DNA from: a virus
Lineage: Duplodnaviria > Heunggongvirae > Uroviricota > Caudoviricetes
Virus record (IMG/VR): IMGVR_UViG_3300029653_000081
Location: 1 to 34,518 of that record
Reading direction: 5' to 3' (one strand)
Length of the DNA: 34,518 nt
In this document: positions 1 to 34,518 of the stretch, piece after piece
Numbering within the stretch: the stretch's first letter is position 1
Layout of the letters: every line of letters begins with the position of its first letter
The notes under the pieces: generated by a model
The model's database searches: none
The model's input: only the letters and a program-made list of their open reading frames with translations
Told to the model about the DNA's origin: nothing
Program-made: the position numbers and the translations under genes

Positions 1-126
1 CGGCATAACCTGAATCTGAGGCAGCACCTGGCACGGCTGGGACGGAAGTCGCTGTCGTTCTCAAAATCGGTGGAGCAGCATGACAAAGTCATCGGGCATT
101 ATCTGAACATAAAACACTATCAATAA
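1..126 (+). CDS. insB: IS1 transposase InsB, C-terminal 41 codons (5' part outside window)
   Basis: Translation [41 protein letters not shown] with TAA at 124-126. Confidence 0.8.
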
Positions 127-141
127 GTTGGAGTCATTACC
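1..141 (+). mobile_element. IS1 insertion sequence, terminal portion (continues beyond the window start)
   Basis: Positions 121-141 (caataagttggagtcattacc) are the reverse complement of the IS1 terminal inverted repeat GGTAATGACTCCAACTTATTG; frame-1 translation of 1-126 is an InsB C-terminus ending ...[12 protein letters not shown]. Recognised from memory of IS1. Confidence 0.8.
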
Positions 142-305
142 CCATATGACGATAATATTTCGTTATATTCTTCAATAAGAGCTTTTCTTGTTTCCACTGA
201 ATTACAATCTACCTTCGAAAAGTCAACTTCATCAGCAAAAACATTAAATGTTAAAAAGGAAAGCACTAAAAACAAACGAATCAGCATAAATCCACTCCTA
301 CGCAT
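120..305 (-). pseudogene. Small signal-peptide protein gene, apparently truncated by the IS1 insertion
   Basis: ORF begins MRRSGFMLIRLFLVLSFLTFNVFA (signal-peptide-like). Its last six codons and stop (VMTPTY*) are read from inside the IS1 terminal repeat, so the native 3' end appears replaced. Confidence 0.5.
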
Positions 306-308
306 GGA

Positions 309-440
309 TTAATAGTCATTGATCGCAAAGGCGTAAACTTGCCAAAGGTATTTCGTATAATCGGTACAAATCTCCTTTACGCTTGATGCTGCATTAACAG
401 TCCCAGCCATAAATAATAACGATAGTAATAGTTTTCTCAT
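309..440 (-). CDS. Small secreted protein (43 aa) with predicted signal peptide
   Basis: ATG at 440 preceded by AGGTGAGG on the minus strand; translation MRKLLLSLLFMAGTVNA/ASSVKEICTDYTKYLWQVYAFAINDY*. Not in the ORF track (below its size cut-off). Lies upstream of the immunity-I region, where P1 has sim genes, but no homology is shown. Confidence 0.45.
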   Translation of the reverse strand: MRKLLLSLLFMAGTVNAASSVKEICTDYTKYLWQVYAFAINDY

Positions 441-536
441 TATAACCTCACCTGCCTTATAACCCATTTAGGGTACATATTTTCGCCTTTAAAAAAAAGA
501 GGTTATTAGATCCAATTGTGTATTTATTAAGCAGAT

Positions 537-553
537 AATGCTCTAATAAATTT
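537..553 (+). promoter_or_regulatory. C1 repressor operator (Op51-like) upstream of the c4-icd-ant operon
   Basis: AATGCTCTAATAAATTT matches the asymmetric 17-bp P1 C1 operator consensus ATTGCTCTAATAAATTT at 16 of 17 positions. Confidence 0.8.
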
Positions 554-724
554 GTATTTTTAAGTCACGAATGCTATCTTTTCGCATCATATTGACCTTT
601 TAATCGTTCAGGCTTATAGTTCCGCCGTCGTAGCAAATTCTGCGACCGGGTTTAGCAGCCTGAATGATTGTGCGGACAGCCGCAGATATCCGATATTGCG
701 GTATTTTTGTGTCCGTAAAACCGC

Positions 725-805
725 GTTACGCCCAAATTATGGTGGGGCGTGATGGGGAGGCTTCGGCCTGCTGGTTTCACAATCGCCAGTCTGCTAACCC
801 CGTCA
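725..805 (+). ncRNA. c4: c4 antisense RNA (immunity-I repressor RNA); boundaries approximate
   Basis: Segment 778-797 (cacaatc...ctgctaa) is antiparallel-complementary to two target pairs: ttagcag/gattgtg at 652-672 and again at 822-856. The downstream gattgtg overlaps the icd Shine-Dalgarno (gagg 855-858). A UUCG-loop hairpin lies at about 747-760. Confidence 0.55.
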
Positions 806-867
806 CGTCCTGCCACCTGTTTAGCAGCGGGTAGCAGGTTGTTAAACCTGATTGTGAGGCCGTAACT

Positions 868-1089
868 ATGGTTAATGCCAATCCTTGCGCACGCCCAGAA
901 TTCATCTGGCGTTTCTATTCCTGTAAAAAACACCACTATCACTTCGTTATCGCAGCAACTGAAGACGAAGCACGCTCTCAATTGCCTGATGGCCCCTGCA
1001 TTTTTACTGCCTGTTTTTCAACTAACTCGCGCAATTCACTTAGTTACTGGAGCCTCCCCTTCTCTGCCGACGTTCAGGGGGGTTTATGA
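868..1089 (+). CDS. icd: Icd-like protein (interference with cell division), 73 aa
   Basis: ATG at 868 with SD GAGG 9 nt upstream; stop overlaps the ant start (ATGA at 1086-1089). Position between c4 and ant matches the P1 immunity-I operon. Confidence 0.6.
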   Translation: MVNANPCARPEFIWRFYSCKKHHYHFVIAATEDEARSQLPDGPCIFTACFSTNSRNSLSYWSLPFSADVQGGL

Positions 1090-2129
1090 AAAAACCTCTC
1101 GTCACCCGTAATGACATAGCCGAAGCGATCGCCCTGCATACTGCCTGTATACCGACACGGGAGATCCCCGGCGCAATTGCCAACTATTTCATGATAACCA
1201 GGCGTTTTTATACCCGAACAGATAAGGCTGTGATCAACAGGCTACTGATAGCCGAGATCAGGGATTATTTGATTGAACAAGGACGTCTACGTTACGCAAC
1301 GGTGGCAGCAGAAATGAGAAAGGAGGCACATAGAATGACCAGTAATAATTTGAATGTTAAAAAACCAGCACCTGTTGCTTCAGCAACGCCAGCACCAGCC
1401 GTGAATGTCATCCCCACCACCGGAGACACAATCGACAGCCTGACACTGTTAAAGATGGTCAATGAAGCGCGTAAGTTATGTGGGGAACCAGAGGTTCGGA
1501 ACAACAAATTCATCGAAAAAATACTCGACGAATTAGAAGGTGAGGACGGTTACACAAAAAGTGCAACCGTGCCGCCAGGTGGCGGTACGCCTATGGTTGT
1601 CATAACCATGACCTACAAACAAGCCCTGCGAGTCGCCGCGCGCGAATCGAAAGCGGTCCGCCGTTCGCTGATCGACAAACTGGAAGAATTGCAGCAGGCA
1701 AACTCCCCTACCCCATCGATCCCCCAAACATTACCAGAAGCCCTACGCCTGGCTGCCGAGTTGGCAGAACAGAAATTGCAGCTGGAACAACAGCTGGTGG
1801 CCGCAGCCCCTAAAGTCGATTTTGCCGACCGGGTATCAGTGGCTAATGGAATCCTGATCGGGAACTTTGCAAAGGTCGTTGGACTTAAGCAAAACGCCCT
1901 TTTCTCATGGTTGCGCCAGAACGGCATTCTCATGGCTTTTGGTGCGCGCAAAAACGTACCGCGCCAGCAGTACATTAACGCCGGGTATTTCACGGTGAAA
2001 GAAGTGGTGCTGGATGATGAAAATGGCTACCAGATACGGCTGACGCCCCAATTAACGGGTAAAGGCCAGCAGTGGTTAACTCGCAAGCTACTTGATGCTG
2101 GTTTGTTAAAACCAGTAGCAATAGGTTAA
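1086..2129 (+). CDS. ant: Antirepressor Ant (Ant1; an internal in-frame start could give Ant2)
   Basis: 347 aa. C-terminal about 130 aa (PQTLPEALRLAAELAEQK...GKGQQWL) is paralogous to the KilA C-terminus at 2293-3093, i.e. an antirepressor C-terminal domain. Translationally coupled to icd. Confidence 0.75.
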   Translation: MKKPLVTRNDIAEAIALHTACIPTREIPGAIANYFMITRRFYTRTDKAVINRLLIAEIRDYLIEQGRLRYATVAAEMRKEAHRMTSNNLNVKKPAPVASATPAPAVNVIPTTGDTIDSLTLLKMVNEARKLCGEPEVRNNKFIEKILDELEGEDGYTKSATVPPGGGTPMVVITMTYKQALRVAARESKAVRRSLIDKLEELQQANSPTPSIPQTLPEALRLAAELAEQKLQLEQQLVAAAPKVDFADRVSVANGILIGNFAKVVGLKQNALFSWLRQNGILMAFGARKNVPRQQYINAGYFTVKEVVLDDENGYQIRLTPQLTGKGQQWLTRKLLDAGLLKPVAIG

Positions 2130-2137
2130 CAAAAGAA

Positions 2138-2166
2138 AAAACCTGCCAGCAAACTGGCAGGTTTCT
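2138..2166 (+). terminator. Stem-loop terminator after ant
   Basis: aacctgccag-caaa-ctggcaggtt perfect 10-bp stem followed by tct. Confidence 0.5.
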
Positions 2167-2206
2167 GAGCAGATCGACCAACCCGATCTGGATCGAGTCA
2201 GAAAAA

Positions 2207-2223
2207 TTTGCTCTAATAAATTT
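2207..2223 (+). promoter_or_regulatory. C1 repressor operator (Op53-like) overlapping the kilA-repL promoter
   Basis: TTTGCTCTAATAAATTT, 16 of 17 to consensus; TTGCTC is a -35-like hexamer with TATAAG/ATAAGT about 16 nt downstream. Confidence 0.8.
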
Positions 2224-2292
2224 CGTTTTATAAGTGCAAAGAATCACCATTTCGAGCTGGTGATTGAAGGTTGATGCAAATTTGGAGAAAAA

Positions 2293-3093
2293 ATGCAACA
2301 AACATTCAATGCGGATATGAATATATCAAACCTTCATCAAAATGTCGATCCTTCAACCACTCTGCCTGTTATTTGTGGTGTTGAAATTACGACCGACCGC
2401 GCTGGCCGTTACAACCTTAATGCTCTACACAGAGCGAGCGGACTCGGTGCCCATAAAGCGCCAGCTCAATGGCTAAGAACGCTGTCAGCCAAACAGCTCA
2501 TCGAAGAGCTTGAAAAAGAAACTATGCAGAATTGCATAGTTTCGTTCGAAGGCCGTGGCGGCGGCACTTTTGCCCATGAATTGCTCGCTGTGGAGTACGC
2601 AGGCTGGATTTCTCCCGCGTTTCGGCTGAAGGTAAACCAGACATTTATCGACTATCGAGCCGGAAGATTACAACCTGCTATTCCGCAGAGTCTCCCTGAA
2701 GCTCTCCGTTTGGCTGCCGACCTGGCAGAGCAAAAGCAACGGCTGGAGCAAAAAATGCTTATGGATGCACCTAAAGTCGAATTCGCCGAACGCGTTGCTA
2801 CCGCCAGCGGGGTTCTAATCGGCAACTATGCCAAAGTGCTCGGTCTGGGCCAAAACTATCTCTTCACCTGGTTGCGTGATAACGGAATTCTGATCGCAAC
2901 CGGTGAACGCAGGAACGTCCCCAAACAAGAATACATATCCCGTGGGTATTTCACCCTTAAAGAAACCGTGATCGATACAAGCAATGGAAGCAGGATTTCT
3001 TTCACGACTCGTATAACCGGCAAAGGTCAGCAGTGGCTGATGAAGCGATTGCTTGATGCTGGTGTGCTGGTACCTGTCGCGGCAACGCGCTAA
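2293..3093 (+). CDS. kilA: KilA (KilA-N domain protein of the lytic replicon operon)
   Basis: 266 aa; ATG at 2293 with GGAG SD. The C-terminus is paralogous to Ant. Position under the Op53-like operator and upstream of repL. Confidence 0.75.
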   Translation: MQQTFNADMNISNLHQNVDPSTTLPVICGVEITTDRAGRYNLNALHRASGLGAHKAPAQWLRTLSAKQLIEELEKETMQNCIVSFEGRGGGTFAHELLAVEYAGWISPAFRLKVNQTFIDYRAGRLQPAIPQSLPEALRLAADLAEQKQRLEQKMLMDAPKVEFAERVATASGVLIGNYAKVLGLGQNYLFTWLRDNGILIATGERRNVPKQEYISRGYFTLKETVIDTSNGSRISFTTRITGKGQQWLMKRLLDAGVLVPVAATR

Positions 3094-3122
3094 CAGACGT
3101 AGTAAGAACCACCAGCATTGTA

Positions 3123-3968
3123 ATGCTGGCTAAAGTCACTTTCCTGAGCTGTATAACGATGAGCGATTTTACTTTTTCTGGCTATGAATTGGCCTGCTTT
3201 GTAACACACTCCGGTCTATCCCGTAGCGCCGGGCATATCCTGTCGCAATGTGCAAATCTAGCGGCAACAACCAGTGAATACTTCATTCACAAGCCTCACC
3301 GCCTGATCGCGGCAGAAACTGGTTATAGCCAATCAACCGTCGTTCGTGCATTCCGTGAAGCTGTAAACAAAGGAATCCTGTCTGTAGAGATTGTTATCGG
3401 CGATCACCGTGAACGTCGCGCTAACCTGTACCGGTTTACACCATCCTTTTTGGCCTTCGCACAACAAGCCAAAAATGCGCTGATTGAAAGCAAATTAAAG
3501 ATCTCTTCAGCGGCAACCAAGGTTAAAGCTGTTCTCGCTAAGACATTGGCTTTATTTAATTTTTTATCCACACCCCCATGTCAAAATGATACCCCCTCCC
3601 CCTGTCAGGATGACGTGGCAATAAAGAATAAGAAGTCACAAGTTAAAAAAACAAAAAGATCAGTTTCCGGCGGTGCCGGAACGAGCAGACTCAAAAAATT
3701 GACTTCATGGATCGCTGAGGCAAAAGCAAAGGCTGACAATCTGCGGTTATCCAAAAAACGCGCTCAAAAACATGAGTTCAAGCAGAAAGTAGAGGCGGCA
3801 GCGCGGAAATATGCTTACCTGAAGAACAAGCGTTCTCCTGATATTGGCGGGGTATCAAACTTCGATAATCTGCCGCATTGCATGATGGTAAACGAAGCTC
3901 TTAATGCGGTTTTAGCCAAAAATAAAGATAACGAACAATGGGGTATACCGGCGGGATTCAGAGGGTGA
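3123..3968 (+). CDS. repL: RepL-like lytic replication initiator; start uncertain
   Basis: 281-aa ORF immediately downstream of kilA in the same operon. Assigned by synteny with the P1 lytic replicon, not by motif. Confidence 0.55.
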   Translation: MLAKVTFLSCITMSDFTFSGYELACFVTHSGLSRSAGHILSQCANLAATTSEYFIHKPHRLIAAETGYSQSTVVRAFREAVNKGILSVEIVIGDHRERRANLYRFTPSFLAFAQQAKNALIESKLKISSAATKVKAVLAKTLALFNFLSTPPCQNDTPSPCQDDVAIKNKKSQVKKTKRSVSGGAGTSRLKKLTSWIAEAKAKADNLRLSKKRAQKHEFKQKVEAAARKYAYLKNKRSPDIGGVSNFDNLPHCMMVNEALNAVLAKNKDNEQWGIPAGFRG

Positions 3969-4194
3969 TAGATTGCTCTAATCTGGAGTCACCTGGCGTT
4001 TTCAGTATGGATTTTCTTTGGCGCGGTCTGGCCATTAGGGATCATGTTTGCTGCAACATTTCTTCTGATGTGGATATTCACCCTTCCCGGTGATTTCTAT
4101 AGAAAAAAAGCCAGACATTGATACAATCATTGCGGGTGCTTGAGGCTATCTGCTTCAGGCATTACCCGAAAAGCAGATAGAAGAAAGCCCCAGA

Positions 4195-4255
4195 TAACAT
4201 TACGCGTCCTGCAAGACGCTTAACATTAATCTGAGGCAATATCTATGCTTAGCAT
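4195..4255 (-). ncRNA. sok: sok-like antisense RNA (position inferred)
   Basis: Expected opposite the mok translation initiation region. A minus-strand TTGACC -35-like hexamer is at 4284-4289. Boundaries are not determined. Confidence 0.3.
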
Positions 4256-4451
4256 ACGTAGATTAGCCTCTTACCGACCAAAAGGTCAAGGAGAAGCAGG
4301 CTATGAAGCAGCAAAAAGCGATATTAATCGCTCTGATCGTCATCTGTTTAACCGTCATTGTGACGGCACTGGTAACGAGGAAAGACCTCTGCGAGGTACG
4401 AATCCGAACCGGCCAGACGGAGGTCACTGTCTTCACAGCCTACGAATCTGA
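4245..4451 (+). CDS. mok: mok-like overlapping reading frame
   Basis: 68-aa ORF starting upstream of, and overlapping out of frame with, the hok-like CDS, as in hok/mok/sok loci. Confidence 0.45.
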   Translation: MLSIRRLASYRPKGQGEAGYEAAKSDINRSDRHLFNRHCDGTGNEERPLRGTNPNRPDGGHCLHSLRI

Positions 4452-4458
4452 AAGGTAA
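4303..4458 (+). CDS. hok: Hok/Gef-family type I toxin (51 aa)
   Basis: ATG at 4303, TAA at 4456. Translation MKQQKAILIALIVICLTVIVTALVTRKDLCEVRIRTGQTEVTVFTAYESER has the Hok hydrophobic helix and the conserved TRK.LCE.R...E...F.AYES pattern. Confidence 0.85.
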   Translation: MKQQKAILIALIVICLTVIVTALVTRKDLCEVRIRTGQTEVTVFTAYESER

Positions 4459-4532
4459 GAGACCTGGCGGGGAGAGATCCTCGCCACTCTTCGTGTGTCA
4501 GGTATCCTCAATGCACCCTTTCCTCTCCAAAT

Positions 4533-4556
4533 AAAAAAGCTCCCGAAGGAGCTTTA
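4533..4556. terminator. Stem-loop between hok (+) and the minus-strand structural genes
   Basis: aaagctcc-cgaa-ggagcttt with A-run on one side; on the minus strand it is followed by TTTTTATTT, so it likely terminates the minus-strand operon. Confidence 0.6.
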
Positions 4557-4574
4557 AAATACAAGGGATGACTC

Positions 4575-5084
4575 TTAATCCCACTCAATCCAGTTGTAGA
4601 CGATACGAAGTGACGGGCGCACAGCGGCAGTCACATCTTCGGTACTAAAGTCGATTGCATCACTGTAGATTTTGCAGTCCAACATTTCAATTGTTGTAGC
4701 AGCTTTTGTCACAGCGTTAACCCCGGAAGATTTGGATTCAGGGGTAGCAGCCATCGTGATATCAACATAGTCCTTCGCCGCAATGCGATCTTTAATGAAC
4801 TGAAGAATATCGCCTTCGATAGTCTCCACGCACTGGACCTGGATTTCCCCAGAGTTTCGAATTGGACCGTGCTGGTTGAACTTCACACCATTCGGACCAT
4901 AGTCCTCCACATCCTCGCGGGTCATTTCAGGAATTTGCGACGTGCGAACCAGTACGCTGATATCTTCATGGCCTGCAAAAGTGAGCTGGAATTCAGAAGA
5001 TACCAGTCGTTCGCCTTTGGCCGCGTTGGCAGTATAGCGGCCCTTAATAAATTTACGGTTTCCCTTAGTGTTATTGTGCCCCAT
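4575..5084 (-). CDS. Virion structural protein, possibly tail tube or baseplate (169 aa)
   Basis: Size and position in the minus-strand structural block next to the sheath-like gene. No diagnostic motif identified. Confidence 0.35.
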   Translation of the reverse strand: MGHNNTKGNRKFIKGRYTANAAKGERLVSSEFQLTFAGHEDISVLVRTSQIPEMTREDVEDYGPNGVKFNQHGPIRNSGEIQVQCVETIEGDILQFIKDRIAAKDYVDITMAATPESKSSGVNAVTKAATTIEMLDCKIYSDAIDFSTEDVTAAVRPSLRIVYNWIEWD

Positions 5085-5095
5085 ATAAAATCCTT

Positions 5096-5677
5096 TTACT
5101 GGAACGCCCGAACAATATCGGAGCTGTTATATATCGAAGAACCGGTCAACTGGAGGTTGACGGTGTTTTTCAGGAAATGTCCATTGCTGTCCCTGGGCGC
5201 ATCGAGATCGAAACTTATGTCCTGGATAGCGACATCAATGATGTTGATCCGGCGACCAATGTTTAGCGTCACACGCTCCGGGATTCGACCACCAATACTG
5301 GCATCTTTAAGTTCCGGGCTAATCATCGCTGACAATGCGGCGATAGCTCCTGAAACCTCCGTGAATGGGTCAAACAAAGCGATGAAAGTTACTGGCAGCG
5401 TGAAAGTCGGCGGTGTTCCCCCTTCCCAAACCATTAAGCTGTTCCAACGGGCAACCGACGTTGTTTCAGTACCAACCTGCGCAAAACCACTGAAGGCACC
5501 AGCAACAGATCCCATGGACATACCGGTAAACGGCGCTTCCCAATTCTGGGCCATGTTCATTGCCGCTCCCTGGCTGATATATCCGGTAACCTGGTACTGA
5601 GAGTTCGTTAAAGTAACTTTCAGATATGGCGATACACCGTCAGCCTGGCTGTAAACCCCATAAGGAATAGGTGCCAT
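5096..5677 (-). CDS. Virion structural or morphogenesis protein (193 aa)
   Basis: Co-oriented and tightly spaced within the structural block. Confidence 0.3.
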   Translation of the reverse strand: MAPIPYGVYSQADGVSPYLKVTLTNSQYQVTGYISQGAAMNMAQNWEAPFTGMSMGSVAGAFSGFAQVGTETTSVARWNSLMVWEGGTPPTFTLPVTFIALFDPFTEVSGAIAALSAMISPELKDASIGGRIPERVTLNIGRRINIIDVAIQDISFDLDAPRDSNGHFLKNTVNLQLTGSSIYNSSDIVRAFQ

Positions 5678-5712
5678 TCAAGTTAAAGGCCGGAGTTCTC
5701 CGGCCTCCTCCT

Positions 5713-6528
5713 TTAGCCAAGGCGCTTACGGCGCAGTTTCATTGACTTTTTGCGGGCAAGTTTTGCCGCGCCGGTCTGGGCTTTTCGACGCGCTTTTTTC
5801 AGCGCCGATTTTTGAGCCGCAGTCAGACGTTTTTTACGCAGGCGTTTACGGATGAGTTTGATCTCACCGTTACGAACAACCTTCTTAAATGCTTCAGTCA
5901 GCATTTCATCAGAAGTGCCAGCAACAACAAACGCCGCTTCCAGTTCGTCGCGGTCGTCGCTATCTAAACCAGCGATAGAGGCACCAACATCAGCAGCTGC
6001 GTCGTCGTCTTCATCGTCAGCCAGTGCTTCGATCAGGTCATCATCTACACCGCATGCTGCGAGGAAGTCAGCAACATTTGCCCATGCTTCGTTATAGGCA
6101 TCGTCCTGTTCTTCTGTAACTTCGGAGTCGTCGTCATCAGAGATACCAGCGATAGCCTGAACGAAACCATCAAGGGAGTCGAAAGTCAGATCACCGCTAT
6201 CAGCCCAGGCGAAAACGGCGTCGGCCGCATCACTCAACGCATTTTGCATAGCACTTCGATTTGCAGCTTCCAGAATCATCTGGTGCGCCTGTTCGACGGT
6301 CCATTCTTTACCGTCTTTCCCTTCCAGGATTTGCTCAGGAGCCTGGGCAGATGGAACGTTATCGTTAGTCTGTGCCGCCGGTTCCGGATTATTATTAATA
6401 ACCGGATCTGTTGGCGGTTCAGCGCTTGCTCGGGCAGACTCCATCAGCTGCACAGGATCAGAGTTCAAAGCGAAACGAGACAGTCCATTCCCCAAAAATG
6501 CCCCGGATTGAAAAAAGTTTTTGCTCAT
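5713..6528 (-). CDS. Highly acidic protein with a polybasic C-terminal tail (271 aa), function unknown
   Basis: D/E-rich middle region (DDDDSEVTEEQDD, ADDEDDDAAAD) followed by KLIRKRLRKKRL...RKKSMKLRRKRLG. Confidence 0.4.
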   Translation of the reverse strand: MSKNFFQSGAFLGNGLSRFALNSDPVQLMESARASAEPPTDPVINNNPEPAAQTNDNVPSAQAPEQILEGKDGKEWTVEQAHQMILEAANRSAMQNALSDAADAVFAWADSGDLTFDSLDGFVQAIAGISDDDDSEVTEEQDDAYNEAWANVADFLAACGVDDDLIEALADDEDDDAAADVGASIAGLDSDDRDELEAAFVVAGTSDEMLTEAFKKVVRNGEIKLIRKRLRKKRLTAAQKSALKKARRKAQTGAAKLARKKSMKLRRKRLG

Positions 6529-6537
6529 TGTATTCCC

Positions 6538-8127
6538 TTACTTAATAAGCAGCGGTACGCCCTGGATACGACGGGCTACGCCAGTCGGGCAGCAGGCCCA
6601 GACTACTTCCCATTTATCGAATTCCGCCTGCGTAACTTTCAGCACATACGGTTCTGTACCGTCAGCATCAGGATCACGAGGAGCCACCAGAGCGCCGGAG
6701 GCGACAAAGCGATCTAAAAGTTTGGTCATCCCTTTAGTCAGGCCAGCCGCAGTAATACCGTCCGGGCTATGCTTCATCTGTCGGGCTAACTGGACAAAGA
6801 AACGGCTGATTGCATTCATCAGGGATGGGACGTGCTGGAAGTGCAGATAGTTATCCTGCGTGCAGCAAGTTAAAGCATCGTCGATGATCATCTGGCCAGA
6901 GGTGCCAACAGATACTTTATTGAGACGGCCCTTGACCATTGCTTCTTCGTCCGGGGTATCTTCCGGATACAGCGGTTGAATTGACGCACGAGCAATGACG
7001 GCACGTTCTTCACCAGCCGGTGAGTAATGCCAACCGCCGACATCAGAGTTTTTCTTGACGCCACGAGCTTTCGCCGCATACGCCACGCCAGACAGACCAA
7101 AGACCACACGGGATTGGGTCCATTTGTCTTTGCAGGAGAACGGGTAGTGATAGACAGCACAGCTTACATAATCGGTACCAAGTAAACCGGTATCTTCAAC
7201 AGCAGAGATCGCTTCCGTGTACGTCAATGTCGGTTTGACATCAAAGAAGCCATCAATCAGGCGATCTGCACAGATTTTACCTAATGCGGTGATAGCCGCA
7301 TTGTCATAGCAGCCCAGGCCAAGAACAGCGGTGTACATGTACGGCGCATTATTCAGCACTTTAACCGCACGCAGGTACGCAGCGGTTGAGATTTTCGCCT
7401 GATCGCCGTTGGTACCGCCAGTGAACGCCAACGATTTTTTGTTTGTTACTTTCGCTGTCGAAATCAGCTCTTCATTAACAACCGCGCGCAGATATTTAGA
7501 ACGGGCTTCCAGAGCCGTAGGCAGATAACACAAGCGGCCCATGTCATCTTTCGCTTCTTCCGCCAAAGACACAGTGTGTGTCTCCAGGGTCGTTACCACG
7601 CCGAGCGAAGTCGTCTGGGTCAGTTTTAAGAGGAAGCGTTCATTACCCGCGCTGTCCGCTGTTGCCGTTTCGATGGTTAACTCACGGGTAGGTGAAATAC
7701 ACGGATCACCATCATCAACGTAGATAGCAAAGGCTTCGCCACTATCAAGTTCAATTTCAGAACCGTATGGCAACGCACTGTAAGCCGGTTCGCCTGATTC
7801 ATCGAACATAATAATCGGGAACTTCGCATCATCCGGAACAGCGCGAACAACATAACCAGACGTTTGCTGAATAGCTTCGTATACATGGCGAATTGGTTCG
7901 AACTGTGAGCCGGAAGACGGCTTCAGCGGTTCGCCGAGAACATCTTCGTAATTGGACTCAGTAACCGCAAGAACAGTAAACGGCTTGCCACGCGCAAATA
8001 CGCCAATACCAGCCCATAAGCTGCTATTTAATGCAACACCGGTAGATAACGTCGCATCGGCATTGATCGGGCTAACCGCGACGCCGGATGCATTACCTAA
8101 TGACTGTTGAATTGAATATTGAGACAT
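6538..8127 (-). CDS. Putative contractile tail sheath protein (529 aa)
   Basis: Size and position between the small structural genes and the capsid-like gene, as recalled for P1 gene 22. No motif check possible here. Confidence 0.4.
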   Translation of the reverse strand: MSQYSIQQSLGNASGVAVSPINADATLSTGVALNSSLWAGIGVFARGKPFTVLAVTESNYEDVLGEPLKPSSGSQFEPIRHVYEAIQQTSGYVVRAVPDDAKFPIIMFDESGEPAYSALPYGSEIELDSGEAFAIYVDDGDPCISPTRELTIETATADSAGNERFLLKLTQTTSLGVVTTLETHTVSLAEEAKDDMGRLCYLPTALEARSKYLRAVVNEELISTAKVTNKKSLAFTGGTNGDQAKISTAAYLRAVKVLNNAPYMYTAVLGLGCYDNAAITALGKICADRLIDGFFDVKPTLTYTEAISAVEDTGLLGTDYVSCAVYHYPFSCKDKWTQSRVVFGLSGVAYAAKARGVKKNSDVGGWHYSPAGEERAVIARASIQPLYPEDTPDEEAMVKGRLNKVSVGTSGQMIIDDALTCCTQDNYLHFQHVPSLMNAISRFFVQLARQMKHSPDGITAAGLTKGMTKLLDRFVASGALVAPRDPDADGTEPYVLKVTQAEFDKWEVVWACCPTGVARRIQGVPLLIK

Positions 8128-8187
8128 AACTTTCCCTGTTATGCGCCCCGCACGGGGGCGCTATGTTAAACGGAGAACTTCCCCTGA

Positions 8188-9915
8188 TTACTCAGAGTCA
8201 CCGGCATCAATCGTGTCGCCGCTAATGAAGTTAAGCCCGCCTTTTTTGGCCATTGTCAGCGTTACACGAGTGAAGTAATCAGCGCCGTTGCGTGGGTGCA
8301 TATCGTTGATAGCCGAACCCCACAGCGTGGTACGGTTGACCAGCGCCGGAGTGGTCGGATGCTGGAACGGGATGGCCGGGACAGCATCACCAGTCACGAA
8401 GCCTGCTTTACCCGGATTTTCATCACGGACGTAGCACAGCACATCCATCGAGCTGAACTGAATGTTCTCTGTCGTTAAGTTCTTACAAATACCAGCAGGT
8501 ACTTCGTACACTTTCACGTTACCGAACAGGGTACCGATGTAGTGAACATACGGAGTCTGGATATAGTCTTCGGCTGGCTGGAAGAAATCCTTCGGCAACT
8601 GTTTGAAGAAAGATGCTGCATCAGCACCAGCAAACATCCCCATCGCACCAGAAGATTTAACGCGCTCAATAATGTCGCGATATACAGTCTGGAATTTGCC
8701 ACGAATGATGGTTGCCCATACATCAAAGGACTGGTTAACCGGCAGAGCGATGTCAAAGGTGTCGGTCGCAAGAGTACGCCAGATCATGATGCGAAGACGC
8801 AGCATATCCTGTTCATGAGACAGGTATTCCTTCAGGGTGCGGAACTGTAGGGAACCCAGGTCCAGACCAAATTCACGCTGTGCTTCATACGCCGCCTGTA
8901 CCGTGTGCTCAGCCGCGATAACGAACTGGCTTGGGAACAGGGTGTATTTCTTCATTTCGTGGTTGATCAGCGGGATCAGCTCAGGAGCGGCTTCAATATT
9001 GATTTCCGTCTCAATTGCGATCTCAGTGCCTTTATCCGGCGCTTTGGAGAACGACAGTGCAATCTGACCAATGTTGTAGTTCAGAGAGCAGGTAACAGTG
9101 ATTTGCTCACCAGCAGCATTAGTAAACGAGTGAAGTAGGCTGCCGGAACCGTTATCAACAACAGACTTAATACGGTTAACGTAGATATTAGTGCGACCTT
9201 TTCGGATTGGTACATTCTGGCCTTCGAAGTCTTCCATCTTGAAGGTTGCGGTTTTGCTGGTGCCATCGGAGCTTGCCACCAGCACATAGCGGCGGCGTAA
9301 CTGGCTGTACACACCGACGGATTGCATGTCCAGAACATCACCAGCAGCATAAGAACCAAAAGAGGAACCTGCCACGTTAAAGACTTCATAGATGTCGGAC
9401 TGGTCACGCGTAACCGGAATGAAGGTACACGCATCAGCGGTAGCTGCCCCCAACTGAACAGGCAGGATCATCGCGAGGAATAAAGGCAGACGCATAACAC
9501 CGTCAGAAACGCTCATCATCTCTGCTGCGACGGATTCCAGCATCGCTTTATTAGTGGCATCCATGCTATTGCGGGTGGACTCAATCAGGCAGTTTTCCAG
9601 CGTCTGGTGGCAGGAGGCCAGAATTTCCGGACGCGGCATAGATTTATGTGCTGCGGCGTAGTCAGCCAGTGCACTTGCCCACGCTGTAGCGATTTGAGCG
9701 GTGGCATTATCAGAGATACCCGCAAAAACCGGGTCTTTACGTGCAGCTTCAAGGATAGATGCGGCACGCGCGGCATCATCTTTAATGAATTGGTTATCAG
9801 TACCGAACTGCGCAGTGCTTGCCCAGCCAAGCACAGCTTTAGAGCGTTTTGCGATATCTGCAATACGATTCTGGTATTCGCGTAAGTTACTCAATTTACT
9901 CTTCCTTAAACACAA
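8188..9915 (-). CDS. Putative major head protein (575 aa as tracked; real start probably a few codons in)
   Basis: Large ORF adjacent to parS, as recalled for P1 gene 23. The tracked start is TTG; AAGGAAGAG precedes a second TTG five codons downstream. Confidence 0.4.
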   Translation of the reverse strand: MCLRKSKLSNLREYQNRIADIAKRSKAVLGWASTAQFGTDNQFIKDDAARAASILEAARKDPVFAGISDNATAQIATAWASALADYAAAHKSMPRPEILASCHQTLENCLIESTRNSMDATNKAMLESVAAEMMSVSDGVMRLPLFLAMILPVQLGAATADACTFIPVTRDQSDIYEVFNVAGSSFGSYAAGDVLDMQSVGVYSQLRRRYVLVASSDGTSKTATFKMEDFEGQNVPIRKGRTNIYVNRIKSVVDNGSGSLLHSFTNAAGEQITVTCSLNYNIGQIALSFSKAPDKGTEIAIETEINIEAAPELIPLINHEMKKYTLFPSQFVIAAEHTVQAAYEAQREFGLDLGSLQFRTLKEYLSHEQDMLRLRIMIWRTLATDTFDIALPVNQSFDVWATIIRGKFQTVYRDIIERVKSSGAMGMFAGADAASFFKQLPKDFFQPAEDYIQTPYVHYIGTLFGNVKVYEVPAGICKNLTTENIQFSSMDVLCYVRDENPGKAGFVTGDAVPAIPFQHPTTPALVNRTTLWGSAINDMHPRNGADYFTRVTLTMAKKGGLNFISGDTIDAGDSE

Positions 9916-9939
9916 GGCACTTGTGTGAATCCCTTTTCG

Positions 9940-10070
9940 GAAGAGATTTTATTGAAAGTCACTTGTTGACTTTCTCGCTAAAAGTAATTTTTTAAATTTT
10001 TTGTGCGGGGGAGGGGGGCAAGTAAAACAGGCGTGAAATCGTGGGAATTTCAGTCTGAAATTTTCCATGA
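9940..10070. promoter_or_regulatory. parS: parS-like partition site downstream of parB
   Basis: Heptamers related to ParB box A (gtgaaat 10033-10039, atttcag 10047-10053, ctgaaat 10055-10061) next to an AT-rich tract (10070-10100) that could be an IHF site. Confidence 0.5.
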
Positions 10071-10160
10071 ATATCTATATATATCATATATTTATACATG
10101 AAATAGGCGCGGGACATTTTAGACAGGGGAGGGGGCTAAAGCCGCCTCCCACCAGCGGGA

Positions 10161-11126
10161 TTATTCCCCAGCAGACATTTTCCCAATGATTTTTTTTATT
10201 GCTTCGTCAATTTCAGTTTGCACTTCAGACGGGAGTCTGGAGAACTCGTAGGCGACAACCCGTTTTTTCGGATCGGACTTCTTTCGGGCATATTGGCGAC
10301 GGTCAGAGAAGTCTCGCAGCTTCTCAACCACCACAGATTTAACCGGCGCGGGCTTCAGGCTTTTGCTTTCCGCTTTGAAGATAGCCAGTATCTTCGCTTT
10401 ATCCTCTTTCGCGCCCTCAGTCTCTGCAATTCGTTCGCGCACCGTATCAACCAGCTCTTCAATCGGCACGCTTTTAGCGTTAGCATCCTCGGCGATCTGG
10501 AGCAGTAACTGGTAATCTGGAAGGGCGAGATCGCTGGCTACGGGGAAGACAGCAATCATCTCATCCGGCACCGCGGCAGCCTGGAAAGCTCGCGTCACTT
10601 TTGCCTTTGAGATGTTCTCAGCTCGGGCGATCTCTTCTTTGGTCATATTCTTACCGTACATAACCTCGAAGCGTTTACCCAGCTCGCGCAGAGTGTGTTC
10701 GCGGGCTGTCTGGATATCAATGGCCAGCTGGCGGGCATCCGCCAGGCTGATCTCATCTTTCGTCACCAGAATCTCAAATTTCGTTTCATTGAAGATACAC
10801 GCAGCGCGGCGACGCGATCCGTCCAATACCTCAATGCGCTCCCCAACCATACGACCGATAGCCGGGAAGAACTGTTGCAATTTAATGGTGCGGGAAATAT
10901 CGCTTACCGACTCAGGGGTGAGCAGAGACTGATCGCGGCCGTTAACTGCCGGGTCAACGAACGTGCGCGACTCAATCTCACCACTCAGCACGACGGTAAG
11001 CAAGAATTTAGCCTGGCGGCCAGATTTTAGGGTAAAGGTTTTGGTGCCTTCACTGCCTTCAAGCATGCGAGCAAACTCGGAGCTATTCTTGCCCAGCACT
11101 CGTCCACGGGAAACTATTTTTTTCAT
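10161..11126 (-). CDS. parB: Partition protein ParB
   Basis: 321 aa with ParB-like segments (GRDQSLLTPESV, LDGSRRRAA, SKAKVTRAFQAAA); overlaps the parA stop. Confidence 0.9.
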   Translation of the reverse strand: MKKIVSRGRVLGKNSSEFARMLEGSEGTKTFTLKSGRQAKFLLTVVLSGEIESRTFVDPAVNGRDQSLLTPESVSDISRTIKLQQFFPAIGRMVGERIEVLDGSRRRAACIFNETKFEILVTKDEISLADARQLAIDIQTAREHTLRELGKRFEVMYGKNMTKEEIARAENISKAKVTRAFQAAAVPDEMIAVFPVASDLALPDYQLLLQIAEDANAKSVPIEELVDTVRERIAETEGAKEDKAKILAIFKAESKSLKPAPVKSVVVEKLRDFSDRRQYARKKSDPKKRVVAYEFSRLPSEVQTEIDEAIKKIIGKMSAGE

Positions 11127-12334
11127 GCCGCCTCACCCCTAACAAACTCAATTCGATCAAACACAGCCTTAGTGAAACGCTCGGCCTCGGTTCGTGCCTT
11201 CTTCAGCGCCTCTGCACTGCCTGGATACGATTGCGGGTTGGCACTGATTACGGTGTCGAAAGACTCGCCGCATCGCTCAAAGCCATCCAGACGAGGCAGA
11301 GAAGAGTCCAGAATGTTGCTGGCGTAAACCTCACGCGCAAGGCTGTGTGATGTCTCGTGATCGCGCTTGCCGGTCATCTTCGACATAAAACCAATGCTGG
11401 CGCTCAAACGCGGTTCTACGCCTTCCTCCTCCAGTTGCTCCAGCATTTCTGGCAGACGGGTGAGATATTTCAGTGTTGAGTGGAAGTCAACCTGGGCTGG
11501 TGGGGTAGGGGTAAGCAGCAAATCGCTGGCCGCCAGACCGTTGAGCAGGAACGGATCCAGGTGTGGACCGGTATCAATAAAGATAAAGTCATAATCATCC
11601 GCAACACGATCAATGATATTGCGTCGAAGGATTTCGTACTGATTTTGTCCGGGAAGATGCTCTTCAACCAGCTCTTTCCATTGGCTGGCAACAAAGCCAT
11701 CGTCGATAGAGGCTGGAATCACGTCTACGCCAGGAACGATGGTCGGACGAATCACCTCTTTGCGTAGCGTCTCCGCGTCCAGGTCGTTCAGCATCGCCTG
11801 CGCGGCGGTTTCCAGGATGGAACCAATACTGTGAGTATGGTCGAGGAACATTGTGCTGGATGCCTGAGGGTCAAGGTCAATTACCAGAATGCGCAGATCG
11901 TGACGCAGTAAATCCTGATGCACACGCAGAGCGTGCGCCAACGTGACTGTGGAAACCGTTTTGGATACGCCACCCTTCAGGTTTACGACAAAAATAACGT
12001 AAGGCGATTTGTGAATGTCGCGATATTTGGGGATCTTACGGTGGGCATAGATATCAATGACGTTCTGGATGGTCAGCGCGTACTGTTCAACGTTACCGAC
12101 CTGTTTCTTGTTGAACTGGTACCCATCATCTTCCATCTCTTTGATGGCCTGCTCCACAATACGGCGGCTCAGCTTCGGCAACTTTGCCACAGCGTTACGA
12201 GTGAACGTCTGATAATACTCGGTCTGATTGAACTCTTTGCGCTGATCTTCAATATCCTGACTCATGGCCTTAAGTAATGCGCTTGCACGAAGAGCTATGG
12301 TGCCGACACCGCCGTAATCGCGTTTCATCATCAT
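11123..12334 (-). CDS. parA: Partition ATPase ParA (type Ia)
   Basis: 403 aa; deviant Walker A NLKGGVSKTVST, plus VIDLDPQ and FIDTGPHLD motifs; long N-terminal extension typical of P1-type ParA. Confidence 0.9.
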   Translation of the reverse strand: MMMKRDYGGVGTIALRASALLKAMSQDIEDQRKEFNQTEYYQTFTRNAVAKLPKLSRRIVEQAIKEMEDDGYQFNKKQVGNVEQYALTIQNVIDIYAHRKIPKYRDIHKSPYVIFVVNLKGGVSKTVSTVTLAHALRVHQDLLRHDLRILVIDLDPQASSTMFLDHTHSIGSILETAAQAMLNDLDAETLRKEVIRPTIVPGVDVIPASIDDGFVASQWKELVEEHLPGQNQYEILRRNIIDRVADDYDFIFIDTGPHLDPFLLNGLAASDLLLTPTPPAQVDFHSTLKYLTRLPEMLEQLEEEGVEPRLSASIGFMSKMTGKRDHETSHSLAREVYASNILDSSLPRLDGFERCGESFDTVISANPQSYPGSAEALKKARTEAERFTKAVFDRIEFVRGEAA

Positions 12335-12430
12335 CTCCTTATCATTTCGTATGAGTGAATTGTACGTTTGATTCTGCTACGTGCAACTTTTTTTGATTCG
12401 TGCGTCAATTATTGCACGTAAAGAAATGGC

Positions 12431-12730
12431 GATGTGGCTATTAGATGTGTGCTGGAGGGATGATGCAGGACCAGAATGTGCGATAGAGGGAAGTCGCATT
12501 AAATTATGTGCTGTGGAGGGATCGCTGGTATCAAATATGTGTGCTGGAGGGAAAGGCAGAGAATTACATGTGCACTGGAGGGAAAAACGGATGGACAGAT
12601 GTGTGCTGGAGGGAAAGTCTGGGCAAACTGCGGGGCGTCCCCCTCCAGCGCACATCAAAAACAGGAAATTAGACAAGCCTTCCCGGCAGCACACATATTT
12701 TTAATGCAGCTTCCCTCCAGCACACACTTA
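12431..12730. repeat. incA: incA iteron array (about nine 19-bp RepA-binding repeats, both orientations)
   Basis: Direct copies of (G)ATGTGTGCTGGAGGGAAA-like repeats near 12444, 12474, 12504, 12536, 12567, 12598 and inverted copies near 12639, 12678, 12710. Confidence 0.85.
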
Positions 12731-13588
12731 TTCTGGGAGTTTCAGCTTTGGATTGCGAGAATGGACGATTACAAAACTTTCCCGGCCTTTCTTCTCAATT
12801 GAACAGTCGAGATAGCCGATTGTTTTAAGCTGTTCTATCGCTTTCTTAATGATACGGTTTTGCTCGCCAACAGCTGACTGCAAAGCCAGGCGCTCACGGA
12901 TTCGGGCGAAAGATAGCGGCAACGGATTCTGCGGAAGGCTTTCGATGAAAGTGTAAATGGCTTGTGCAGCTTCTTTCTTCGGAAGGGCACGCAAGGCGTG
13001 GTGTTGCAACAGAACGCGATAATCAAGCTGGAACAGCTCCCACAGCTTCGAATCAGCCTCCAGCTCTATCAGATCAAGGTCAGCATCAAAACGACCGACC
13101 TTTAGCAGACCAGTCTGATAGCCGCCTTTAGCATCTTTTCCGCGCTTAAAAGCGATACCCTTGTTACGTAAGCGTCCAAGTGATTCATGAATGGTTAAAC
13201 GCAGTTTCGCATCCAGACGTTTTGAGGGGAAACCACAGGCTTTAGCGAATTCCTGAAACGATAACTGGATGGTGTTTGAGGACAAGCCGTATTTGCTGAA
13301 CGCGTAGATGACACCGATCCACGTTTTGAAATCAGTATCCATATCGAGTCGAGGACCGGTGATTTTAATATCATCGTAACCCTCGGCTTTAGCTATCTCC
13401 AGCTGGGAAAACGCTTTGGTGGCATCAATCTCTTTACTTTCTCCTTTGCTCTTTGATGGCTTCGGAACGAATACCCCCAAGCGCATCAATGCTACAGGCT
13501 GGACAGTGTTGTTTGAATTAACTGTTAGTTCTTTTGCCTTACTTTCAATGTCTGCGTAAAGAATATCGGAGATAAATGATTGATTCAT
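12728..13588 (-). CDS. repA: Plasmid replication initiator RepA (286 aa)
   Basis: Flanked by iteron arrays on both sides and followed by parA-parB, the P1 plasmid replicon arrangement. Confidence 0.9.
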   Translation of the reverse strand: MNQSFISDILYADIESKAKELTVNSNNTVQPVALMRLGVFVPKPSKSKGESKEIDATKAFSQLEIAKAEGYDDIKITGPRLDMDTDFKTWIGVIYAFSKYGLSSNTIQLSFQEFAKACGFPSKRLDAKLRLTIHESLGRLRNKGIAFKRGKDAKGGYQTGLLKVGRFDADLDLIELEADSKLWELFQLDYRVLLQHHALRALPKKEAAQAIYTFIESLPQNPLPLSFARIRERLALQSAVGEQNRIIKKAIEQLKTIGYLDCSIEKKGRESFVIVHSRNPKLKLPE

Positions 13589-13599
13589 ATTACTTTTTC

Positions 13600-13870
13600 C
13601 GAATTGTGTGGATAGTTTTTATAAGTGGTGATAACTACCCAGGCTTTCCCGTCAGCACACATCCTATATCCCGCCAGCACACATTAGCAACCCGTCAGCA
13701 CACATTTTTATCCCTCCAGCACACATCGTTTTCCCTCCAGCACACATCGCGATACACTTCTAAGCCAGACGTGGCGCGGCCTGCAACGATCAGGGATCTA
13801 TATGGATCTAATTGGGATCTGTATGGACCTAATTATTGGATCTACCCAGTGGATAATGTGGATAAGTGAA
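13600..13870. other. oriR: Plasmid origin (oriR-like) including incC iterons
   Basis: Five inverted iterons (13645-13748, ...cagcacacat...); five heptamer repeats (G/T)GGATCT at 13793-13843, four with GATC; DnaA-box-like sequences tgtggatag (13607-13615) and agtggataa/tgtggataa (13848-13866). Confidence 0.85.
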
Positions 13871-13905
13871 AAACCGGCCAACATAGCCGGTTGGAAGGAA
13901 GGGTA

Positions 13906-14298
13906 TTATTCTACGCTTTCGATAAGAAGACCATGTTCATAGCATTTAAGCTCATCGCCTTCATACAGGAACTGGTATCCAATACCACCATATTCAGGCA
14001 CATTAGGGAATAACTCATCACTTACCGAAGAACAAATCACACCAATGCAGCGATCAACGCCTTCTCGTTCTTCAGTGCTGAAAAAATCCTCTTCGGTAAG
14101 AACATGAGTGCATTGCTCATCAGCATAGGTCGGAAATACATGCTCGATGCAATCCGGGTGTTTTAAACCAAGCTGATCGGCAAGCTCGAAAGCATGACGG
14201 TATTGTTCAGATCCTGGCTTGCCAACAGTGATTTGCTCAATTTTGTAGATTGAAGTCGCTTTGTTGATAGTTTGCTTTACTGTTACTTTATCAGACAT
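13906..14298 (-). CDS. Hypothetical protein (130 aa)
   Basis: ORF with coding-like composition next to the origin; no motif recognised. Confidence 0.35.
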   Translation of the reverse strand: MSDKVTVKQTINKATSIYKIEQITVGKPGSEQYRHAFELADQLGLKHPDCIEHVFPTYADEQCTHVLTEEDFFSTEEREGVDRCIGVICSSVSDELFPNVPEYGGIGYQFLYEGDELKCYEHGLLIESVE

Positions 14299-14309
14299 AA
14301 AAATCCCTT

Positions 14310-14642
14310 TTAGTTACCACTGATAGCGTGGTTGTAATCATTAACGTTGCGATTCTTCCTGTTAATCCCCATCAGCATCGTTTCTGTATCAAGGATATAG
14401 GCTGGCAGATCATCAAAATATTCACTGCTAAACTCTGGCATCCTGCACATAAACGCACTTTTGGGGGCAGGGTGATTAACCTTTGTCGGCGTCGGCGTTA
14501 AATTCGCTGATCGACTCCCGGAGCAACCGCTGAGTGTCAACAGGAATGCGCTGGCGAACACTACCCGACGCAACCAGTTGTTTCTGAACTTCAGCTTTTC
14601 GTTCCATTTGCCTGTCAGCATATTTGGCTTGTTCTGATTCAT
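14310..14642 (-). CDS. Outer-membrane lipoprotein, possible o-spanin (Rz1-like)
   Basis: Basic n-region KLKFRNNWLRR, hydrophobic VVFASAFLLTL, lipobox LSGC, then proline-rich PTPTKVNHPAPK. Its 5' part is embedded out of frame in the upstream gene. Confidence 0.5.
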   Translation of the reverse strand: MNQNKPNMLTGKWNEKLKFRNNWLRRVVFASAFLLTLSGCSGSRSANLTPTPTKVNHPAPKSAFMCRMPEFSSEYFDDLPAYILDTETMLMGINRKNRNVNDYNHAISGN

Positions 14643-14898
14643 TTTTCACTTCCTGGCTGTGAAAATGTTGCTCTGCTTTGTTCATCGTCTCAATGGTCTG
14701 GTTAAGATCCATTATTGACTTATCACGTTCCTTAACAGCCTGATCAAGACTGCCAATTTTCTCCATGGCTTGCTTTAGCTGATGACGTTCCCATGCAAAC
14801 CCAGCACCAACAAGTGCGCAAATCAGAACAAGAACACCAGTAGCAGCAAGTTTCTCCTTCAAAGACAAAGCTGTTTTTAACGTAGAAAAGAATGACAT
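14476..14898 (-). CDS. N-terminally anchored coiled-coil protein, possible i-spanin (Rz-like)
   Basis: ATG at 14898 preceded by AGGAGG; single TM segment TGVLVLICALVGAGFAW then a charged helical region. Overlaps the lipoprotein gene as in Rz/Rz1 pairs. Confidence 0.5.
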   Translation of the reverse strand: MSFFSTLKTALSLKEKLAATGVLVLICALVGAGFAWERHQLKQAMEKIGSLDQAVKERDKSIMDLNQTIETMNKAEQHFHSQEVKNESEQAKYADRQMERKAEVQKQLVASGSVRQRIPVDTQRLLRESISEFNADADKG

Positions 14899-14937
14899 GT
14901 CTTCCTCCTGAAGAAAAATTATCAATGAAGTCCTTTG

Positions 14938-15726
14938 TTACTGTGCCGCTTTGTTTAATTCATCAAGAACAGAATCAGGAACCAAAGCGGCAACTGCGCT
15001 GGCTGTGCTGGCCTTATTTGCTGATGCTTCCGCAAGCGCGGTACCGATAGCATGGTTATAAGCAGTTATGGCTACGTTGGCGCTTTCATTCGCTCGTTCA
15101 TACTGCTGTTGTAACGCAGTTGTGGGCGCTGTTGTCTGGTTGAAAACAACCCCAAACTGTTCAGTTGCTACTTTCAGAGATTCAATTTGCTCTTCTGTTA
15201 GTGCTGGTGGGGGAGTGGCAGTGCCGCCGCCTGAACCAGAGCCTGACGAGCTTCCTGAGCCAGTGTTAAGGGTCTGGTTAATCTCCCCCATAGCAGCAAC
15301 TAAACTTGATGTATTAAGCGCGTTTACAGCGTCCTCAAGCGATTTAGTAATAGTCACATCACCAATGGCAATAGAGATCGGCAGTTCTGAAACTTCTCGC
15401 TCATTAGCACGGCAGTAAACATCCCAACCAATATCGAGTTGAAGCAGCATTGACAGATCTGCATAACCAGCCAACAGGTCCGCGTGCTTAGTTGCCAGTT
15501 CGACAATGTTCGTTAAGCCTGTTGTGGTTGTTCTGATCGTTGAAACATAACTGGTAATAGTGTCGGGATAGACAATTGTATCCAAAATTAATCCGATCAA
15601 TTCTTCTGCAAGCTGTTTTGCCGTGTTAGCACTGTTTCGTGCCGATGTTATGGCACCAAGTGTTTTCATCCCACCGGCTGCGGCCAATTTTTTATATGCG
15701 GATAACTGGTAGTCTTTTTCCAGCAT
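14938..15726 (-). CDS. Two-domain protein joined by a Gly/Ser-rich linker (about 262 aa), function unknown
   Basis: ATG at 15726 with AGGAG SD (tracked ORF extends to 15783); linker GSGSSSGSGSGGGTATPPP. Confidence 0.4.
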   Translation of the reverse strand: MLEKDYQLSAYKKLAAAGGMKTLGAITSARNSANTAKQLAEELIGLILDTIVYPDTITSYVSTIRTTTTGLTNIVELATKHADLLAGYADLSMLLQLDIGWDVYCRANEREVSELPISIAIGDVTITKSLEDAVNALNTSSLVAAMGEINQTLNTGSGSSSGSGSGGGTATPPPALTEEQIESLKVATEQFGVVFNQTTAPTTALQQQYERANESANVAITAYNHAIGTALAEASANKASTASAVAALVPDSVLDELNKAAQ

Positions 15727-15734
15727 GATATCTC

Positions 15735-16019
15735 CTAACTTACCTGAACTAGGCCGTCTCCGGACGCTACGGTAGATCCGCATGAAACAGGGTCACCAAC
15801 GCATACGATCCCTTTACCATTGACGGTAAACCATGCCCTGGTTGATATAGCTTGCCCACCGTGCGTACTGTTTCCATCGGTATGCTGTGCATATTGCTTA
15901 CCATCAACTAACACTTCGACTCCGTTGACTTTAAGTAGTGGTTCACTCTCTACAGGAGGCCTGGATGGGAATCCTCCGTGCCCCGAACAAATGCTGTCTT
16001 TTGTTGCAATACTTGCCAC
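15735..16019 (-). CDS. PAAR-like small protein (94 aa), possible tail spike tip
   Basis: GTG start; CSGHGG, THGG and VNGKGIVCVGDPVSCGS motifs resemble PAAR repeats. Confidence 0.45.
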   Translation of the reverse strand: MASIATKDSICSGHGGFPSRPPVESEPLLKVNGVEVLVDGKQYAQHTDGNSTHGGQAISTRAWFTVNGKGIVCVGDPVSCGSTVASGDGLVQVS

Positions 16020-16100
16020 GTCGTCACCAATGATTTGCTCTGATTTTCGTTATTTTAACTTAGGTTATTTGTGGTCTGTATGGCGTTTACTTATTACAAA

Positions 16101-16117
16101 ATTGCTCTAATAAATAT
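16101..16117 (+). promoter_or_regulatory. C1 repressor operator upstream of the uhr-rdgC-dmt operon
   Basis: ATTGCTCTAATAAATAT (16 of 17); TTGCTC -35-like with TTATAT/TATATC about 16-17 nt downstream. Confidence 0.8.
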
Positions 16118-16188
16118 TGTTTTTTATATCGTGTTTTCGGTACCATTCAGCCATCGCCCTTCAATGGGCATTTGTTTGGAGTCGTCAG

Positions 16189-16473
16189 ATGCAGATGGAG
16201 CTAATAAGCCGCAAGGAGTTCGATAGCCGTGTAACCAGCGGTGAACTCGACAACTTGCAGGCTATCAAGGTGAAAGAAGGCTTTTGCCTCATTGGGAATC
16301 AGAGCGGAACAAATCGCGTTTTTATGCTTCGCCGTACGGATTTGAAGCCATTTGTCTGGAAGAACGAAATTGGTCCCAGCTCATACGCTCAAACGAGGGG
16401 GTGCCACAACTTGGCCTTTTTCTACAAAGACGAGCTTTCTGTGGTTGATATTCAAGGGTTACAACATGTTTAA
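16189..16473 (+). CDS. Small protein upstream of rdgC (uhr-like, 94 aa)
   Basis: ATG at 16189 with GGAG 8 nt upstream; overlaps the rdgC start by 8 nt. Confidence 0.45.
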
Positions 16474-17371
16474 GCACTGGAAAAATATTACTATTTATAA
16501 ACTTTCTCGTGAGGCGGATCTGACCGACTTAGAAGATAAAAAGAAAATGATCCTTTTCACGCCATGCGGTAGTCAGGATATGGCCAAGTTCGGTTTTGTA
16601 TCGCCATTTGGTGATAATTCCGAAGTTATCGCTATGCATGGAAATGGTTTTATCCTTGTTGAAGCAAAGCGCGAAACAAAAATTCTTCCCCCGCCGGTTA
16701 TCCAGCGAGCTATTCAAGAAAAAATTGAAAAACTTGAGCAAGAACAAGCGCGTAAACTGAAGAAAACAGAGAAGGACTCCCTGAAAGACGAAGTTCTGCA
16801 TTCTCTTCTGCCACGGGCTTTTTCAAAGTTTTCTGTTATCCAGGCGATCTACGACGGTTCAACTAAACGTATCTATATCAATGCCAGCGCGCGGCAGGCA
16901 GAGGATATGCTCGCGCTTATGCGTAAGTCTCTGGGTTCTCTTCCTGTTGTGCCACTAAGTGTTGAAAATCCCATTGAGTTAACGCTGACCGACTGGGTAC
17001 GTGATGCTAGTGCTCCACAGGGATTTCAAATGGGGGATGCGGCAGAACTTAAGGCAGTGCTTGAGGATGGCGGTATCGCCCGAGTGAAAAAGCAGGATTT
17101 GGGAAGCGATGAAATTTCCACACACCTGGAAGCTGGCAAGCTCGTCACTAAGTTGGCACTCGACTGGCAGAACCGCATTAAATTTACACTGGACCATAAC
17201 TTCAGCATTACCAGCGTCAATTTTGCGGATGAATTGCTTGAGCAGAACTCTGATATTGATAGTGAAGATGTTGCGCAGCGACTGGACGCAGATTTCTTCC
17301 TATTGACCAGTGAAATTTCGTGCCTGGTTGATGCTCTGGTAAATGCCCTTGGTGGAGAGGCTAAGCAGTGA
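16466..17371 (+). CDS. rdgC: RdgC-family recombination-associated protein (P1 hrdC-like)
   Basis: 301 aa from [15 protein letters not shown]; [38 protein letters not shown] and GSLPVVPLS closely resemble E. coli RdgC as recalled. Confidence 0.8.
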
Positions 17372-20250
17372 AAGAGCTGTGCTATGGATCTGTTTGCAGT
17401 GGAATTGAAGCCGCGAGTATTGCCTGGGAACCGTTGGGTATGCGTCCGGTTTGGTTTGCTGAAATCGAGCCTTTTCCATCGGCCGTTCTTGCGCTCCGCT
17501 GGCCCCATGTCGCCAACCTTGGCGACATGACAAAACTTGCCAAAAAAGTCTTGGCTGGGGAAATCGAATCCCCTGACGTGCTCGTCGGGGGAACACCATG
17601 TTTTACCGCGGGGCATATGGTTCTTTGTAAAAATGGTTATAAACCAATAGAAGATGTTTGCCCTGGCGATTACGTAGTCAGTCATCTCGGGCGGTTACAA
17701 CAAGTAAAAAGAGTTGGTTCAAAAATAGCTAATACGGGGTTACTTAATGCCGTTGGGCAGCCTTTAGGTATAAGAACAACCAATGACCATCCCTTCCTGG
17801 CTGTTCGGTGGAAAGCCCAAAACACCCGGAAAAATGGCACATATTTTAAGAGAGAGTTGTTGTCTGAACCGGAATGGCGAGCAGCATGTGATATGCCGGG
17901 ATATCAATGGTGCGCTCTAACTAATTTCAATATTGCATCTCCAGATATTTGTTCTCGGTTCTTGTCTGAAGAACAGGCTATGTATCTTGCGGGCGCTTAT
18001 GTTGGCGATGGATATATTAGGAGATGGAGAGGTAAATCTAAGAAGGCGGTTGTTTTTGGCATAAATTGCCAGAAATTGAGAAAGTTTCATTGCCGCATAC
18101 CAGAAAACATATTTTCCGTGGCAAGCGAAATCCGAGGGAGCATCAAAGTAACCTTGAATGATACGTGTTATGCCAATTGGCTTAATGAACATTTTGGCGA
18201 GTTAAGCCATGCTAAGCGTATCCCTGCATGGGTGATGTCGCATCCATTGCGTCATGTGTTTTTACAAGGCTATCTTGATACTGATGGGACACCAAGTGGT
18301 AAAGCGGGATTTAGAATTAATAGTGTTAGTCCTGCGCTTGCTTGGGGCGTTGCGGGGTTGTCACAGACTTGTGGTTATGTTTCTTCGGTCAGCTTTATTG
18401 AAGTTGAGCCCAAAAAAGTGATCGAGGATCGCGTGGTAAATCAACGGAATTATTATCAGGTAACAATCTGCCCGCAGAAATTGTCACGTAAATCAAGATT
18501 GGCTCATGGAATGCTTTTACGAACAGTCAAAGAGTTTAAATCGGTAGGCCTAGATACTGTATACAACATAGAAGTCGAAGGTGATCATTCCTATATCCTC
18601 AATGGTGCGGTGGTCCATAACTGTCAGGCATTCAGTATCGCGGGATTACGTGGTGGGCTTGATGATGAGCGTGGCGCGCTAACTTTAAAGTATGTGGAGC
18701 TTGCAAATGCAATTGACGACAAACGGGCTGAGTCATTTCTCAAACCAGCCGTTATTGTCTGGGAAAATGTCCCAGGAGTCTTGTCATCGGCAGATAACGC
18801 CTTCGGATGTTTCCTTGCCGGATTGGCTGGAGAAGATGCGCCATTTGAACCAGGTGATCGACCTGAATCAGGAAAAAGTAACGCGTTCTGGCGGTGGGAT
18901 GGCAAAACCGGTTGCCATGCTCCAAAGTGGCCGCAGTGTGGTTGTATTTATGGGCCGCAGCGAAAGGTGGCCTGGAGAATCCTTGATGCCCAATACTTCG
19001 GAGTGGCACAACGACGCCGACGCGTGTTTGTTGTCGCAAGTGCTCGAACAGACCTCGATCCCGCAACGGTACTTTTTGAGTTCGAAGGCGTGCGCCGGGA
19101 TATTGCGCCGAGCAGAGGCGAGGGGAAGGAAACTACCAGATATACTTCAAACATCGCTATCAGATCTTGCGATGATACAAACATAGTTGCCATGGCACAT
19201 GGGCAAGGAGGGGCTGAGATAAAAACCGATAATTCGGCACCAACTTTAACATGTAACCATGAAGCACCAATTGTATTGCTCGGCGACGGTAGAATACGCC
19301 GTCTTACCCCTGTCGAATGTGAAAGGCTGCAAGGTTTTCCTGATGGGCATACGTTGATCCCTACGGAAAAGCGTAAAAAAGTTTCTTCAGATGAACTGGC
19401 ATACCTTCGCAATAACTATCCTGATTTAAGCGAAGAAGAGGCCGCGATGCTTGCAGCTGACGGACCGCGTTACAAAGCGATCGGCAATAGTATGGCAATA
19501 CCAGTAATGCGCTGGATTGGCGATCGGATTACTAAGGCCGTATGTCGGCAGAAAGAAGGAAGTGAAACAAAAGAGCGAAAAGTTAAACCAGCGGCAGAAT
19601 TCGAACGGTCCATATTCAAATGGGCTGGTGGAAAATTTGGTGTTCTGGAACAAATCTTTCGCTATTTGCCAGAAGGGAAGCGCCTGATTGAACCTTTCGT
19701 TGGTGGCGGAGCTGTCTTCATGAATGCCGGATACCAGGAAAATCTGCTAAATGATGTGAATGCTGACCTGATTAACTTTTACAAGACTCTGCAACGCGAG
19801 GCGCATTCACTTATCACTCTGGCACATCGTTTCTTCCAGGACTACAACACACAGGAAGGATACCTGGCAGTACGGAATGCGTTTAACAAACAAGTCTATG
19901 ATGATTTACATCGCGCAGCGGCGTTTTTGTTCCTGAACCGACATTGTTTTAACGGATTGACGCGTTACAACCAGGCCGGTGAGTTCAATGTCGGTTATCC
20001 GGACATGAGTCTCGATAAAGCATGCGGTATTTATCACGGCATGCGAATTGAGCTTAAAGAACCAAATGGTAAAGCCCCGACGAAAGAGCAGATCGCCTGG
20101 ATGCGCAGGCTTAGAGAGGAAGGTTACTACGTCGTTCTTGCGTATGGTGCAGAACAAGCGATAACCGCCATCCTGGAATACATAAGCCTTAAAAAGGGTG
20201 AGGCTATTGAGCATGTATTGAACGGCGACAAGTGGTTGTATGCCACTTAA
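17368..20250 (+). CDS. dmt: Dmt-like multidomain DNA methyltransferase: C5-cytosine MTase interrupted by an intein, then a Dam-like domain and a nuclease-like tail
   Basis: GTG start coupled to the rdgC stop. C5-MTase motifs: [13 protein letters not shown] (split), [33 protein letters not shown]. Dam-like segment FKWAGGK...[10 protein letters not shown]...[23 protein letters not shown]. No DPPY-type motif anywhere in the protein. Confidence 0.85.
17599..18621 (+). other. Intein (341 aa) with LAGLIDADG homing-endonuclease motifs inside dmt
   Basis: Begins Cys (CFTAGHMVL), ends VVHN, followed by Cys+1; contains [11 protein letters not shown] and [10 protein letters not shown]. Excision would join GGTP to CQAFSIAG, restoring motif IV. 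Confidence 0.8.
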
Positions 20251-20316
20251 AATAATAAATTAATTAGTGCACATGTGCTCTTTGATATAGCGCACATTAA
20301 CATCGGGAGAATAATC

Positions 20317-20472
20317 GTGTCATTCAAGGTTAATTATGAATCGCTGGCATCGATCATGCCGCGTAATGAACAGGAAGCAGATGCTGTAGTGGACCCGGTA
20401 ATCGCTGAAATGAATGCTCGCCTGGAGGCTGAATTTGCAGCTGAGAATGAACATACCACCCAGGGCGACTAG
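20317..20472 (+). CDS. Small acidic hypothetical protein (about 51 aa)
   Basis: GTG preceded by GGGAGA; tracked ORF starts earlier at 20275. Weak evidence. Confidence 0.25.
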   Translation: MSFKVNYESLASIMPRNEQEADAVVDPVIAEMNARLEAEFAAENEHTTQGD

Positions 20473-21076
20473 GACTGTTTTTTGTGTCGGTAGCGGTCCG
20501 TCACTCACTCGTGAGGACTGTGCTGCTATAGAAAAAACTGGCTGTTCAATCATTGCGGTTAACAATTCCTGGCTGATGTTCGATGACATTTATGCCTTAT
20601 ACGCCGGTGATTTGTCATGGTGGAAGCAATACGGTTCCACCATACCGGGAGGGAGGTTCCGCAAAGTGACAGCCAACCTGGCGGCGGCGAAATCATTTTC
20701 GTTGGAGTACAGGCGATATTGTGGACCGGCGGAAGGGGTAAATAGCGGCGCGCAGGCTATCAGTCTGGCTGCTGAATCAGGGGCTGAAGTAGTGGTATTA
20801 GTCGGCTATGACTGTTCTCTGCAAAACGGCCTTCATTGGCATGGCGCGCACCCTCAAGCCCTACGGAATCCAACGCAGGTGTCTATTTCAAAATGGCAAC
20901 AGCAGTTCCTGGATACCCGCAAAAAACACGCAGATTTACATATTTTGAATGCAAGTAGGAGCAGTGCAATTCAATGTTTCCCAAGAATAAATTTAGAGGC
21001 AGTGATCGCGTTATTATCGTCGGCAGTGGCCCAAGCGCCGCAAACTTTGTTGCGCCGCGCGGAGTGCCGATTATAG
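20444..21076 (+). CDS. Rossmann-motif protein, paralog 1 (possibly DUF115/MptE-like transferase)
   Basis: N-terminal VFCVGSGPS, IIAVNNS, and NSGAQAISLAAESGAEVVVLVGYD; paralogous to the next gene. Family assignment is from memory. Confidence 0.5.
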   Translation, partial: RMNIPPRATRTVFCVGSGPSLTREDCAAIEKTGCSIIAVNNSWLMFDDIYALYAGDLSWWKQYGSTIPGGRFRKVTANLAAAKSFSLEYRRYCGPAEGVNSGAQAISLAAESGAEVVVLVGYDCSLQNGLHWHGAHPQALRNPTQVSISKWQQQFLDTRKKHADLHILNASRSSAIQCFPRINLEAVIALLSSAVAQAPQTLLRRAECRL

Positions 21077-21600
21077 CGGTCAATGGGGCTATCGACTGGC
21101 TTAACCGCGCTTCTTATTTTTTCACCCTTGATCCATCCCCAGACAATATGCGGCGCGTTGGTCGTGGCCGCCGTCGCCGTGGTGTTTGTTATTGCATGGC
21201 ACTACCCGATGTTAAAGAACGTGAAGTCAGAGATGGCGTTCTGTGCTTCCGTCGTGTGGCTGAACGCGGCACAGAGCCAAAAAATACGAATTCTCCCGAG
21301 TGGTGGGCGTGGCGCTGGTCCGCACATTTCGGCCTTTGCGAAGATGAGAATGAAATTGCCAGCGGCAATAGTGCATATGGTGCTCTGAACCTGGCTTTCC
21401 ATATCGGATTCAAACATGTAGCCCTGGTGGGCGTTGACGCTACGCAAGAACTACGCGTTCACTCCGGCGGCACGCCAAAAAATCTAAGTCACCTGCCTTT
21501 GTTATTCCAGTCTGCGCGTGAACAGATTGACGTTGTTTCATGCGGGAAAATGGGAGGTATTCCGCAGATGACTCTTAAAGAATGGCTGAAGAATACATGA
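20974..21600 (+). CDS. Rossmann-motif protein, paralog 2
   Basis: [40 protein letters not shown]; its start overlaps the 3' end of paralog 1. Confidence 0.5.
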
Positions 21601-22274
21601 TGGCACCCACAATTTATCACCGTATCGACGGTACCAAATACAGGAATGTCTGGGTTGTTGGTGATCTGCATGGTTGCTACACCAGACTGATGTCCGAACT
21701 CCATCGTGTGGATTTTGACCCGGCGCAGGATTTACTGATATCGGTCGGCGACCTTATCGATCGCGGTACTGAAAATGTCGAATCTCTGGAACTATTGCAG
21801 ATGCCCTGGTTCAGGGCAGTAGTGGGGAACCATGAGCTGTTGATGCTCGATGCGTTAAGTCCTGATGGCAACGTGAATAACTGGCTAATGAATGGCGGTC
21901 AATGGTTCTTCATGCTGGACGCTGATCAGGAAATATTAGCCAGGGCGCTGGTGGAGTTGGTAAGACGACTGCCCTATATCATTGAGTTGAACACCGGGCA
22001 AGAAACTATCGTTATAGCCCATGCCGACTATCCGGATAATGAATATCAATTCGGTAAGGAGGTGCCGCTTTTCAACGTTGTCTGGGCGCGCGAGCGTATC
22101 AGTGATTCGATGGATGATATTGGTGGCGAAATTTCGGGCGCAGATCGTTTTATCTTTGGTCACACTCCGGTGAAAAGCCCGAAGACATTCTGGAATCAGC
22201 ATTATATCGACACAGGTGCCGTATTTTGCGGAAACCTGACATTGAAGAAAGTGAAAGGTGATGGTGCAGCATGA
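21582..22274 (+). CDS. Lambda-type Ser/Thr protein phosphatase (metallophosphatase)
   Basis: GDLHG, GDLIDRG and GNHE motifs; start may be ATG at 21597 or 21600. Confidence 0.85.
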
Positions 22275-22971
22275 AGATTGCTTTAGTTCTTCGCTCTGGT
22301 GGTGACTATAACGCTTCCGATGTGCAGTGGCTGGTTAATCAACTGCCAAAAGACTATGAAATTATTTGCCTGACAGACCTGAAGTGTTTACATGTACCTG
22401 GCGTCAAAGTTATCCCATTGATCAACCAGTGGCAAAAGTGCCGTGGCTGGTGGGCGAAAATCGAGTTGTTCCGACCGGATATAACCGATGATCTGTTCTA
22501 TCTGGATTTGGACACGGTTATTGCCGGTGATATACGCCCAATCCTAGAGAATCCACCAACCAACTTCACCATGCTTAGGGATTTTTACCATCCACAATAT
22601 CGTGGCAGCGGGGCCTGTGGATACCAAATAGTGTAAAAGCGCATATCTGGAGTGCATTCTGGCAAGATCCGGAAGGTTGGATTGCTCGTTGTGTTACTAC
22701 TGAATGCTGGGGTGATCAGGGGTTTTTGCGGAAGGTTATGGGTGATGATACACCAGCATTTCAGGATCTGTATCCGGGATGGTTTGTAAGTTACAAGGCC
22801 GATGTTGTGGAACCTGGTTCGAAATATGCGAGCGCGCGTTACTCCAGGGGGAATGGGGCATTACCAAAAGACTGCCGAATAATCTTTTTCCACGGCAAAC
22901 CGCGACCTCGCGAAGTGTCAGAGGATTGGATTCCCCTTACCAGCTCGTTTTTTGAGCAAGTATCAGAATAA
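22271..22971 (+). pseudogene. Glycosyltransferase-like gene (DxD motif) split by a one-base frame change
   Basis: Frame 2 (22271-22636) contains YLDLDTVIAGDI; frame 1 is open from 22579 and continues to 22971 (..ECWGDQGFL..). The frames overlap around a G4 run at 22610-22613. Confidence 0.5.
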
Positions 22972-22972
22972 T

Positions 22973-22989
22973 ATTGCTCTAATAATTCC
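22973..22989 (+). promoter_or_regulatory. C1 repressor operator, left member of an inverted pair
   Basis: ATTGCTCTAATAATTCC; the 5' 13 nt match the consensus. Confidence 0.7.
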
Positions 22990-22997
22990 ATATTTTT

Positions 22998-23027
22998 AAA
23001 ACGTGATGTACACTCATCACGTTTTTT
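22998..23027 (+). terminator. Rho-independent terminator between the operator pair
   Basis: aaaacgtgatg-tacact-catcacgtttt (11-bp stem) followed by tt. Confidence 0.7.
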
Positions 23028-23038
23028 ATTAGAGCAAT
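23022..23038 (-). promoter_or_regulatory. C1 repressor operator, right member of the inverted pair
   Basis: Minus-strand ATTGCTCTAATAAAAAA; arrangement resembles bidirectional paired operators described for P1. Confidence 0.7.
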
Positions 23039-23052
23039 TTACAAGGTGCACT

Positions 23053-23271
23053 ATGTGGCCATTCCGACGGAAATATCACTACTGGCTGATCGCCTTTGTT
23101 ACGCCGACCGGCGGTATCAGGCATGTCATCACCAGGTATCGCAACAAGAGACTCACCTTAGCCAGAATTTTACAGGCTGCCATAGGTGAGGGACTGGATA
23201 CAAATTGCGTAGTCCTTCCTCCTTCATACTTAGGAAAAATGACCGAAGCACAAGCTAATACGGAACTTTGA
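23053..23271 (+). CDS. Small basic hypothetical protein (72 aa)
   Basis: First ORF downstream of the operator pair; no motif recognised. Confidence 0.35.
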   Translation: MWPFRRKYHYWLIAFVTPTGGIRHVITRYRNKRLTLARILQAAIGEGLDTNCVVLPPSYLGKMTEAQANTEL

Positions 23272-23272
23272 A

Positions 23273-24535
23273 ATGAGCACTTCAGCACAAAAGCAATCAA
23301 TCGAAAATGTATCTATCCCTGATGTCCTGAATGCCGGTATCCCGGCCATTATCCAGAACATCCGGGCCGCGCAACGCCGCGTTAGTTGTGATGACCTCAC
23401 AGCACGTTTTTTTGATAATGCGGTTCAGTCAGCGGAGATGCTTCACGCACAGCTTATTGATGTTTATAACGCAGAAGCTGATAGCCATAACTCCCTGGTA
23501 GATGCAGCTGAAAATATGCAGTTGGATCTCGGTCTGAAGGGTAAAGAAATTGAAGAGCTTCAGCTGCAAATTGAACATTTGAAACGCCAGCAACAGGACG
23601 CGATCGACGATGCGACGCATGACTCCAACCAGCGTGCTGATAATGCCGAACGTATAAGCATTGAGCTGGAAACAAAACTCAATGAAATGACCGCGATGGT
23701 TGAACTGCGGAACTCACAGATTTCAACGCTAAAATCTCAATATAAAGAGATCATGAAACTTGATCCTTTTAACCTTGAGAAACGCTATAACAAAGCTAAA
23801 AGCGAGCGACAGGAACTGCGTAAGCAGGTCGCCGACCTTAACCAACAGCTCAAAAAAACTATTAAAGATGCAAGCGAGGCGCGCGTGGCATTTGCTAATA
23901 AAAAAGCAGAGGTTACCGCGCTGGTTAATGAGAATGCCAAATTTGCGACGCTCAAGAAGGAAATGTATGGCATTACTGAGCGCCGTTTCCCTGCAAGCAA
24001 ACTTCATCCGACGTTAGGGCAAATCTCCTTCTTCCCGCGCCTCCTGGCTTATGGGATCTCATCGCCTAAAGAGTTCAATAACGAGCGTCCTTATATCGTT
24101 TCTAAGCTGGACTTTGCTTATCAGTTCTGCTGCGACATGGGCTATGCCATTGATATCCGAATCAACGAATGGTTGATGCCAAACTTCCAGCCGTTGGCAA
24201 TTTTCCGCGAGTTTCAGCCGGAAGGTTGGGTAGAGTTCTTCCATGAATTGATCTGTAAAGAGATGGAAAGCCGCCGCCCGGAATTGGTCCGTCGAGTTGA
24301 GTGGGCGCAAGAGGTTATGTTGGCAGATGCAGAGCTGCCGTTCGAACCGGAATTCATTGATGATCTGGCAACTAAAGGGCTGCATACCCTGTTTGATGTG
24401 GTTACCCGCCGTCATGAGCAGTTGGTTGTCGAATTGGGTTTAGAGGAAACTGCGGCAAGAAGACTTCTCGATGTTTGCTATGCACGTAGCGATGCATGGG
24501 AAAAAGAGAACGGCGGCACTATTTACGTTCGCTGA
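23273..24535 (+). CDS. Coiled-coil protein with unknown C-terminal domain (420 aa)
   Basis: Residues about 60-250 are heptad-like and Q/E/K-rich (EELQLQIEHLKRQQQDAIDDA...); C-terminal region contains FAYQFCCDMGYAID. Confidence 0.5.
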   Translation: MSTSAQKQSIENVSIPDVLNAGIPAIIQNIRAAQRRVSCDDLTARFFDNAVQSAEMLHAQLIDVYNAEADSHNSLVDAAENMQLDLGLKGKEIEELQLQIEHLKRQQQDAIDDATHDSNQRADNAERISIELETKLNEMTAMVELRNSQISTLKSQYKEIMKLDPFNLEKRYNKAKSERQELRKQVADLNQQLKKTIKDASEARVAFANKKAEVTALVNENAKFATLKKEMYGITERRFPASKLHPTLGQISFFPRLLAYGISSPKEFNNERPYIVSKLDFAYQFCCDMGYAIDIRINEWLMPNFQPLAIFREFQPEGWVEFFHELICKEMESRRPELVRRVEWAQEVMLADAELPFEPEFIDDLATKGLHTLFDVVTRRHEQLVVELGLEETAARRLLDVCYARSDAWEKENGGTIYVR

Positions 24536-24554
24536 TAGTTACAGTGTCACTTTT

Positions 24555-24588
24555 AATGCTGGTGGAGTGCTCCCACCAGCATTTTTTT
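24555..24588 (+). terminator. Rho-independent terminator after the coiled-coil gene
   Basis: aatgctggtgg-agtgctc-ccaccagcatt followed by ttttttt. Confidence 0.8.
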
Positions 24589-24607
24589 CGTCCAATGAGG
24601 AGGGCAT

Positions 24608-25114
24608 TTGAGTATTTTCAATAAACACGCACACCAGGAACGTCCGTACATCGTCATAGTAGATATTGATGGGACGATATCAGAGGCAACGGAAGACAGG
24701 CTGCATTTACTTCCACCACCTGGCAAAGGTGCATTAACAGAGCACTGGAACGAGTTTAACCTTGCCTGTGACACTGATGCTCCCATCACTCCAGTTATTG
24801 ATATGGTGCGCCAGTTATTTAACGTTTACACGGTCTGGTTTGTAACCGGGCGCTGTGAGATCGCAAGGGATAAAACACGAGCCTGGCTGCGGAAGTACGT
24901 AACAAACGGGGCTGAGCCTTTGCTATCTATGCGTCCTGCCACCGATGACAGAAATGACGGTCCAGCAAAGATTGATCTCCTGAAGAAAATTGGTCTAAGT
25001 AAAATTGCGTTCGCGCTGGAAGATAAGATTGAAGTGGCGCGTGTGTTCAGGAGTCATGGCGTACTTACATTAATGGTCAGGGAGTATGAAAATGCGCTTC
25101 TTCATCAACAATAA
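24608..25114 (+). CDS. HAD-superfamily phosphatase-like protein (168 aa)
   Basis: TTG start 6 nt after AGGAGG; motif I IVIVDIDGT and motif II-like WFVTGR. Confidence 0.55.
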   Translation: MSIFNKHAHQERPYIVIVDIDGTISEATEDRLHLLPPPGKGALTEHWNEFNLACDTDAPITPVIDMVRQLFNVYTVWFVTGRCEIARDKTRAWLRKYVTNGAEPLLSMRPATDDRNDGPAKIDLLKKIGLSKIAFALEDKIEVARVFRSHGVLTLMVREYENALLHQQ

Positions 25115-25130
25115 TTGTTCTAATAAATCT
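25114..25130 (+). promoter_or_regulatory. C1 repressor operator abutting the HAD gene stop
   Basis: ATTGTTCTAATAAATCT (15 of 17); TTGTTC -35-like with TAAAAC about 17 nt downstream. Confidence 0.65.
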
Positions 25131-25212
25131 TGATTTTTAAAACAGAGAAAGTAAAAATAAAAACATGCCGCAAGGCGCGGCATGTTTCCAATCAATCACA
25201 GGAGCTGAAAAT

Positions 25213-25299
25213 ATGAACACGGCATTCAAAATCATTATGGCCGCGATCTATTTCTGGCTGTTCTCTATCACTTTTGACGGCATCGTCGCGCATGGGTAA
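25213..25299 (+). CDS. Small hydrophobic peptide (28 aa)
   Basis: AGGAG 8 nt upstream of ATG; MNTAFKIIMAAIYFWLFSITFDGIVAHG*. Preceded by a perfect 8-bp hairpin (catgccgc/gcggcatg, about 25165-25185). Confidence 0.4.
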   Translation: MNTAFKIIMAAIYFWLFSITFDGIVAHG

Positions 25300-25378
25300 G
25301 GGGAGTATATTAGCCATTTGGAACCCCACGAGCTCTTGCGGGTTTAATTAAGAACCCGCAAGAAAAACACGAATTGGG

Positions 25379-28300
25379 CTATATTTTTCCGCCTACGCCT
25401 TTAAACTTCTCAATAAACGAGACGATTTTCTGGAAAACTGCCTGTTTTTTCGTTTTATATTGCGGATTCAACGGACTAAGTTTTGGTAATGTTTCGTTTA
25501 ATTCTGTGCCATTTTCGGTGGCGTATTCGCGTTTTAAAGACGTGCGAATATAGCGTTTTGCTGCATCTTCATTGAGATTTTCTTCTTTTATCAATGCTTC
25601 TGCTTCACGTTGCTGTTCGCGTTGAGCAAACGTAAAGAATGCCTCAATGATACTGGCTTTGTCTGGTAAATCATCCAGGTTCGTTTGCTGAATAAAATCG
25701 ACCACCAGGCCCTCTTTCGCCCGGTTCCCCAGGCTTGAACGAATTAAGCGTTTGACCTCTTCGATCATTTCGCCCTTGCCTTTATTTTGTCTGTTGTGTT
25801 CGAAAATCAGTCCAAGGATATAATCCAGGTTTATTTCCTGAGACTTCAGCAAATCGACCTCAAAAACCACGTCATCCCAGTCAGTGGTTGATTTCTCTTT
25901 TTTCTCAGCTTCTTTCTCACGGCGCTGCCAGTCGCGAATATCGTTATAGGCAGAACGATAATCCTGAATCTTGCGATCAGCAGGGAGACGAATTGTTTGC
26001 AATTCAGCGAACTTTTCATCATCCACATAATGTTCTGCTTTGAATTTTTCTACCGCAACAGGATCGCTAAGATCGATTTGTTGCAGGGCTTTTAGCGTGG
26101 CAAATTCATCATAGTTTTGCAGGATGTTCTCGGCACGCAGGTATTCGCCAAACAGTTTAACGAAGTCTTTCTTCTCTTTTTCACTTTCAATACTGGCAGG
26201 GTCAGGGAACCGTTGTTCCAGTTCTGAAACTACTGCCATAAAGCCGCGTTTGGCTTCACCGGTGGCAGCATCAGTAAAACCTTCCATATACTCTGCATAA
26301 CTCTTTTCTAACACCACATTTTTGGTATTTTTATCACCAAACAGCGTTATGGCATCAATGGTTGAGCGTTCCAGATCCCGAAAAGTGACAATGTTACCGA
26401 AGGTTTTAGTGGCGTTATAAATGCGGTTGGTGCGGGAAAATGCCTGCATCAGGCCGTGAAAACGCAAGTTTTTATCGACGAATAGCGTGTTCAATGTTGG
26501 AGCGTCGAAGCCGGTTAAAAACATCCCAACGACAATTAACAGATCGATATCCTGATTTTTAACCCGTTGGGCTAAATCGCGATAGTAGTTCTGAAAACCG
26601 TTACCGTCGGTGCTGAAGTTAGTTTTAAAATAGCTGTTATACTCACGAATTGCAGCGTCAAGAAACTCTTTAGCACTGCTGTCCATTGCGCTGGTATCAA
26701 AAGTTTCATCGGAAATTTCACCAATGGCATTTTGTTCTTCATTAGCGGCAAAGGAGAAGATTGTCGCAACACGCAGCGGTTTATAAGTTGCAGATTTATT
26801 AGCGGCTTCCTCTTGTAACCGTTTAAACGCCGCGTAATAGGCTTTTGCAGCATCCACGCTGCTCACTGCCAACATAGCATTAAAACCTTTTGCGCCAGGG
26901 AAAGTACGGTGCGTCTTCTGGCGGAAGTTATTCAGAATATATTGCGTAATTTCCTGTATACGCATGGGATGAAGAAACGCCTGCTGATTTTCAGCCGCAC
27001 TTAGTTTTTTCTCGTCAGTTTCTGTCTCTAAAGACTTAAACTGTGGCCGCACATCGTTGTAGTCCACCTTGAATTTGAGCACTTTTTCATCACGAATCGC
27101 ATCGGTAATTACATACGAATGCAATTCACGACCAAATACGCTGGCGGTCGTTTCTGAGCCTAAGGCGTTTTCCGGGAAAATAGGTGTGCCGGTAAAACCA
27201 AACTGATAATAGCGTTTGAATTTCTTCTTCAGGTTTTTCTGCGCTTCTCCAAACTGGCTGCGGTGGCATTCATCAAATATAAACACCACTTGCTGATTAT
27301 ATACAGGCAGGTCGCTTTCTGCTTTCATCAGGTTATTGAGTTTCTGAATAGTAGTGACGATAATTTTGTTATCGTCCTTATCCAGATTTCGTTTAAGGCC
27401 TGCGGTATTTTCCGAGCCGTTGACGCTGTCTGGCGAAAAACGCTGATATTCCTTCATGGTCTGGTAATCGAGGTCTTTCCTGTCGACCACAAAGAAGACT
27501 TTATCAATAAAGTCCAGCTCTGTTGCCAGACGCGCGGCTTTAAAGCTGGTGAGGGTTTTACCAGAACCGGTAGTGTGCCAGATATACCCACCGCTTTCCG
27601 GTTTTGACCAGTTCTTCGCTGTAAAGGAACTCTTAATTTTCCACAGAATGCGCTCGGTGGCGGCAATCTGGTACGGTCGCATCACCAGTAGCGTCTGACT
27701 ACTGTCAAAAACGCTGTAGTTCACCAGAACATTCAGCAGAGTATGTTTCTGGAAAAAGGTAGCGGTAAAGTCTTTGAGGTCTTTAATCAGCGTGTTGTCT
27801 GATTTCGCCCAATTCATGGTGAAGTCAAAACTGTTTTTATCGCGCTTTGTCGTGTTGGCAAAATAACGGGTATCGGTGCCGTTAGAAATGACAAACAGTT
27901 GCAGATACTTAAACAGGGAATTTTCGCTGTTAAAACTCTCTTTACTGTAACGATGTATCTGGTTGAAAGCCTCACGAATCGCCACCCCGCGTTTTTTTAG
28001 TTCGATTTGCACCAGCGGTAAACCATTAACCAGGATCGTGACGTCATAACGGTTAGCATGAGAACCCGTCTGTTCAAACTGCTGGATAATCTGCACCTTA
28101 TTGCGCATGAGATTCTTTTTATCTATCAAATAGATGTTCTCAAGTCGCCCGTCATCAAAAATAAAGTCGCAGATATAGTCGATATGGATTTTACGGGTTT
28201 TATCCAGAATACCATCGCTGGGGTTGTCCAGATACTGCTCCGTGAAGCGCCGCCACTCGCTGTCATTAAACATCACACCATTGAGGCTCTGAAGCTGTTC

Positions 28301-28495
28301 CCGAACATTGGACAGCATTGCCGACTGTGATTTTACGGAAATAAATTCATAACCCTGATTTTGCAGGTCCTGAATCAGTTCACGTTCCAGGTCCGATTCG
28401 CTCTGGTAGCTGTCGCCTGTTGGCTCAGCTTTGATGTACTTATCAAGAACGATAAAGTTATTGGATTCAGCAATGGTGTGTGTCTGATGAGTCAT
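25379..28495 (-). CDS. hsdR: Type I restriction enzyme R subunit HsdR (1038 aa)
   Basis: Helicase motifs TTGSGKT and [10 protein letters not shown]; size and position after hsdM-hsdS. Confidence 0.9.
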
Positions 28496-28616
28496 AGCGC
28501 ATCCTTTGTGCCGTCTGGCAAGGGCCGGAAGGGGGGTAATGGTGACTTCCGGCGCGTAAAAAATAGTCTATATACTGACCGGGTGTTAAGGTGGTCCGAT
28601 CGGTAGCAATGATCAA

Positions 28617-29822
28617 TTAATTACTGGCAGTTTCAGGTTTCGGGAAACTGAACAGTAAATCACGGTAGTATTCGTATTGTTTCTGGCGCAACTCGATTTC
28701 ACGCGGAAGACCTTCGGTGATGGAAGCTGCGATTGCATCAAACTTATCCAGAATATCCACAATACGCCCCTGTTCGTCTAAAGATTTTTGAGGGTGAGAT
28801 GGGTATGGAATAGGTACTCTGACTTGTTTCAGTGCATTAGCATTAAACTGTGGTTGCCCACCACCAGATACTAATTTATTAGCCTGTTCCCAAAAAAAAT
28901 CACTTTGTGCAAAGTGCCAGTAATATTTGGCATTAATAATCGTTTTATTTAGGTTCAACTTTATTAAAAAACCAGCGTATACTGCTGGATAATCTTCTTC
29001 AAAAATCATTGTTTTACCAAAGGTTGCCCCAGTTCTTGCCATGAGTAAATCATTTTTGTCTAAGGTATATTTCTCATTTTCCTCATTTAATTCAACGTAC
29101 ATTGGGTTTTCTTTCGATAGCTTCCCGTCTTTATTTATGTCAGTAATTCTCACGAAACGGGCATCTCCTGAATCCATGGCTTTGGCTGCATATCCATATG
29201 TAAAATCTCCAATTTCCCCCAAAGTCTTCCACTCAACCTCACCATCTTTAAAACTCAACAACTGGTCGCGATAGTAGTTGTACTGTTTTTTACGCATGTT
29301 AAGCTCAGCGGTAAGCTCAGCGGTAAGTGCAGTAAATTTATCCAGAATCCGAACGATTTCAGACTGGATGGCAAGGGATTTTTCCGGATTATCCGGGCAG
29401 GGGATGGGGATAGGGAAATTCTCTAAGGTTGATAGCACGATATATGTCATTGCCGCGCTATTTGTTCTTTCCTCGAGATATTTCTTCAGGCTATGGCTAA
29501 GCACAAAATACAAAAATCTAACACTTACATTTTCGTCGAAATTTGTCAGAACATAGGTGCGCTGATAAGCCTCAAACTTGCCGATGTAATGCTTCACCTC
29601 ACCAACATTCGCATTGCCTGCAATCAGCAATGCCTCTGTATCCCAGCGGAATTTATCAATTTTGCTTGTCTCTTTGGCTGTCGTGAAGAACATATACTCT
29701 CCATCATCAACAGCCGCATTCGCATTAAGCTTTCCTGTTTCAATTTTGCAAGTTTGCCCAAGTGTCTTCCACTCAACCTCAACCCCATCCAGCAATTTTT
29801 CCAGATAACTCATCTCGCTCAT
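28617..29822 (-). CDS. hsdS: Type I specificity subunit HsdS (401 aa)
   Basis: Two target-recognition halves each ending in a conserved repeat ([19 protein letters not shown] and [19 protein letters not shown]); 4-nt overlap with hsdM. Confidence 0.85.
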
Positions 29823-31381
29823 TTCTGCACCTCGCAGCCTTCAATTTCAGCCACAATTGCATCAATATCTTTACGCAACTGGTCGATTTTGCTGACCGTG
29901 GTTTTCAGCTCTGCATTCAGCTCACCGATATCGATAATTTCGCGGTTATCTTTCGCTTCCACATAGCTGCTCACCGACAGGTTATAGTCATTCGCGACAA
30001 CAGTCTCAAACGCAACAGATTTCGCCAGATGAGCAACATCTTCCTTGCTGGCAAATACCTGCATAATCTGTTCGATATGGGCATCGGTCAGGATATTGTT
30101 GTTGGTTTCTTTTTTGAACAGTTCGCTGGCATCAATAAACTGAACTTTGGTATCCGTTTTATGTTTAGACAGCACCAGAATGTTTACAGCAATAGTGGTG
30201 CCAAAGAACAGGTTCGGTGCCAGTGAAATCACGGTTTCGACATAGTTATTATCGACCAGATACTGACGGATTTTCTGCTCCGCGCCGCCACGGTAAAAAA
30301 TACCCGGGAAGCAGACAATCGCAGCACGACCTTTGGCCGAAAGATAGTTCAGCGCATGTAGTACAAACGCAAAGTCAGCTTTGGATTTGGGGGCCAGGAC
30401 GCCAGCCGGGGCAAAACGTTCATCGTTAATCAGCGTCGGGTCATCGCTGCCAATCCATTTCACCGAATACGGCGGGTTAGAAACGATGGCATCAAACGGT
30501 TTTTCATCTCTGAAGTGTGGCTCAGTCAGTGTATTACCCAGCTTGATATCAAACTTGTCGTAGTTGATGTTGTGCAAAAACATGTTCATACGTGCCAGGT
30601 TATAGGTTGTATGGTTGATTTCCTGACCAAAAAAGCCTTCTTCGATGATATGGTTATCAAACTGCTTTTTAGCCTGCAACAACAGTGAGCCGGAACCCGC
30701 TGCCGGGTCGTAGATTTTGTTAACGTTGGTCTGCCCGTGCATAGCCAGTTGTGCAATCAGCTTGGAGACGTGCTGCGGTGTAAAGAACTCACCGCCTGAC
30801 TTACCGGCATTTGCCGCATAGTTAGAAATCAGGAACTCATAGGCATCACCGAACAGGTCAATCTGATGTTCGTTGAAGTCACCAAGTTTTAACCCTTCAA
30901 CCCCTTTCAGAACCGCAGCCAGGCGGGCATTTTTATCTTTAACGGTGTTACCCAGGCGGTTACTGGTGGTATCGAAATCAGCAAACAAACCTTTGATGTC
31001 TGCTTCTGAAGGGTAGCCGTAAGCAGAACTTTCGATAGCAACGAAGATGCTGTTTAAATCTGCGTTCAGTCTGTCATTGGTATTTGCTTTCGCAGCTACG
31101 TTGCAGAAAAGCTGACTGGGGTAGATGAAGTAGCCTTTAGTTTTGATGGCATCGTCTTTAATGTCATCAGTAATTACGCTGTCATCCAGTTTCGCATAAC
31201 AGATACTGTCATCACCGGCTTCAATATAACTGGAAAAATTTTCGCTGATAAAACGGTAGAAAAGTGCGCCCAGAACGTATTGCTTAAAATCCCATCCATC
31301 GACCGAACCCCTGACATCGTTAGCAATTTGCCAGATTTGACGATGAAGCTCTGCACGTTGTTGAATACTTGTCATTTTCAT
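29819..31381 (-). CDS. hsdM: Type I N6-adenine methyltransferase HsdM (520 aa)
   Basis: NPPY motif ([10 protein letters not shown]) and AdoMet-binding [11 protein letters not shown]. Confidence 0.9.
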
Positions 31382-31489
31382 CCACTTATTTCAGGCTTAT
31401 GTAATTGGCGGTGATTCTACAGCAACTTGGATGCTTTAGCAGTTCGGACATTAGGCTACGAATGACCTGCCTAGAGGTTTGTTAAGCCG

Positions 31490-31552
31490 CAAAGTGCTGG
31501 TGCTTTATGCCTGTGAAGTTTATAATTGTGTACACATAACGAGTACACGAGG
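31490..31552 (+). promoter_or_regulatory. phd-doc promoter with Phd operator palindromes
   Basis: TATAAT at 31521-31526 followed by palindromic GTGTACAC (31528-31535) and GAGTACAC (31541-31548), then the SD. Confidence 0.65.
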
Positions 31553-31557
31553 TGTTT

Positions 31558-31779
31558 ATGCAATCCATTAACTTCCGTACCGCGCGCGGCAACCTTTCTG
31601 AAGTGCTCAACAATGTTGAAGCCGGGGAAGAGGTTGAAATCACCCGCAGAGGTCGTGAGCCAGCAGTAATTGTCAGCAAGGCTACTTTCGAAGCCTACAA
31701 AAAAGCGGCGCTGGATGCTGAATTTGCATCCCTGTTTGACACCCTGGACTCCACCAACAAGGAACTGGTTAACCGATAA
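31558..31779 (+). CDS. phd: Phd antitoxin (73 aa)
   Basis: [39 protein letters not shown]... matches P1 Phd as recalled; stop overlaps doc start (TAATG). Confidence 0.95.
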
Positions 31780-32159
31780 TGAGGCATATATCACCGGAAG
31801 AACTTATTGCGCTTCATGATGCGAATATAAGCCGCTACGGCGGCCTGCCGGGAATGTCAGATCCGGGTAGGGCAGAGGCCATTATCGGGAGAGTTCAGGC
31901 CAGAGTTGCCTACGAAGAGATCACCGACCTTTTCGAAGTCTCCGCCACCTACCTGGTGGCTACAGCGAGAGGGCATATATTCAATGATGCCAATAAGCGT
32001 ACCGCGCTAAACAGCGCGCTGCTATTTCTACGCCGTAACGGGGTGCAGGTATTTGATTCACCTGAACTGGCAGACCTTACTGTAGGCGCTGCGACTGGCG
32101 AGATATCTGTATCTTCTGTCGCCGACACGTTACGTAGATTGTATGGTTCTGCGGAGTAG
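31779..32159 (+). CDS. doc: Doc toxin (Fic-fold kinase, 126 aa)
   Basis: Fic-type motif [10 protein letters not shown]; tight coupling to phd. Confidence 0.95.
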
Positions 32160-32163
32160 ATTA

Positions 32164-32343
32164 ATGGCACGCAAATACAACAAATTGTCCCGTGAAGCGT
32201 TAAAGATGCTTCTTGATGGCGTGAGTCGCCGCGAGGTAAAGCAATACCTGGTTGGTAAGCAAATTGGAGCCAGGACTGCTATTGCTGTGTTATGCCGTCA
32301 GGAAATGGTTGTGCTTAAACAGAGAATGCCGGGCAGCAGATAA
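32164..32343 (+). CDS. Post-doc small protein (pdcA-like, 59 aa)
   Basis: ATG 5 nt after the doc stop; assigned by position. Confidence 0.4.
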   Translation: MARKYNKLSREALKMLLDGVSRREVKQYLVGKQIGARTAIAVLCRQEMVVLKQRMPGSR

Positions 32344-32370
32344 AGCCCAATCAGTGATTAAAGGTGTGAT

Positions 32371-33414
32371 GTGAAAGCCGTAATTACTCCCTTTGTACAG
32401 AAAGAGCTTGGCCTCGCCACGTTCAAAGTGGATCAGGAGGTCAGAAAGCTGGTGGAGGCTGGCCGTAAATTTATTATGGAGCCGGTGCCGCGTGAGTTAA
32501 TCGAGCACATGGAAGACGGCCTCGTTGTTACCGAGCAAACCATGGCAACAAATGAGGCGTTGCAGCCGTTTTTTAACAGCGATGAACTGTTTCGCCGTAT
32601 TGGTGGAATTGACGCGCTGGTGGCGTGGTTGCGCAGGAAAGAGGGGCAATGCCAGGCCGCAGATCGTAGTTGGTGTGACAACCATATTGTCCACGCTGAA
32701 CGAGACAATAGCGCGGTGTTGTTGTGCTGGCATCACGATCACCATTATCGGATGCGTGGTTTTAATGAGCTGAAAGAAACGCTGCACAATAATCGCGTTA
32801 ACTGGATACTGGATGTCGCCCGTCAGGAAATGGGCCTTTCAAATAGCCATGATTTAAGTATTCAGGAGCTGTGCTGGTGGGCTTTCATGCGCAACATGAT
32901 GCACCTGATGCCGGAAGAAGTCTGCCGCATATCAATAAATAAGATGAAGGCTATTCCGCAGGATAGCGGACCTCTGAAAGAGGCGGATATTCGCCCGTAT
33001 GACGATCGCGCTACAGCATATGTTCAGATGATGGAAGAACGCGCCGCGCCGATGCGTGCAAAAGTATGCCCTGTGGATGTTGACTCCGACCCAGGTATGG
33101 CGCATTTCAAAATACCAAAACTTCAATCGCTAAAATTGCCCGAGTACATGGACTTTGTGGCTTCCCGTCCATGCTGTGGCTGTGGAGCTGCGGGAGCTGG
33201 CGCTCACATTACGCCTTATATAGTTCGTCATAGTCGATTATGCGCGCATGACATTTATGCTATTCCTCTGTGCCAGTCATGCCAGCGTGATATTGAGCGT
33301 GACCGCGATAATTGGGAGAAGACGCACGGTAGGCTGGCGATGCATCAACGATTGTTCTTTGATTACGCGCTTGGAGTTGGCGCTATCACAAGTCATTCGT
33401 CGAGTGTTAGATAA
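32371..33414 (+). CDS. Post-doc protein (pdcB-like, 347 aa), Cys/His-rich
   Basis: GTG start with AAAGG SD; Cys/His clusters ([31 protein letters not shown]) suggest metal binding. Confidence 0.5.
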
Positions 33415-33415
33415 A

Positions 33416-33432
33416 ATTGCTCTAATGTATTG
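33416..33432 (+). promoter_or_regulatory. C1 repressor operator upstream of lpa
   Basis: ATTGCTCTAATGTATTG, immediately after the pdcB stop. Confidence 0.7.
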
Positions 33433-33502
33433 CTATTTCTTTAATCGAGGGTATTATATTCGACGTTGATTAGTTGACATGGGCTAATCAGTAGGTGACA
33501 GG

Positions 33503-33955
33503 ATGTTACTTAACTGGCAGGGACGCCACTTCATGGAAATAAATCACTCACGAATAACATCGTACGAGATTGCGGATTACATGATCCGCACTAAATCTCT
33601 TCTATCAGCGAAAGAACTCGCAGCAATTCTTGAAAAGGAATACCCGCATCTGGATGTCGATAAGCGCGATGTTTATCTGCGCTTAAAGGCTATCGCTGTG
33701 TCTAAGTATTCGTCTGTTTTGATTGATGACAGTACACGCCCACGTAGATTTCAGATCCACTCTCTGAATCCTGAATTCTTTCGCCGCAGTCGCGCTCCGC
33801 GCCGGTTTGATGAAAAACTCCAGAACGAACTCTATATGACGCAGGACGAAAAGGAACGCCGGGAGCACCAGCCTTGGGTAATGGCGCGTCAATTTTTCAA
33901 TAAGGTGGTCCGTCAGCACCGTCATTACGGTAATGCCACATCCGCACGTATCTGA
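33503..33955 (+). CDS. lpa: Late promoter activator Lpa-like protein (150 aa)
   Basis: ATG at 33503 with AGGTGA SD; sits between a C1 operator and pacA as in P1. Confidence 0.6.
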   Translation: MLLNWQGRHFMEINHSRITSYEIADYMIRTKSLLSAKELAAILEKEYPHLDVDKRDVYLRLKAIAVSKYSSVLIDDSTRPRRFQIHSLNPEFFRRSRAPRRFDEKLQNELYMTQDEKERREHQPWVMARQFFNKVVRQHRHYGNATSARI

Positions 33956-34041
33956 TTGATTGCTTGCCCGTTCCGGGCCTTTTGACATGTGACTTTCGTT
34001 ACCCTCGCGTCAAAAAGAGTTTTATACGAAAGGAAGCATAA

Positions 34042-34455
34042 GTGACCTGGGACGATCACAAGAAGAATTTTGCTCGCCTGGCGCGAGATGGTGGTTACAC
34101 CATCGCACAATATGCCGCCGAGTTTAATCTCAACCCAAACACCGCACGTCGTTATCTCCGTGCATTCAAAGAAGACACCGGAACAGCGGACAGCCGTAAG
34201 CCAAATAAGCCTGTCAGGAAACCACTAAAAAGCATGATCATTGATCACGCTAATGATCAACGTGCAGGTGATCACGTTGTGGCTGAAATGGATGAAAAAC
34301 AAAGAGTTAATGCCGTTGTCAGTGCCGCAGTCGATAATGCGAAGCGCCAAAATAAGCGCATAAATGATCGTTCAGATGATCATGACGTGATCACCCGCGC
34401 CCACCGGACCTTACGTGATCGCCTGGAACGCGACACCCTGGATGGGCTTTGTTGA
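34042..34455 (+). CDS. pacA: PacA terminase subunit, N-terminal part; reading frame ends after 137 codons
   Basis: GTG start with AGGAAG SD; the pac site lies within it; TGA at 34453-34455 and all three frames close within about 40 nt. Confidence 0.6.
34235..34393 (+). other. pac: pac packaging site with seven TGATC(A/G) hexamers
   Basis: Four hexamers at 34235-34274 and three at 34365-34393 flank an about 90-bp spacer, the 4+3 arrangement of the P1 pac site; each carries a Dam GATC. Confidence 0.85.
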
Positions 34456-34518
34456 ATAAATCGAACTTTTGCTGAGTTGAAGGATCAGATCACGCATCTT
34501 CCCGACAACGCAGACCGT

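Follow-up and report, generated by a model that had tools for sequence, protein, structure and literature searches.

The 34,518-nucleotide stretch of Caudoviricetes DNA analyzed here in its entirety, which we refer to as the window (IMG/VR record IMGVR_UViG_3300029653_000081), very probably opens in the right arm of a 3,242-bp IS1 composite transposon inserted in the simB gene of a P1-type phage-plasmid. The composite consists of an IS1, 1,706 bp of Escherichia coli chromosomal DNA ('yigE-ysgD-corA), and a second, inverted IS1, such that the IRR ends point outward. It transposed into codon 55 of simB within the AT-rich simA-simB-simC operon, duplicating the 9-bp target CCATATGAC and leaving a fusion of SimB residues 1 to 55 to the sequence VMTPTY. 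Features at the left end of the window are collected in Table 1.

Table 1. Positions of the IS1 end, the sim genes, and the adjoining regulatory sites in the window.
Feature	Position	Strand	Description and basis
Outer end of IS1 (IRR, insB distal)	1-141	+	3′ end of insB and terminal inverted repeat; match to IS1 copies
simB::IS1 fusion ORF	120-305	-	61 aa from the P1-annotated ATG at 305
Target-site duplication, right-hand copy, CCATATGAC	142-150		Also adjoins the opposite outer end of the IS1 pair in NZ_CP034659.1 and GCA_052938375.1
simA	309-440	-	43 aa, ATG at 440, GGTGAGG Shine-Dalgarno; P1 annotation, 309-467, 52 aa
Predicted sigma-70 promoters PsimB (439-467) and PsimA (505-531)	439-531	-	Transferred from NC_005856 via ungapped alignment
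C1 operator Oc4/Op51, AATGCTCTAATAAATTT	537-553	+	P1 annotation; P7-type relatives align from 539

An earlier note, made from the letters of the window alone, had placed the end of an IS1 terminal repeat at position 141, and that position is borne out by the reading of the repeat, by matches to IS1, and by alignment across the breakpoint. The IRR, which ends at base 141, has the minus-strand sequence GGTAATGACTCC..., and positions 119 to 141 give GGTAATGACTCCAACTTATTGAT on that strand. Just inside the repeat, the plus strand encodes the last 41 codons of insB in frame 1, with the InsB stop codon at 124 to 126. BLAST matched positions 1 to 141 to annotated IS1 copies in phage records at 98.6 to 99.3% identity (E value of about 1e-66), and all 141 bases were identical to the right IS1 arm of NZ_CP034659.1 (L004/L009), NZ_CP061756.1 (L003), GCA_052938375.1 (L010), and locus L018. 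The window start falls approximately 627 bp into the 768-bp IS1, and the rest of insA and insB was seen complete in relatives that share the junction. IS1 extends past the window start in each of the four relatives assembled beyond it. Two of them, for which both arms are available, have the whole 768-bp element, and in the remaining two the IS1 runs on to corA.

On the other side of the junction, the BLAST alignment of P1 to the window opened at base 142 (96.7% nucleotide identity), and the alignments of all IS1-free relatives with P1-type simB-simA opened at exactly the same base. IS1-free P1-like plasmids were 99.8 to 100% identical to the window over positions 142 to 620, and others were 99.7% identical over positions 142 to 14000. 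In a three-way alignment, the window read ...TCGTCATATGG followed by GGTAATGACTCC, whereas P1 and an intact plasmid read ...TCGTCATATGG followed by AATAACAGTGG. When 72,556 plasmids and 5,426 complete E. coli genomes were searched, the junction was found in only two records (NZ_CP034659.1 and NZ_CP061756.1), and the right-junction pattern matched three IMG/VR contigs. No match to the right-junction pattern was obtained in the genome contig collection, and no match to the left-junction pattern was obtained among IMG/VR viral contigs. Most related contigs with the junction, including the three from IMG/VR, ended inside IS1, and the window start is probably also a contig end.

The minus-strand ORF at the junction had been reported to take its last six codons and its stop from inside IS1, and VMTPTY followed by TGA was found there. 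The ORF encodes SimB residues 1 to 55, all 55 of which are identical to those of P1, and past residue 55 the 111-aa SimB of P1 reads ITVVDSYNQ.... An alternative start, the ATG at 287 with an AGGAG Shine-Dalgarno sequence, gives a 55-aa fusion, and this form is the PGAP call WP_001569404.1, labeled "hypothetical protein." Intact SimB matched phrog_14329 over its full length (E value of 2.6e-71), and simB lies between simA and simC and beside Oc4/c4. IS1-free relatives have a longer simB with a different 3′ end, and comparison with them reconstructed the intact gene with a single copy of CCATATGAC. By comparison, signal peptide cleavage is predicted to leave 87 residues of SimB, and the fusion lacks 56 of these, including the second of two cysteines, and truncated SimB is presumably nonfunctional. 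The fusion protein was found on 171 contigs from several sources under the label MULTISPECIES Enterobacteriaceae, and an intact 105-aa SimB was found on at least 1,000 contigs. The cluster also holds further short forms of SimB, most of which are partial sequences at contig ends; one has a different C terminus. We conclude that the simB fusion is a minority but widespread allele.

The earlier note described IS1 as having replaced the 3′ end of the gene. That description holds for the protein but not for the DNA, as the far side of simB is kept beyond the transposon in two complete relatives. In NZ_CP034659.1, simB contains a 3,242-bp unit (4900 to 8141 of locus L004) made up of an inverted IS1, 1,706 bp with a 5′ fragment of yigE ('yigE), ysgD, and corA, and an IS1. 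To the left of the unit, simB resumes with its 3′ part, and simC is intact and encodes 259 aa. Excision of the unit and one repeat left 2 mismatches in 550 positions and no gap relative to an intact plasmid. GCA_052938375.1, which was found by looking up the fusion protein, has the same full arrangement and the same CCATATGAC duplication. The 9-bp duplication that was to be sought at the other IS1 end is thus found in these two relatives, in which it flanks the unit on both sides; the sequence is present once in intact plasmids, and the window contains the right copy only. Because the 3′ part of simB and simC persist across a unit with CCATATGAC on both flanks, the primary event was a clean transposition into simB with no deletion.

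One other way to arrive at the same junction is an IS1-associated deletion that removed the 3′ part of simB and simC, and possibly more, such that no sim sequence would lie beyond the window start. Consistent with a deletion, NZ_CP061756.1, which is 99.97% identical to the window over positions 1 to 12660 and then diverges at an IS26 inversion, has a left arm cut by IS26, and BLAST of the whole plasmid found no simC, 3′ part of simB, pmgC, tub, or pmgB. The lack of the left-junction pattern in IMG/VR points in the same direction. In NZ_CP061756.1, however, the cargo with corA persists, as does the inner end of the left-hand IS1, and the loss of the far side from this plasmid is a secondary, lineage-specific IS26 event. 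Moreover, the window does not have the IS26 rearrangement of that plasmid, being uninterrupted from parA to repA. Identity between the window and NZ_CP034659.1, which keeps both simC and the duplication, was 100% over positions 1 to 725, after which the plasmid has an IS26, and again over positions 13589 to 34518, the last 21 kb of the window. IMG/VR and draft contigs differed from the window by 1 to 65 mismatches. We consider a deletion unlikely and a clean insertion the better account of the window.

The IS1 is very probably one arm of the composite rather than a solo insertion. All four relatives assembled past IS1 (NZ_CP034659.1, NZ_CP061756.1, GCA_052938375.1, and GCA_000351905.1 [L011], in which IS1 leads to corA and the scaffold then ends) have corA beside it. 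The left and right arms are distinguished by a few base differences: base 77 is A in the window and in the right arms of these four relatives and of L018, and it is T in the left arms. The T-to-A change at this position alters InsB from ...VELHD... to ...VEQHD... near its C terminus. Only 141 bp of IS1 is visible in the window and most junction contigs end inside IS1, as would also be seen if a lone IS1 had entered simB or if recombination between the arms had since lost the cargo. Set against the corA found in every resolved relative and the right-arm-specific base, a lone IS1 is improbable, and recombination between inverted arms would flip the cargo without removing it. Because of the base at 77 and the four of four resolved relatives with corA, the molecule from which the window derives most likely carries the corA cargo; that it still has simC is somewhat less certain.

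The window begins in a repeat of the kind at which short-read assemblies break, and a number of related contigs stop at nearly the same position, so a chimeric join that hides an intact simB was also considered. Two complete assemblies nonetheless contain both the junction and, at the opposite end of the insertion, the matching 9-bp duplication, and the junction also occurs in three IMG/VR contigs and in 171 contigs overall. As a chimera would not make a target duplication, we regard an assembly artifact as extremely improbable. We conclude that an insertion of the IS1-corA composite in simB is very probably what the left end of the window represents.

The composite is not confined to simB. 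A 3,242-bp unit with inverted 768-bp IS1 arms and outward IRR ends was present in NZ_CP034659.1, GCA_052938375.1, L018, L019, and L020, and relatives show the two arms, the outer duplication, and the occupation of more than one site that identify a composite transposon. A unit of the same length in plasmid pSD134209-1 is flanked by a different 9-bp duplication, TTAAATTTG, and two sites with different 9-bp duplications indicate that the unit moves as a whole. Of three further copies, one is chromosomal and flanked by a peptidase gene and a NACHT-domain gene, one is chromosomal and directly adjoins an mrk (type 3) fimbrial cluster, and one is in plasmid NZ_CP061751.1; a duplication was absent at the two chromosomal sites and in NZ_CP061751.1. 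The composite is also present at L025. Of 5,426 complete E. coli genomes, 172 (about 3%) contained the inner junction of IS1 with 'yigE. These are not instances of IS1 in native yigE, as the unit lay away from the native corA locus in all five of the records inspected. Chromosomes of E. coli match the cargo at 99.9% identity, and an origin of the cargo in another species was rejected on that basis. A search of the searchable literature returned no description of or name for an IS1-corA composite and no simB insertions, which is not proof of absence. The composite may be an undescribed transposon that is actively moving and by which E. coli strains acquire an additional Mg2+/Co2+/Ni2+ channel gene. 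Insertion into the dispensable sim slot of a P1-type phage-plasmid would have given it a transducing vehicle and turned off the superinfection exclusion of that phage, and the lineage with the insertion (171 contigs) would persist by virtue of the cargo or the lost exclusion and not by chance. We regard this larger scenario as doubtful.

The window was compared with the P1 record (NC_005856, 46786 to 48070), in which the minus-strand genes simC, simB, and simA occupy the segment immediately to the left of Oc4/Op51, c4, icd, and ant. The position upstream of the immunity region and the statement that sim genes sit beside c4 in P1 were both correct: immI (c4-icd-ant) adjoins the sim genes, and Rfam identified c4-a1b1 at 614 to 666 and the C4 antisense RNA at 735 to 820. 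PsimB and PsimA, which are predictions, are the only promoters annotated upstream of simB-simC. They were not recovered by a window-wide consensus promoter scan, and a promoter and terminator scan of positions 1 to 900 gave counts at chance level, with a hairpin at the junction that is a pattern match only. The G+C content is 26 to 28% around the insertion site, 33% in the sim operon, and 47% in the window, and IS1 prefers AT-rich targets.

The sim slot varies among P1-like elements, and Oc4/Op51 forms its border with the conserved immI region. Alignments of relatives to the window start at 142 for those with P1-type simB-simA, at 301 where another gene replaces simB, and at 539, within Op51, for those of the P7 type. 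Positions 301 to 309 and 537 to 553 are thus two recurrent homology breakpoints among P1-like elements. The slot contains a lipoprotein gene and a DUF5384 gene (upf50.5/upf50.0) in P7 and genes for signal peptide proteins of 215 and 158 aa in vB_EcoM-Ro157c2YLVW. The recurrent breakpoints point to cassette exchange of genes for envelope-targeted products. Comparisons of P1-like phage-plasmids have identified eight regions that are highly variable and low in G+C, and simABC is among these (PMC9603915; PMC6906374).

The second signal peptide ORF of the earlier note, of 43 aa, is present immediately upstream of simB and is simA. Its 52-aa form is identical to P1 SimA at 48 of 52 residues and to that of IS1-free plasmids at 52 of 52. 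By a rule-based check, both ORFs are signal peptide-like, with a basic n-region and a hydrophobic core (Kyte-Doolittle value of 2.4 to 2.6 over 10 residues), and the -3/-1 cleavage sites of the two are VNA/A and VFA/D. Beyond its signal peptide, SimA has only about 26 residues, and its match to phrog_3933 is confined to positions 1 to 41 of 213. In vB_EcoM-Ro157c2YLVW, the alignment of which to the window starts only at base 301, a 215-aa ORF begins at an ATG equivalent to that at window position 440. The first 32 residues of its product are identical to those of P1 SimA (36 of the first 38), and the protein reads on where SimA ends in AFAINDY and a stop. Because this ORF shares the ATG, and given the GGTGAGG Shine-Dalgarno sequence, the 43-aa start appears better supported than the 52-aa annotation in P1. 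We conclude that simA is probably a remnant, the N terminus, of a gene for a 215-aa secreted protein rather than an independent small gene. The arrangement suggests that simA was left over when a simB-simC cassette displaced the body of an older gene.

Homology to sim had been suspected and left unestablished, and the two ORFs are now established as simB and simA of the P1 sim operon; an effect of the insertion on a superimmunity function is therefore a reasonable expectation. Comparison of SimA, SimB, and SimC with PADLOC, Pfam, and PDB sequences gave no functional assignment and only subthreshold matches (TcpS, ComA, and a sortase chain, and a weak tRNA_anti-like [OB-fold] match in SimC). 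In the literature, Sim exclusion is attributed to an exported product, processed by signal peptidase, that blocks incoming P1 after adsorption. In relatives with the composite, 3.2 kb and two copies of IS1 separate the annotated sim promoters from simC. IS1 is strongly polar, and simC would therefore no longer be transcribed from the sim promoters. Transcription of the left-arm transposase genes runs outward and in the orientation of simC, and some read-through could occur. Sim is thought to stop superinfecting DNA from reaching the cytoplasm (Devlin 1982 and Kliem and Dreiseikelmann 1989, as cited in a passage of PMC8546580), and that passage describes the function of the exclusion protein, which is the product annotated as simC in the P1 record. 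Sim-mediated exclusion would accordingly be weakened or lost.

The cost of the insertion is likely small. CRISPR interference in P1 found simA, simB, and simC to be nonessential (PMC10695390). Because the sim genes are dispensable and LPsit, a late promoter for tail genes, lies downstream of simC in the P1 annotation, nothing essential would have been hit. The Sim phenotype was reportedly seen with multicopy clones in papers of 1982 to 1990, so the cost in a single-copy prophage may be nil.

Elsewhere in the window, a dmt-like DNA methyltransferase ORF of 960 aa (17368 to 20250, plus strand) has C5 and Dam domains. An apparent 341-aa intein (17599 to 18621) with Hint and LAGLIDADG domains lies in the C5 catalytic motif (...LVGGTP / CFTAGH...VVHN / CQAFSIAG, with slashes at the intein borders). 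It is absent in P7, SJ46, and some P1 records and present in OP279344.1, RCS47, and vB_EcoM-Ro157c2YLVW, and a literature search found no description of a dmt-like C5 intein. Phage matches to the ORF all stop at its nucleotide 2631 (window position of about 19998). By eye, the tail of the ORF looks like the end of another, VRR-NUC-like gene, and the Dam domain appears to contain a breakpoint left by a rearrangement or deletion. A sok antitoxin RNA (4134 to 4308, plus strand; Rfam score of 114 bits) and a hok-type toxin gene lie just after repL. A complete type I restriction-modification system in the phage-plasmid backbone occupies 25379 to 31381 on the minus strand (hsdR, 1,038 aa; hsdS, 401 aa; hsdM, 520 aa) and is followed by a DUF968 gene and lpa (32371 to 33955). 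No tRNA genes were found in the window, and NZ_CP061756.1 has three beside dmt. That plasmid (also L005, L022, and L023), the closest complete relative of positions 1 to 12660, is a heavily rearranged and apparently tail-less P1-like plasmid in which the counterpart of this segment is inverted between two IS26 copies. It also contains several IS26 elements, an IS1-flanked mrkABCDF cluster, an ars operon, and a clpK heat resistance locus.

The sim genes of the window occupy the same position as the P1 operon (pmgC to Oc4/Op51), divergent from c4-icd-ant and at the nucleotide identity given above, and by the rule-based check all three P1 products have signal peptide-like N termini. They differ from the P1 operon in that simB is cut after codon 55 by IS1 and simC lies outside the window. 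The cassettes of P7 and vB_EcoM-Ro157c2YLVW lie in the same slot (pmgC/tubA to Op51) and orientation and also encode signal peptide or lipoprotein-type products, but their sequences are unrelated to sim except for the N terminus of the 215-aa protein. The composite resembles transposons of the Tn9 and Tn1681 type in its 768-bp IS1 arms, its 9-bp duplication, its AT-rich target, and the carriage of cargo between IS1 copies. Unlike those transposons, its cargo is a housekeeping-type chromosomal segment and not a resistance or toxin gene, and its arms are inverted with IRR outward. The resident IS1 of P1 (isaA-IS1-isaB) is of the same family and on the same backbone but lies about 26 kb away (21.5 to 24.2 kb versus 47.7 kb on the P1 map), and the copy in the window is a separate insertion. 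The isaA-IS1-isaB region is also listed as variable (PMC9603915), with map positions in Table 1 of PMC6906374.

The insertion is an ordinary case of IS1-type transposition. Its target is an accessory gene that is dispensable and already known from a well-studied phage, and it does not change the current understanding of P1 immunity or IS1. Two details are added: the IS1 very probably belongs, as an arm, to a composite that carries corA, and simA is probably a remnant. For annotation, WP_001569404.1 can be recorded as a SimB-IS1 fusion, simA as a probable gene remnant, and the IS1 at the contig end as, very probably, an arm of the corA composite. The insertion is also a clean example of the entry of foreign DNA into the AT-rich sim slot that P1-like phage-plasmids have beside immI. 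Should the interruption indeed abolish exclusion, this lineage would be natural material for testing the roles of SimB and SimC.

Follow-up and report, generated by a model that had tools for sequence, protein, structure and literature searches.

Which genes of a phage-derived element stay silent in the lysogen can in principle be read from the positions of its repressor operators. This question is raised by a 34,518-nt stretch of DNA from a caudoviricete virus (IMG/VR record IMGVR_UViG_3300029653_000081, positions 1 to 34,518; "the window" below), in which a preliminary description had placed seven copies of a C1 operator motif.

The repeated motif and the C1 operators of phage P1

Searching the whole window for the 17-base motif with up to three mismatches returned matches at 537, 2207, 16101, 22973 (plus strand), 23022 (minus strand), 25114 and 33416, exactly the seven positions previously given, against 0.28 expected; none of 100 shuffles reached seven. 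A position weight matrix (PWM) built from 12 curated P1 operators and run over the window, the scan that the preliminary description had named as a check, set these sites cleanly apart from the background, with scores of 19-26 bits compared with a null maximum of 13.8 on average (95th percentile, 17.6). The scan also returned an eighth site, Oppp (20257-20273, minus strand; 16.5 bits), which is missing from the original list; that list is thus correct in its seven entries and incomplete. The remaining matches score at most 12.7 bits, within noise, and candidates at 24989, 2224-2240, 15585, 30177 and 26792 (10-12.7 bits) fall inside the null range and are not claimed. The subthreshold match at 2224-2240 abuts OrepL tail to tail.

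None of the seven matches is perfect and three carry three mismatches, as might be expected if AT-rich sequences resembled one another by chance, with no function in common. However, the one to three mismatches per site all lie outside the core (positions 3-5 and 7-11), save for a C-to-T change at position 5 (C5T) of the site at 25114, and, with that exception, the mismatched bases are those of P1's own operators and sit in the degenerate 3' half. The sites are also kept in JK004, a diverged P1-like phage. The shuffles and the PWM null rule out a chance or low-complexity origin of the motif, and we regard the probability that the matches lack a common function as negligible.

Alignment of the window with phages P1 and P7 gave 97-98% identity. 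When coordinates were mapped, each site coincided with a curated "phage repressor C1" protein_bind feature in the P1 records AF234172/AF234173, and the sequences equal those of P1 at six of the seven reported sites, or six of eight when all full-length sites are counted. The sites share with the P1 operators the asymmetric 17-bp consensus ATTGCTCTAATAAATTT and its invariant core (3-5 and 7-11), the gene junctions, the orientation and the overlapping promoters, and all are positional orthologues of operators annotated or biochemically defined in P1. The window departs from P1 in that Op55 is truncated, Op88 carries C5T, the first two bases of Op83 are changed and the sites Op72a, Op72b and Op82 have been lost by deletion; c1 lies outside the window. 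Mapping of the dispersed C1 operators of P1 goes back to the late 1980s, and the reference genome annotates them base by base. P1 has 22 such operators with the consensus given above (PMC8546580), which are drawn on its standard genome map (PMC8201110); C1 binding at the P1 sites, enhanced by Lxc/Bof, is known from literature cited in PMC8546580. The P1 identity and the coincidence with curated features support the original C1-operator reading, and the sites are very probably orthologues of the P1 C1 operators in a P1-like phage-plasmid remnant. The motif is the long-known P1 operator set, a rediscovery of something already known. As a discovery it matters little; its value lies in annotating a P1-derived remnant.

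Sequence identity, positional orthology and consensus promoter overlap were computed here, and we infer C1 binding and repression from the P1 literature. As in P1, monomeric C1 would bind each asymmetric 17-bp site. At Op51 and Op94 it would cover the -35 of a sigma-70 promoter, at Op53 the -10 and at Op83 the region of the start site, and it would thereby keep early and lytic operons silent in the lysogen. The operons expected to be repressed are c4-icd-ant, kilA-repL, uhr-hrdC-dmt, pmgN-pmgQ, pmgR-pmgS-pap, the pmgT group and lpa, whose product would in turn switch on the late genes.

Table 1. Operators and associated elements in the window, with current operator names followed by the former ones (AF234172/3) in parentheses.
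Feature	Position	Strand	Sequence or score	Remarks
Oc4 (Op51)	537..553	+	AATGCTCTAATAAATTT	identical to curated P1 operator; controls c4 RNA, icd, ant1/ant2 (by P1 orthology)
OrepL (Op53)	2207..2223	+	TTTGCTCTAATAAATTT	controls kilA (2293-3093) and repL (3123-3968) (by P1 orthology)
Orlf (Op55), truncated	3972..3988	+	8.1 bits (PWM)
Odmt (Op68)	16101..16117	+	ATTGCTCTAATAAATAT	downstream: uhr 16189-16473, hrdC 16466-17371, dmt'-'pmgM fusion 17368-20250
PpmgN-like sigma-70 promoter	20225..20253	+	GCGACA-17-TAAAAT	just 5' of Oppp
Oppp (Op83)	20257..20273	-	TGTGCACTAATTAATTT; 16.5 bits	downstream: pmgN, pmgO, pmgP, ppp, pmgQ
OpmgRa (Op86a)	22973..22989	+	ATTGCTCTAATAATTCC	1 nt after pmgQ stop
Hairpin and T run	22998..23030	+	AAAACGTGATG-TACACT-CATCACGTTTT	between the two Op86 operators
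OpmgRb (Op86b)	23022..23038	-	ATTGCTCTAATAAAAAA	downstream: pmgR 23053-23271, pmgS 23273-24535, pap 24608-25114
OpmgT (Op88)	25114..25130	+	ATTGTTCTAATAAATCT	C5-to-T
Small ORF	25213..25299	+		28 aa, hydrophobic; GGAG ribosome-binding site
Olpa (Op94)	33416..33432	+	ATTGCTCTAATGTATTG	1 nt after pdcB stop; controls lpa (33503-33955), late-promoter activator (by P1 orthology)
Plpa (P94)	33430..33457	+	TTGCTA-16-TATTAT	-35 overlaps Olpa 3' end

Genes predicted to be operator-controlled in a decaying element

Rfam models place a C4 RNA at 735-820 and its a1b1 target at 614-666, downstream of Oc4; KilA-N and ANT domains were confirmed in the kilA-repL unit, and Lpa by the Pfam family BPP1_LPA. The cargo behind repressor-controlled promoters comprises the antirepressor, kilA-repL, the methyltransferase fusion, the phosphatases and lpa. 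Outside operator control lie the type I restriction system, hok/sok, phd-doc and the partition and replication genes; on the basis of their position, genes without a preceding operator (hsdRSM, phd-doc-pdcAB, hok/sok, par and rep) are predicted to be on in the lysogen.

Rearrangements have damaged two operators. At Orlf only the first 11 bases remain (3972-3982, ATTGCTCTAAT); homology to P1 stops at 3982, and a hok/sok module replaces rlfA/rlfB/pmgF after the truncated site. At Op88, the unit from pmgT through humD was lost to a type I restriction-modification insertion. The resulting Op88-hsdR junction is common to many P1-like plasmids, and the P1 record itself carries notes on the EcoDXXI and R124/3 flanks; type IC hsd loci flanked by P1 DNA were reportedly described by Tyndall in 1997. 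All that is left downstream of Op88 before the convergent hsdR is a small ORF, which is kept in P1 and, at the protein level, in JK004, although it lacks an annotation in AF234173; its conservation rules out that the hsd insertion fully orphaned Op88. The C5T variant occurs in three of nine hsd-type and none of 41 pmgT-type IMG/VR contigs. Inactivation of Op88 by this change finds no support either way: position 5 is C in 20 of 20 P1 sites, yet JK004 has T there in four sites, including Olpa.

The element is visibly decaying. It is bounded by an IS1 end (1-141) and an IS903-like end (34445-34518) that interrupts pacA; a deletion of ~10.6 kb, which joined dmt to pmgM, took out ban, the tRNAs, tail genes 5-26 and the operators Op72a, Op72b and Op82; pmgQ is frameshifted. 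No c1 gene was found in the window; its place in P1 is on the far side of pacB. Because c1 is outside the window and the element is decaying, repression of these operons is extrapolated from P1. Neither PLSDB nor complete E. coli genomes contain the dmt'-'pmgM junction, which was found only in 11 Logan contigs. These apparently come from different sequencing runs and stop at 20-50 kb, as repeats at either end would lead one to expect.

These features raise the alternative that the operators are relics of a defective, IS-bounded remnant without its own repressor, idle or answering only C1 that a P1-like prophage in the same cell provides in trans. The two IS ends, the deletion with its dmt-pmgM fusion, the pmgQ frameshift, the loss of Orlf after base 11, C5T in Op88 and the 20-50-kb limit of the contigs with the same fusion would all fit such a history. 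On the other hand, the ORFs of icd, ant, kilA, repL and lpa are all intact, and since unrepressed expression of kilA or icd harms the host, repression is probably still supplied. Moreover, the base identity to P1 of six of the eight full-length sites speaks against this alternative, the recurrence in 11 contigs from apparently different runs suggests that the arrangement is stably maintained, and an IS in pacA does not of itself remove a downstream c1. We consider the relic explanation unlikely, if one to be taken seriously, and favor operators that would still answer to C1.

Promoter register, T-rich extension and the paired operators

Each operator had been described as followed at 16-17 nt by a -10-like hexamer. 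Measured from the end of the operator, this spacing fits one of the seven sites; measured from the TTGCTC within it, the rule holds loosely, with a match of at least four of six bases to TATAAT after a 15-18-nt spacer at six of the seven sites (null, 14%; AT-rich DNA, 34%). TTGCTC (operator positions 2-7) is -35-like, and the P1 record predicts such promoters at OpmgRa and OpmgT, so that the repeat could be read as above all a promoter in several copies, its -35 being TTGCTC and its -10 TTTAAG/TAAAAC, with repressor binding secondary. Most of the hexamers, however, lack the critical A2 and T6, and the P1 promoters that do not bear a "predicted" label use other registers: P53/PkilA has its -10 (TCTAAT) within Op53, at operator positions 6-11, the -35 of P51a and of P94 lies at the 3' end of Op51 and Op94, respectively, and at Op99c a TTGACA lies directly 5' of the operator. 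Given also that C1 binding at the P1 sites is established in the literature, we judge the promoter reading improbable and retain repressor binding as the common function. Promoter overlap is found at Olpa, where Plpa was detected by the consensus scan, is a curated sigma-70 promoter in the P1 record and has a -10 conserved in JK004, and, in abutting form, at Oppp, which begins 4 nt after the -10 of a counterpart of the predicted PpmgN, likewise detected by consensus scanning. Overlap at Oc4 and OrepL is transferred from curated P51a and P53; at Odmt, OpmgRa and OpmgT the P1 record holds predicted promoters only.

What the sites have in common is that operator positions 19-25 are rich in T, with AA or AG often coming next; this T-rich stretch recurs across the sites of P1 and of Cronobacter phage JK004. 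At least five of these positions are T in 13 of the 20 sites of P1 and in 8 of the 14 of JK004 (null, 2-3.5%), and conservation of the stretch between the two phages is 68%, compared with 44-47% for the neighboring flank. Its register is fixed relative to the operator whatever the placement of the promoter, following the operator rather than those promoters without the "predicted" label, which further disfavors the promoter reading. We tentatively raise the possibility, somewhat against the balance of probability, that the working C1 operator spans ~25 bp instead of 17 bp, with the T stretch serving as a contacting or bending element for C1 or a C1-Lxc complex and not as a -10 box.

The inverted pair OpmgRa/OpmgRb encloses a hairpin (22998-23025) with an 11-bp stem containing four G-C pairs, a predicted energy of -13.4 kcal/mol and z scores of -5.9 and -7.3. 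A T run follows (the tail is TTTTTTATT if the stem is taken as 8 bp), giving the stem-loop with a direct U run of an intrinsic (Rho-independent) terminator; the A run of OpmgRb is the complement of this T run. A consensus terminator scan left 22998-23030 uncalled, since its U run folds into A-U pairs. Thus, of the strong terminator originally placed between the two operators, the structure stands (z -5.9, T run), and the strength is presumptive. Pairing is kept in JK004 and a second lineage through two compensatory pairs (G-C to A-U and A-U to G-C), and several G-U substitutions pair on the plus-strand RNA only. In the hairpin alignment, which holds few independent lineages, 96.8% of cells are paired, compared with 38-72% when partners are slid. 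These comparisons lend modest support to conservation of the structure through compensatory change, and suggest the hairpin as a candidate terminator-like element of the upstream pmgN-pmgQ operon. The T-tract extension, the operator pair around a conserved hairpin and the small ORF after Op88 are small additions to a classic system.

Gene junctions and related systems

The same operator set occurs in P7 and in further Punavirus phage-plasmids (SJ46, RCS47 and P1-like plasmids with hsd beside pap), and the par region of the window is of the P7 type; a search of genome contigs with Lpa returned near-identical relatives only. In JK004, whose Lpa is 67% identical, operators lie at the orthologous junctions after pap and after pdcB, an inverted pair with a hairpin precedes pmgR, the stem differing by compensatory changes, and an inverted site orthologous to Oppp precedes pmgN. 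In the comparison with JK004, operator identity is 85%, against 44-47% for the flanks. The distant P1 relative D6 carries a c1-like gene together with lpa, pacAB and pmg genes; in the 12 kb spanning its c1, lpa and pmgR no operator of P1 type scored above 10 bits, which indicates that the motif is specific to the P1/P7/JK004 lineage and makes D6 uninformative as an independent test of the T tract.

Operators had also been noted to begin within a few bases of the stop codons of the HAD gene (pap), pdcB and repL. This proximity is borne out, and at five sites rather than three: the pap stop ends at 25114, base 1 of OpmgT; the pdcB stop ends at 33414, with Olpa from 33416; the repL stop ends at 3968, with the partial Orlf from 3972; the pmgQ stop is at 22971, with OpmgRa from 22973; and the dmt'-'pmgM fusion ORF stops at 20250, with Oppp from 20257. 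Overall, a stop codon lies within 6 nt of the start of five of the nine sites, and seven of nine are co-oriented with the genes. No terminator-like hairpin was found between pdcB and lpa, and a roadblock role may be envisaged, by analogy, for sites such as Olpa.

The analogy is with the "stoperators" of mycobacteriophage L5, asymmetric sites bound by monomeric repressor gp71, dispersed in many copies through the genome, mostly co-oriented with transcription and located in short gaps directly after stop codons. The window sites are alike in outline, geometry alone being compared here, and the L5 repressor and motif are unrelated to P1 C1. Unlike stoperators, the P1 operators are described as overlapping promoters and blocking initiation.

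C1 operators and their P1 counterparts

Allowing at most three mismatches to ATTGCTCTAATAAATTT, a search of the whole window returned exactly the seven copies that the preliminary description had listed, namely all operators in the table except Orlf and Oppp. None is a perfect match; 0.28 matches are expected by chance, and no shuffle gave seven. A weight matrix made from twelve curated P1 operators scored these sites at 19–26 bits and added one that the earlier list lacked, Oppp on the minus strand (16.5 bits); beyond these eight, nothing in the window scored above 12.7 bits, a level that the null also reaches (mean maximum 13.8 bits, 95th percentile 17.6).

At every corresponding position the curated P1 records (AF234172 and AF234173) carry a "phage repressor C1" binding feature, and six of the seven sites are P1 operators base for base. 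Oppp differs from its P1 operator at positions 1-2, and only the first 11 bases of Orlf are left, because P1 homology stops at 3982. The curated features and the literature thus support the core reading of the motif as the C1 operator: 22 operators with this consensus, dispersed over P1, are bound by C1 (PMC8546580), and the standard P1 map shows C1 operators (PMC8201110). Since dispersed C1 operators are already in the literature, the system in the window is already known and the finding is a correct rediscovery. An operator-like TTTGCACTTATAAAACG lies tail to tail with OrepL at 2224-2240 (-); at 12.2 bits its score is within noise, and we do not claim it as an operator.

Operators, segments and genes in the window, with Op numbers as former operator names
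Feature	Position	Strand	P1 record or type	Preceding stop ends	T-tract	Unit behind operator, or content
Oc4 (Op51)	537	+	P1 counterpart		555-561	c4-icd-ant
OrepL (Op53)	2207	+	P1 counterpart		2225-2231	kilA-repL
Orlf (Op55), partial	3972	+	P1 counterpart	repL, 3968
Odmt (Op68)	16101	+	P1 counterpart		16119-16125	uhr-hrdC-dmt'-'pmgM
Oppp (Op83)	20257-20273	-	P1 counterpart	dmt'-'pmgM, 20250		pmgN through pmgQ
OpmgRa (Op86a)	22973	+	P1 counterpart	pmgQ, 22971	22991-22997	pmgR-pmgS-pap (with OpmgRb)
OpmgRb (Op86b)	23022	-	P1 counterpart			pmgR-pmgS-pap (with OpmgRa)
OpmgT (Op88)	25114-25130	+	P1 counterpart	pap, 25114 (base shared)	25132-25138	28-aa ORF only
Olpa (Op94)	33416	+	P1 counterpart	pdcB, 33414	33434-33440	lpa
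Plpa	33430-33457					TTGCTA-16-TATTAT
Segment	142-3982		AF234172 47745-51585			sim through repL
Segment	4533-10064		AF234172			bplB through gene 23
Segment	10065-13000		P7 type			par region
Segment	13001-19964		AF234173			repA through dmt
Segment	19993-25303		AF234173 78852-84163			pmgM 3' end through pap and Op88
Segment	25304-31481	-	no P1 counterpart			type I hsdR, hsdS, hsdM
Segment	31482-34444		AF234173			phd through pacA
sok (Rfam)	4134-4308
mok-like ORF	4245-4451					overlapping
Hok (Pfam)	4303-4458
dmt'-'pmgM ORF	17368-20250	+				960 aa; junction about 19964-19993
28-aa hydrophobic ORF	25213-25299	+				MNTAFKIIMAAIYFWLFSITFDGIVAHG; GGAG ribosome-binding site
hsdR	25379-28495	-				EcoR124_C domain
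hsdS	28617-29822	-
hsdM	29819-31381	-

Composition and state of the element

The window comes from a phage-plasmid of the P1 family (Punavirus) and shares 97–98% identity with P1 and P7. Its first bases (1-141) belong to an IS1 end and its last (34445-34518) to an IS903-like end, which interrupts pacA at 34445; the window is therefore a P1-derived segment bounded by insertion sequences, and c1 would lie outside it. parB (10161-11126) and parA (11123-12334) are of P7 type, not P1 type, like those of P1 isolate OP279344.

Between 19964 and 19993, ~10.6 kb of P1 (AF234173 68231-78852) has been deleted, and with it Obana and Obanb (Op72a,b), O26 (Op82), tRNAs, tciABC, ban, dbn and tail genes 5, 6, 24, 7, 25 and 26. 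This deletion created the dmt'-'pmgM fusion, in which Dmt, carrying C5 and N6 methyltransferase domains and an intein (Hint and LAGLIDADG matches), is broken in the Dam domain and the PmgM C-terminus is joined in frame. The identical fusion protein is encoded on 11 Logan contigs, up to 20-50 kb, those of SRR33981406 and SRR4897177 among them, and was not found in PLSDB or complete E. coli genomes. pmgQ (22271-22971, +) is a pseudogene, split into 121-aa and 81-aa ORFs, with a 1-nt deletion near 22611 relative to P1. At 3983-4532 a hok/sok-type toxin–antitoxin module takes the place of P1 rlfA, rlfB and pmgF, its breakpoint falling inside Orlf after base 11. Intact ORFs remain for icd, ant, kilA, repL and lpa, which argues that repression is still needed and probably present.

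Operator flanks: stop codons, T-tracts and a hairpin

The proximity of operators to preceding stop codons, described earlier for three genes, was understated: five ORF ends lie next to an operator. A -10-like hexamer had also been placed 16-17 nt after each site, and this claim holds or fails with the point of measurement. Counted from the operator's TTGCTC, a match to TATAAT of at least 4/6 follows a 15-18 nt spacer at six of the seven sites (hexamers TTTAAG, TATAAG, TATATC, TAAAAC and TTTAAT); counted from the operator end, the hexamer fits one of seven. Such matches occur at 14% of random positions and at 34% in equally AT-rich DNA. No P1 promoter free of the "predicted" label in its record uses these hexamers; there, P53/PkilA has its -10 (TCTAAT) inside the operator at positions 6-11, and the operator 3' end holds the -35 of P51a and P94. 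A consensus scan independently recovered Plpa, as well as a promoter resembling PpmgN that stops 4 nt short of Oppp.

The earlier -10 signal is instead a T-rich extension shared by the operators. T content at positions 19-25, immediately 3' of the 17-bp operator, is 55-80%, and at least five T are present there at 13 of 20 sites in the whole P1 genome OP279344 and at 8 of 14 sites in 40 kb of JK004, a diverged P1-like Cronobacter phage (null 2-3.5%; binomial p below 1e-8). Orthologous sites of the two phages are 85% identical in the operator, 68% at positions 18-26 and 44-47% in the other flanks. The T-tract register is fixed to the operator, whereas promoters lie in at least three different registers; we therefore read the tract as an operator property. 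It might serve as a contact for repressor or co-repressor, or as a bending element, rather than as a -10 box, a role that is unproven. The extension may already have been described in the literature.

Together the two Op86 operators make up the outer arms of a palindrome of 66 bp (-26.9 kcal/mol, z -7.3). At its centre, positions 22998-23025 form a hairpin with an 11-bp stem (-13.4 kcal/mol, z -5.9), and a T run comes next. The preliminary description had put a strong terminator here; hairpin and T run are present, while "strong" is unproven, and a consensus terminator scan did not call the hairpin. Pairing is kept in JK004 and a second IMG/VR lineage despite different stem sequences: two pairs are altered on both sides, several changes give G-U pairs able to pair only in plus-strand RNA, and paired cells reach 96.8% overall, against 38-72% for slid partners. 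This conservation makes it plausible that a plus-strand RNA hairpin closes the pmgN-pmgQ unit. The PpmgR -10, predicted in P1, sits in the 5' arm; transcription from PpmgR would begin within the loop and evade the hairpin.

Op88, Olpa and the controlled units

Op88 reads ATTGTTC in place of P1 ATTGCTC, a C5T change; all 20 P1 operators have C at this position. Among IMG/VR contigs, C5T was found in 3 of 9 hsd-type and 0 of 41 pmgT-type examples, thus only where hsdR replaces pmgT. Because the three contigs may be one clone and T5 is tolerated at four JK004 sites, relaxed constraint on Op88 is only a suggestion. The type I restriction-modification operon stands in place of P1 pmgT through humD, and hsdR is oriented towards the Op88 promoter, convergent with it. 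According to a remark in the P1 record, these flanks share homology with the hsd loci of EcoDXXI and R124/3; the Op88-hsd junction is common among P1-like plasmids.

We considered whether Op88 is fully orphaned and rejected this, given the ribosome-binding site and 28-aa ORF downstream. This ORF, the sole plus-strand gene remaining behind Op88, has a copy in P1, is conserved at the protein level in JK004 and lacks annotation in AF234173. Past it, transcripts from the Op88 promoter would enter hsdR antisense. Between Op88 and the ORF, a minus-strand 15-bp GC-rich hairpin with a long T run (25158-25190) looks like a terminator of leftward, hsdR-direction transcription; it is found in P1 too, though P1 lacks hsd, and the JK004 equivalent has another sequence (GGCCGC/GCGGCC). 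Modest leads from the analysis are the T-rich extension of the operators, the hairpin embedded in the Op86 pair and this small ORF.

Operators are absent from hsdRSM, phd-doc-pdcAB, the hok/sok module, par, rep and the Lpa-dependent late genes. The P1 lysogen requires expression of the phd-doc operon. A terminator-like hairpin was looked for in the pdcB-lpa interval and none was found; C1 at Olpa may therefore also need to block read-through from the phd-doc operon, an arrangement that would resemble the "stoperator" logic of mycobacteriophage L5.

What the first reader, a model, noticed from the sequence alone, without database searches (positions are those of the whole stretch)
4180..4560. 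hok/mok/sok-type toxin-antitoxin locus between the lytic replicon and the structural genes
The 51-aa ORF at 4303-4458 has the Hok membrane helix and conserved C-terminal pattern, with an overlapping upstream frame at 4245-4451 in the mok position. I do not recall hok/sok being part of P1, so this element would carry two addiction systems (hok/sok and phd/doc) of different types. The leader and 3' fold-back elements could not be mapped by eye.
Basis: partly seen in the sequence, partly recalled or inferred. Interest (0 to 1): 0.6.

Follow-up and report, generated by a model that had tools for sequence, protein, structure and literature searches.

The report
Intact hok/mok/sok toxin-antitoxin cassette
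The region is a complete, textbook hok/mok/sok RNA-controlled toxin–antitoxin cassette on a P1-like phage-plasmid; the reference P1 genome lacks it, but hundreds of public P1-like plasmids carry it already annotated, so it is real but ordinary.

Summary
The ORF at 4303-4458 is a Hok/Gef toxin (Pfam E 1.3e-21). The leader at 4134-4308 matches Rfam RF01794 at 114 bits. The mok frame at 4245-4451 starts 58 nt before hok, as in plasmid R1. These are the hok promoter (4100-4127), tac (4134-4145) pairing with fbi (4506-4518), the anti-SD box (4187-4191), and the mok SD (4233-4236). They also include an antisense Sok gene (about 4253 to 4183, minus strand) with its own promoter boxes. Across 15 loci from six genera, 96.8% of structure cells pair and 16 pairs carry compensatory changes.

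The window is a P1-like plasmid prophage that also carries phd/doc (31558-32159). A 550-bp segment (3983-4532) replaces rlfA-rlfB-pmgF of reference P1. This allele is common: 227 PLSDB plasmids have it intact, 162 have it interrupted by an IS186-family element, and 99 have the rlfA allele. RefSeq annotates it as hokD.

The most likely function is post-segregational killing. A phage-defence role is a weaker alternative. No experiment here shows expression or toxicity. Novelty: already known. Interest is low.

The parts
3983..4532 (+). 550-bp segment that replaces 1826 bp of reference P1 (rlfA, rlfB, pmgF). The left breakpoint lies inside C1 operator Op55. The right breakpoint lies just before the bplB terminator.
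   Evidence: blastn against NC_005856; P1 annotation; junction alignments
4005..4121 (+). Remnant (C-terminal 38 codons) of an 81-aa small membrane protein gene that arrived with the cassette. A 138-bp deletion removed its 5' half.
   Evidence: PGAP pseudogene 'membrane domain protein, missing N-terminus' in an identical record; full-length gene in L053 and L002
4100..4127 (+). hok promoter: -35 TAGAAA (4100-4105), 16-nt spacer, TG-extended -10 TACAAT (4122-4127).
   Evidence: promoter scan. A TAnnnT -10 box sits at the same distance from the conserved GGG(T/C)GCTT start in 18 of 19 loci (all but L041) whose upstream DNA is otherwise unrelated.
4134..4518 (+). Full-length hok (mok-hok) mRNA unit, from the tac 5' end to the fbi 3' element. 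The true 3' end was not mapped.
   Evidence: Most of the 46 genome loci that carry a complete unit start homology at 4131-4134 and end it at 4518-4520. MFE fold z -8.9. Covariation in alignment A1.
4134..4145 (+). tac (translational activator element), GGGTGCTTGAGG. It pairs with fbi in the inactive full-length RNA.
   Evidence: duplex dG -21 kcal/mol; conserved in 15 of 20 loci; pair 4/402 is U-A in 9, C-G in 5, U-G in 1
4187..4191 (+). ucb / anti-SD box GCCCC. It pairs with the mok Shine-Dalgarno region in the closed form.
   Evidence: A1 helix 4 (columns 56-61 with 101-106), 98.7% paired, with one compensatory pair; element definition from PMC9841398
4183..4253 (-). Sok antisense RNA (about 71 nt). 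It has a single-stranded 5' tail over the mok start region, a long hairpin (4237-4191), and a U-rich tail.
   Evidence: positional homology to the annotated sokW of phage 933W; fold -31.9 kcal/mol, z -4.8. Ends are inferred, not mapped.
4260..4289 (-). Sok promoter: -35 TTGACC (4289-4284), 18-nt spacer, -10 TAATCT (4265-4260).
   Evidence: read from the minus strand. TTG of the -35 box is invariant and TAnnnT of the -10 box is kept in 13 of 15 loci. The consensus scanner did not call it.
4233..4236 (+). mok Shine-Dalgarno GAGG, inside the Sok-complementary region.
   Evidence: sequence; invariant in A1; same motif as the R1 mok SD (PMC9841398)
4245..4451 (+). mok leader ORF (68 codons). It overlaps hok in the +1 frame and starts 58 nt before the hok ATG.
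   Evidence: ORF list. An ATG lies at the mok position in all 15 relatives (shifted a few nucleotides in Pantoea). It opens a 55-70-codon frame in 14; the E. ruysiae L018 frame stops after 19 codons. R1 coordinates are 116-118 and 174-176.
4266..4270 (+). dcb (GCCTC). It pairs with the mok SD region in the processed, open form.
   Evidence: Rfam RF01794 structure alignment; definition in PMC9841398
4303..4458 (+). hok toxin gene (51 aa); SD GGAG at 4290-4293.
   Evidence: Pfam HOK_GEF E 1.3e-21; annotated hokD (WP_001352007.1) in identical plasmids
4466..4485 (+). 3' stem-loop of the hok mRNA (GGCGGGGA-GAGA-TCCTCGCC). Positions 4470-4480 are the IS186/IS421 insertion site in 162 related plasmids. 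It is uninterrupted here.
   Evidence: A1 helix 14; IS junctions; 10-bp direct repeat GGATCTCTCC in PMC6906374
4506..4518 (+). fbi (fold-back inhibitory element), CCTCAATGCACCC. It is complementary to tac with one bulged T.
4536..4555 (.). Hairpin shared with the converging bplB operon. It is a clear terminator on the minus strand and a possible 3' end for hok transcripts.
   Evidence: terminator scan; P1 homology resumes at 4533
31558..32159 (+). phd/doc type II addiction module, the second toxin-antitoxin system on the same element.
   Evidence: tblastn 100% to P1 Phd and Doc; Pfam PhdYeFM_antitox and Fic

Best explanation
This is a structurally intact type I toxin-antitoxin locus of the hok/mok/sok family, carried as cargo by a P1-like plasmid prophage. 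A weak promoter (4100-4127) makes a stable hok mRNA starting at 4134. In the full-length RNA the 5' tac element pairs with the 3' fbi element, and the mok ribosome-binding site is held by the anti-SD box, so nothing is translated. Slow 3' trimming removes fbi, the leader refolds, and the mok start region is exposed. Translation of mok then allows translation of the overlapping hok. While the plasmid is present, the short unstable Sok RNA (minus strand, about 4253 to 4183) pairs with the mok start region and the duplex is destroyed. A cell that loses the plasmid runs out of Sok first, makes Hok from leftover mRNA, and dies from membrane damage. The locus would thus add a second addiction layer beside phd/doc and the par system. 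The sequence anatomy and conserved RNA structure are shown here. Transcription, processing, Sok expression, toxicity and plasmid stabilisation are inferred from the R1 paradigm.
For: The toxin belongs to the Hok/Gef family. The leader matches RF01794 over its full length at 114 bits, including the tac stem, the Sok-target hairpin and the SD/dcb stem. tac/fbi pairing has dG -21 kcal/mol. It is conserved at the same distance in 15 of 20 loci, with a compensatory U-A to C-G change. The consensus structure of 15 loci from Escherichia, Kluyvera, Citrobacter, Pantoea, Photorhabdus and an unclassified Enterobacteriaceae genome has 82 pairs. Of its cells, 96.8% are paired, against 37-48% when partners are slid. 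Sixteen pairs carry double changes, and 0 of 500 shuffles reach these values. Most relatives with a complete unit start homology at 4131-4134 and end it at 4518-4520, which are the RNA unit boundaries. The -10 box is positionally conserved. Sok promoter boxes, a hairpin and a U-rich tail are present and align with the annotated SokW. The mok start has the same 58-nt offset as R1. The cassette has no IS insertion, unlike 162 related plasmids. par genes and phd/doc on the same element show a plasmid lifestyle.
Against: There is no expression or phenotype data for this locus. The Sok -10 box (TAATCT) is weak and the consensus scanner did not call it. The MFE fold of a 3'-truncated RNA did not reproduce the published open conformation. 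About 40% of plasmid copies of this allele carry an IS between hok and fbi, so loss of function is tolerated. A strain cured of the near-identical phage phi456 was obtained, so killing cannot be absolute. E. coli chromosomes often carry prophage hok loci that are 84-91% identical, and their Sok RNAs might cross-repress. However, the Sok recognition region is among the most variable stretches.
Confidence: 0.85

Rival explanations
1. The locus is the same intact hok/sok cassette, but its selected role is anti-phage defence (abortive infection) or competition with other mobile elements, not plasmid stabilisation. An infecting phage shuts off host transcription, Sok decays, and Hok kills the cell before the phage completes.
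For: The cassette occupies the slot where reference P1 has rlfA-rlfB. Those proteins match the PADLOC candidate defence system PDC-M04A/B at E 1e-95 and 1e-51. The slot is a recognised variable region of P1-like plasmids (PMC9603915; PMC6906374), with at least three alleles. The element already has par and phd/doc for stability. From my own knowledge, R1 hok/sok was reported to exclude T4 (Pecota and Wood 1996).
Against: Hok itself has no PADLOC model hit. No defence phenotype is known for this allele. PDC-M04 is only a candidate system, and the literature search found no paper on it. The cassette's closest relatives sit in lambdoid prophages at varied positions.
Confidence: 0.2
2. The cassette is a selfish passenger or silent relic with no phenotype in its current hosts, like most chromosomal hok loci.
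For: 162 plasmids tolerate an IS186-family insertion that separates hok from fbi. Other P1-like plasmids keep only the leader and sok part. A neighbouring gene of the same insert is already truncated here. From my own knowledge, chromosomal hok loci of K-12 are inactivated. The K-12-type hokD matches only from 4289 onward.
Against: In this window every regulatory element is intact and obeys family-wide covariation. 227 plasmids keep the uninterrupted unit at 98.6-100% identity among the copies listed. A single-copy R1 hok on the chromosome is lethal without Sok (PMC9841398).
Confidence: 0.1
3. The cassette has a lytic-cycle role. Read-through from the C1-controlled kilA-repL operon during induction would produce 5'-extended hok transcripts and Hok-assisted membrane damage or lysis.
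For: hok lies 165 nt downstream of repL on the same strand, with only a weak terminator-like hairpin between them (4078-4093). The breakpoint keeps 11 of 17 nt of C1 operator Op55.
Against: There is no evidence for such transcripts. The unit carries its own positionally conserved promoter and exact tac 5' end. The same cassette sits in unrelated contexts in lambdoid prophages. P1 has its own holin and endolysin system (my own knowledge).
Confidence: 0.03

Closest known systems
hokW/mokW/sokW of Shiga-toxin phage 933W, and related lambdoid or Rac prophage hok loci (named hokD by PGAP)
   Same: The hok unit 4131-4518 is 87% identical to 933W and 91% to a Rac phage record. The unit boundaries are identical, the leader has the same 16-nt insertion hairpin in the Sok stem, and the Rfam score is the same.
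   Different: The host element is a P1-like plasmid prophage, not an integrated lambdoid phage. The promoter-upstream DNA is unrelated. One extra T (4286) puts mok out of frame with hok (58-nt offset) and widens the Sok promoter spacer to 18 nt; in 933W mok is an in-frame extension of hok. The Sok 5'-tail/target region differs.
hok/mok/sok (parB) of plasmid R1, the experimental paradigm
   Same: The architecture is the same: tac/fbi, ucb, mok SD GAGG, dcb, a 58-nt offset between mok and hok, an antisense Sok from a promoter inside the mok leader, and a 3' stem-loop.
   Different: The protein is only 42% identical to R1 Hok as I recalled it. The DNA is too diverged for blastn. The Sok hairpin is longer. 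The 3' end and terminator are not homologous.
hokD (relF) of E. coli K-12
   Same: The coding region and 3' UTR are 91% identical from 4289 to 4518. PGAP uses this name for the window's protein.
   Different: The K-12 locus lacks the whole leader, mok start and sok (no match upstream of 4289). The window's locus is complete.
rlfA-rlfB-pmgF allele of reference P1 and P7
   Same: It occupies the same slot between repL and bplB, with identical flanks.
   Different: The content is unrelated. RlfA/RlfB match the PADLOC candidate system PDC-M04. It is 1826 bp against 550 bp.

Membership tests
hok/mok/sok type I toxin-antitoxin | Hok/Gef-family toxin of about 50 aa with an N-terminal membrane helix and a conserved C-terminal part | tested here: met
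   Pfam PF01848 E 1.3e-21, profile positions 2-42 of 42; aligns with 14 relatives across the whole ORF
hok/mok/sok type I toxin-antitoxin | Overlapping mok leader ORF with its own SD, starting upstream of hok, whose initiation region is the antisense target | tested here: met
   ORF 4245-4451, SD GAGG 4233-4236, 58-nt offset as in R1. An ATG lies at the mok position in all 15 loci, opening a long frame in 14.
hok/mok/sok type I toxin-antitoxin | Conserved hok mRNA leader structure (tac stem, Sok-target hairpin, SD/dcb stem) | tested here: met
   Rfam RF01794 114.3 bits against gathering score 59, model positions 1-157 of 157
hok/mok/sok type I toxin-antitoxin | Long-range tac/fbi pairing between the 5' and 3' ends of the mRNA | tested here: met
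   4134-4145 with 4506-4518, dG -21 kcal/mol; predicted in the MFE fold; a compensatory change across genera
hok/mok/sok type I toxin-antitoxin | cis-encoded antisense Sok RNA with its own promoter and terminator | tested here: inconclusive
   Conserved -35/-10 boxes, a hairpin with a U-rich tail (z -4.8) and alignment to the annotated SokW support it. The promoter falls below the scanner threshold, and no transcript data exist.
hok/mok/sok type I toxin-antitoxin | 3' processing of the mRNA, differential RNA stability, and killing of plasmid-free cells | not testable with these tools
   This requires northern blots, RACE and plasmid-loss assays.
P1-like phage-plasmid (Punavirus) | P1 immunity, lytic replicon, partition and addiction genes in P1 order | tested here: met
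   C4 RNA and its targets; kilA, repL and bplB at 97-99% identity to P1; ParA/ParB; Phd/Doc 100%

The most novel reading that the evidence does not exclude
The repL-bplB interval of P1-like phage-plasmids may be a cargo hotspot for conflict systems. In it, the so-called replication-linked genes rlfA/rlfB (a PADLOC PDC-M04-type candidate defence pair), an intact hok/sok, an IS-disabled hok/sok and an orphan sok (antitoxin-only) allele would alternate. On this reading hok/sok acts mainly in phage exclusion or in competition between incompatible P1-like plasmids. The orphan sok alleles would then serve as anti-addiction immunity against hok-bearing rivals.
Probability: 0.2. Interest if true: 0.5.

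Novelty: already known. Interest (0 to 1): 0.2.

Why it matters
The main value is for annotation. The reference P1 genome is not representative at this site, and the hok/sok allele is about twice as common among sequenced P1-like plasmids. P1-like phage-plasmids spread resistance genes, so a second addiction module of a different type (RNA-controlled, beside the protein-controlled phd/doc) helps explain their persistence and the difficulty of curing them. The allele series (intact, IS-split, orphan sok, rlfAB) would be a convenient natural system for testing addiction against defence, but nothing here changes how hok/sok is understood.

Tried and rejected
1. A distant blastn search of plasmids with the hok unit reached relatives only down to about 74% identity (Pantoea) and did not reach R1, F or other classical hok loci. 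Comparison with R1 therefore rests on the Rfam model, on a paper (PMC9841398) and on a recalled protein sequence.
2. The MFE fold of a 3'-truncated RNA (4134-4492) gave the tac metastable hairpin, not the published open form. Single-sequence MFE is not decisive for the switch.
3. The promoter scanner did not call the Sok promoter. I read it by eye and from conservation.
4. An ungapped search for fbi failed because of the bulged T. RNAduplex solved this.
5. PADLOC has no model hit for Hok, the 81-aa membrane protein or the 198-aa allele-3 protein.
6. Literature searches found no paper that names hok/sok in P1-like plasmids and none on PDC-M04. Venturini et al. only mention an 'antibacterial toxin' ORF in this slot.
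7. A chance ORF is rejected on the Pfam and Rfam E-values and on the covariation.
8. I considered C1 control of hok through Op55. The operator remnant lies 110 bp upstream of the hok promoter and does not overlap it.

Full report
**What is in the sequence**

The 51-aa product matches Pfam HOK_GEF over the whole profile, with E 1.3e-21 and 76 bits against a cut-off of 22. Rfam RF01794 ('sok') matches 4134-4308 on the + strand over the full model at 114.3 bits, against a gathering score of 59 (E 1.6e-25). The transcript region 4134-4560 folds far better than shuffled sequence, with z -8.9.

One caveat concerns the Rfam name. The model matches the hok-sense strand. In phage 933W the same model hits the strand opposite to the annotated sokW. 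The hit thus identifies the hok leader, and Sok is the reverse complement of part of it.

**Anatomy**

Most of the 46 genome loci that carry a complete unit, drawn from several genera, start homology at 4131-4134 and end it at 4518-4520. This delimits the RNA unit.

- **hok promoter and start.** Upstream DNA is unrelated between loci, but a TAnnnT -10 box always ends 6 nt before the conserved GGG(T/C)GCTT start. Here the promoter is TAGAAA, a 16-nt spacer, then TG-extended TACAAT, at 4100-4127.
- **tac and fbi.** The 5' element tac (4134-4145) pairs with fbi (4506-4518), with dG -21 kcal/mol and one bulged T. The pairing recurs at the same distance in 15 of 20 loci. Escherichia has U-A where five of the Photorhabdus and Pantoea loci have C-G.
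- **Consensus structure.** An RNAalifold consensus of 15 loci gives 82 pairs. Of its cells, 96.8% are paired, against 37-48% when partners are slid by 1-3 columns. Sixteen pairs show changes on both sides, and 0 of 500 shuffles reach the observed values. The helices include:
  - tac/fbi;
  - the tac metastable hairpin;
  - the anti-SD box GCCCC (4187-4191) pairing with the mok SD region (GAGG, 4233-4236);
  - sequestration of the hok start (4301-4312 with 4426-4438);
  - a long-range helix of 4268-4274 with 4455-4461;
  - a 3' stem-loop (4466-4485).
- **Open form.** The Rfam alignment adds the tac stem and the SD/dcb stem (dcb at 4266-4270) of the open form. I took element names and the mechanism from Le Rhun et al. 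2022, PMC9841398.
- **Sok gene.** On the minus strand, -35 TTGACC (4289-4284) and -10 TAATCT (4265-4260) precede an RNA of about 71 nt (4253 to 4183). This RNA aligns with the annotated SokW. It folds into a free 5' tail over the mok start, a long hairpin and a U-rich tail, at -31.9 kcal/mol and z -4.8.
- **mok.** The mok ATG lies 58 nt before the hok ATG, the same offset as in R1 (116-118 against 174-176).

**Context**

The window is a P1-like plasmid prophage.

- It carries C4 RNA and its targets.
- kilA, repL, bplB and the tail genes are 97-99% identical to P1.
- ParA/ParB are present.
- Phd and Doc are 100% identical to P1's, at 31558-32159.

Relative to reference P1 (NC_005856), window 3983-4532 (550 bp) replaces 1826 bp holding rlfA, rlfB and pmgF. 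The left breakpoint lies inside C1 operator Op55. The right breakpoint lies just before the bplB terminator. P7 also has the rlf allele.

The insert also holds the 3' remnant (4005-4121) of an 81-aa membrane protein gene. That gene is full length in other records.

**How common and how known**

| Allele at the repL-bplB slot | PLSDB plasmids |
|---|---|
| Uninterrupted hok-bplB junction | 227 |
| Same allele with an IS186/IS421 element at 4470-4480, between hok and fbi | 162 |
| rlfA-rlfB-pmgF allele | 99 |

In addition, 383 of 5426 complete E. coli genomes hold the 550-bp segment. RefSeq annotates the ORF as 'type I toxin-antitoxin system toxin HokD', and one P1 record calls it MokW.

Venturini et al. 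2019 (PMC6906374) noted ORFs 'including antibacterial toxin' replacing rlfA-rlfB-pmgF, and they noted the IS186B insertion. Yang et al. 2022 (PMC9603915) list rlfA-rlfB-pmgF as a highly variable region.

Phage phi456 is 99.6% identical across 4100-4600. It is inducible and forms plaques. The allele is therefore compatible with the phage lifestyle.

**Mechanism**

The best-supported reading is the R1 paradigm. The steps are a stable, folded, untranslatable hok mRNA, slow 3' trimming that removes fbi, and refolding that frees the mok start. Sok pairing and duplex decay protect cells while the plasmid is present. Hok synthesis and death follow plasmid loss. All cis elements needed for this are present, intact and under family-wide covariation. 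Expression, processing and killing are inferred.

- **Defence rival.** A defence or competition role is a real alternative. The displaced P1 genes RlfA/RlfB match the PADLOC candidate defence pair PDC-M04 (E 1e-95 and 1e-51), and the slot has at least three alleles.
- **Silent-relic rival.** This reading draws some support from the frequent IS insertion and from alleles that keep only the leader and sok. It fits this intact copy poorly.

**Comparison and verdict**

The closest relatives are prophage hok loci of the hokW/hokD type, at 87-91% DNA identity. R1 hok/sok is the functional paradigm, at 42% protein identity. K-12 hokD shares only the coding and 3' part.

One small difference from most near relatives is a single extra T at 4286. 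It puts mok out of frame with hok, as in R1, and widens the Sok promoter spacer to 18 nt.

The locus passes every sequence-level membership test. The functional tests could not be run. It is a correct call of an already known, already annotated element, and its interest is low.

Noticed in passing
L003:2238-3406 (reference P1 rlfA, rlfB; absent from the window): P1 RlfA and RlfB are annotated as 'possibly associated with lytic replication'. They match the PADLOC candidate anti-phage system PDC-M04A/B at E 1e-95 and 1e-51. The slot that holds hok/sok here may therefore be a defence or accessory cargo hotspot.
   Followed up: partly
window 4470-4480: In 162 PLSDB plasmids an IS186/IS421 element sits exactly here, in the 3' stem-loop of the hok mRNA, and separates hok from fbi. 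The window's copy is uninterrupted. I did not resolve whether this was one inherited event or a recurrent hotspot.
   Followed up: partly
L053:2504-3270 (NZ_CP076303.1): This is a third allele of the slot. The full hok leader with the Sok gene and promoter-like boxes is kept (Rfam 89.7 bits), but the hok ORF is replaced by an unrelated 198-aa ORF on the other strand. It is an orphan sok that could act as anti-addiction immunity.
   Followed up: partly
window 4005-4121: This is the C-terminal remnant of an 81-aa small membrane protein gene (WP_001426344.1 in other records). A 138-bp deletion at a 6-bp repeat (4004-4009) removed its start. Its function is unknown and it has no significant Pfam hit.
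   Followed up: partly
window 4286, and alignment A1: A 1-nt indel toggles mok between in frame with hok (57-nt offset, 10 of 15 loci, giving an N-terminally extended Hok) and out of frame (58 nt; the window, L025, L027, and R1). The same base changes the Sok promoter spacer from 17 to 18 nt.
   Followed up: partly
window 4134-4308; L004:1504-1678: Rfam RF01794 is named 'sok antitoxin' but matches the hok-sense strand from +1 to the hok ATG. In 933W the annotated sokW lies on the opposite strand. Automated annotation from this model would put Sok on the wrong strand.
   Followed up: yes
window 4237-4263: The Sok 5'-tail/mok start region is one of the most variable stretches among otherwise 87-90% identical hok loci, with pairwise identity of 0.69-0.74 against 0.9-1.0 for most flanking stretches. 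This is consistent with diversification of antisense specificity.
   Followed up: partly
window 25379-31381 (minus strand): A complete type I restriction-modification system (HsdR, HsdS, HsdM) lies next to phd/doc. Reference P1 has other genes at this position, according to the literature on P1-like variable regions.
   Followed up: partly
window 3972-3988: The left recombination breakpoint lies inside C1 operator Op55. The conserved first 11 nt (ATTGCTCTAAT) are kept and the last 6 nt are replaced. I did not test whether C1 still binds.
   Followed up: no
window 614-820: The P1 immI elements, C4 antisense RNA (735-820) and its a1/b1 targets (614-666), are present at Rfam gathering level.
   Followed up: no

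Follow-up and report, generated by a model that had tools for sequence, protein, structure and literature searches.

What a spanin-like gene pair, a two-domain protein, and a PAAR-like protein do together, at a distance from holin, endolysin, and other tail genes, is the question raised by a cluster on the minus strand of a 34,518-nucleotide caudoviral sequence (IMG/VR record IMGVR_UViG_3300029653_000081), which is referred to here as the window. An earlier note based on the sequence had described this cluster and proposed that its products were either mis-assigned lysis or spike components or parts of a different envelope-targeting function. When the sequence was re-read, every feature described in that note was found where it had been placed, on the minus strand. 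Its inventory was correct for the PAAR-like, two-domain, transmembrane (TM), and lipoprotein genes but left a fifth gene, upfA, undescribed. We conclude, with a probability of about 0.85, that the region is the phage P1 upfC-upfB-ppfA-mlp-upfA transcription unit, which combines two known functions with one accessory gene.

A P1 gene cluster

The window represents a phage-plasmid of the P1 type: P1 record OP279344 matches bases 13500 to 16500 at 100% identity and reference P1 does so at 96.3%, with the corresponding bases of reference P1 annotated as upfA, mlp, ppfA, upfB, and upfC. All five minus-strand open reading frames (ORFs) are co-oriented (upfC, upfB, ppfA, mlp, and upfA), and reference P1 (AF234172/NC_005856) carries them in identical order, with identical spacing and overlap. 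At the protein level, identity to reference P1 was 98.9% for UpfC, 90.1% for UpfB, 97.1% for PpfA, 96.4% for Mlp, and 99.2% for UpfA, and dN/dS values from the same comparison were 0.02 for upfC, 0.24 for upfB, 0.05 for the part of mlp outside its overlap with ppfA, and 0.04 for upfA. Because these values are low and both frames of the overlap are open in relatives at 28 to 51% identity, the five ORFs are, as judged from their substitution patterns, genuine genes and not chance ORFs. Elsewhere, the window differs from P1 in lacking about 11 kb of the P1 genome and in carrying a type I restriction-modification (R-M) system, and a junction at about 19993 to 19998 had no match in collections of phage, plasmid, and complete E. 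coli genomes. The missing 11 kb may reflect a true deletion, in which case the prophage would be defective, or a misassembly.

The upfC-upfB-ppfA-mlp-upfA cluster is an already described P1 gene cluster, real but ordinary. All five names reportedly come from the 2004 P1 genome annotation, and because every gene of the region has been named since then, the region carries little weight as a discovery. Its discovery value is also low because the spike tip has been solved, the tripod has been published, and the spanin pair is listed in a curated spanin database.

The gene missing from the earlier description, upfA (13906..14298, minus strand), is the last gene of the unit and encodes a 130-aa, beta-rich protein whose fold is predicted with confidence and has no solved counterpart. 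UpfA is probably an accessory (moron-like) gene product that belongs to neither the spike nor the spanin, and upfA would represent a mobile phage gene at the 3' end of the unit. A functional tie between UpfA and the lysis module, in which it could act as a spanin or regulate lysis, is unlikely. In the window upfA lies 11 nt downstream of the predicted spanin gene mlp, and in an unrelated prophage (L090) a 50%-identical homologue is found just 3' of two holin genes, an endolysin gene, and two overlapping small ORFs. Other homologues adjoin an endonuclease gene, some stand alone on the opposite strand within an early region, and some follow cro/cII-like genes. UpfA is also missing from the otherwise conserved gene module of two distant relatives (L088 and L089), neither a signal peptide nor a TM segment was found in its sequence, and its deletion is recorded as non-essential. 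A zinc-binding motif (H47/C50/H53/C84/C89) seen in close homologues of UpfA was not conserved across the wider family and was rejected. Two long proteins that matched UpfA, an ankyrin-repeat protein (P0139) and a protein without informative domains (P0127), were likewise set aside as uninformative or spurious.

The spike tip and its tripod

The first gene of the cluster, upfC (15735..16019, minus strand), has a GTG start and encodes a 94-aa PAAR-type spike-tip protein. Searches with phmmer matched it to PDB chain 9vyi_A, which is named UpfC (93 of 94 residues identical; E value, 1.7e-60), to the T4 gp5.4 chains 5iv5_ZA and 4ku0_D (8.6e-8 and 1.2e-7), and to a Vibrio PAAR protein (4jiv_D; E value, 3.7e-4). 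Profile searches gave a match to phrog_281 (PAAR) at 2e-30, a score of 26.4 bits against Pfam PAAR_motif (PF05488), marginally under the gathering score of 27, and a match to NCBIfam T6SS_PAAR_dom at 4.5e-9, yet under its cut-off. The metal site of gp5.4 consists of three His and one Cys; UpfC carries His14, His46, and His53 together with Cys11, Cys73, and Cys80, by residue count sufficient for a site of three His and one Cys, and the His residues and one Cys align with those of a related chain (9f4b_BA). In cryo-electron microscopy (cryo-EM) maps, an UpfC monomer caps the P1 gp5 spike trimer (PMC12810830; bioRxiv 2025.07.21.665459). UpfC is the solved P1 spike-tip protein and kin of T4 gp5.4, and the suggestion that the PAAR-like protein is a spike component was correct.

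Like T4 gp5.4 and the PAAR proteins of type VI secretion systems (4ku0, 5iv5, and 4jiv), UpfC is a cone of about 95 aa that sits as a monomer on a trimeric beta-helical spike and gives it a sharp end. The P1 assembly differs from that of T4 in two respects: P1 gp5 is without the lysozyme domain found in T4 gp5, and the P1 tip bears in addition a tripod of UpfB, which T4 does not have. For entry, a single UpfC, a cone of PAAR fold with a putative metal site of His and Cys, caps the trimeric gp5 spike at its blunt end, and UpfB trimers hang on the UpfC tip as the tripod. Deletion of upfC leaves plaques normal (P1 virion proteome paper), and the T4 spike tip is likewise dispensable. The gene for gp5, the partner of UpfC, is absent from the window, an observation that counts against the spike part of the reading for this particular sequence.

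The protein that forms the tripod is encoded by upfB (14938..15726, minus strand), is 262 aa long, and is all helical with two domains. Its start was placed at the ATG at 15726, 4 nt after a Shine-Dalgarno sequence (GGAGA), because the longer ORF that extends to 15783 is without a Shine-Dalgarno sequence and the family profile begins at residue 20 of this longer ORF. The earlier description of two domains joined by a linker was confirmed by an AlphaFold2 model (pLDDT, 81), in which a helical N-domain (about residues 22 to 156) is followed by a disordered linker and C-terminal helices (residues 178 to 261). As read from the sequence, the Gly/Ser linker spans residues 156 to 168 (GSGSSSGSGSGGG; 15223..15261, minus strand), and model confidence drops below a pLDDT of 50 at residues 158 to 169. 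The linker varies in length among homologues and keeps its low complexity in all 14 of the 14 that were aligned. Homologues of UpfB are confined to P1-like elements, and no relatives were found among solved structures or in BFVD at an E value of ≤1e-3. With 26 substitutions relative to reference P1, UpfB is also the fastest-evolving of the five proteins as measured by dN/dS.

Cryo-EM combined with AlphaFold3 puts three UpfB trimers, the "tripod," at the spike tip (PMC12810830); in that work the placement comes from an AlphaFold3 model fitted to medium-resolution density and was not built de novo. The name UpfB did not turn up when the P1 virion proteome paper's main text was searched for it. 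UpfB may have a role in penetration, and its part in membrane piercing is put forward as speculation in PMC12810830.

A predicted spanin pair

The two genes between upfB and upfA make up the predicted lysis side of the cluster. The first, ppfA (14476..14898, minus strand), encodes a 140-aa predicted i-spanin with N-in/C-out topology in the inner membrane and a long, charged periplasmic domain that is probably helical. Hydrophobicity peaks in the TM segment at residues 17 to 35 (14794..14850, minus strand; Kyte-Doolittle score, 2.35), which is preceded on the N-terminal side by a net charge of +2, and SpaninDB assigns 36 aa to the TM domain region and 104 aa to the periplasmic domain. Charged residues make up 36% of the periplasmic part, which is free of Pro before residue 119 and contains a Gly/Ser/Pro stretch at about residues 110 to 121. 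Over residues 37 to 109, the heptad hydrophobic moment was 0.65, compared to 0.32 ± 0.16 for shuffled sequences, 3% of which reached 0.65. PpfA matched phrog_89 ("Rz-like spanin") at 1.8e-24, and its pairwise similarity to P2 LysB was not significant (BLASTP; E value, 59).

The second gene, mlp (14310..14642, minus strand), encodes a 110-aa predicted o-spanin, the precursor of an outer membrane lipoprotein with a 71-aa mature form. Its lipobox, LSGC, at residues 37 to 40 (14523..14534, minus strand), is followed by Ser at position +2 and reads LSGC or LSAC in relatives. Mature Mlp contains six Pro residues and, besides the lipoyl Cys, one periplasmic Cys. Mlp was 37% identical to P2 LysC over 68 aa (BLASTP; E value, 3e-8) and matched phrog_30284 ("Rz-like spanin") at 6e-76, with a weak match to NCBIfam LysC that is concordant with the match of PpfA to LysB. 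SpaninDB lists PpfA as P1 gp064 ("OIS") and Mlp as P1 gp063 ("OOS"), with LipoP cleavage at residue 39 of Mlp and pair type "ovl." The database listing, the homology of Mlp to LysC, and the spanin PHROGs all bear out the earlier view of the TM and lipoprotein genes as a spanin candidate, and the hydrophobic segment of PpfA and the lipobox and cleavage site of Mlp agree with the TM and lipoprotein character that had been read from the sequence.

Several observations count against the spanin assignment. Besides the lack of significant pairwise similarity between PpfA and P2 LysB, the match of PpfA to NCBIfam LysB (TIGR03495) reached 6e-4 and 20 bits, far under the cut-off of 92.75; PpfA has no periplasmic Cys; and the signal sequence of Mlp is unusually long, at 39 aa, for which SpaninDB carries the remark "Too long signal sequence." Of 528 two-component spanin systems, 507 have one or more periplasmic Cys residues available for a disulfide between molecules (PMC6139136), and in the PpfA/Mlp pair such a residue is supplied by Mlp.

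In the genome, mlp lies in the +1 frame relative to ppfA, starts 256 nt into it, overlaps it by 167 nt (14476..14642, minus strand), and continues for 166 nt beyond the ppfA stop codon. The "classic Rz/Rz1 layout" named in the earlier note was right in that the lipoprotein gene starts inside the TM gene in the +1 frame, but the genes overlap in the manner of P2 lysB/lysC and are not embedded. Lambda Rz/Rz1 and PpfA/Mlp are alike in predicted mechanism, topology, and use of the +1 frame (established knowledge and PMC6139136); they differ in that Rz1 lies wholly inside Rz whereas mlp overlaps ppfA only partly, and in that Rz has two periplasmic Cys residues where PpfA has none. P2 LysB/LysC shares with PpfA/Mlp a roughly 140-aa i-spanin whose TM segment is N-terminal, together with a +1-frame lipoprotein gene that extends past the i-spanin stop codon, and both gene pairs are embedded among morphogenetic genes. 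In P2, however, lysB/lysC come directly after the holin and endolysin genes, whereas in P1 the holin and endolysin genes are in unlinked operons.

These sequence features suggest that PpfA and Mlp have spanin activity. At phage exit, PpfA would sit in the inner membrane and extend its helical domain into the periplasm, and the lipoprotein Mlp would be delivered to the outer membrane. Their C-terminal parts are predicted to bind each other, with the pair spanning the periplasm, and once the Lyz endolysin has cleared the peptidoglycan, PpfA/Mlp would finish lysis by fusing the inner membrane with the outer one. The genes ppfA and mlp have been named as the P1 spanin genes, with a predicted activity, and no further spanin candidates in P1 are reported in the same source (PMC9025707). 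In a CRISPRi screen, mlp had an efficiency of plating (EOP) of 0.24 and ppfA an EOP of 1.3, both were scored as non-essential, and all five genes were dispensable for plaque formation. This dispensability fits with that of the T4 spike tip and with the description of spanins as unnecessary for lysis when laboratory cultures are shaken (PMC9025707).

The isolation of these genes had been the reason for doubting their assignment, and as observations, both the absence of an adjacent holin or endolysin gene and the distance of the PAAR-like gene from other tail genes are true. A stranded position does not amount to mis-assignment, because in P1 the genes for lysis and morphogenesis are known to be spread across several operons that are not linked to one another (PMC9025707). 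The proposal of mis-assigned components was not upheld, as UpfC and UpfB are seen in the virion by cryo-EM and PpfA/Mlp are listed in a curated spanin database. The broader proposal of a different envelope-targeting function fared no better: PADLOC returned no defence matches for the five proteins, and matches to other families were absent.

A specific form of that proposal, in which PpfA/Mlp would be a non-lysis envelope system, such as superinfection exclusion, a prophage lipoprotein like lambda Bor/Cor, or a plasmid-related function, is quite improbable. It would suit the position of ppfA/mlp next to oriR/repA and their separation from lyz and lydA/lydB, but in L088 the same pair adjoins late structural genes and not the replicon. 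Predicted sigma-70 promoters (P1ppfA and P2ppfA) could permit ppfA expression outside the late programme, the pair is dispensable for plaque formation, and its spanin function is a prediction (PMC9025707); set against these points are the homology between Mlp and LysC, the o-spanin of P2, the spanin PHROG matches of both proteins, and the combination of a TM/coiled-coil gene with a lipoprotein gene overlapping it in the +1 frame, which marks two-component spanins and is kept in diverged relatives. In addition, P1 has no other reported spanin candidate, and PADLOC found nothing. A predicted lysis spanin is the reading of PpfA/Mlp that we retain.

Gene order and transcription signals

The order PAAR-UpfB-i-spanin-o-spanin is kept in P1-like lineages whose proteins are 28 to 66% identical to those of the window, and the +1 overlap persists in the distant relatives, at 164 nt in L088 and 179 nt in L089. 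A scan of viral contigs with UpfB returned near-identical P1-like loci only; the distant contexts were obtained through exact-protein look-ups. In one relative, the module is directly upstream of capsid/sheath genes, which suggests that in P1 the rep/par module divides the spike-tip/spanin module from the capsid/sheath genes. Synteny of this kind would provide a simple explanation for the stranded look of the P1 spike-tip genes. The lineage-wide conservation of the PAAR-UpfB-spanin module and its adjacency to capsid/sheath genes in one lineage are what is new here.

Conserved order could also be taken as functional coupling, with PpfA/Mlp and the UpfB tripod as two halves of an envelope-crossing toolkit in which UpfB acts like a spanin at entry. 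We consider this very improbable, and say the same of PpfA/Mlp not being the P1 lysis spanin and, separately, of UpfA being a new fold with an independent host-directed function. Also very improbable is a single functional unit of upfC, upfB, ppfA, and mlp in which PpfA/Mlp aids the spike tip and tripod in entry or tip assembly: it would agree with the order kept at 28 to 66% protein identity and with the speculated membrane piercing by UpfB (PMC12810830), but linkage within a conserved late operon is sufficient to explain the synteny, P2 lysB/lysC also lie among tail genes without functional coupling, the proteins assigned in the P1 cryo-EM maps include neither PpfA nor Mlp (PMC12810830), neither name came up when the virion proteome paper's main text was searched, and the export and anchoring signals of both proteins are typical of cell envelope proteins and not of virion proteins.

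Under the preferred reading of the region as a P1 transcription unit, the five genes would be co-transcribed, and the timing of their transcription is likewise inferred. A Shine-Dalgarno-like sequence precedes each of the five start codons, and spacers are 8 to 39 nt long. Upstream of upfC, a weak P1 late-promoter-like motif, AAATAACCT-N4-TAAAAT (16052..16070, minus strand), ends 32 nt before the start codon and is a candidate promoter. It has two mismatches to the LP23 pattern (AAGTNACTT-N4-TANNNT), which itself has 17 matches in the window compared to 8.8 expected, and the reference P1 record carries no annotation of the motif. A scan for sigma-70 promoters upstream of upfC found nothing; in the reference P1 record, the predicted sigma-70 promoters (P1ppfA and P2ppfA) are only inside upfB, just upstream of ppfA. 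Because a promoter upstream of upfC is not established and the predicted ones are only inside upfB, the five genes may not form one transcript. Neither of two P1 RNA-seq papers names the five genes in its main text. L088 has a perfect AAGTAACTT box at the matching 32-nt offset, a match made ambiguous by a terminator-like hairpin between this perfect -22 box and the start codon. At the opposite end of the unit, just before oriR, the window carries an intrinsic-terminator-like hairpin (13872..13892, minus strand) with a 9-pair stem that includes 5 G-C pairs and is followed by a T-run, TTTCACTTAT.

Five annotated P1 genes on the minus strand

The minus-strand cluster at 13906-16019, described in the earlier note as holding a spanin-like pair, a linker-joined protein, and a PAAR-like protein, contains all of these and matches exactly the coordinates of five annotated genes of reference P1, in the minus-strand order upfC, upfB, ppfA, mlp, upfA. 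The proposal that these are spike and, by prediction, lysis components held up; the suspicion that they are mis-assigned did not, and the components are already known rather than novel. Over positions 13500-16500, identity is 100% to Escherichia phage P1 record OP279344 and 96.3% to reference P1 (AF234172/NC_005856), and this stretch is common to many P1-like phage-plasmids from E. coli and Salmonella hosts. In the reference record, the five-gene block is flanked on one side by the dmt promoter, which is divergent and under C1 control, and on the other by oriR/repA, the plasmid origin.

All five genes are preceded by recognizable ribosome-binding sequences. The gene upfC (15735-16019, 94 amino acids [aa]) has a GTG start preceded by GGTGA, and the GGAGA Shine-Dalgarno sequence of upfB (14938-15726, 262 aa) overlaps the upfC stop codon; ppfA (14476-14898, 140 aa), mlp (14310-14642, 110 aa), and upfA (13906-14298, 130 aa) follow AGGAGG, AGGAAG, and AAGGGA, respectively. 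A longer upfB open reading frame (ORF) from 15783 has no Shine-Dalgarno signal, and the PHROG profile starts at its residue 20. With gaps of 8, 39, and 11 nt between genes and, at 13872-13892, a T-run preceded by a 9-pair hairpin, the five genes resemble a single transcription unit. In the +1 frame, mlp begins 256 nt inside ppfA; 167 nt are shared and 166 nt extend past the ppfA stop. A lipoprotein gene does therefore start out of frame within a transmembrane (TM) protein gene, but the "classic Rz/Rz1" layout claimed for the pair does not apply: lambda Rz/Rz1 is fully embedded, whereas ppfA/mlp has the same overlapped architecture as P2 lysB/lysC.

Values of dN/dS against reference P1 (upfC, 0.02; upfB, 0.24; mlp outside the overlap, 0.05; upfA, 0.04), together with an overlap that stays open in both frames among relatives at only 28-51% protein identity, indicate that the five ORFs are real genes and not chance ORFs. 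The automated annotation of OP279344.1 lacks both mlp and upfC (window 14310-14642 and 15735-16019), with both ORFs intact, so small genes of this kind are easily overlooked.

Spike-tip proteins and a predicted spanin pair

Profile and sequence searches bore out the PAAR-like assignment. UpfC is identical at 93 of 94 residues to PDB chain 9vyi_A, deposited as "UpfC," and matches the T4 spike-tip protein gp5.4 (5iv5 and 4ku0, E of about 1e-7), a Vibrio PAAR protein (4jiv, E of 4e-4), and the PHROG PAAR family (2e-30); its Pfam PAAR_motif score of 26.4 bits falls just below the 27-bit cut-off. With His14, His46, His53, Cys11, Cys73, and Cys80, UpfC has by residue count enough ligands for a predicted metal site of the three-His-one-Cys type described for T4 gp5.4. 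Two cryo-EM studies, including PMC12810830, place one UpfC monomer terminally on the gp5 trimer of the P1 baseplate. Deletion of upfC has no effect on plaque formation, which parallels T4 gp5.4, a protein dispensable for assembly yet important for fitness and for the ability to infect LPS mutants of the deep-rough type.

UpfB is the linker-joined protein, and its two-domain description agrees with an AlphaFold2 model built from 14 homologues (pLDDT, 81; pTM, 0.76). In this all-helical model, a bundle at the N terminus (about residues 22-156) and long C-terminal helices (residues 178-261) are separated by a Gly/Ser linker (residues 156-168, run GSGSSSGSGSGGG) that is disordered (pLDDT of <50 at 158-169), varies in length, and is of low complexity in every homologue. 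No look-alikes were found among solved structures or BFVD models at an E of ≤1e-3, and homologues were found only in P1-like elements. The P1 cryo-EM study (PMC12810830) assigned UpfB, through an AlphaFold3 model fitted into medium-resolution density, as a "novel tripod," made of three trimers and attached to the spike tip, and speculated on a membrane-piercing role. UpfB is the fastest evolving of the five proteins, at 90.1% identity to reference P1 (26 substitutions) compared to 96-99% for its four neighbors, and synonymous divergence is similar between upfB and those neighbors (dS of about 0.2), which suggests faster protein evolution of the tail-tip tripod. This divergence would fit an exposed, host-contacting position, though selection is still purifying.

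The expected TM and lipoprotein signals are present in the other pair. Residues 17-35 of PpfA form a single, strongly hydrophobic segment (Kyte-Doolittle score of 2.35), and the periplasmic part that follows is 36% charged and has no proline up to residue 119; its heptad hydrophobic periodicity is modest, being reached by 3% of shuffles. The Mlp lipobox, LSGC, spans residues 37-40 with Ser at +2, leaving a 71-residue mature protein that contains six prolines and one additional cysteine. In their curated spanin database, Kongari et al. enter PpfA/Mlp as the "ovl" two-component spanin of P1: the i-spanin entry, gp064, records a periplasmic domain of 104 aa that lacks Cys, and the o-spanin entry, gp063, records one periplasmic Cys, a LipoP cleavage site at residue 39, and the remark "Too long signal sequence." A published text on the pair swaps the i- and o- labels.

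Our own sequence tests agree with this listing as a predicted spanin pair. Both proteins match "Rz-like spanin" PHROGs (Mlp, 6e-76; PpfA, 1.8e-24), and NCBIfam matches of PpfA to LysB and Mlp to LysC are weak and sub-threshold but concordant. Mlp aligns with the P2 o-spanin LysC at 37% identity over 68 residues (E of 3e-8), covering the lipobox, a Pro/Thr stretch, and a conserved C-x-M-P motif. Pairwise comparison of PpfA with P2 LysB gave no significant similarity, and the two share no more than their architecture and a P-x-D-x-x-R motif in the C-terminal part. At least one periplasmic cysteine occurs in 507 of 528 spanin systems (PMC6139136), and Mlp supplies one here. In a genome-wide CRISPRi study, both genes were nonessential for plaque formation (efficiency of plating, 0.24 for mlp and 1.3 for ppfA); according to PMC9025707, shaken laboratory cultures can lyse without spanins.

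Synteny, expression, and the probable accessory gene upfA

Lysis and morphogenesis genes of P1 are dispersed over several operons (PMC9025707), and, in P1, the spike and hub genes (gp5/gp6) are about 10 kb away from the module. Two distant P1-like elements (identity to the window, 44-49% for UpfB, 66-73% for UpfC, 28-35% for PpfA, and 37-51% for Mlp) keep the four-gene order of PAAR protein, UpfB, TM/coiled-coil protein, and +1-frame lipoprotein, with an LSGC or LSAC lipobox and an overlap of 164 or 179 nt. In one of the two (L087/L088), the homologues of P1 genes 23, 22, and 21 (capsid, sheath, and tube region) come immediately after the module on the same strand, with no replicon between; in P1, exactly this position is taken by oriR-repA-incA-parAB-parS. 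From these two relatives, the simplest reading is that the module belonged to an ancestral late morphogenetic gene string, from which the plasmid maintenance module separates it in P1. P2, with spanin genes embedded among tail genes, offers a precedent.

Functional coupling of the spike tip and the spanin pair is an unlikely reading of the same synteny and is not needed to explain the data. A different envelope-targeting function, also raised in the earlier note, is unsupported, since the five proteins matched no defense-system profile, profile searches yielded no other family explaining PpfA or Mlp, and these two are neither among the proteins recognized in cryo-EM maps of P1 (PMC12810830) nor named in the main text of the P1 virion proteome paper, by term search.

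The reference record places two predicted sigma-70 promoters within upfB but shows none upstream of upfC, where a sigma-70 consensus scan of the window also found none. With the annotated late promoter LP23 (AAGTGACTT-N4-TAAAAT) as template, a weak match with 2 mismatches (AAATAACCT-N4-TAAAAT) was found at 16052-16070 on the minus strand, ending 32 nt before the upfC start; the pattern has 17 hits in the window versus 8.8 expected, and this match is not significant alone. The distant Salmonella element L088 (5400-5712) has a perfect late-promoter −22 box (AAGTAACTT) with a TACACT −10 at the same 32-nt offset, yet a terminator-like hairpin (CCCACAGA...TCTGTGGG, then T6) intervenes between box and start codon. 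Late, Lpa-dependent expression of the unit is thus plausible but unproven.

UpfA matches only one PHROG, of unknown function, and an exhaustive profile-free search placed it in a small family of about 125-130 aa at 28-50% identity. Its homologues occur after a holin-endolysin-overlapping-ORF cassette, beside an endonuclease gene, alone on the opposite strand within an early region, and after cro/cII-like genes. Because these contexts vary and UpfA is missing from the otherwise conserved module in the distant elements L088 and L089, it is read as a mobile accessory gene and not as a spike or spanin component.

Possible rearrangement and cargo elsewhere in the window

Compared to P1, about 11.1 kb is missing at a junction at 19993-19998, comprising the 3' end of dmt, tRNAs, plp/upl, tciABC, ban, dbn, genes 5, 6, 24, 7, 25, and 26, pmgL, and the 5' part of pmgM. 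No homologues of gp5, gp6, gp24, gp7, gp25, or gp26 were found in the window, so gp5, the partner of UpfC, is absent here. Across the break, the dmt reading frame continues into the last 85 residues of PmgM, a VRR-NUC protein, and the resulting fusion is an ORF of 960 aa (17368-20250, plus strand). Searches of phage, plasmid, and complete E. coli records did not turn up the junction, which represents either a defective P1-like plasmid or an assembly artifact. By eye, the translation of the same ORF has an intein-like insert with a LAGLIDADG-like segment in the cytosine-methyltransferase part of Dmt (about 17600-18600), where the catalytic motif reads GGTPC/FTAGH...VVHN/CQAFS (slashes mark the insert boundaries). 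The dmt gene of OP279344 is also long, at 3042 nt versus 2265 nt in reference P1.

Three large minus-strand ORFs at 25379-31381 (1038, 401, and 520 aa) have megablast matches to HsdR2, restriction endonuclease subunit S, and type I M protein of phage vB_EcoM-673R5, and apparently make up a type I restriction-modification cargo module, one that reference P1 lacks.

What the first reader, a model, noticed from the sequence alone, without database searches (positions are those of the whole stretch)
17599..18621. Intein with LAGLIDADG endonuclease inserted at the catalytic PCQ motif of the Dmt cytosine methyltransferase
The 960-aa ORF reads ...LVGGTP / CFTAGHMVL ... GAVVHN / CQAFSIAG. The 341-aa insert starts with Cys, ends His-Asn, is followed by a +1 Cys, and carries two LAGLIDADG-type motifs plus a block-B-like TTNDHPF. 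Excision restores the PCQ motif, so the methyltransferase catalytic Cys would also be the splicing nucleophile. I do not recall an intein in P1 dmt, which makes this a candidate for recent homing.
Basis: seen in the sequence. Interest (0 to 1): 0.8.

Follow-up and report, generated by a model that had tools for sequence, protein, structure and literature searches.

The report
Homing intein in P1 Dmt methyltransferase
The 341-codon insert is a textbook self-splicing intein with its own homing endonuclease, sitting exactly at the catalytic Pro-Cys of the cytosine-methyltransferase half of phage P1's Dmt; it is real, common in P1-like plasmid prophages of E. coli and apparently still spreading, but it is an ordinary member of a known kind of element.

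Summary
Window 17599-18621 encodes 341 aa (Cys1...His-Asn) inserted in frame between Pro77 and Cys78 (motif IV, GGTP|CQAFS) of a P1 Dmt homologue. Reference P1 Dmt lacks exactly this segment. Profile, sequence and predicted-fold evidence all identify a class-1 Hint splicing domain split by a two-motif LAGLIDADG endonuclease. All splicing and endonuclease catalytic residues are present.

It is not unique to this window. The same intein (at least 99% identical) is in 152 of 5,426 complete E. coli genomes, about 31% of P1-type dmt alleles. It is also in phage RCS47 and in a laboratory P1vir stock, always annotated only as "Dam family methyltransferase". Its DNA differs by at most 0.6% between copies, while adjacent extein DNA differs by up to 9%. 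Breakpoints lie within 6-24 nt of the intein, which fits recent homing.

Related inteins occupy the same Pro|Cys site in many bacterial and phage C5-methyltransferases. Inteins in actinophage C-5 methylases are already in the literature. I found no paper on the P1 case. Verdict: a new member of a known kind, of moderate-low interest.

In this window the dmt ORF is also fused to pmgM by an 11.1-kb deletion.

The parts
17368..17598 (+). N-extein: Dmt residues 1-77 (C5-MTase motif I region up to ...LVGGTP of motif IV).
   Evidence: Identical to OP279344 Dmt and 97% identical to reference P1 Dmt. Pfam DNA_methylase hit.
17599..18621 (+). Intein, 341 aa (38.3 kDa): a class-1 Hint splicing domain interrupted by a LAGLIDADG homing endonuclease domain.
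   Evidence: GC is 43%, against 50-54% in the flanking extein.
17599..17637 (+). Intein block [14 protein letters not shown]. Cys1 is the first splicing nucleophile.
   Evidence: C1, F2, A4 and G5 are invariant in family alignment A2. Hint_2 hit over residues 1-49.
17767..17805 (+). Intein block [14 protein letters not shown], with the T61-x-x-H64 motif.
   Evidence: T61 and H64 are invariant in A2. Coordinates.
17980..18024 (+). LAGLIDADG motif 1 (block C), [15 protein letters not shown], with catalytic Asp137.
   Evidence: G132 and G138 invariant, D137 at least 90% conserved. The model shows a helix at 124-137.
18253..18297 (+). LAGLIDADG motif 2 (block E), [15 protein letters not shown], with catalytic Asp229.
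   Evidence: G224 and G230 invariant, D229 at least 90% conserved. Pfam LAGLIDADG_3 over residues 221-284.
18556..18621 (+). Intein blocks F and [23 protein letters not shown] (N323 at position F:4, H330, penultimate H340, terminal N341).
   Evidence: TIGR01443 intein_Cterm, 25.9 bits against a cutoff of 15.6. N323 and N341 are invariant in A2.
18622..18624 (+). +1 Cys codon (TGT). It is the second splicing nucleophile and, after ligation, the catalytic Cys of C5-MTase motif IV (P-C-Q).
   Evidence: It aligns with Cys78 of intein-free P1 Dmt. The spliced sequence reads ...[14 protein letters not shown]....
18622..19998 (+). C-extein of dmt origin: the rest of the C5-MTase ([33 protein letters not shown]) and the N-terminal half of the Dam domain, ending at ...EFNVGY before the DPPY motif.
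   Evidence: 100% identical to OP279344 up to window 19998.
19993..19998 (+). Deletion junction: 6-bp microhomology GGTTAT joining dmt to pmgM. The deletion is 11.1 kb relative to OP279344.
   Evidence: blastn of window 19800-20600 against OP279344 64000-78500.
19999..20250 (+). 3' part of pmgM (C-terminus of a VRR-NUC protein), fused in frame, plus the stop codon. It is not part of Dmt.
   Evidence: Match to PmgM of phi456 and OP279344. Pfam VRR_NUC over aa 862-928.

Best explanation
Window 17599-18621 is a canonical class-1 intein that carries a LAGLIDADG homing endonuclease. It is inserted in frame between Pro77 and Cys78 of the motif IV Pro-Cys dipeptide in the C5-cytosine-methyltransferase domain of a P1-type Dmt.

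Inferred mechanism:
1. The gene is translated as a 107-kDa precursor in which the methyltransferase active-site loop is split.
2. Cys1 carries out an N-S acyl shift at the Pro77-Cys1 bond.
3. The thiol of the +1 Cys (the future catalytic Cys of the methyltransferase) takes over the N-extein by transthioesterification.
4. Asn341, assisted by His340, cyclises and releases the 38-kDa intein.
5. An S-N shift leaves a native ...GGTP-CQAFS... peptide bond. This gives a 69-kDa product here, or the 672/754-aa Dmt in intact alleles.
6. The freed intein, or the precursor, acts as a site-specific endonuclease on intein-less dmt alleles that meet it in the same cell, for example in P1 co-infection or with co-resident P1-like plasmids.
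7. Repair from the intein-carrying copy inserts the intein, with very short co-conversion tracts.

What is shown: the anatomy, the family membership, the insertion point, the prevalence, and the population signature of mobility. What is inferred: that splicing and DNA cleavage actually occur.
For: Insertion point. There is a clean 341-aa gap relative to reference P1 Dmt, exactly at TP|CQ.

Family identity:
- Pfam LAGLIDADG_3 1.7e-8, Hint_2 2.3e-6, Intein_splicing 1.6e-4. All 10 family members hit Hint_2 and LAGLIDADG_3.
- TIGR01443 intein_Cterm is above its cutoff.
- Family profile against PDB: PI-SceI and PI-PkoII at 3.3e-13, plus many mini-inteins.
- The AlphaFold model has pLDDT 91.5 and pTM 0.89. 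Its best Foldseek matches are PI-SceI (2.9e-17), the TliVMA intein (TMq 0.64), PI-PfuI and PI-PkoII, then the free LAGLIDADG enzymes I-DmoI and I-SceI.

Catalytic residues. C1, T61, H64, N341 and the +1 Cys are invariant, and D137 and D229 are nearly invariant, in relatives down to 23% identity.

Intactness. I recovered 48 copies in 15 DNA alleles, none broken. There are 15 synonymous and 15 nonsynonymous variant codons, none at a catalytic residue.

Mobility:
- The intein is at least 99% identical in all 153 E. coli records, and about 31% of dmt alleles carry it (152 of 493 genomes).
- In L012 and L100 the N-extein differs at 21 of 231 nt, against 6 of 1023 nt in the intein (Fisher p = 1.8e-11).
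- In L008 the C-extein differs at 14 of 490 nt, against 2 of 1023 nt in the intein (p = 7e-6).
- Differences start 6 nt upstream and 24 nt downstream of the intein.
- All 51 intein-plus junctions read CCA at the -1 codon. All 31 intein-less junctions read CCT or CCG.
- The intein occurs with both TRD types, as do intein-less alleles.

Same site elsewhere. 114 of 148 full-length related inteins in other genomes and viral contigs sit at a P(D/E)|C-x-x-x-S junction of motif IV type. A 141-aa mini-intein of the same lineage occupies the same site.

Viability. A laboratory P1vir stock (OP279344) carries the intein-containing dmt.
Against: - No experiment exists: neither splicing nor cleavage was observed.
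- The -1 residue is Pro, which is unfavourable for N-terminal cleavage in some engineered inteins (my own knowledge of Sce VMA1 vectors). It is, however, conserved throughout this family.
- Block F position 4 is Asn in every member rather than the common Asp.
- Pfam Intein_splicing is below its gathering score and Hint_2 only just reaches it.
- The mosaic pattern could in principle come from ordinary homologous recombination among P1-like plasmids rather than endonuclease-driven homing.
- Dmt function is dispensable in dam+ hosts (PMC11437467, citing earlier work). A non-splicing insert would therefore not be lethal.
- In this window the host ORF is already damaged in its Dam half.
Confidence: 0.85

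Rival explanations
1. The insert is a splicing-competent intein whose endonuclease is no longer active. Its patchy distribution and mosaic flanks then result from ordinary RecA- or phage-mediated homologous recombination among co-resident P1-like plasmids, not from homing.
For: P1-like elements are highly mosaic: TRD swaps, IS insertions and deletions were seen. Some relatives show endonuclease decay. P0009 has D-to-N in motif 2, and P0023 is a mini-intein without the endonuclease domain. No cleavage data exist.
Against: Both catalytic Asp residues are intact, and no copy is broken among 48. Breakpoints hug the intein within 6-24 nt on both sides in independent backgrounds. A single linked nucleotide (CCA against CCT/CCG) is fixed between intein-plus and intein-minus alleles. 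That pattern is what break-initiated gene conversion predicts. It is unlikely for random crossovers in flanks that are only 1-9% divergent.
Confidence: 0.12
2. The insert is a dead or domesticated intein-derived domain that is never excised. The C5-methyltransferase half of Dmt is then permanently inactivated, which is tolerated because it is dispensable, or the insert serves another role such as DNA binding.
For: C5 methylation by P1 Dmt is described only as 'perhaps' in the reference annotation. Dmt is dispensable in dam+ hosts (PMC11437467). Pro at -1 and Asn at F:4 are not the most common choices.
Against: Every residue needed for the four splicing steps is invariant across relatives down to 23% identity, and across 15 P1-type alleles. 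The extein C5-MTase motifs remain intact on both sides. The same site is occupied in more than 100 diverse C5-MTases, including a mini-intein, which is the typical intein life cycle. There is mild purifying selection, with a 15:15 synonymous to nonsynonymous ratio.
Confidence: 0.03
3. The insert is a free-standing homing endonuclease gene, or a group I intron ORF, that merely happens to be in frame.
For: One RefSeq record with a broken dmt annotates the segment as 'LAGLIDADG family homing endonuclease' (H61).
Against: There are no stop codons, and no start codon or ribosome-binding requirement: the segment is in frame on both sides. Hint N- and C-terminal splicing blocks flank the endonuclease. 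The boundaries are exactly Cys1 and His-Asn/Cys+1.
Confidence: 0.005

Closest known systems
PI-SceI (Saccharomyces cerevisiae VMA1 intein) and the archaeal VMA, PI-PfuI and PI-PkoII inteins
   Same: The architecture is the same: a Hint splicing domain split by a two-motif LAGLIDADG endonuclease, with Cys1, TxxH, a terminal His-Asn and a +1 Cys. These are the best sequence-profile and fold matches.
   Different: Sequence identity is only 11-17%. The host proteins differ (ATPase, RNR and polymerase, against a DNA C5-methyltransferase). The intein here is shorter (341 aa against 454-537). Position F:4 is Asn.
Inteins of actinobacteriophage DNA methylases (Kelley et al. 2016, PMC5050341; Gosselin et al. 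2023, PMC9957025; bioRxiv 10.1101/2025.01.02.630785, which lists N-6/N-4 and C-5 methylases as intein hosts)
   Same: These are phage-borne inteins with LAGLIDADG endonucleases inside DNA methyltransferase genes. They have a patchy distribution and evidence of transfer between diverged alleles.
   Different: They are in phages of Actinobacteria, and the characterised cases are N6/N4 methylases. This one is in the C5 half of the bifunctional Dmt of an enterobacterial plasmid prophage, P1, and sits exactly on the catalytic Pro-Cys. I found no paper describing it.
Undescribed database relatives at the same Pro|Cys site, e.g. Mannheimia haemolytica 'Hint domain-containing protein' (P0011, 47% identity), Metarhizobium album (L013, 48%), IMG/VR contigs L101-L103 (52-55%), and more distant ones in Clostridia, Actinomycetes, Alpha/Betaproteobacteria
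   Same: The insertion site is the same (GGTP|C...HN|CQxFS, or SPD/E|C...HN|C[KT]xxS), with the same block sequences and length class.
   Different: They are 23-55% identical. The exteins are other C5-MTases, 30-75% identical to Dmt. Some are decayed (P0009: D-to-N and HN-to-NN) or reduced to a 141-aa mini-intein (P0023).

Membership tests
Intein (class 1 protein-splicing element, Hint fold) | An in-frame insertion in a conserved host protein, absent from close orthologues, with precise boundaries that restore the host sequence. | tested here: met
   A 341-aa gap exactly at TP|CQ relative to reference P1 Dmt. 337 E. coli genomes carry the uninterrupted allele.
Intein (class 1 protein-splicing element, Hint fold) | An N-terminal nucleophile (Cys/Ser1) and the block B T-x-x-H motif. 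| tested here: met
   C1, T61 and H64 are invariant in alignment A2.
Intein (class 1 protein-splicing element, Hint fold) | A C-terminal (His)-Asn followed by a +1 Cys/Ser/Thr. | tested here: met
   H340-N341|C. TIGR01443 intein_Cterm scores 25.9 bits against a cutoff of 15.6.
Intein (class 1 protein-splicing element, Hint fold) | The Hint fold. | tested here: met
   Hint_2 hit in all 10 family members. PDB profile hits to PI-SceI and mini-inteins. The AF2 model (pLDDT 91.5) matches PI-SceI, TliVMA and PI-PfuI. This is a prediction, not a solved structure.
Intein (class 1 protein-splicing element, Hint fold) | Autocatalytic excision with ligation of the exteins. | not testable with these tools
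   It needs expression followed by western blot or mass spectrometry for the 69-kDa ligated product and the 38-kDa intein.
LAGLIDADG (DOD) homing endonuclease | Two LAGLIDADG motifs, each ending in a catalytic acidic residue, within one chain. | tested here: met
   [10 protein letters not shown]137G and FLQGYLDTD229G. Pfam LAGLIDADG_3 at 1.7e-8. Fold matches to I-DmoI and I-SceI.
LAGLIDADG (DOD) homing endonuclease | Site-specific cleavage of the insert-free allele. | not testable with these tools
   It needs an in vitro cleavage assay on the intein-less dmt junction.
LAGLIDADG (DOD) homing endonuclease | The population signature of homing: a sporadic distribution among near-identical hosts, with the element more uniform than its flanks. 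| tested here: met
   About 31% of alleles carry it. The intein is at most 0.6% divergent against flanks up to 9% divergent, Fisher p = 1.8e-11. The linked nucleotide at -1 is fixed. This evidence is indirect.
C5 cytosine DNA methyltransferase (PF00145), as host protein | The motif IV Pro-Cys catalytic dipeptide, plus motifs I, VI, VIII, IX and X. | tested here: met
   The spliced sequence reads [31 protein letters not shown] and GNSMAIPV are present. TIGR00675 dcm scores 101.6 bits against a cutoff of 100.65. Enzymatic activity was not tested.
Bacterial intein-like (BIL) domain (considered and rejected) | A Hint domain without an endonuclease, located in variable regions of non-conserved proteins, usually without a conserved +1 nucleophile. 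| tested here: not met
   An endonuclease domain is present, the insertion is in the most conserved motif of a conserved enzyme, and the +1 Cys is conserved.

The most novel reading that the evidence does not exclude
The intein may be more than a passenger. Two readings are not excluded.

1. Because Cys1 and the catalytic +1 Cys are adjacent, splicing could be conditional, for example blocked by a redox-sensitive Cys1-Cys+1 disulfide or dependent on DNA. It would then act as a post-translational switch that delays or gates C5 methylation by Dmt during P1 development.
2. The endonuclease may work as a competition weapon. It would cut the dmt gene of intein-less P1-like plasmids or superinfecting phages in the same cell, biasing inheritance of linked markers or eliminating an incompatible rival replicon.

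Either reading would make a native, genetically tractable E. coli/P1 system for studying intein function in its natural host.
Probability: 0.12. Interest if true: 0.6.

Novelty: new member of a known kind. Interest (0 to 1): 0.35.

Why it matters
P1 is one of the most used phages in bacterial genetics, and E. coli K-12 is the standard intein-free host for splicing assays (the latter is my own knowledge). This work shows that about a third of natural P1-type dmt alleles carry an apparently active homing intein, and so does at least one laboratory P1vir stock. The intein splits the catalytic Pro-Cys of the methyltransferase.

That gives a native, tractable system for three questions: intein splicing at an active-site cysteine, homing between plasmid prophages, and whether Dmt's cytosine-methylation activity depends on splicing.

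It also corrects annotation. Hundreds of GenBank and RefSeq proteins of 1,013 or 1,095 aa named only "Dam family methyltransferase" are intein precursors. Length variation in dmt among P1-like plasmids is largely presence or absence of this intein plus target-recognition-domain swaps.

It does not reveal a new kind of element or mechanism.

Tried and rejected
- Literature. Eight full-text searches combined intein with P1, Dmt, RCS47, punavirus, phage-plasmid, cytosine methyltransferase and DNA methylase. I also read candidate papers. None describes this intein. Most co-occurrences were intein purification tags. One search failed because a term was too short.
- Intein-less junction scans. I replaced them with a protein-seeded locus search and a local count.
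- Diversity calculation. A first ungapped calculation gave an absurd pi of 0.12 upstream, because one locus had an indel. I discarded it and redid the analysis on a MAFFT alignment.
- Right end of the deletion. A first exact-match attempt to find it failed because of SNPs. blastn solved it.
- Rejected readings: a BIL domain, a free-standing homing endonuclease or intron ORF, and a class-3 intein (Cys1 is present).
- ORFs on the opposite strand inside the segment (17917..18192, 91 aa; 17026..17685) have no support and are treated as chance.
Full report
**Observation**

The window is a P1-like (Punavirus) element. Positions 142-25000 are collinear with P1vir record OP279344 at 99.0% identity.

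The ORF at 17368..20250 (+) is 960 aa. Positions 17599-18621 translate without a stop into 341 aa, beginning CFTAGHMVL and ending GAVVHN. The residues before it are ...DVLVGGTP. The codon after it is TGT (Cys), followed by QAFSIAG.

I aligned four proteins: the window ORF, Dmt of OP279344 (1,013 aa), Dmt of phage RCS47 (1,095 aa) and reference P1 Dmt (754 aa). The reference protein lacks exactly these 341 residues, and the gap lies between GTP and CQAFS (alignment A1). Removing the segment restores the C5-methyltransferase motif IV, GGTPCQAFS.

**What it is**

Sequence profiles agree on an intein with a LAGLIDADG endonuclease:
- Pfam gives LAGLIDADG_3 (1.7e-8), Hint_2 (2.3e-6, just at its gathering score) and Intein_splicing (1.6e-4, below its gathering score).
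- NCBIfam TIGR01443, the intein C-terminal splicing region, scores 25.9 bits against a cutoff of 15.6.
- A profile built from the window intein and nine relatives (alignment A2) finds PI-SceI and PI-PkoII in the PDB sequence set at E = 3.3e-13. It also finds many mini-inteins: gp41-1, DnaX, RecA, DnaB and Prp8.
- All ten members of A2 hit Hint_2 and LAGLIDADG_3, and nine hit Intein_splicing.

The predicted fold agrees. The AlphaFold2 model built on A2 is confident (mean pLDDT 91.5, pTM 0.89). Its best Foldseek matches among solved structures are PI-SceI (2.9e-17), the TliVMA and PhoVMA inteins (TMq up to 0.64), PI-PfuI and PI-PkoII. The free LAGLIDADG enzymes I-DmoI and I-SceI follow.

The residues that define a class-1 intein are conserved in relatives down to 23% identity:
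- Cys1, Thr61 and His64 (block B), the terminal Asn341 and the +1 Cys are invariant.
- The two LAGLIDADG catalytic aspartates, D137 and D229, are conserved in at least 90% of sequences.

One mild peculiarity is that block F position 4 is Asn in every member, rather than the more usual Asp.

The intein has a lower GC content (43%) than the flanking extein (50-54%).

**Mechanism (inferred from established intein and C5-MTase chemistry)**

- The precursor (107 kDa here) has its methyltransferase active-site loop split between Pro and Cys.
- Cys1 forms a thioester at the Pro77-Cys1 bond.
- The +1 Cys thiol attacks it, Asn341 cyclises, and an S-N shift yields the native Pro-Cys bond.
- The products are a 38.3-kDa intein and a 68.9-kDa ligated protein in this window.
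- The +1 Cys is the residue that C5-methyltransferases use to attack C6 of cytosine.
- None of this was observed experimentally.

**Distribution**

- The intein DNA occurs at 99% identity or more in 153 records from 152 of 5,426 complete E. coli genomes. Of these places, 148 are on plasmids and 5 on chromosomes.
- It occurs in 133 PLSDB plasmids from E. coli, Salmonella and Shigella.
- It occurs in phages RCS47 and vB_EcoM-Ro157c2YLVW, and in OP279344.
- OP279344 is the genome of a laboratory P1vir stock used in Argonaute work (bioRxiv 10.1101/2022.09.09.507302). A plaque-forming P1 therefore carries it.
- A spliced-extein query finds dmt in 493 genomes, and 337 of them have the uninterrupted allele. 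About 31% of alleles are therefore intein-positive.
- Reference P1, P7, SJ46 and JL22 lack the intein.
- The proteins are named only "Dam family site-specific DNA-(adenine-N6)-methyltransferase"; fragments are named "Hint domain-containing protein" or "LAGLIDADG family homing endonuclease".

**Evidence for mobility**

I compared intein-plus and intein-minus loci base by base and on a MAFFT alignment of 14 distinct intein-plus haplotypes.

- The intein differs by 0-6 of 1,023 nt between copies.
- The adjacent 231-nt N-extein differs by up to 21 nt (L012 and L100: 9.1% against 0.6%, Fisher p = 1.8e-11).
- The first 490 nt of the C-extein differ by up to 14 nt (L008: 2.9% against 0.2%, p = 7e-6).
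- In L012 the N-extein differences run up to 6 nt from the intein.
- In L008 the C-extein becomes identical to the intein-less P1-reference type from 24 nt after the intein.
All 31 intein-less junctions read CCT or CCG. These loci are partly redundant.
- The intein is found with both kinds of target-recognition domain, as are intein-less alleles.
- Among 48 intein copies (15 DNA alleles), none is interrupted. Variant codons are 15 synonymous and 15 nonsynonymous, and none is at a catalytic residue. This fits mild purifying selection or a recent spread.

Together this is the classic picture of an intein that has recently invaded several diverged alleles by break-induced gene conversion with very short co-conversion tracts. 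It does not formally exclude ordinary recombination.

**The wider family**

- The protein search found relatives at 47-52% identity in other DNA_methylase (PF00145) proteins, for example in Mannheimia haemolytica. It found relatives at 29-32% identity in Actinomycetes and Alphaproteobacteria.
- Locus searches returned 160 related loci. Of 148 with a full-length match, 114 sit at a P(D/E)|C-x-x-x-S junction of motif IV type, 40 in genomes and 74 in viral contigs.
- The remainder are more distant inteins in other proteins.
- Intein and extein divergence are broadly correlated, but not always. L111 has an intein 45% identical in an extein only about 35% identical.
- A 141-aa mini-intein of the same lineage occupies the same site (P0023).
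- One close relative shows D-to-N in the second LAGLIDADG motif and HN-to-NN at the C-terminus (P0009).
- These are the expected stages of the intein invasion, decay and loss cycle.

**Comparison with the literature**

- Inteins in phage DNA methylases are known. They are described for N6/N4 methylases of mycobacteriophages (PMC5050341) and for an actinophage methylase family (PMC9957025).
- A 2025 survey lists both N-6/N-4 and C-5 methylases among actinophage intein hosts (bioRxiv 10.1101/2025.01.02.630785).
- I found no paper mentioning an intein in P1 dmt or in P1-like phage-plasmids.
- The library does not cover subscription journals, so absence is not proof.

**Context in this window**

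- The host ORF is not an intact Dmt. Identity to OP279344 dmt is 100% up to window 19998 (...EFNVGY, before the Dam DPPY motif).
- The sequence then continues in the 3' part of pmgM across a 6-bp microhomology, GGTTAT. This is an 11.1-kb deletion.
- The deletion removes two tRNAs, tciABC, ban, dbn and tail/baseplate genes 5, 6, 24, 7, 25 and 26.
- The exact 960-aa fusion protein occurs on at least 11 contigs from independent sequencing runs. It is therefore a real lineage of a defective element, not an assembly artefact.
- The C5-methyltransferase half and the intein are unaffected.

**Verdict**

The finding is real and correctly interpreted. It is a new, undescribed member of a well-known kind of element, at an insertion site that databases show to be widely used.

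Its interest is moderate-low. It is useful as a native E. coli/P1 intein system and as an annotation correction. It is not surprising in mechanism.

Noticed in passing
window 19993-20250: The dmt ORF is fused in frame to the 3' end of pmgM (VRR-NUC) by an 11.1-kb deletion across a 6-bp microhomology, GGTTAT. The deletion removes tRNAs, tciABC, ban, dbn and tail/baseplate genes, so the element is a defective prophage or plasmid and the Dam half of Dmt lacks its DPPY motif. The identical 960-aa fusion protein is on at least 11 contigs from independent runs.
   Followed up: yes
window 25379-31381 (- strand): A complete type I restriction-modification system: hsdR (1,038 aa, EcoR124_C/HSDR_N/SWI2_SNF2), hsdS (401 aa, Methylase_S) and hsdM (520 aa, N6_Mtase). 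It lies in a region where reference P1 has morphogenesis and other genes.
   Followed up: partly
window about 19110-19290 (Dmt ORF aa about 583-640); L002/L003 for comparison: The target-recognition region of the C5-methyltransferase comes in two unrelated versions. The short version is in the window and OP279344; the long version is in reference P1 and RCS47. Each version occurs with and without the intein, so methylation specificity probably differs between P1-like elements.
   Followed up: partly
L003 (NC_005856) dmt codon 74: Reference P1 Dmt reads LVWGTPCQ where all other sampled alleles read LVGGTPCQ. This G-to-W change in motif IV was seen in 1 of 31 intein-less junctions. It might impair C5 methylation in the reference lab strain, and it also alters the putative homing site.
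   Followed up: no
L052 (Sphingopyxis sp. GW247-27LB) and L113 (IMG/VR contig): A related intein at the same site has Ser instead of Cys at +1 (…VVHN|SQGFSLAGLRGG). After splicing, the methyltransferase would carry Pro-Ser instead of the catalytic Pro-Cys.
   Followed up: no
P0011; L107 and L109 (Mannheimia haemolytica-type): The intein (47-48% identity) is intact, but the C-extein reads CQSDKGGTVK... and ends after about 20 aa. An apparently intact intein therefore sits in a truncated methyltransferase gene.
   Followed up: no
P0023 (306-aa protein, residues 115-255) and P0009: P0023 carries a 141-aa mini-intein of the same lineage at the same GGTP|CQ site. P0009 carries a full-length relative with D-to-N in LAGLIDADG motif 2 and His-to-Asn at the penultimate position. 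These are decay stages of the same intein family.
   Followed up: partly
L006 (NZ_CP060930), L004 (NZ_CP116049), L007/L008: Other P1-like plasmids show independent damage or cargo around dmt: ISVsa5 in rdgC with a frameshifted dmt, an IS26-associated deletion bringing dmt remnants next to pmgL/pmgM, and a TnpB (InsQ) gene immediately downstream of dmt.
   Followed up: no

Follow-up and report, generated by a model that had tools for sequence, protein, structure and literature searches.

Organization of the Chimeric Open Reading Frame

The stretch of DNA analyzed here (34,518 nucleotides at its full length, referred to as the window) belongs to a P1-like phage-plasmid and contains, on the plus strand, an open reading frame of 960 amino acids (17368–20250) in which residues 1–877 of the methyltransferase Dmt are fused in frame to residues 108–192 of PmgM, followed by the stop codon. 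The N-terminal part is a C5-cytosine methyltransferase that is interrupted by an intein. The N-extein (17368–17598, plus strand), identified with the Pfam DNA_methylase profile and collinear with P1 dmt, runs from motif I up to the GGTP of motif IV. The intein itself (17599–18621, plus strand) comprises 341 residues, from Cys78 to Asn418 and followed by Cys419; it is located inside the PCQ catalytic motif of the C5-methyltransferase and carries a LAGLIDADG domain. Matches to Pfam Hint_2 and LAGLIDADG_3 above their gathering scores and a sub-threshold match to Intein_splicing together indicate an intein. An intein at exactly the same point is present in OP279344.1 and absent from the reference P1 genome (NC_005856). 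The C-extein, with further methyltransferase motifs, and the linker follow (18622–19590, plus strand), and include an alternative variable region (19113–19296) that is shorter than its counterpart in the reference P1.

The remainder of the open reading frame consists of two incomplete domains. The N-terminal half of a Dam domain of the D12 class (19621–19998, plus strand) comprises motif I, a helical DNA-binding bundle and the recognition hairpin. The 3′ part of pmgM (19993–20250, plus strand; codons 108–192 and the stop codon) encodes strands 2–4 and helices 2–3 of a VRR-Nuc fold, with the PD, ExK and Q residues. The two overlap in a 6-bp microhomology, GGTTAT (19993–19998, plus strand), the deletion junction, located by three-way alignment and BLAST coordinates.

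Upstream, we identified an operator for the C1 repressor (Odmt; 16101–16117, plus strand), with one mismatch, at the position of the annotated Odmt/Pdmt of P1. According to the P1 annotation, Odmt overlaps the promoter Pdmt of the uhr-hrdC-dmt operon, and for this reason the chimera is probably expressed only upon derepression.

A Half Dam Domain Without Motif IV

An earlier note on this DNA, made from the sequence, described a Dam-like N-terminal half that lacks a DPPY/NPPY motif, and this feature is indeed found in the open reading frame at 17368–20250. With the Pfam MethyltransfD12 model, residues 752–877 correspond to profile positions 1–134 of 253 (E-value 1.6e-31). The match stops there, and no DPPY/NPPY sequence (motif IV) occurs in residues 740–960. 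The TIGR00571 model covers a similar part (profile positions 3–133 of 267) and still passes on this half profile, with a score of 149.6 against a cut-off of 114.85. The intact parent Dmt matches Pfam D12 positions 1–242 of 253, and aligns to residues 4–266 of E. coli Dam (EcoDam, PDB 2G1P) with a CDPPY sequence.

Alignment of the intact parent with EcoDam allowed us to place the break. Like EcoDam and other D12-class GATC methyltransferases, the chimera contains the motif I and recognition-hairpin regions, which align to EcoDam 4–135. Within this part, the FxGxG motif I for AdoMet binding aligns to EPFVGAGSVF of EcoDam, and the hairpin that recognizes GATC aligns to residues 111–133. The break corresponds to F135/G136 of EcoDam (278 residues), directly after the recognition hairpin (…GEFNVGY), and the later strands are gone. 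Unlike EcoDam, the chimera has no equivalent of residues 136–278, including the DPPY at 181–184, and methyl transfer is therefore not expected. A complete Rossmann-like domain is not present either, as only the first two of the nine strands predicted in an AlphaFold model of the intact domain precede the break.

A VRR-Nuc Tail Without Its First Catalytic Residue

The earlier note also pointed to a PD…ExK tail resembling a VRR-NUC core. The last 85 residues match chain residues 67–139 of psNUC (PDB 4QBL; E-value 6e-11), with GYPD, IELK and KEQ of the tail aligned to GYPD, IEIK and AQ of psNUC, which bears this out. psNUC, a dimeric Holliday-junction resolvase, is the nearest solved structure to PmgM (P1_gp086), which is annotated in the P1 record as a VRR-NUC domain protein and matches psNUC over its intact 192 residues with an E-value of 3.5e-17. 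With the Pfam VRR_NUC model, the tail scores 16.9–20.2 bits, below the gathering score of 23.8 bits. As intact PmgM falls short as well (21.2 bits), the model is simply weak for the PmgM subfamily.

The psNUC fold has an α-β-β-β-α-β-α arrangement with an E-PD-ExK active site stabilized by a conserved glutamine, and prokaryotic VRR-Nuc proteins dimerize via the central sheet (PMC4103454). The chimera shares residues 108–192 with PmgM, including PD, ExK, Q and the C-terminal helices, and differs from it by the deletion of residues 1–107, equivalent by alignment to psNUC 1–66. The tail begins at GYPD, which is residue 67 of the 145 residues of psNUC, and therefore lacks strand 1, the linker that leads on to strand 2, and helix 1, which carries the first catalytic Glu. 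Thus, neither the first acidic residue of E-PD-ExK nor the full α-β-β-β-α-β-α core, with its four-stranded sheet and dimer interface, is found in the tail. Taken over both domains, our searches detected neither a complete Dam catalytic core with a divergent motif IV nor a tail devoid of VRR-NUC/PD-(D/E)xK similarity.

Structure Prediction of the Two Remnants

We modeled the chimeric region (residues 735–960) with AlphaFold, using a trimmed alignment of 19 sequences. The mean pLDDT was 53.3, with values of 32–40 for the part containing motif I, 30–62 for the nuclease tail, whose alignment was nearly single-sequence, and 73–89 for the helical bundle of Dam. As a control of comparable alignment depth, the intact Dam domain was modeled with 16 of the same homologues, giving a mean pLDDT of 85.8, a pTM of 0.87 and values of 75–92 for the motif I part. 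Within the chimeric region, the prediction is confident for the Dam helical bundle, and for neither the motif I part nor the nuclease tail. Although pLDDT is not a measure of stability, these models are consistent with neither remnant being an autonomous fold, with the exception of the helical bundle.

A Deletion Between dmt and pmgM

The two halves can be traced to separate genes of P1. Positions 15456–17601, 18622–19112 and 19297–19997 of the window are collinear with P1 NC_005856 64500–68264 (upfC, uhr, hrdC, and dmt), bar the intein and the variable segment, and positions 19993–22322 match NC_005856 79171–81500 (the 3′ part of pmgM, pmgN, pmgO, pmgP, and ppp). The closest parent on the left side is OP279344.1, which has an intact dmt of 3042 bp with the same intein and is 100% identical over window positions 15300–19998. 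In both P1 and OP279344.1, dmt and pmgM are intact, separate genes at a distance of approximately 10.9 kb. As each half of the chimeric region is 98–100% identical to a known P1 gene, the similarities to Dam and VRR-NUC are far beyond chance.

With respect to P1 Dmt (P1_gp069; UYD72463.1 in OP279344.1), the DNA encoding residues 1–877 is 100% identical to that of the OP279344.1 allele, and the order of C5-methyltransferase and Dam domain, the uhr-hrdC-dmt operon and the Odmt operator are all shared. The difference lies in the last 136 residues of the 1013-residue parent, comprising DPPY and the rest of the catalytic fold, which are replaced by 83 foreign residues of PmgM.

In a three-way alignment, the dmt side reads …GAGTTCAATGTC GGTTAT GGGAAGTAT…, the pmgM side …CAGAAAAAA GGTTAT CCGGACATG…, and the window …GAGTTCAATGTC GGTTAT CCGGACATG…. 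Beyond this point, dmt of OP279344.1 continues with GGGAAGTAT…DPPY and a complete Dam domain. In P1 NC_005856, GGTTAT is located at approximately 68259–68264 in dmt and at 79171–79176 in pmgM, and is translated as Gly-Tyr in either gene. Codon 876 of the open reading frame and codon 108 of pmgM both begin at position 19993, so that the fusion is in frame. To the right of the join, the counterpart in OP279344.1 is its pmgM, and the identity to this record steps from 100% to 98.3% across the junction.

Between the breakpoints, P1 contains the last 412 bp of dmt, the Oban operators, the ban promoters, trnA, trnT, plp, upl, tciA, tciB, tciC, trnI, ban, dbn, genes 5, 6, 24, 7, 25, and 26, pmgL, and the first 321 bp of pmgM. 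The losses accordingly include the catalytic half of Dam, ban, three tRNAs, tciABC, six tail/baseplate genes, pmgL and the 5′ half of pmgM. The corresponding part of OP279344.1 (64315–75430) has no match within the window; these genes are absent from the contig, which is the part of the host genome seen here, and the rest of that genome may hold them.

We also considered, and rejected, a deletion mediated by an insertion sequence (IS) or by site-specific recombination at lox or cix. There is no IS at the junction and no lox or cix site is apparent by eye; the 6-bp microhomology is the only feature present.

Occurrence of the Junction in Other Assemblies

Records of exactly this 960-residue protein exist for 11 contigs from other assemblies, and the chimeric open reading frame is intact in about 30 contigs. 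Clustering at 90% yields eight distinct sequences of 960 residues, from Logan, ENA, NCBI, and JGI sources; one record (P0007) differs from the window protein at the first residue only (Val for Met). Three contigs (L007, L008, and L009, from runs SRR33981406, SRR4897177, and ERR14928264) share an identical junction segment of 206 bp that is 100% identical to the window, and L008 has one further deletion, of 754 bp. The identical junction in contigs of three runs and the protein in 11 contigs therefore show that the deletion is a genuine allele in circulation and did not arise during assembly.

In a megablast search of PLSDB, the RefSeq complete E. coli genomes and INPHARED, more than 560 records were found to hold both halves, none of them joined. 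An exact scan for the 37-bp junction in GTDB representative genomes, IMG/VR and JGI metagenome contigs returned nothing. All that is known of the lineage therefore comes from draft and run-level assemblies. A literature search on pmgM, the P1 Dmt intein and defective P1-like plasmids yielded nothing specific, and neither the complete records nor the literature searched contain a deletion that runs from dmt codon 877 to pmgM codon 108. Among the best 120 of 1061 homologues obtained with residues 717–960, no protein covers both halves and no other fusion of a Dam N-terminal half to VRR-NUC was present; this homology search did not return the cluster of the fusion itself.

The eight variants represent two haplotypes that differ at approximately 20 residues, located both before and after the junction. 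Haplotype B has four differences in the tail, which recur with 100% identity in intact pmgM of P1-like plasmids of E. fergusonii and E. coli, and by this comparison are standing pmgM alleles rather than the result of drift after the fusion. No amino-acid changes specific to the fusion were found.

State of the Element

The element shows other signs of decay: the contig has an IS end at either terminus, pacA is broken, and L008 has the further deletion. An IS1 end (1–142) lies beside a truncated sim region. At the other end, pacA is interrupted by the terminus of a multicopy IS (34445–34518), which we take to be IS903-like; this terminus is found in at least 5000 plasmids. The genes parB, parA and repA (10161–13588) and phd-doc (about 31558–32159) are retained, and a type I restriction-modification system has been inserted (25379–31381).

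Defective or cryptic P1 prophage-plasmids with internal deletions constitute the classical P1cry type. The element resembles these in having kept the P1 replicon and plasmid maintenance genes and having lost morphogenesis genes by deletion and IS insertion, and differs from them in its particular deletion (dmt codon 877 to pmgM codon 108), which none of the complete records or papers searched contains.

Discussion

The halves of the chimeric region are near-identical to separate, non-adjacent genes, they meet in a sharp microhomology junction, and the element shows other decay. On the basis of these sequence comparisons, we consider it very probable that a deletion of approximately 10.9 kb in a P1-like phage-plasmid left this region as its scar, fusing the front of dmt to the back of pmgM. 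Illegitimate recombination at GGTTAT would have joined dmt to codon 108 of the VRR-NUC gene pmgM, and the in-frame join would be happenstance, with a chance of one in three. After splicing of the intein, the chimera would be a protein of approximately 619 amino acids. Its N-terminal C5-cytosine methyltransferase, all motifs of which are readable, would be complete and may still work, while the last approximately 220 residues are likely to be inert, consisting of half a Dam unable to methylate and half a VRR-Nuc unable to cut. The element would thus have lost both its Dam activity and the nuclease activity of PmgM, leaving GATC methylation to the Dam of the host. GATC methylation at pac is required for packaging of P1 (PMC12707154), a requirement that is moot in this element because pacA is broken. 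With baseplate/tail genes 5, 6, 24, 7, 25, and 26 lost and pacA interrupted, the element is expected to make no infectious particles, and would be a plasmid remnant maintained by repA, parAB, and phd-doc.

The earlier note named both pieces correctly, as a Dam half without motif IV and a VRR-NUC-type tail, and read them as a Dam module still competent for binding, with a nuclease-like module attached to it. This architectural and functional reading is not upheld, as the pieces are fragments of the separate P1 genes dmt and pmgM. In its most developed form, it would describe an evolved protein in which a non-methylating module, binding DNA or AdoMet, targets or regulates a PD-(D/E)xK nuclease module. 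Motif I, the helical bundle (the sole part modeled with confidence) and the GATC hairpin are kept, as are PD, ExK and Q in the tail, and many contigs, as well as both haplotypes, have the open reading frame intact. Against this stand the 98–100% identity of the pieces to fragments of two intact P1 genes, joined by a 6-bp microhomology deletion, the two of nine predicted methyltransferase strands that are left, and a nuclease deprived of helix 1, the first catalytic Glu and strand 1 in a family that dimerizes through its central sheet. Moreover, the architecture recurs in none of the best 120 of 1061 homologues, residue changes specific to the fusion are lacking and the haplotype differences in the tail also occur in intact pmgM, which makes such a protein highly improbable. 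More broadly, the chimera might have been retained for some function, with the bundle and hairpin binding GATC and thereby tethering the C5-methyltransferase, or competing with host Dam or SeqA in a dominant-negative manner, or with deletion and fusion together forming a selected domestication step in a P1-derived lineage of two haplotypes; we regard this as very unlikely.

The two haplotypes with an intact open reading frame could be a sign that the chimera is retained, or that the event is older or has recurred. A deletion that recurs at a hotspot, or that was selected in the domestication of a prophage into a pure plasmid with the chimera as a hitch-hiking or mildly useful by-product, would fit the identical junction between flanks that differ on both sides, as well as the retention of repA, parAB and phd-doc, the gain of type I restriction-modification and the loss of virion genes. 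Six bp of microhomology 10.9 kb apart are, however, an implausible hotspot, and recombination between P1-like plasmids explains the mosaic flanks, including the drop in identity to OP279344.1; we consider recurrence or selection of this kind extremely unlikely. Since the haplotype-B tail is a standing pmgM allele, recombination explains it without selection, and recombination among P1-like plasmids appears to be the simplest account of the mosaic haplotypes. A chimeric contig assembled or binned from two non-adjacent P1 regions would account for the absence of the junction from every complete plasmid, phage or E. coli genome record searched, but is hardly credible in view of the 100% identical junction from three runs and the 960-residue protein from four sources. 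In addition, assemblers use word lengths at which an overlap of 6 bp should not lead to a false join.

The chimera is best described, then, as an ordinary deletion scar, with no new enzyme design or mechanism. Its parts are known P1 genes, deletion chimeras in defective P1 prophages are a known kind, and its particular junction is absent from the complete records searched. For annotation, it is a cautionary case: what might pass for an inventive domain architecture is a deletion junction, and TIGR00571 nonetheless calls a Dam methylase on half a domain. The dmt-pmgM junction at GGTTAT is, in addition, a specific marker: it identifies a defective plasmid lineage, derived from P1 and in circulation, in which ban, several tRNAs and tail/baseplate genes are lost and a type I restriction-modification system is gained, and it could help the tracking of P1-like phage-plasmids.

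Replaced DNA and Ongoing Decay of the Element

Insertion-sequence termini form both contig ends (positions 1–142 and 34445–34518 of the window). On the left, the terminus corresponds to P1's own IS1 copy and adjoins a truncated sim region. The right end, probably IS903-like, is the terminus of a multicopy insertion sequence, interrupts pacA and is found as the same end in at least 5000 plasmids. Downstream of repL, approximately 550 bp (3983–4532) without relation to OP279344.1, the closest relative on the dmt side of the junction, take the place of the rlfA-rlfB region. Between pap and phd, a type I restriction-modification insertion (25304–31481) with hsdR (25379–28495), hsdS (28617–29822) and hsdM (29819–31381), all three on the − strand, is present where P1 has the pmgT region; the contig L007 (from SRR33981406) carries the same insertion.

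In L008 (SRR4897177), whose copy of the element is 100% identical in all other respects, an extra deletion of 754 bp, equivalent to 16226–16979 of the window, has taken out uhr together with the 5′ part of hrdC. The lineage is thus still decaying.

Intein and Variable Region of Dmt

The C5-methyltransferase half of Dmt contains an intein of 341 aa with a LAGLIDADG domain (17599–18621, + strand), inserted at exactly the PCQ catalytic motif of the enzyme (GGTP / C...VVHN / CQAFS). This intein is absent from reference P1 and present in OP279344.1, RCS47, Ro157c2YLVW and 133 PLSDB plasmids, among approximately 565 records with this dmt/pmgM region, and is thus a presence/absence polymorphism. A full-text literature search found no paper on the P1 Dmt intein. 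The C5-methyltransferase part of dmt also has an alternative variable region of 184 bp (19113–19296), where reference P1 has 430 bp (67134–67563), making the window version 82 aa shorter and possibly giving the enzyme a different target specificity.

Dam Homologues and Annotation of the Chimera

Among the best 120 of 1061 homologues, several enterobacterial Dam homologues (P0047, P0083, P0101, P0103, and P0112) start with M(R/K)YGSVCSG(IEA/AAA), the opening residues of motif I of the Dmt C5-methyltransferase, here located almost directly before the Dam domain. These proteins look like further internal-deletion scars of the same gene family.

The truncated half-domain of the dmt-pmgM chimera (residues 735–960, 19570–20247) scores 149.6 bits with the NCBIfam profile TIGR00571 (“dam”), matching positions 3–133 of 267. 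As this passes the cut-off of 114.85 bits, automatic annotation pipelines will name the chimera a Dam methyltransferase.

Follow-up and report, generated by a model that had tools for sequence, protein, structure and literature searches.

Maf glycosyltransferases (DUF115/PF01973; structure 5mu5) are soluble cytoplasmic enzymes of ~600 amino acids, in which a Rossmann core is accompanied by extra N- and C-terminal domains, and they are able to use CMP-Kdo in E. coli, moving Kdo from this donor onto Ser/Thr (bioRxiv 10.1101/2020.06.03.131540). A Rossmann-like fold is common to Maf, MptE, and the GT42 enzymes, among them Cst-I and Cst-II of Campylobacter jejuni. The acceptor of the Cst enzymes is lipooligosaccharide; to our knowledge, no CMP-sialic acid is made by E. 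coli K-12. In mycobacteriophages, non-essential glycosyltransferases are proposed or have been shown to glycosylate capsid/tail proteins, and we know of nothing comparable shown for Gram-negative phages. The locus described here resembles the mycobacteriophage systems in consisting of phage-borne, non-essential glycosyltransferase genes, whereas those systems use other enzyme families, have Actinobacteria as hosts, and lack a DUF115 pair.

The window, a stretch of 34,518 nucleotides of a Caudoviricetes record, contains a block that nucleotide comparison identified as the operon pmgN-pmgO-pmgP-ppp-pmgQ of phages P1 and P7 (hdmA-D are the P7 names). The block is conserved: across its whole extent, it is 97-98% identical to the counterparts in P1, P7, and 17 more P1-like phages, and it is annotated as pmgN/O/P, ppp, and pmgQ in P1-like phages. 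A sequence-only reading of the window had proposed four co-oriented, overlapping genes. Orientation and overlaps agree with our analysis, but there are five open reading frames (ORFs), pmgN having been left out; all are on the + strand, and each overlaps the next, by 59, 103, 19, and 4 nt. The first gene, pmgN (hdmA; 20317..20472, +), encodes a small acidic protein that matches PHROG 2350, a family of unknown function, and is restricted to P1-like loci among the loci scanned. Its GTG start at 20317 is preceded by the ribosome-binding site GGGAGA, and a longer start at 20275 is open in the window and in P7, with a stop codon interrupting it in P1. No NCBIfam model matched PmgN, PmgO, PmgP, or PmgQ. 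The block had also been put forward as an uncharacterized module; this novelty does not hold, since the genes have carried names since the P1 genome was annotated and RefSeq provides predicted product names. The operon label in P1 is still "putative morphogenetic function", and literature searches returned no functional study of pmgO, pmgP, pmgQ, or phage DUF115 proteins.

By its sequence, the operon is controlled by the C1 repressor operator Oppp (Op83; 20257..20273, - strand) and by a predicted sigma-70 promoter, PpmgN, located just upstream at about 20218-20244. These coordinates were transferred from the P1 annotation by alignment, and the sequence is near-identical to that of P1 and P7. 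C1 operators and promoter are retained in the window, as alignment with P1/P7 indicates, and the window contains seven C1-operator matches where 0.28 would be expected by chance. The operon ends at an 11-bp hairpin flanked by A and T runs (22998..23025; dG -13.4, z -5.2), which is terminator-like in both directions and sits between two C1-operator matches, namely, OpmgRa (Op86a; 22973..22989, +), which belongs to the next operon, pmgR-pmgS, and OpmgRb (Op86b; 23022..23038, -), which is based on an operator match and the P1 annotation. The block had been placed between dmt and a terminator flanked by C1 operators. The terminator and operators were borne out, but the upstream gene is a dmt::pmgM fusion rather than plain dmt.

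This fusion arose at a deletion junction with a 6-nt microhomology, GGTTAT (19993..19998, +), where a truncated dmt is joined to the 3' part of pmgM. In P1, pmgM is the upstream neighbor of the operon and dmt lies ~11 kb away; dmt adjoins the operon in the window because the ~11 kb between dmt and pmgM is missing relative to P1. A contiguous dmt/pmgM junction was found in none of 567 plasmid records and none of 570 E. coli genome records matching its flanks. The methyltransferase that had been linked to the block was therefore rejected as a module member on synteny, its adjacency being a deletion artifact unique to the window. These data bear on the idea that the transferases glycosylate phage bases together with an upstream methyltransferase, in the manner of methyltransferase/TET/glycosyltransferase clusters. 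Phage glycosyltransferase clusters that glycosylate 5hmC do exist (bioRxiv 10.1101/2023.12.21.572611), the dmt upstream in the window carries a C5-methyltransferase domain, and one related locus (L088) has a DNA methyltransferase upstream of the cassette. Apart from the artifactual position of dmt, this idea is opposed by the lack of a dioxygenase or hydroxymethyl-base enzyme among the best 25 of 82 flanking families (35 loci) and by chromosomal copies that sit among adhesin genes. Furthermore, P1 DNA is ordinarily restrictable, and no bulky bases are known from it. We consider DNA hypermodification highly unlikely.

The two proteins that had been described as GSGPS paralogs with a DUF115/MptE-like fold are PmgO (hdmB; 20414..21076, +) and PmgP (hdmC; 20974..21600, +), and Pfam, structural, and profile-profile matches agree with this description. 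The quoted motifs are present in the window and conserved across homologs. Pairwise BLAST was nearly uninformative (E 0.003), so that profile comparison was needed to establish that PmgO and PmgP are distantly related paralogs with a common fold (98.1%, E 8.9e-14, 163 columns). Residues invariant in both families are SGPS, N50, D66, N110-S111, and G131-x-D133 (PmgO numbering). The 103-nt overlap of pmgO and pmgP in the window compares with 50-100 nt in P1 and several diverged loci. The Pfam family MptE-like (PF01973) was matched partially and below its gathering threshold of 34.6 bits by PmgO (22.6 bits) and PmgP (20.9 bits); at E<=0.1, matches were obtained for all 28 PmgO homologs and for 30 of 31 PmgP homologs, and a natural fusion homolog (P0044) reached 44.6 bits, above the threshold. 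No transmembrane segments were found in any of the proteins, and a search of viral structures in BFVD returned only uncharacterized or MptE-like-named phage proteins.

In structural comparison, both proteins matched a Maf glycosyltransferase best. With Maf they share the Rossmann core and GxGPS, and they appear to resemble it also in an acidic residue that is conserved and in a Ser ~22 residues before G-x-D; in terms of sequence spacing, Ser and Asp are 22 residues apart in PmgO/PmgP and 23 in Clostridium botulinum Maf (catalytic S334, D357). The catalytic acidic residues of 5mu5 are E324 and D415, and D66, S111, and D133 of PmgO are invariant in both paralog families. However, sequence identity to Maf is only 16-17%, PmgO and PmgP are bare cores of ~200 amino acids that occur paired or fused, and no flagellin or nonulosonic-acid biosynthesis genes surround them. 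Against the PDB, the single-family profile of PmgO gave only weak Cst-II matches (E 0.3) and that of PmgP gave no match, whereas the merged PmgO/PmgP profile ranked GT42 sialyltransferases first (E 0.0036). These top profile matches to Cst-I/Cst-II display collinear GxGPSL and SG...G-x-D motifs, and it is due to this resemblance that RefSeq and PHROG label PmgO "alpha-2,3-sialyltransferase". The catalytic His188 of Cst-II is not conserved, "GHSK" being aligned to "N-C/A-S-R" in a low-confidence profile alignment. PmgO is a minimal Maf/DUF115/MptE-like Rossmann protein and a putative subunit of a CMP-ulosonic-acid transferase.

Since the Pfam family that they match is named for MptE, PmgO and PmgP might instead be pyrophosphokinases, similar to MptE or thiamin pyrophosphokinase, that activate a small molecule or sugar, with PmgQ using or modifying the product. 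We regard this as quite improbable, given that the best structural match is Maf and that the best sequence-profile matches in the PDB are CMP-sialic-acid transferases. In addition, the constant partners of both proteins are glycosyltransferases and glycan-tailoring enzymes, sometimes with the CMP-Kdo synthetase KdsB, and no pterin or thiamin pathway genes are among the flanking families listed (35 loci).

The last gene of the operon, pmgQ (hdmD; 22271..22971, +), had been proposed to encode a GT-A enzyme with a DxD motif, and this assignment was upheld: PmgQ is a GT8-like retaining GT-A glycosyltransferase with the motifs DLD and FHGKPRP. Its family profile matched the GT8 structures 6mw5 (E 3.7e-8), glycogenin (~1e-5), and 5gvv (4.5e-5), and hhalign related it to WaaJ (65%, E 6e-5); no match to Pfam-A, Glyco_transf_8 included, was obtained at E<=1. 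It shares with glycogenin, Gat1, and WaaJ/WaaO the DxD motif and a C-terminal H-x-G-x-P-R/K-P-W motif, but it is shorter (~200-235 amino acids). Among 39 homologs, D79-L80-D81 and P213 are invariant, and H208, G209, and P211 are nearly so. Its closest relatives in the PDB extend protein-linked glycans, as illustrated by Gat1, which acts on Skp1, and glycogenin.

In the window, alignment with P1 and P7 revealed that pmgQ carries a 1-nt deletion and an adjacent substitution (22611..22612, +). The gene is thereby broken into ORFs of 121 and 81 amino acids, compared with 233 amino acids when intact; translation in frame 1 ends at 22636, and the C-terminal half, which is conserved, stays fully open in a different frame, which leaves the C-terminal motif out of frame. 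At most, therefore, the PmgO/PmgP step could still work in this element. As the shifted frame is open and conserved downstream, the lesion is either very recent or a sequencing error. The variant was present in none of 82 P1-like loci. Our first locus scan, which contained near-identical P1 copies only, served to count intact genes: 75-78 of 78 copies were intact across natural P1-like loci, and pmgQ encoded 233 amino acids in 75 of 78 other P1-like copies. The block in this element might be decaying cargo without present function, as the pmgQ frameshift unique to the window, the dmt::pmgM deletion with its loss of ~11 kb of tail/replication genes, and the dispensability of the genes in P1 would suggest. 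This is unlikely, in our view, considering that pmgO, pmgP, and ppp are intact in the window, that the shifted pmgQ frame is open and conserved, and that the genes are almost always intact in the 78 natural copies. For the window, the dmt neighborhood and the broken pmgQ are strain-specific lesions and not module biology.

The phosphatase gene, ppp (21582..22274, +), differs from its neighbors in distribution. It encodes, as had been predicted, a lambda-type Mn-dependent Ser/Thr protein phosphatase, which aligns over its full length with lambda NinI/orf221 (PDB 1G5B; E 9.6e-92, residues 11-229), matches Pfam Metallophos (56 bits; cutoff, 21.5), and has the metallophosphatase motifs GDLHG, GDLIDRG, and GNHE all intact. 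The lambda gene is located in the nin region, whereas ppp of P1 lies within a glycosyltransferase operon under C1 control. Of the 47 diverged clusters, just 3 contain it; cassettes outside P1 lack it, and phage D6 carries it on its own. Because Ppp is limited to close relatives of P1, it represents an insertion that separated pmgP from pmgQ within this lineage. On this distribution, we rejected it as a member of the conserved core.

As the first scan retrieved near-identical P1 copies only, cassette diversity was studied with a second alignment without P1 sequences. Of 47 diverged clusters, 45 encode PmgQ no more than 3 kb from PmgP and 41 encode PmgO no more than 5 kb away, and natural O-P, P-Q, and Q-P fusion proteins are known. 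PmgO, PmgP, and PmgQ are thus a conserved, newly recognized triad, in line with the proposal that the transferases form a functional module. The cassette occurs in a few hundred protein clusters. In many phages, the triad directly follows the major capsid (head) gene, and the commonest flanking family is Phage_capsid (11 matches; 137 flanking ORFs, 35 loci), with head-completion and connector families next. The P1 cassette is outside any head-gene module, and adjacency to capsid genes could arise simply because late operons tolerate insertions at this site. In related loci, the triad is interspersed with genes for a sulfotransferase, for SAM and FkbM methyltransferases, and for additional GT-A enzymes. 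On Pseudescherichia chromosomes, its three genes are intermingled with Ig-like adhesin genes, which encode an inverse autotransporter and four further Big_1/invasin proteins. The P1-like relatives L004, L097, L100, L101, and L176 encode a KdsB equivalog (270 bits; cutoff, 155) in the same region. As KdsB occurs in a single sublineage related to P1 (4 of 47 clusters), the donor assignment made below draws on few independent events. In other phages, the interval from the capsid gene to pmgO contains small ORFs rich in Ser/Pro/Thr, which matched only PHROGs of unknown function.

The KdsB genes of related P1-like phages could also point to the lipopolysaccharide (LPS) core as the target. PmgO/PmgP would then add extra Kdo to lipid A-core, like WaaZ, and PmgQ a hexose, like the GT8 core enzymes WaaJ and WaaO, on the inner membrane's cytoplasmic side; the P1 receptor would be altered in lytic growth, which would cause superinfection exclusion or keep new virions from binding to debris. 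P1 uses the LPS core for adsorption, the named cassette hosts are all Gram-negative, PmgQ resembles WaaJ, and the fusion protein P0044 has a faint precomputed match to WaaZ_KDO_III. Nevertheless, rescoring of P0044 with Pfam gave MptE-like only and no WaaZ, and a relationship to WaaZ was not confirmed for PmgO or PmgP, since hhalign probabilities with E. coli WaaZ were not significant (13.2% for PmgO and 16.8% for PmgP, from the central motif onward only). The hosts, which range from Enterobacteriaceae to Bacteroidota and Gemmatimonadota, differ in their core. Further arguments against this target are that the commonest neighbors are genes for the capsid and head completion rather than for the envelope, that the Pseudescherichia copy is inside an adhesin cluster, and that there is no membrane anchor and no flippase or Gtr-type partner among the flanking families listed (35 loci). 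We judge remodeling of the LPS core to be improbable.

Beside the homology, folds, paralogy, synteny, fusions, and operon anatomy described above, we infer a role, a heteromeric arrangement, a donor, and an acceptor. We tentatively read pmgOPQ as a soluble cytoplasmic protein-glycosylation cassette that acts as a unit, whose likeliest acceptor would be virion (head) proteins and whose likeliest donor would be CMP-Kdo, a reading that is plausible while somewhat short of probable. PmgO and PmgP, as minimal ~200-amino-acid paralogs of the Maf-/sialyltransferase-type catalytic domain, would belong to the users of CMP-activated ulosonic acids, for which CMP-Kdo is the likeliest donor in enterobacteria, and the two probably work together as a heteromer. 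In favor of this donor are the KdsB genes of P1-like relatives, the ability of Maf enzymes to use CMP-Kdo, and the Gram-negative nature of all named hosts. PmgQ, as a GT8-like retaining hexosyltransferase, would add a further sugar. Since the triad often lies beside a capsid gene, it probably decorates proteins with sugars; in phages, these would most likely be virion (head) proteins synthesized in the lytic cycle. Transcription of the P1 cassette from a C1-repressed promoter would result in expression on induction or infection. Ppp is an independent phosphatase, and pmgN encodes a lineage-specific small protein. The modification of DNA or virion proteins had both been suggested; given the capsid and adhesin neighbors, virion proteins are the live hypothesis, whereas DNA is without support. 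Speaking against a role in the virion, P1 knockouts of the cassette genes were normal in plaquing and antirestriction, and of the pmg proteins just PmgC and PmgG were reported from the virion proteome (PMC9024508, PMC10695390). That work covered plaquing, antirestriction, and virion protein content.

The analysis yields a testable hypothesis, namely, a portable three-enzyme cassette recurring next to capsid genes. In its furthest-reaching form, which we consider unlikely, PmgO, PmgP, and PmgQ would be the first members of a widespread system by which phages of Gram-negative hosts O-glycosylate proteins. A heteromeric pair of minimal Maf-like enzymes would place Kdo, taken from CMP-Kdo of host or phage origin, on head proteins and, in some bacteria, on Ig-like adhesins, with GT8-like extension and optional methyl-/sulfotransferase tailoring. 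In that form, the virion of P1, which is among the phages most used in genetics, would be glycosylated, and Kdo would be a natural protein-linked sugar. Glycosylated virions in Gram-negative phages would bear on immunogenicity and clearance in therapy, on host recognition, and on glycoengineering, for which minimal soluble Maf-like enzymes, maybe using E. coli's own CMP-Kdo, would be useful tools. If the LPS core were the target, the cassette would represent a new receptor-masking mechanism.

The block at 20275-22971 is a functionally uncharacterised operon that is already known and annotated, pmgN-pmgO-pmgP-ppp-pmgQ of phages P1 and P7 (hdmA-hdmB-hdmC-ppp-hdmD in P7), whose genes have been named since the annotation of the P1 genome and carry the RefSeq labels alpha-2,3-sialyltransferase, metallophosphoesterase, and glycosyltransferase. 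It agrees gene for gene with the P1 and P7 annotations, and 19 P1-like phage records match it over essentially its full length at 97 to 98% identity. The five genes, pmgN (20317-20472), pmgO (20414-21076), pmgP (20974-21600), ppp (21582-22274) and pmgQ (22271-22971), share one orientation (+) and overlap successively by 59, 103, 19, and 4 nt, the arrangement of a translationally coupled operon. The operator Oppp/Op83 of the P1 repressor C1 and the predicted promoter PpmgN are kept on the 5' side, and on the 3' side an 11-bp hairpin (dG -13.4 kcal/mol, z = -5.2) is flanked by C1 operator matches at 22973-22989 and 23022-23038. The window contains 7 such matches, compared with 0.28 expected by chance. 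Since the P1 operon is repressed by C1, it is expected to be expressed after induction or infection. The sequence-only reading, which described co-oriented, overlapping genes followed by a terminator between C1 operators, was accurate apart from three corrections: it counted four genes and missed the small pmgN, and it took both pmgQ and the upstream dmt at face value. Other C1 operator matches, with 1 to 3 mismatches to ATTGCTCTAATAAATTT, are located at 537-553, 2207-2223, 16101-16117, and 33416-33432. Another (25114-25130) directly follows pap (24608-25114); in P1 Pap, labelled "acid phosphatase", a HAD_PNKP phosphatase domain is recognised (E 1.2e-11).

Two lesions are specific to this window. 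In pmgQ, a 1-nt deletion after 22611 with an adjacent substitution (22611-22612) causes a frameshift that ends the product after 121 aa, and the conserved C-terminal half is still fully open in another frame. An intact pmgQ of 233 aa is present in 75 of 78 other P1-like copies, and the variant of the window was found in none of 82 P1-like loci; its absence elsewhere, together with the open downstream frame, indicates that the lesion arose very recently or is a sequencing error. The upstream "dmt" is chimeric: a C5-methyltransferase domain interrupted by an intein is followed by a Dam domain cut short at profile position 134 of 253 and then, fused in frame at a deletion junction (19993-19998), by the C-terminal portion of PmgM, a VRR-NUC protein. 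The two points joined there are about 11 kb apart in P1, and the intervening dmt-to-pmgM stretch is missing from the window. A contiguous junction was seen in none of the 567 plasmid and 570 Escherichia coli genome records that match its flanks. Identity to the P1 record OP279344.1 is 100% to the left of the junction and 98.0% for the block on the right (20277-22971). The Dmt intein (341 aa, 17599-18621, within the ORF 17368-20250) has Hint and LAGLIDADG homing-endonuclease domains and interrupts the C5-methyltransferase domain at its catalytic P-C motif (GGTP/C...VVHN/CQAFS); OP279344.1 has it (100% identity), but P7 and several other P1-like phages lack it and gave two-piece matches. Given the loss of about 11 kb, the element is probably a defective phage-plasmid. 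With the frameshift and the large deletion, the operon may simply be non-functional decaying cargo here, a possibility of low but appreciable probability that overlaps the functional readings rather than replacing them.

Studies by CRISPRi and single-gene deletion found pmgO, pmgP, ppp, and pmgQ dispensable for plaque formation and without effect on antirestriction, and of the pmg proteins only PmgC and PmgG were reported from the P1 virion proteome (PMC10695390; PMC9024508 for the genetics, PMC9024508 for the proteome). For pmgN, CRISPRi indicated essentiality (efficiency of plating 1.4e-2), but deletion did not, and all downstream genes of the operon were non-essential (PMC10695390; PMC9024508), which suggests that the guide, close to the promoter and operator, acted off-target or on regulation and not through polarity. 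The conserved pmgN start is the GTG at 20317, preceded by the ribosome-binding site GGGAGA, because a stop codon in P1 closes the longer frame from 20275. Phage-borne glycosyltransferases and Maf-like enzymes are already known as kinds; our literature search retrieved no functional study of these pmg proteins or of phage-encoded DUF115-type proteins.

The enzyme classes named in the sequence-only reading proved largely right. Ppp matches 1G5B over its full length (E 9.6e-92) with intact GDLHG, GDLIDRG, and GNHE motifs, and is thus predicted to be a lambda-type protein phosphatase. PmgQ had no match in Pfam or NCBIfam; a profile of 39 homologs compared with the PDB matched GT8 structures, namely the Skp1 alpha-galactosyltransferase Gat1 (E 3.7e-8), glycogenin (E ~1e-5), and a streptococcal GT8 enzyme (5gvv, E 4.5e-5). 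Within the family, D-L-D is invariant and an H-G-x-P-R-P motif is conserved. PmgO and PmgP are related families (98.1% probability, E 8.9e-14 in profile comparison). Their matches to Pfam MptE-like are below threshold, as for essentially all homologs, and a natural fusion homolog clears the curated cutoff. Among the matches listed for their confident AlphaFold models (pLDDT 84.6 and 93.0, respectively), the Maf flagellin glycosyltransferase 5mu5 scored 14.8 and 13.5, the archaeal MptE pyrophosphokinase 11.5 and 12.7, and the GT42 sialyltransferase Cst-I 11.2 and 10.7, with thiamin pyrophosphokinases and GT29 sialyltransferases lower. In a PDB sequence search with a merged profile, Cst-II ranked highest (E 0.0036), followed by Maf and Cst-I. 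Invariant in both paralog families are SGPS, N50, D66, N110-S111, and G131-x-D133 (PmgO numbering); the Ser-to-Asp spacing is 22, compared with 23 for the functionally required S334/D357 of Clostridium botulinum Maf. Hydrophobic segments are absent from all the proteins. The fold would permit PmgO and PmgP to be pyrophosphokinases, but this is improbable, as the best matches and all partners indicate glycosyl transfer.

Diverged relatives were gathered from viral, genome, and metagenome collections and grouped by 90% identity of PmgP, and the 47 clusters flanked on each side by 3 kb or more were retained. PmgQ was encoded within 3 kb of PmgP in 45 of them and PmgO within 5 kb in 41. Natural fusions join PmgO to PmgP (P0044), PmgP to PmgQ (P0293, P0368), and PmgQ to PmgP (P0344, P0377), and pmgO and pmgP overlap by 50 to 100 nt in P1 and several diverged loci. 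Taken together, these data are strong comparative evidence that PmgO, PmgP, and PmgQ act together, as the proposed modularity had largely anticipated. The inclusion of the phosphatase and the methyltransferase did not hold: Ppp accompanies PmgP in 3 clusters, all close P1 relatives, and occurs in phage D6 without the transferases, which marks it as an unrelated insertion; dmt likewise is no part of the module, its adjacency being an artefact of the deletion. DNA glycosylation by the cassette is consequently very improbable, the more so as no dioxygenase partner was seen among the top 25 of the 82 families matched by ORFs flanking 35 loci. The family is of moderately large size, with 530 clusters (50% identity, E<=1e-3) in a set of 1.84 billion representatives.

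The cassette of many phages directly adjoins the major head protein gene on its 3' side and precedes head-completion and connector genes. Across the 137 ORFs beside it in 35 non-P1 loci, the Pfam families matched most often were Phage_capsid (11), Phage_HCP (6), HK97-gp10_like (6), and Phage_connect_1 (5). It also recurs at a second site, beside the lysis cassette. Capsid-linked cassettes have a small ORF of 83 to 98 aa between the capsid gene and pmgO (L111:5825-6112, L159:9280-9564, L208:7001-7252, L172:5061-5357, L175:893-1171, L182:421-705, and L211:5291-5566), with a Ser/Pro/Thr/Ala-rich tail, in most loci a terminal basic KRGRPRK-like motif, and matches only to PHROGs 7993 and 2616, both of unknown function; its product might serve as a substrate for glycosylation or as an accessory protein of the head. 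In Pseudescherichia chromosomes (L230, the L154 region, 2236-18532; also L155-L158), genes for PmgO, PmgP, and PmgQ homologs are intermingled with those for an inverse autotransporter (IAT_beta and Big_1 repeats) and four further Big_1/Invasin_D3 proteins, between ordinary non-prophage genes (MFS, LysR, MscS). This layout is as expected for a dedicated adhesin-glycosylation system, which it suggests.

Related cassettes are also interleaved with glycan assembly and tailoring enzymes, namely a second small GT-A, a GT2-like protein, SAM-dependent or FkbM-type methyltransferases, and a carbohydrate sulfotransferase. Variable tailoring genes (Sulfotransfer_2, FkbM-type and class I SAM methyltransferases) lie inside cassettes at L232:8579-9193, L112:6640-7269, L111:8749-9372, and L166:8274-9881, which hints that the glycan product is diversified between phages. 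A KdsB (CMP-Kdo synthetase) equivalog (270 bits, cutoff 155; E 1e-72 against solved structures of KdsB) occurs a few genes downstream of the cassette in four P1-related clusters. These copies, in distant P1-like phage-plasmids (L004:10658-11425, L097:13219-14007, L101:13680-14435, L100:11154-11866, apparently split, and L176:11219-12004), follow a pmgS-like gene, and that of L004 adjoins a Pap-like HAD phosphatase gene. KdsB, the GT8 similarity of PmgQ to the LPS core enzyme WaaJ (E 6e-5), and P1 receptor biology would fit remodelling of the LPS core; we consider this unlikely, as the comparison with WaaZ was non-significant, the cassette occurs in head-module and adhesin contexts, and its host range is very broad. 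Named hosts of homologs are all Gram-negative. Maf enzymes in E. coli transfer Kdo from endogenous CMP-Kdo onto Ser/Thr (bioRxiv 10.1101/2020.06.03.131540).

Beyond the established enzyme families, paralogy, operon structure, conserved synteny, and fusions, we tentatively favor, at slightly under an even chance, a composite reading with protein as the acceptor. PmgO and PmgP would be minimal Maf-like transferases that pair as a heteromer and use a CMP-activated ulosonic acid, for which CMP-Kdo is the best candidate in enterobacteria, and PmgQ would add a hexose in a retaining reaction; in phages, the acceptors would most likely be virion head proteins made in lytic growth. What the analysis adds is that three enzymes, linked by natural fusions, are defined as a conserved cassette found repeatedly in capsid and adhesin contexts, so that glycosylation of proteins (of the virion) can be tested directly.

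Follow-up and report, generated by a model that had tools for sequence, protein, structure and literature searches.

In the 34,518-nt stretch of viral DNA analysed here (hereafter the window), the intact gene ppp, encoding a lambda NinI-like Ser/Thr phosphatase (21582–22274, plus strand; PF00149 Metallophos), is followed in the same operon by two overlapping reading frames on the same strand. The first, in frame 2, comprises 121 codons (22271–22636, plus strand), begins with an ATG that overlaps the ppp stop codon (ATGA at 22271–22274), as in phage P1, and ends ...HPQYRGSGACGYQIV. Its residues 1–115 are native and carry the motifs VLRSGG, GWWAK and DxD (D79-L-D81), after which six out-of-frame residues (CGYQIV) lead to a premature TAA reached in the shifted frame (22634–22636, plus strand). 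The second, in frame 1, lies behind a TAG at 22576–22578 and is open from 22579 to a stop codon at 22969–22971; it contains what were codons 116–233 and the stop of one longer gene (22615–22971, plus strand), including the GDQ (148–150), S174/K176 and H208-G-x-P-x-P motifs. Gene callers list a residual 77-codon ORF starting at Met157 (22738–22971, plus strand) as a separate gene. This layout agrees with the sequence-only reading, which had placed the end of frame 2 at 22636 (...RGSGACGYQIV*), open frame 1 at 22579–22971 and a GGGG run at 22610–22613. Downstream, an intergenic region (22973–23038) holds the C1 operators OpmgRa (22973–22989) and OpmgRb (23022–23038) and the promoter PpmgR, all placed from the P1 annotation and carried over by alignment, followed by pmgR (23053–23271), which has PpmgR as its own promoter, and by pmgS.

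Similarity searches revealed that both frames jointly match a single 233-aa gene, known as pmgQ in phage P1 (P1_gp091, YP_006557.1, 702 nt) and as hdmD in phage P7 (YP_009914562.1), which spans both frames and is unbroken in relatives. DNA identity reached 96–97% to P1/P7-type phages and 99.7% to approximately 30 plasmids for the pmgQ region, and the matches were each one base longer than the window (862 versus 861 nt, and 702 versus 701 nt). As these one-base-longer matches all lead to one 233-aa gene, we concluded that the split is a genuine frameshift in a known gene and not two ORFs paired by chance. The repaired protein matched PHROG 1962 ('glycosyltransferase') over residues 1–233 (E = 6.6e-126) and is similar to the PmgQ/HdmD family over its full length, and the position of the gene after ppp and before the C1 operators and pmgR–pmgS is conserved with P1. 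The window copy therefore shares with P1 pmgQ and P7 hdmD its neighbours, the ATGA overlap and the 233-aa length of the repaired product. In contrast to both, it carries a net −1 nt lesion, which interrupts the frame of about 233 codons after codon 115 and leaves only a truncated product of 121 aa, and it is best classified as a pseudogene within the PmgQ/HdmD family (PHROG 1962).

At the lesion site (22610–22615, plus strand), the window reads GGGGCC where approximately 1,300 relatives read GGTGCCC in the alignments (CGGTGCCCTG in relatives versus CGGGGCCTG in the window). The ancestral codons AGC GGT GCC CTG TGG ATA CCA (S G A L W I P) have become AGC GGG GCC TGT GGA TAC CAA ATA GTG TAA (S G A C G Y Q I V stop) or, seen in another register, CGG TGC CCT G in P1, P7 and the closest plasmids has become CGG GGC CTG. 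The ancestral sequence has no run of four G; the run at 22610–22613 arose from a T>G change at 22612, which is synonymous (GGT>GGG, Gly114). The lost base is best assigned to the CCC run, of which CC remains at 22614–22615, although the whole lesion can equally be written as TGC>GG, with the same net loss of 1 nt. An extra G in the run, as had been proposed as the repair, would restore the frame, but would yield Gly115 instead of the native Ala115.

Apart from these two changes, the 701 nt agree fully with the closest intact alleles, carried by CP080059 and about 29 other plasmids. The intact allele WP_000684869.1 (e.g. NZ_CP080059.1 p655Rt_p0111) is identical at 699 of 701 window positions in an alignment of 702 columns and agrees with all residues of both window fragments except the six out-of-frame ones, so that the difference is limited to GGTGCCC in the intact and GGGGCC in the window copy. 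Since both changes are confined to three bases and the gene is otherwise identical, we infer that they arose in one complex mutational event. Single-step intermediates (T>G only, delC only) gave no match in IMG/VR, and the T>G-only form likewise gave none in the genome collection. The DNA of the 3' remainder is 100% identical to that of intact alleles, which points to a recent frameshift. The premature stop itself depends on the lineage: the window lineage has AGT GTA AAA around it, and in P1-type alleles with GTT at that place the shifted frame would run on with no stop there. Folding of the region 22570–22660 (DNA parameters) was no better than that of shuffled sequences (z = 0.52). The same held for derived and ancestral 91–92-mers, the mutation slightly weakening the fold, and these shuffle-level folds spoke against a quasi-palindrome or hairpin origin as well as a stimulatory structure.

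The label 'glycosyltransferase-like', given earlier from the letters and translations, was borne out when GT8 enzymes were matched by both profile and fold. At E ≤ 1, neither the repaired protein nor the two fragments matched any Pfam family, Glyco_transf_8 included, and the assignment came from profile-versus-PDB and fold searches. The 120 homologues listed, extending down to 31% identity, are nearly all 190–240 aa long with a query coverage of at least 90%, and the largest full-length PmgQ cluster has 2,479 members. Comparison with homologues had been suggested as a check on the junction; the distant ones were all single proteins of 190–240 aa, and none showed two genes at this place. An alignment of 68 homologues revealed that conserved motifs flank the break on either side, namely VLRSGG, GWWAK and D79-L-D81 with invariant D79 and D81 in the N-terminal half, and G148-D-Q150, S174/K176 and H208-G-x-P-x-P213 in the C-terminal half. 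The homologue profile matched the Skp1 alpha-galactosyltransferase 6mw5 (E = 3e-8) and glycogenin (approximately 5e-5), pairing DLD with DAD, GDQGFL with GDQGLL and FHGkPRP with HFLGQTKPW, and D79/D81 aligned to the DAD of both 6mw5 and glycogenin.

An AlphaFold (AF2) model of an intact relative (P0001) formed a single compact domain (pLDDT 95.3, pTM 0.91), for which Foldseek retrieved 6mw5 as the top match (E = 4.5e-9), followed by glycogenin, LgtC, GlyE and XXYLT1, with TM scores of 0.5–0.6; the GT-A fold assignment thus holds for the model of this intact relative and not for the broken copy in the window. PmgQ shows the GT-A fold, DxD motif, GDQG-type loop and C-terminal His-x-G-x-x-(K/R)P in the same order as the retaining GT8 enzymes (6mw5, glycogenin, LgtC), although identity to these is only 11–17%, PmgQ is shorter, and its domain is broken in the window copy. 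Taken together, profiles and model support the prediction of a single-domain GT8-like (GT-A) glycosyltransferase for intact PmgQ. The frameshift after Ala115 falls inside strand 111–118 of the P0001 model, with the DxD motif before it and the GDQ and FHGxPRP motifs after it, and the catalytic motifs of the second half (148–150, 208–213) are out of frame in the window product. In GT8 enzymes such as glycogenin and LgtC, the GDQ and C-terminal His motifs serve sugar binding and metal coordination. Because the GDQ loop and the C-terminal His motif are absent, the 121-aa product is predicted to be without transferase activity. Further upstream, the pmgO and pmgP genes (20414–21076 and 20974–21600), which precede ppp, showed weak, sub-threshold MptE-like (PF01973) matches, and RefSeq names pmgO an 'alpha-2,3-sialyltransferase'. 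Judging from these matches, the C1-controlled operon with pmgO/pmgP and the GT8-like PmgQ may constitute a small glycan-modifying module.

The frameshift had been put down either to an assembly homopolymer error or to a real inactivating mutation. According to the first view, the true gene is intact with 233 codons and a base was lost in sequencing or consensus calling. This view draws on the absence of the allele from the curated complete records searched (19 phage, 681 plasmid and 675 E. coli genome records), the best matches among which share 99.7% identity with the window and have one extra base. Exact 37-mer scans for the allele also gave no hit in IMG/VR, in GTDB-representative genomes (one per species) or in JGI metagenome contigs, while as a control the ancestral 32-mer was present in 110 IMG/VR contigs versus none for the derived form. 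Moreover, other P1-like records, such as ON470615 and ON470617, show obvious error-type truncations of pmgQ. However, the exact 121-aa product was found in 26 index blocks of a large assembly collection, and the same allele DNA recurred on no fewer than 23 contigs, assembled independently from at least nine sequencing runs, among them SRR7534320, SRR5024506, SRR4897177, SRR25145532, ERR3372793, ERR10115316, SRR35963515, SRR31599457 and SRR6185874. A cluster look-up of the 121-aa product gave 18 contigs with JGI/IMG, Logan and ENA as sources, and the lesion site was identical in all nine loci whose sequence was compared.

The contigs bearing the allele span three structural backgrounds. The first has the dmt::pmgM deletion junction of the window (L008 and L009, with nine similar places), the second has intact pmgL and pmgM (L007 and L011, with five similar places), and the third (L013) has a patch of nine SNPs in pap (24661–24724). 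These nine clustered pap substitutions are the sole difference between L013 (SRR35963515) and the window, and by their clustering they look like a short recombination patch. Within the approximately 21–25 kb alignable to P1 or to plasmid CP080059, the pmgQ lesion is the only frame-breaking indel, all other indels of the window being intergenic, in-frame (12 nt, hsdS) or a compensating pair in a divergent hsdS region. The lesion also combines a substitution with a deletion, differing at two positions from an ancestral context, GGTGCCC, that is not a homopolymer. Since the allele recurs across contigs and backgrounds and no other indel breaks a frame, a private homopolymer miscall appears to be excluded as far as assembled contigs allow, and we consider a sequencing or assembly error highly improbable. 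The second view, a real inactivating mutation, is upheld by the occurrence of the allele both with and without the neighbouring deletion and by the lack of a credible restart. On the strength of these contigs the allele is a heritable variant, which would either predate the dmt::pmgM deletion or have moved between backgrounds via recombination. Nearly all supporting contigs match the window without a single difference (100% identity) and may thus derive from one clone that was widely sampled, not from a long-lived lineage.

If the mutation is real, the gene could still function in two parts, with the 121-aa N-terminal fragment and a separately initiated C-terminal fragment cooperating, or with the N-terminal fragment having gained a new role, e.g. 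nucleotide-sugar binding or dominant-negative action. The 77-aa downstream ORF is indeed called in every copy, and two half-length PHROGs match PmgQ, phrog_37963 ('unknown function') its N-terminal half alone (residues 1–107) and phrog_16955 ('unknown function') its C-terminal half alone (residues 116–225). These families are, however, most simply understood as collections of such broken copies, and they were probably built from frameshifted pmgQ fragments and not from real separate proteins. The intact downstream start that might have accounted for the split offers no rescue: frame 1 holds no ATG or GTG upstream of TTG 22726 and ATG 22738, and the latter lies 102 nt beyond the stop, has a Shine-Dalgarno-like GGAAGG just 2 nt before it, and would skip the conserved GDQ. 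Residues 116–156, with the near-invariant GDQ among them, are missing from the 77-aa ORF and present in neither piece. Furthermore, the break would lie within a core beta-strand of one compact domain according to the model, and distant homologues are never split. A functional split gene is accordingly very unlikely in our judgement.

The window allele is not the only truncated pmgQ. At least four other independent truncation alleles are present in public data (P0009, P0025, P0023 and P0029). Like the window copy, all of them are frameshifted versions of this dispensable gene carried by P1-like elements, although their lesions differ from that of the window and are independent of it. P0009 encodes 172 aa, has 71 member sequences and carries G4>G3 in CTGGGGTG, equivalent to window positions 22709–22712; its source is L127 (GCA_900449175.1, UGCH01000002.1). 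P0023 has a 10-nt deletion (GCGGTGCCCT) equivalent to 22608–22617, which covers the lesion site of the window, and comes from a single metagenome scaffold, L126 (ERZ28644738 scaffold_5326). One allele of the set leaves the native frame after TML at residues 100–102, as judged from the protein sequence only. With the window included, there are at least five independent truncation alleles, two of which strike the same 10-nt stretch.

Such recurrence could mean that PmgQ is costly in some hosts and its loss adaptive, or that this 10-nt stretch is unusually mutable; the size of the P0009 group and the span of the P0023 deletion speak for this. Nevertheless, the truncations are a small minority compared with the full-length cluster of 2,479 members, the ancestral 32-mer found in 110 IMG/VR contigs has no derived counterpart there, P0023 is known from one metagenome scaffold, and neither a repeat nor a hairpin accounts for a hotspot. 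Neutral decay of a dispensable gene suffices to explain the data, which makes adaptive loss or a hotspot an explanation that we hold to be highly improbable. The more general proposition that pmgQ is a recurrent inactivation target in P1-like plasmid prophages fares slightly better but is still very unlikely; were it true, the GT8-like transferase would be costly or counter-selected in some hosts, or the site a local mutational hotspot, and the allele could mark a decaying, increasingly plasmid-like P1 lineage.

The least tenable explanation is programmed recoding, in which −1 ribosomal frameshifting or transcriptional slippage at the G run would yield the full-length protein: the frames do overlap by 58 nt with the G4 run inside the overlap, and re-reading one G gives an in-frame product, but the overlap (22579–22636), read in frame 2, contains no X XXY YYZ slippery heptamer, no stable local structure accompanies it, and relatives use a single frame without the G run, so that we give this explanation practically no weight. 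Zero-frame reading splits the run as C|GGG|GCC, where tRNA-Gly finds perfect re-pairing only in the +1 direction, which is no rescue because it leads into the dead frame 3 and to a TAG there. Four G are far too few for slippage of RNA polymerase. The two-frame layout is not kept in relatives.

The element around the gene has been altered as well. Window positions 19297–19997 match the middle of dmt, and from 19993 onwards the sequence matches the 3' part of pmgM, placing a deletion junction at 19993–19997 (plus strand) at which approximately 10.9 kb are missing relative to P1. The missing genes comprise the dmt 3' end, three tRNA genes, plp, upl, tciABC, ban, dbn and pmgL, as well as the tail and baseplate genes 5, 6, 24, 7, 25 and 26. 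The junction creates an in-frame fusion ORF (17368–20250, 960 aa) in which the D12 methylase domain breaks off at position 134 of its 253-position profile; it was present in none of 565 matching PLSDB plasmids and in the Logan contigs L008 and L009. Genes 6, 24 and 7 are scored as essential in P1 in the table of PMC10695390. From its gene content, the element should be unable to make tails and is best described as a defective P1-like prophage-plasmid.

Two further features of this element were observed. An insert of about 1 kb (17601–18622; approximately residues 77–420 of the ORF 17368–20250) lies in the C5-methylase part of Dmt, is absent from P1 and present in plasmid CP080059, and gave Pfam matches to Hint_2 (E = 2e-6) and LAGLIDADG_3 (E = 2.5e-7), which suggests an intein with a homing-endonuclease domain. 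Between pap and phd/doc, in place of the P1 pmgT–humD segment, the window contains a complete type I restriction-modification cassette (25379–31381, minus strand) with hsdR (1038 aa), hsdS (401 aa) and hsdM (520 aa); compared with CP080059, its hsdS has an in-frame indel of 12 nt and a region of divergent sequence.

Regarding the consequences of losing pmgQ, the table of PMC10695390 lists an EOP of 1.4 for CRISPRi against P1 pmgQ and scores the gene as non-essential, and the same table gives it as non-essential by knockout with reference to PMC9024508. Of the 29 deletions made in that knockout study (PMC9024508), essentiality was seen only for pmgA, B, C, G and R; the main text of the paper does not mention pmgQ by name. 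The intergenic region 22973–23038 differs from P1 at one base, and a 101-nt alignment contains two differences, one of them in the pmgQ 3' end. As the C1 operators and PpmgR are near-identical to those of P1, polarity on pmgR and pmgS is not expected. The sequence shows a hairpin with a T run behind it at about 22999–23027, and a terminator scan after pmgQ called none; the argument that pmgQ is the last gene of its operon consequently rests on the P1-annotated PpmgR and operators. Given that pmgQ is dispensable for P1 growth and is the last operon gene before the separately promoted pmgR, its loss can be expected to be tolerated, and we infer that it is neutral.

Overall, we consider the pmgQ frameshift real, inherited and recent, an ordinary pseudogene of a known dispensable gene in a P1-like phage-plasmid, with a probability of roughly 0.9. 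A small complex mutation (GGTGCCC>GGGGCC, net −1 nt) in a single circulating lineage would have shifted the frame after Ala115, with translation ending six codons further on in a 121-aa product that would keep the nucleotide-binding half with its DxD motif, while the 3' part would remain untranslated or give at most a 77-aa remnant. The allele would have been tolerated owing to the dispensability of pmgQ and its place at the end of the operon, and the frameshift would have preceded the 10.9-kb dmt::pmgM deletion, which would further cripple the element in the window.

For annotation, this reading means that the 121-aa and 77-aa ORFs represent one pmgQ/hdmD pseudogene and not two hypothetical proteins. 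The locus would be a modest example of prophage-plasmid domestication, offering nothing new on mechanism, in which the allele and the dmt::pmgM deletion together would mark a P1-like sublineage in which tail genes have been lost and decay towards a plain plasmid is under way.
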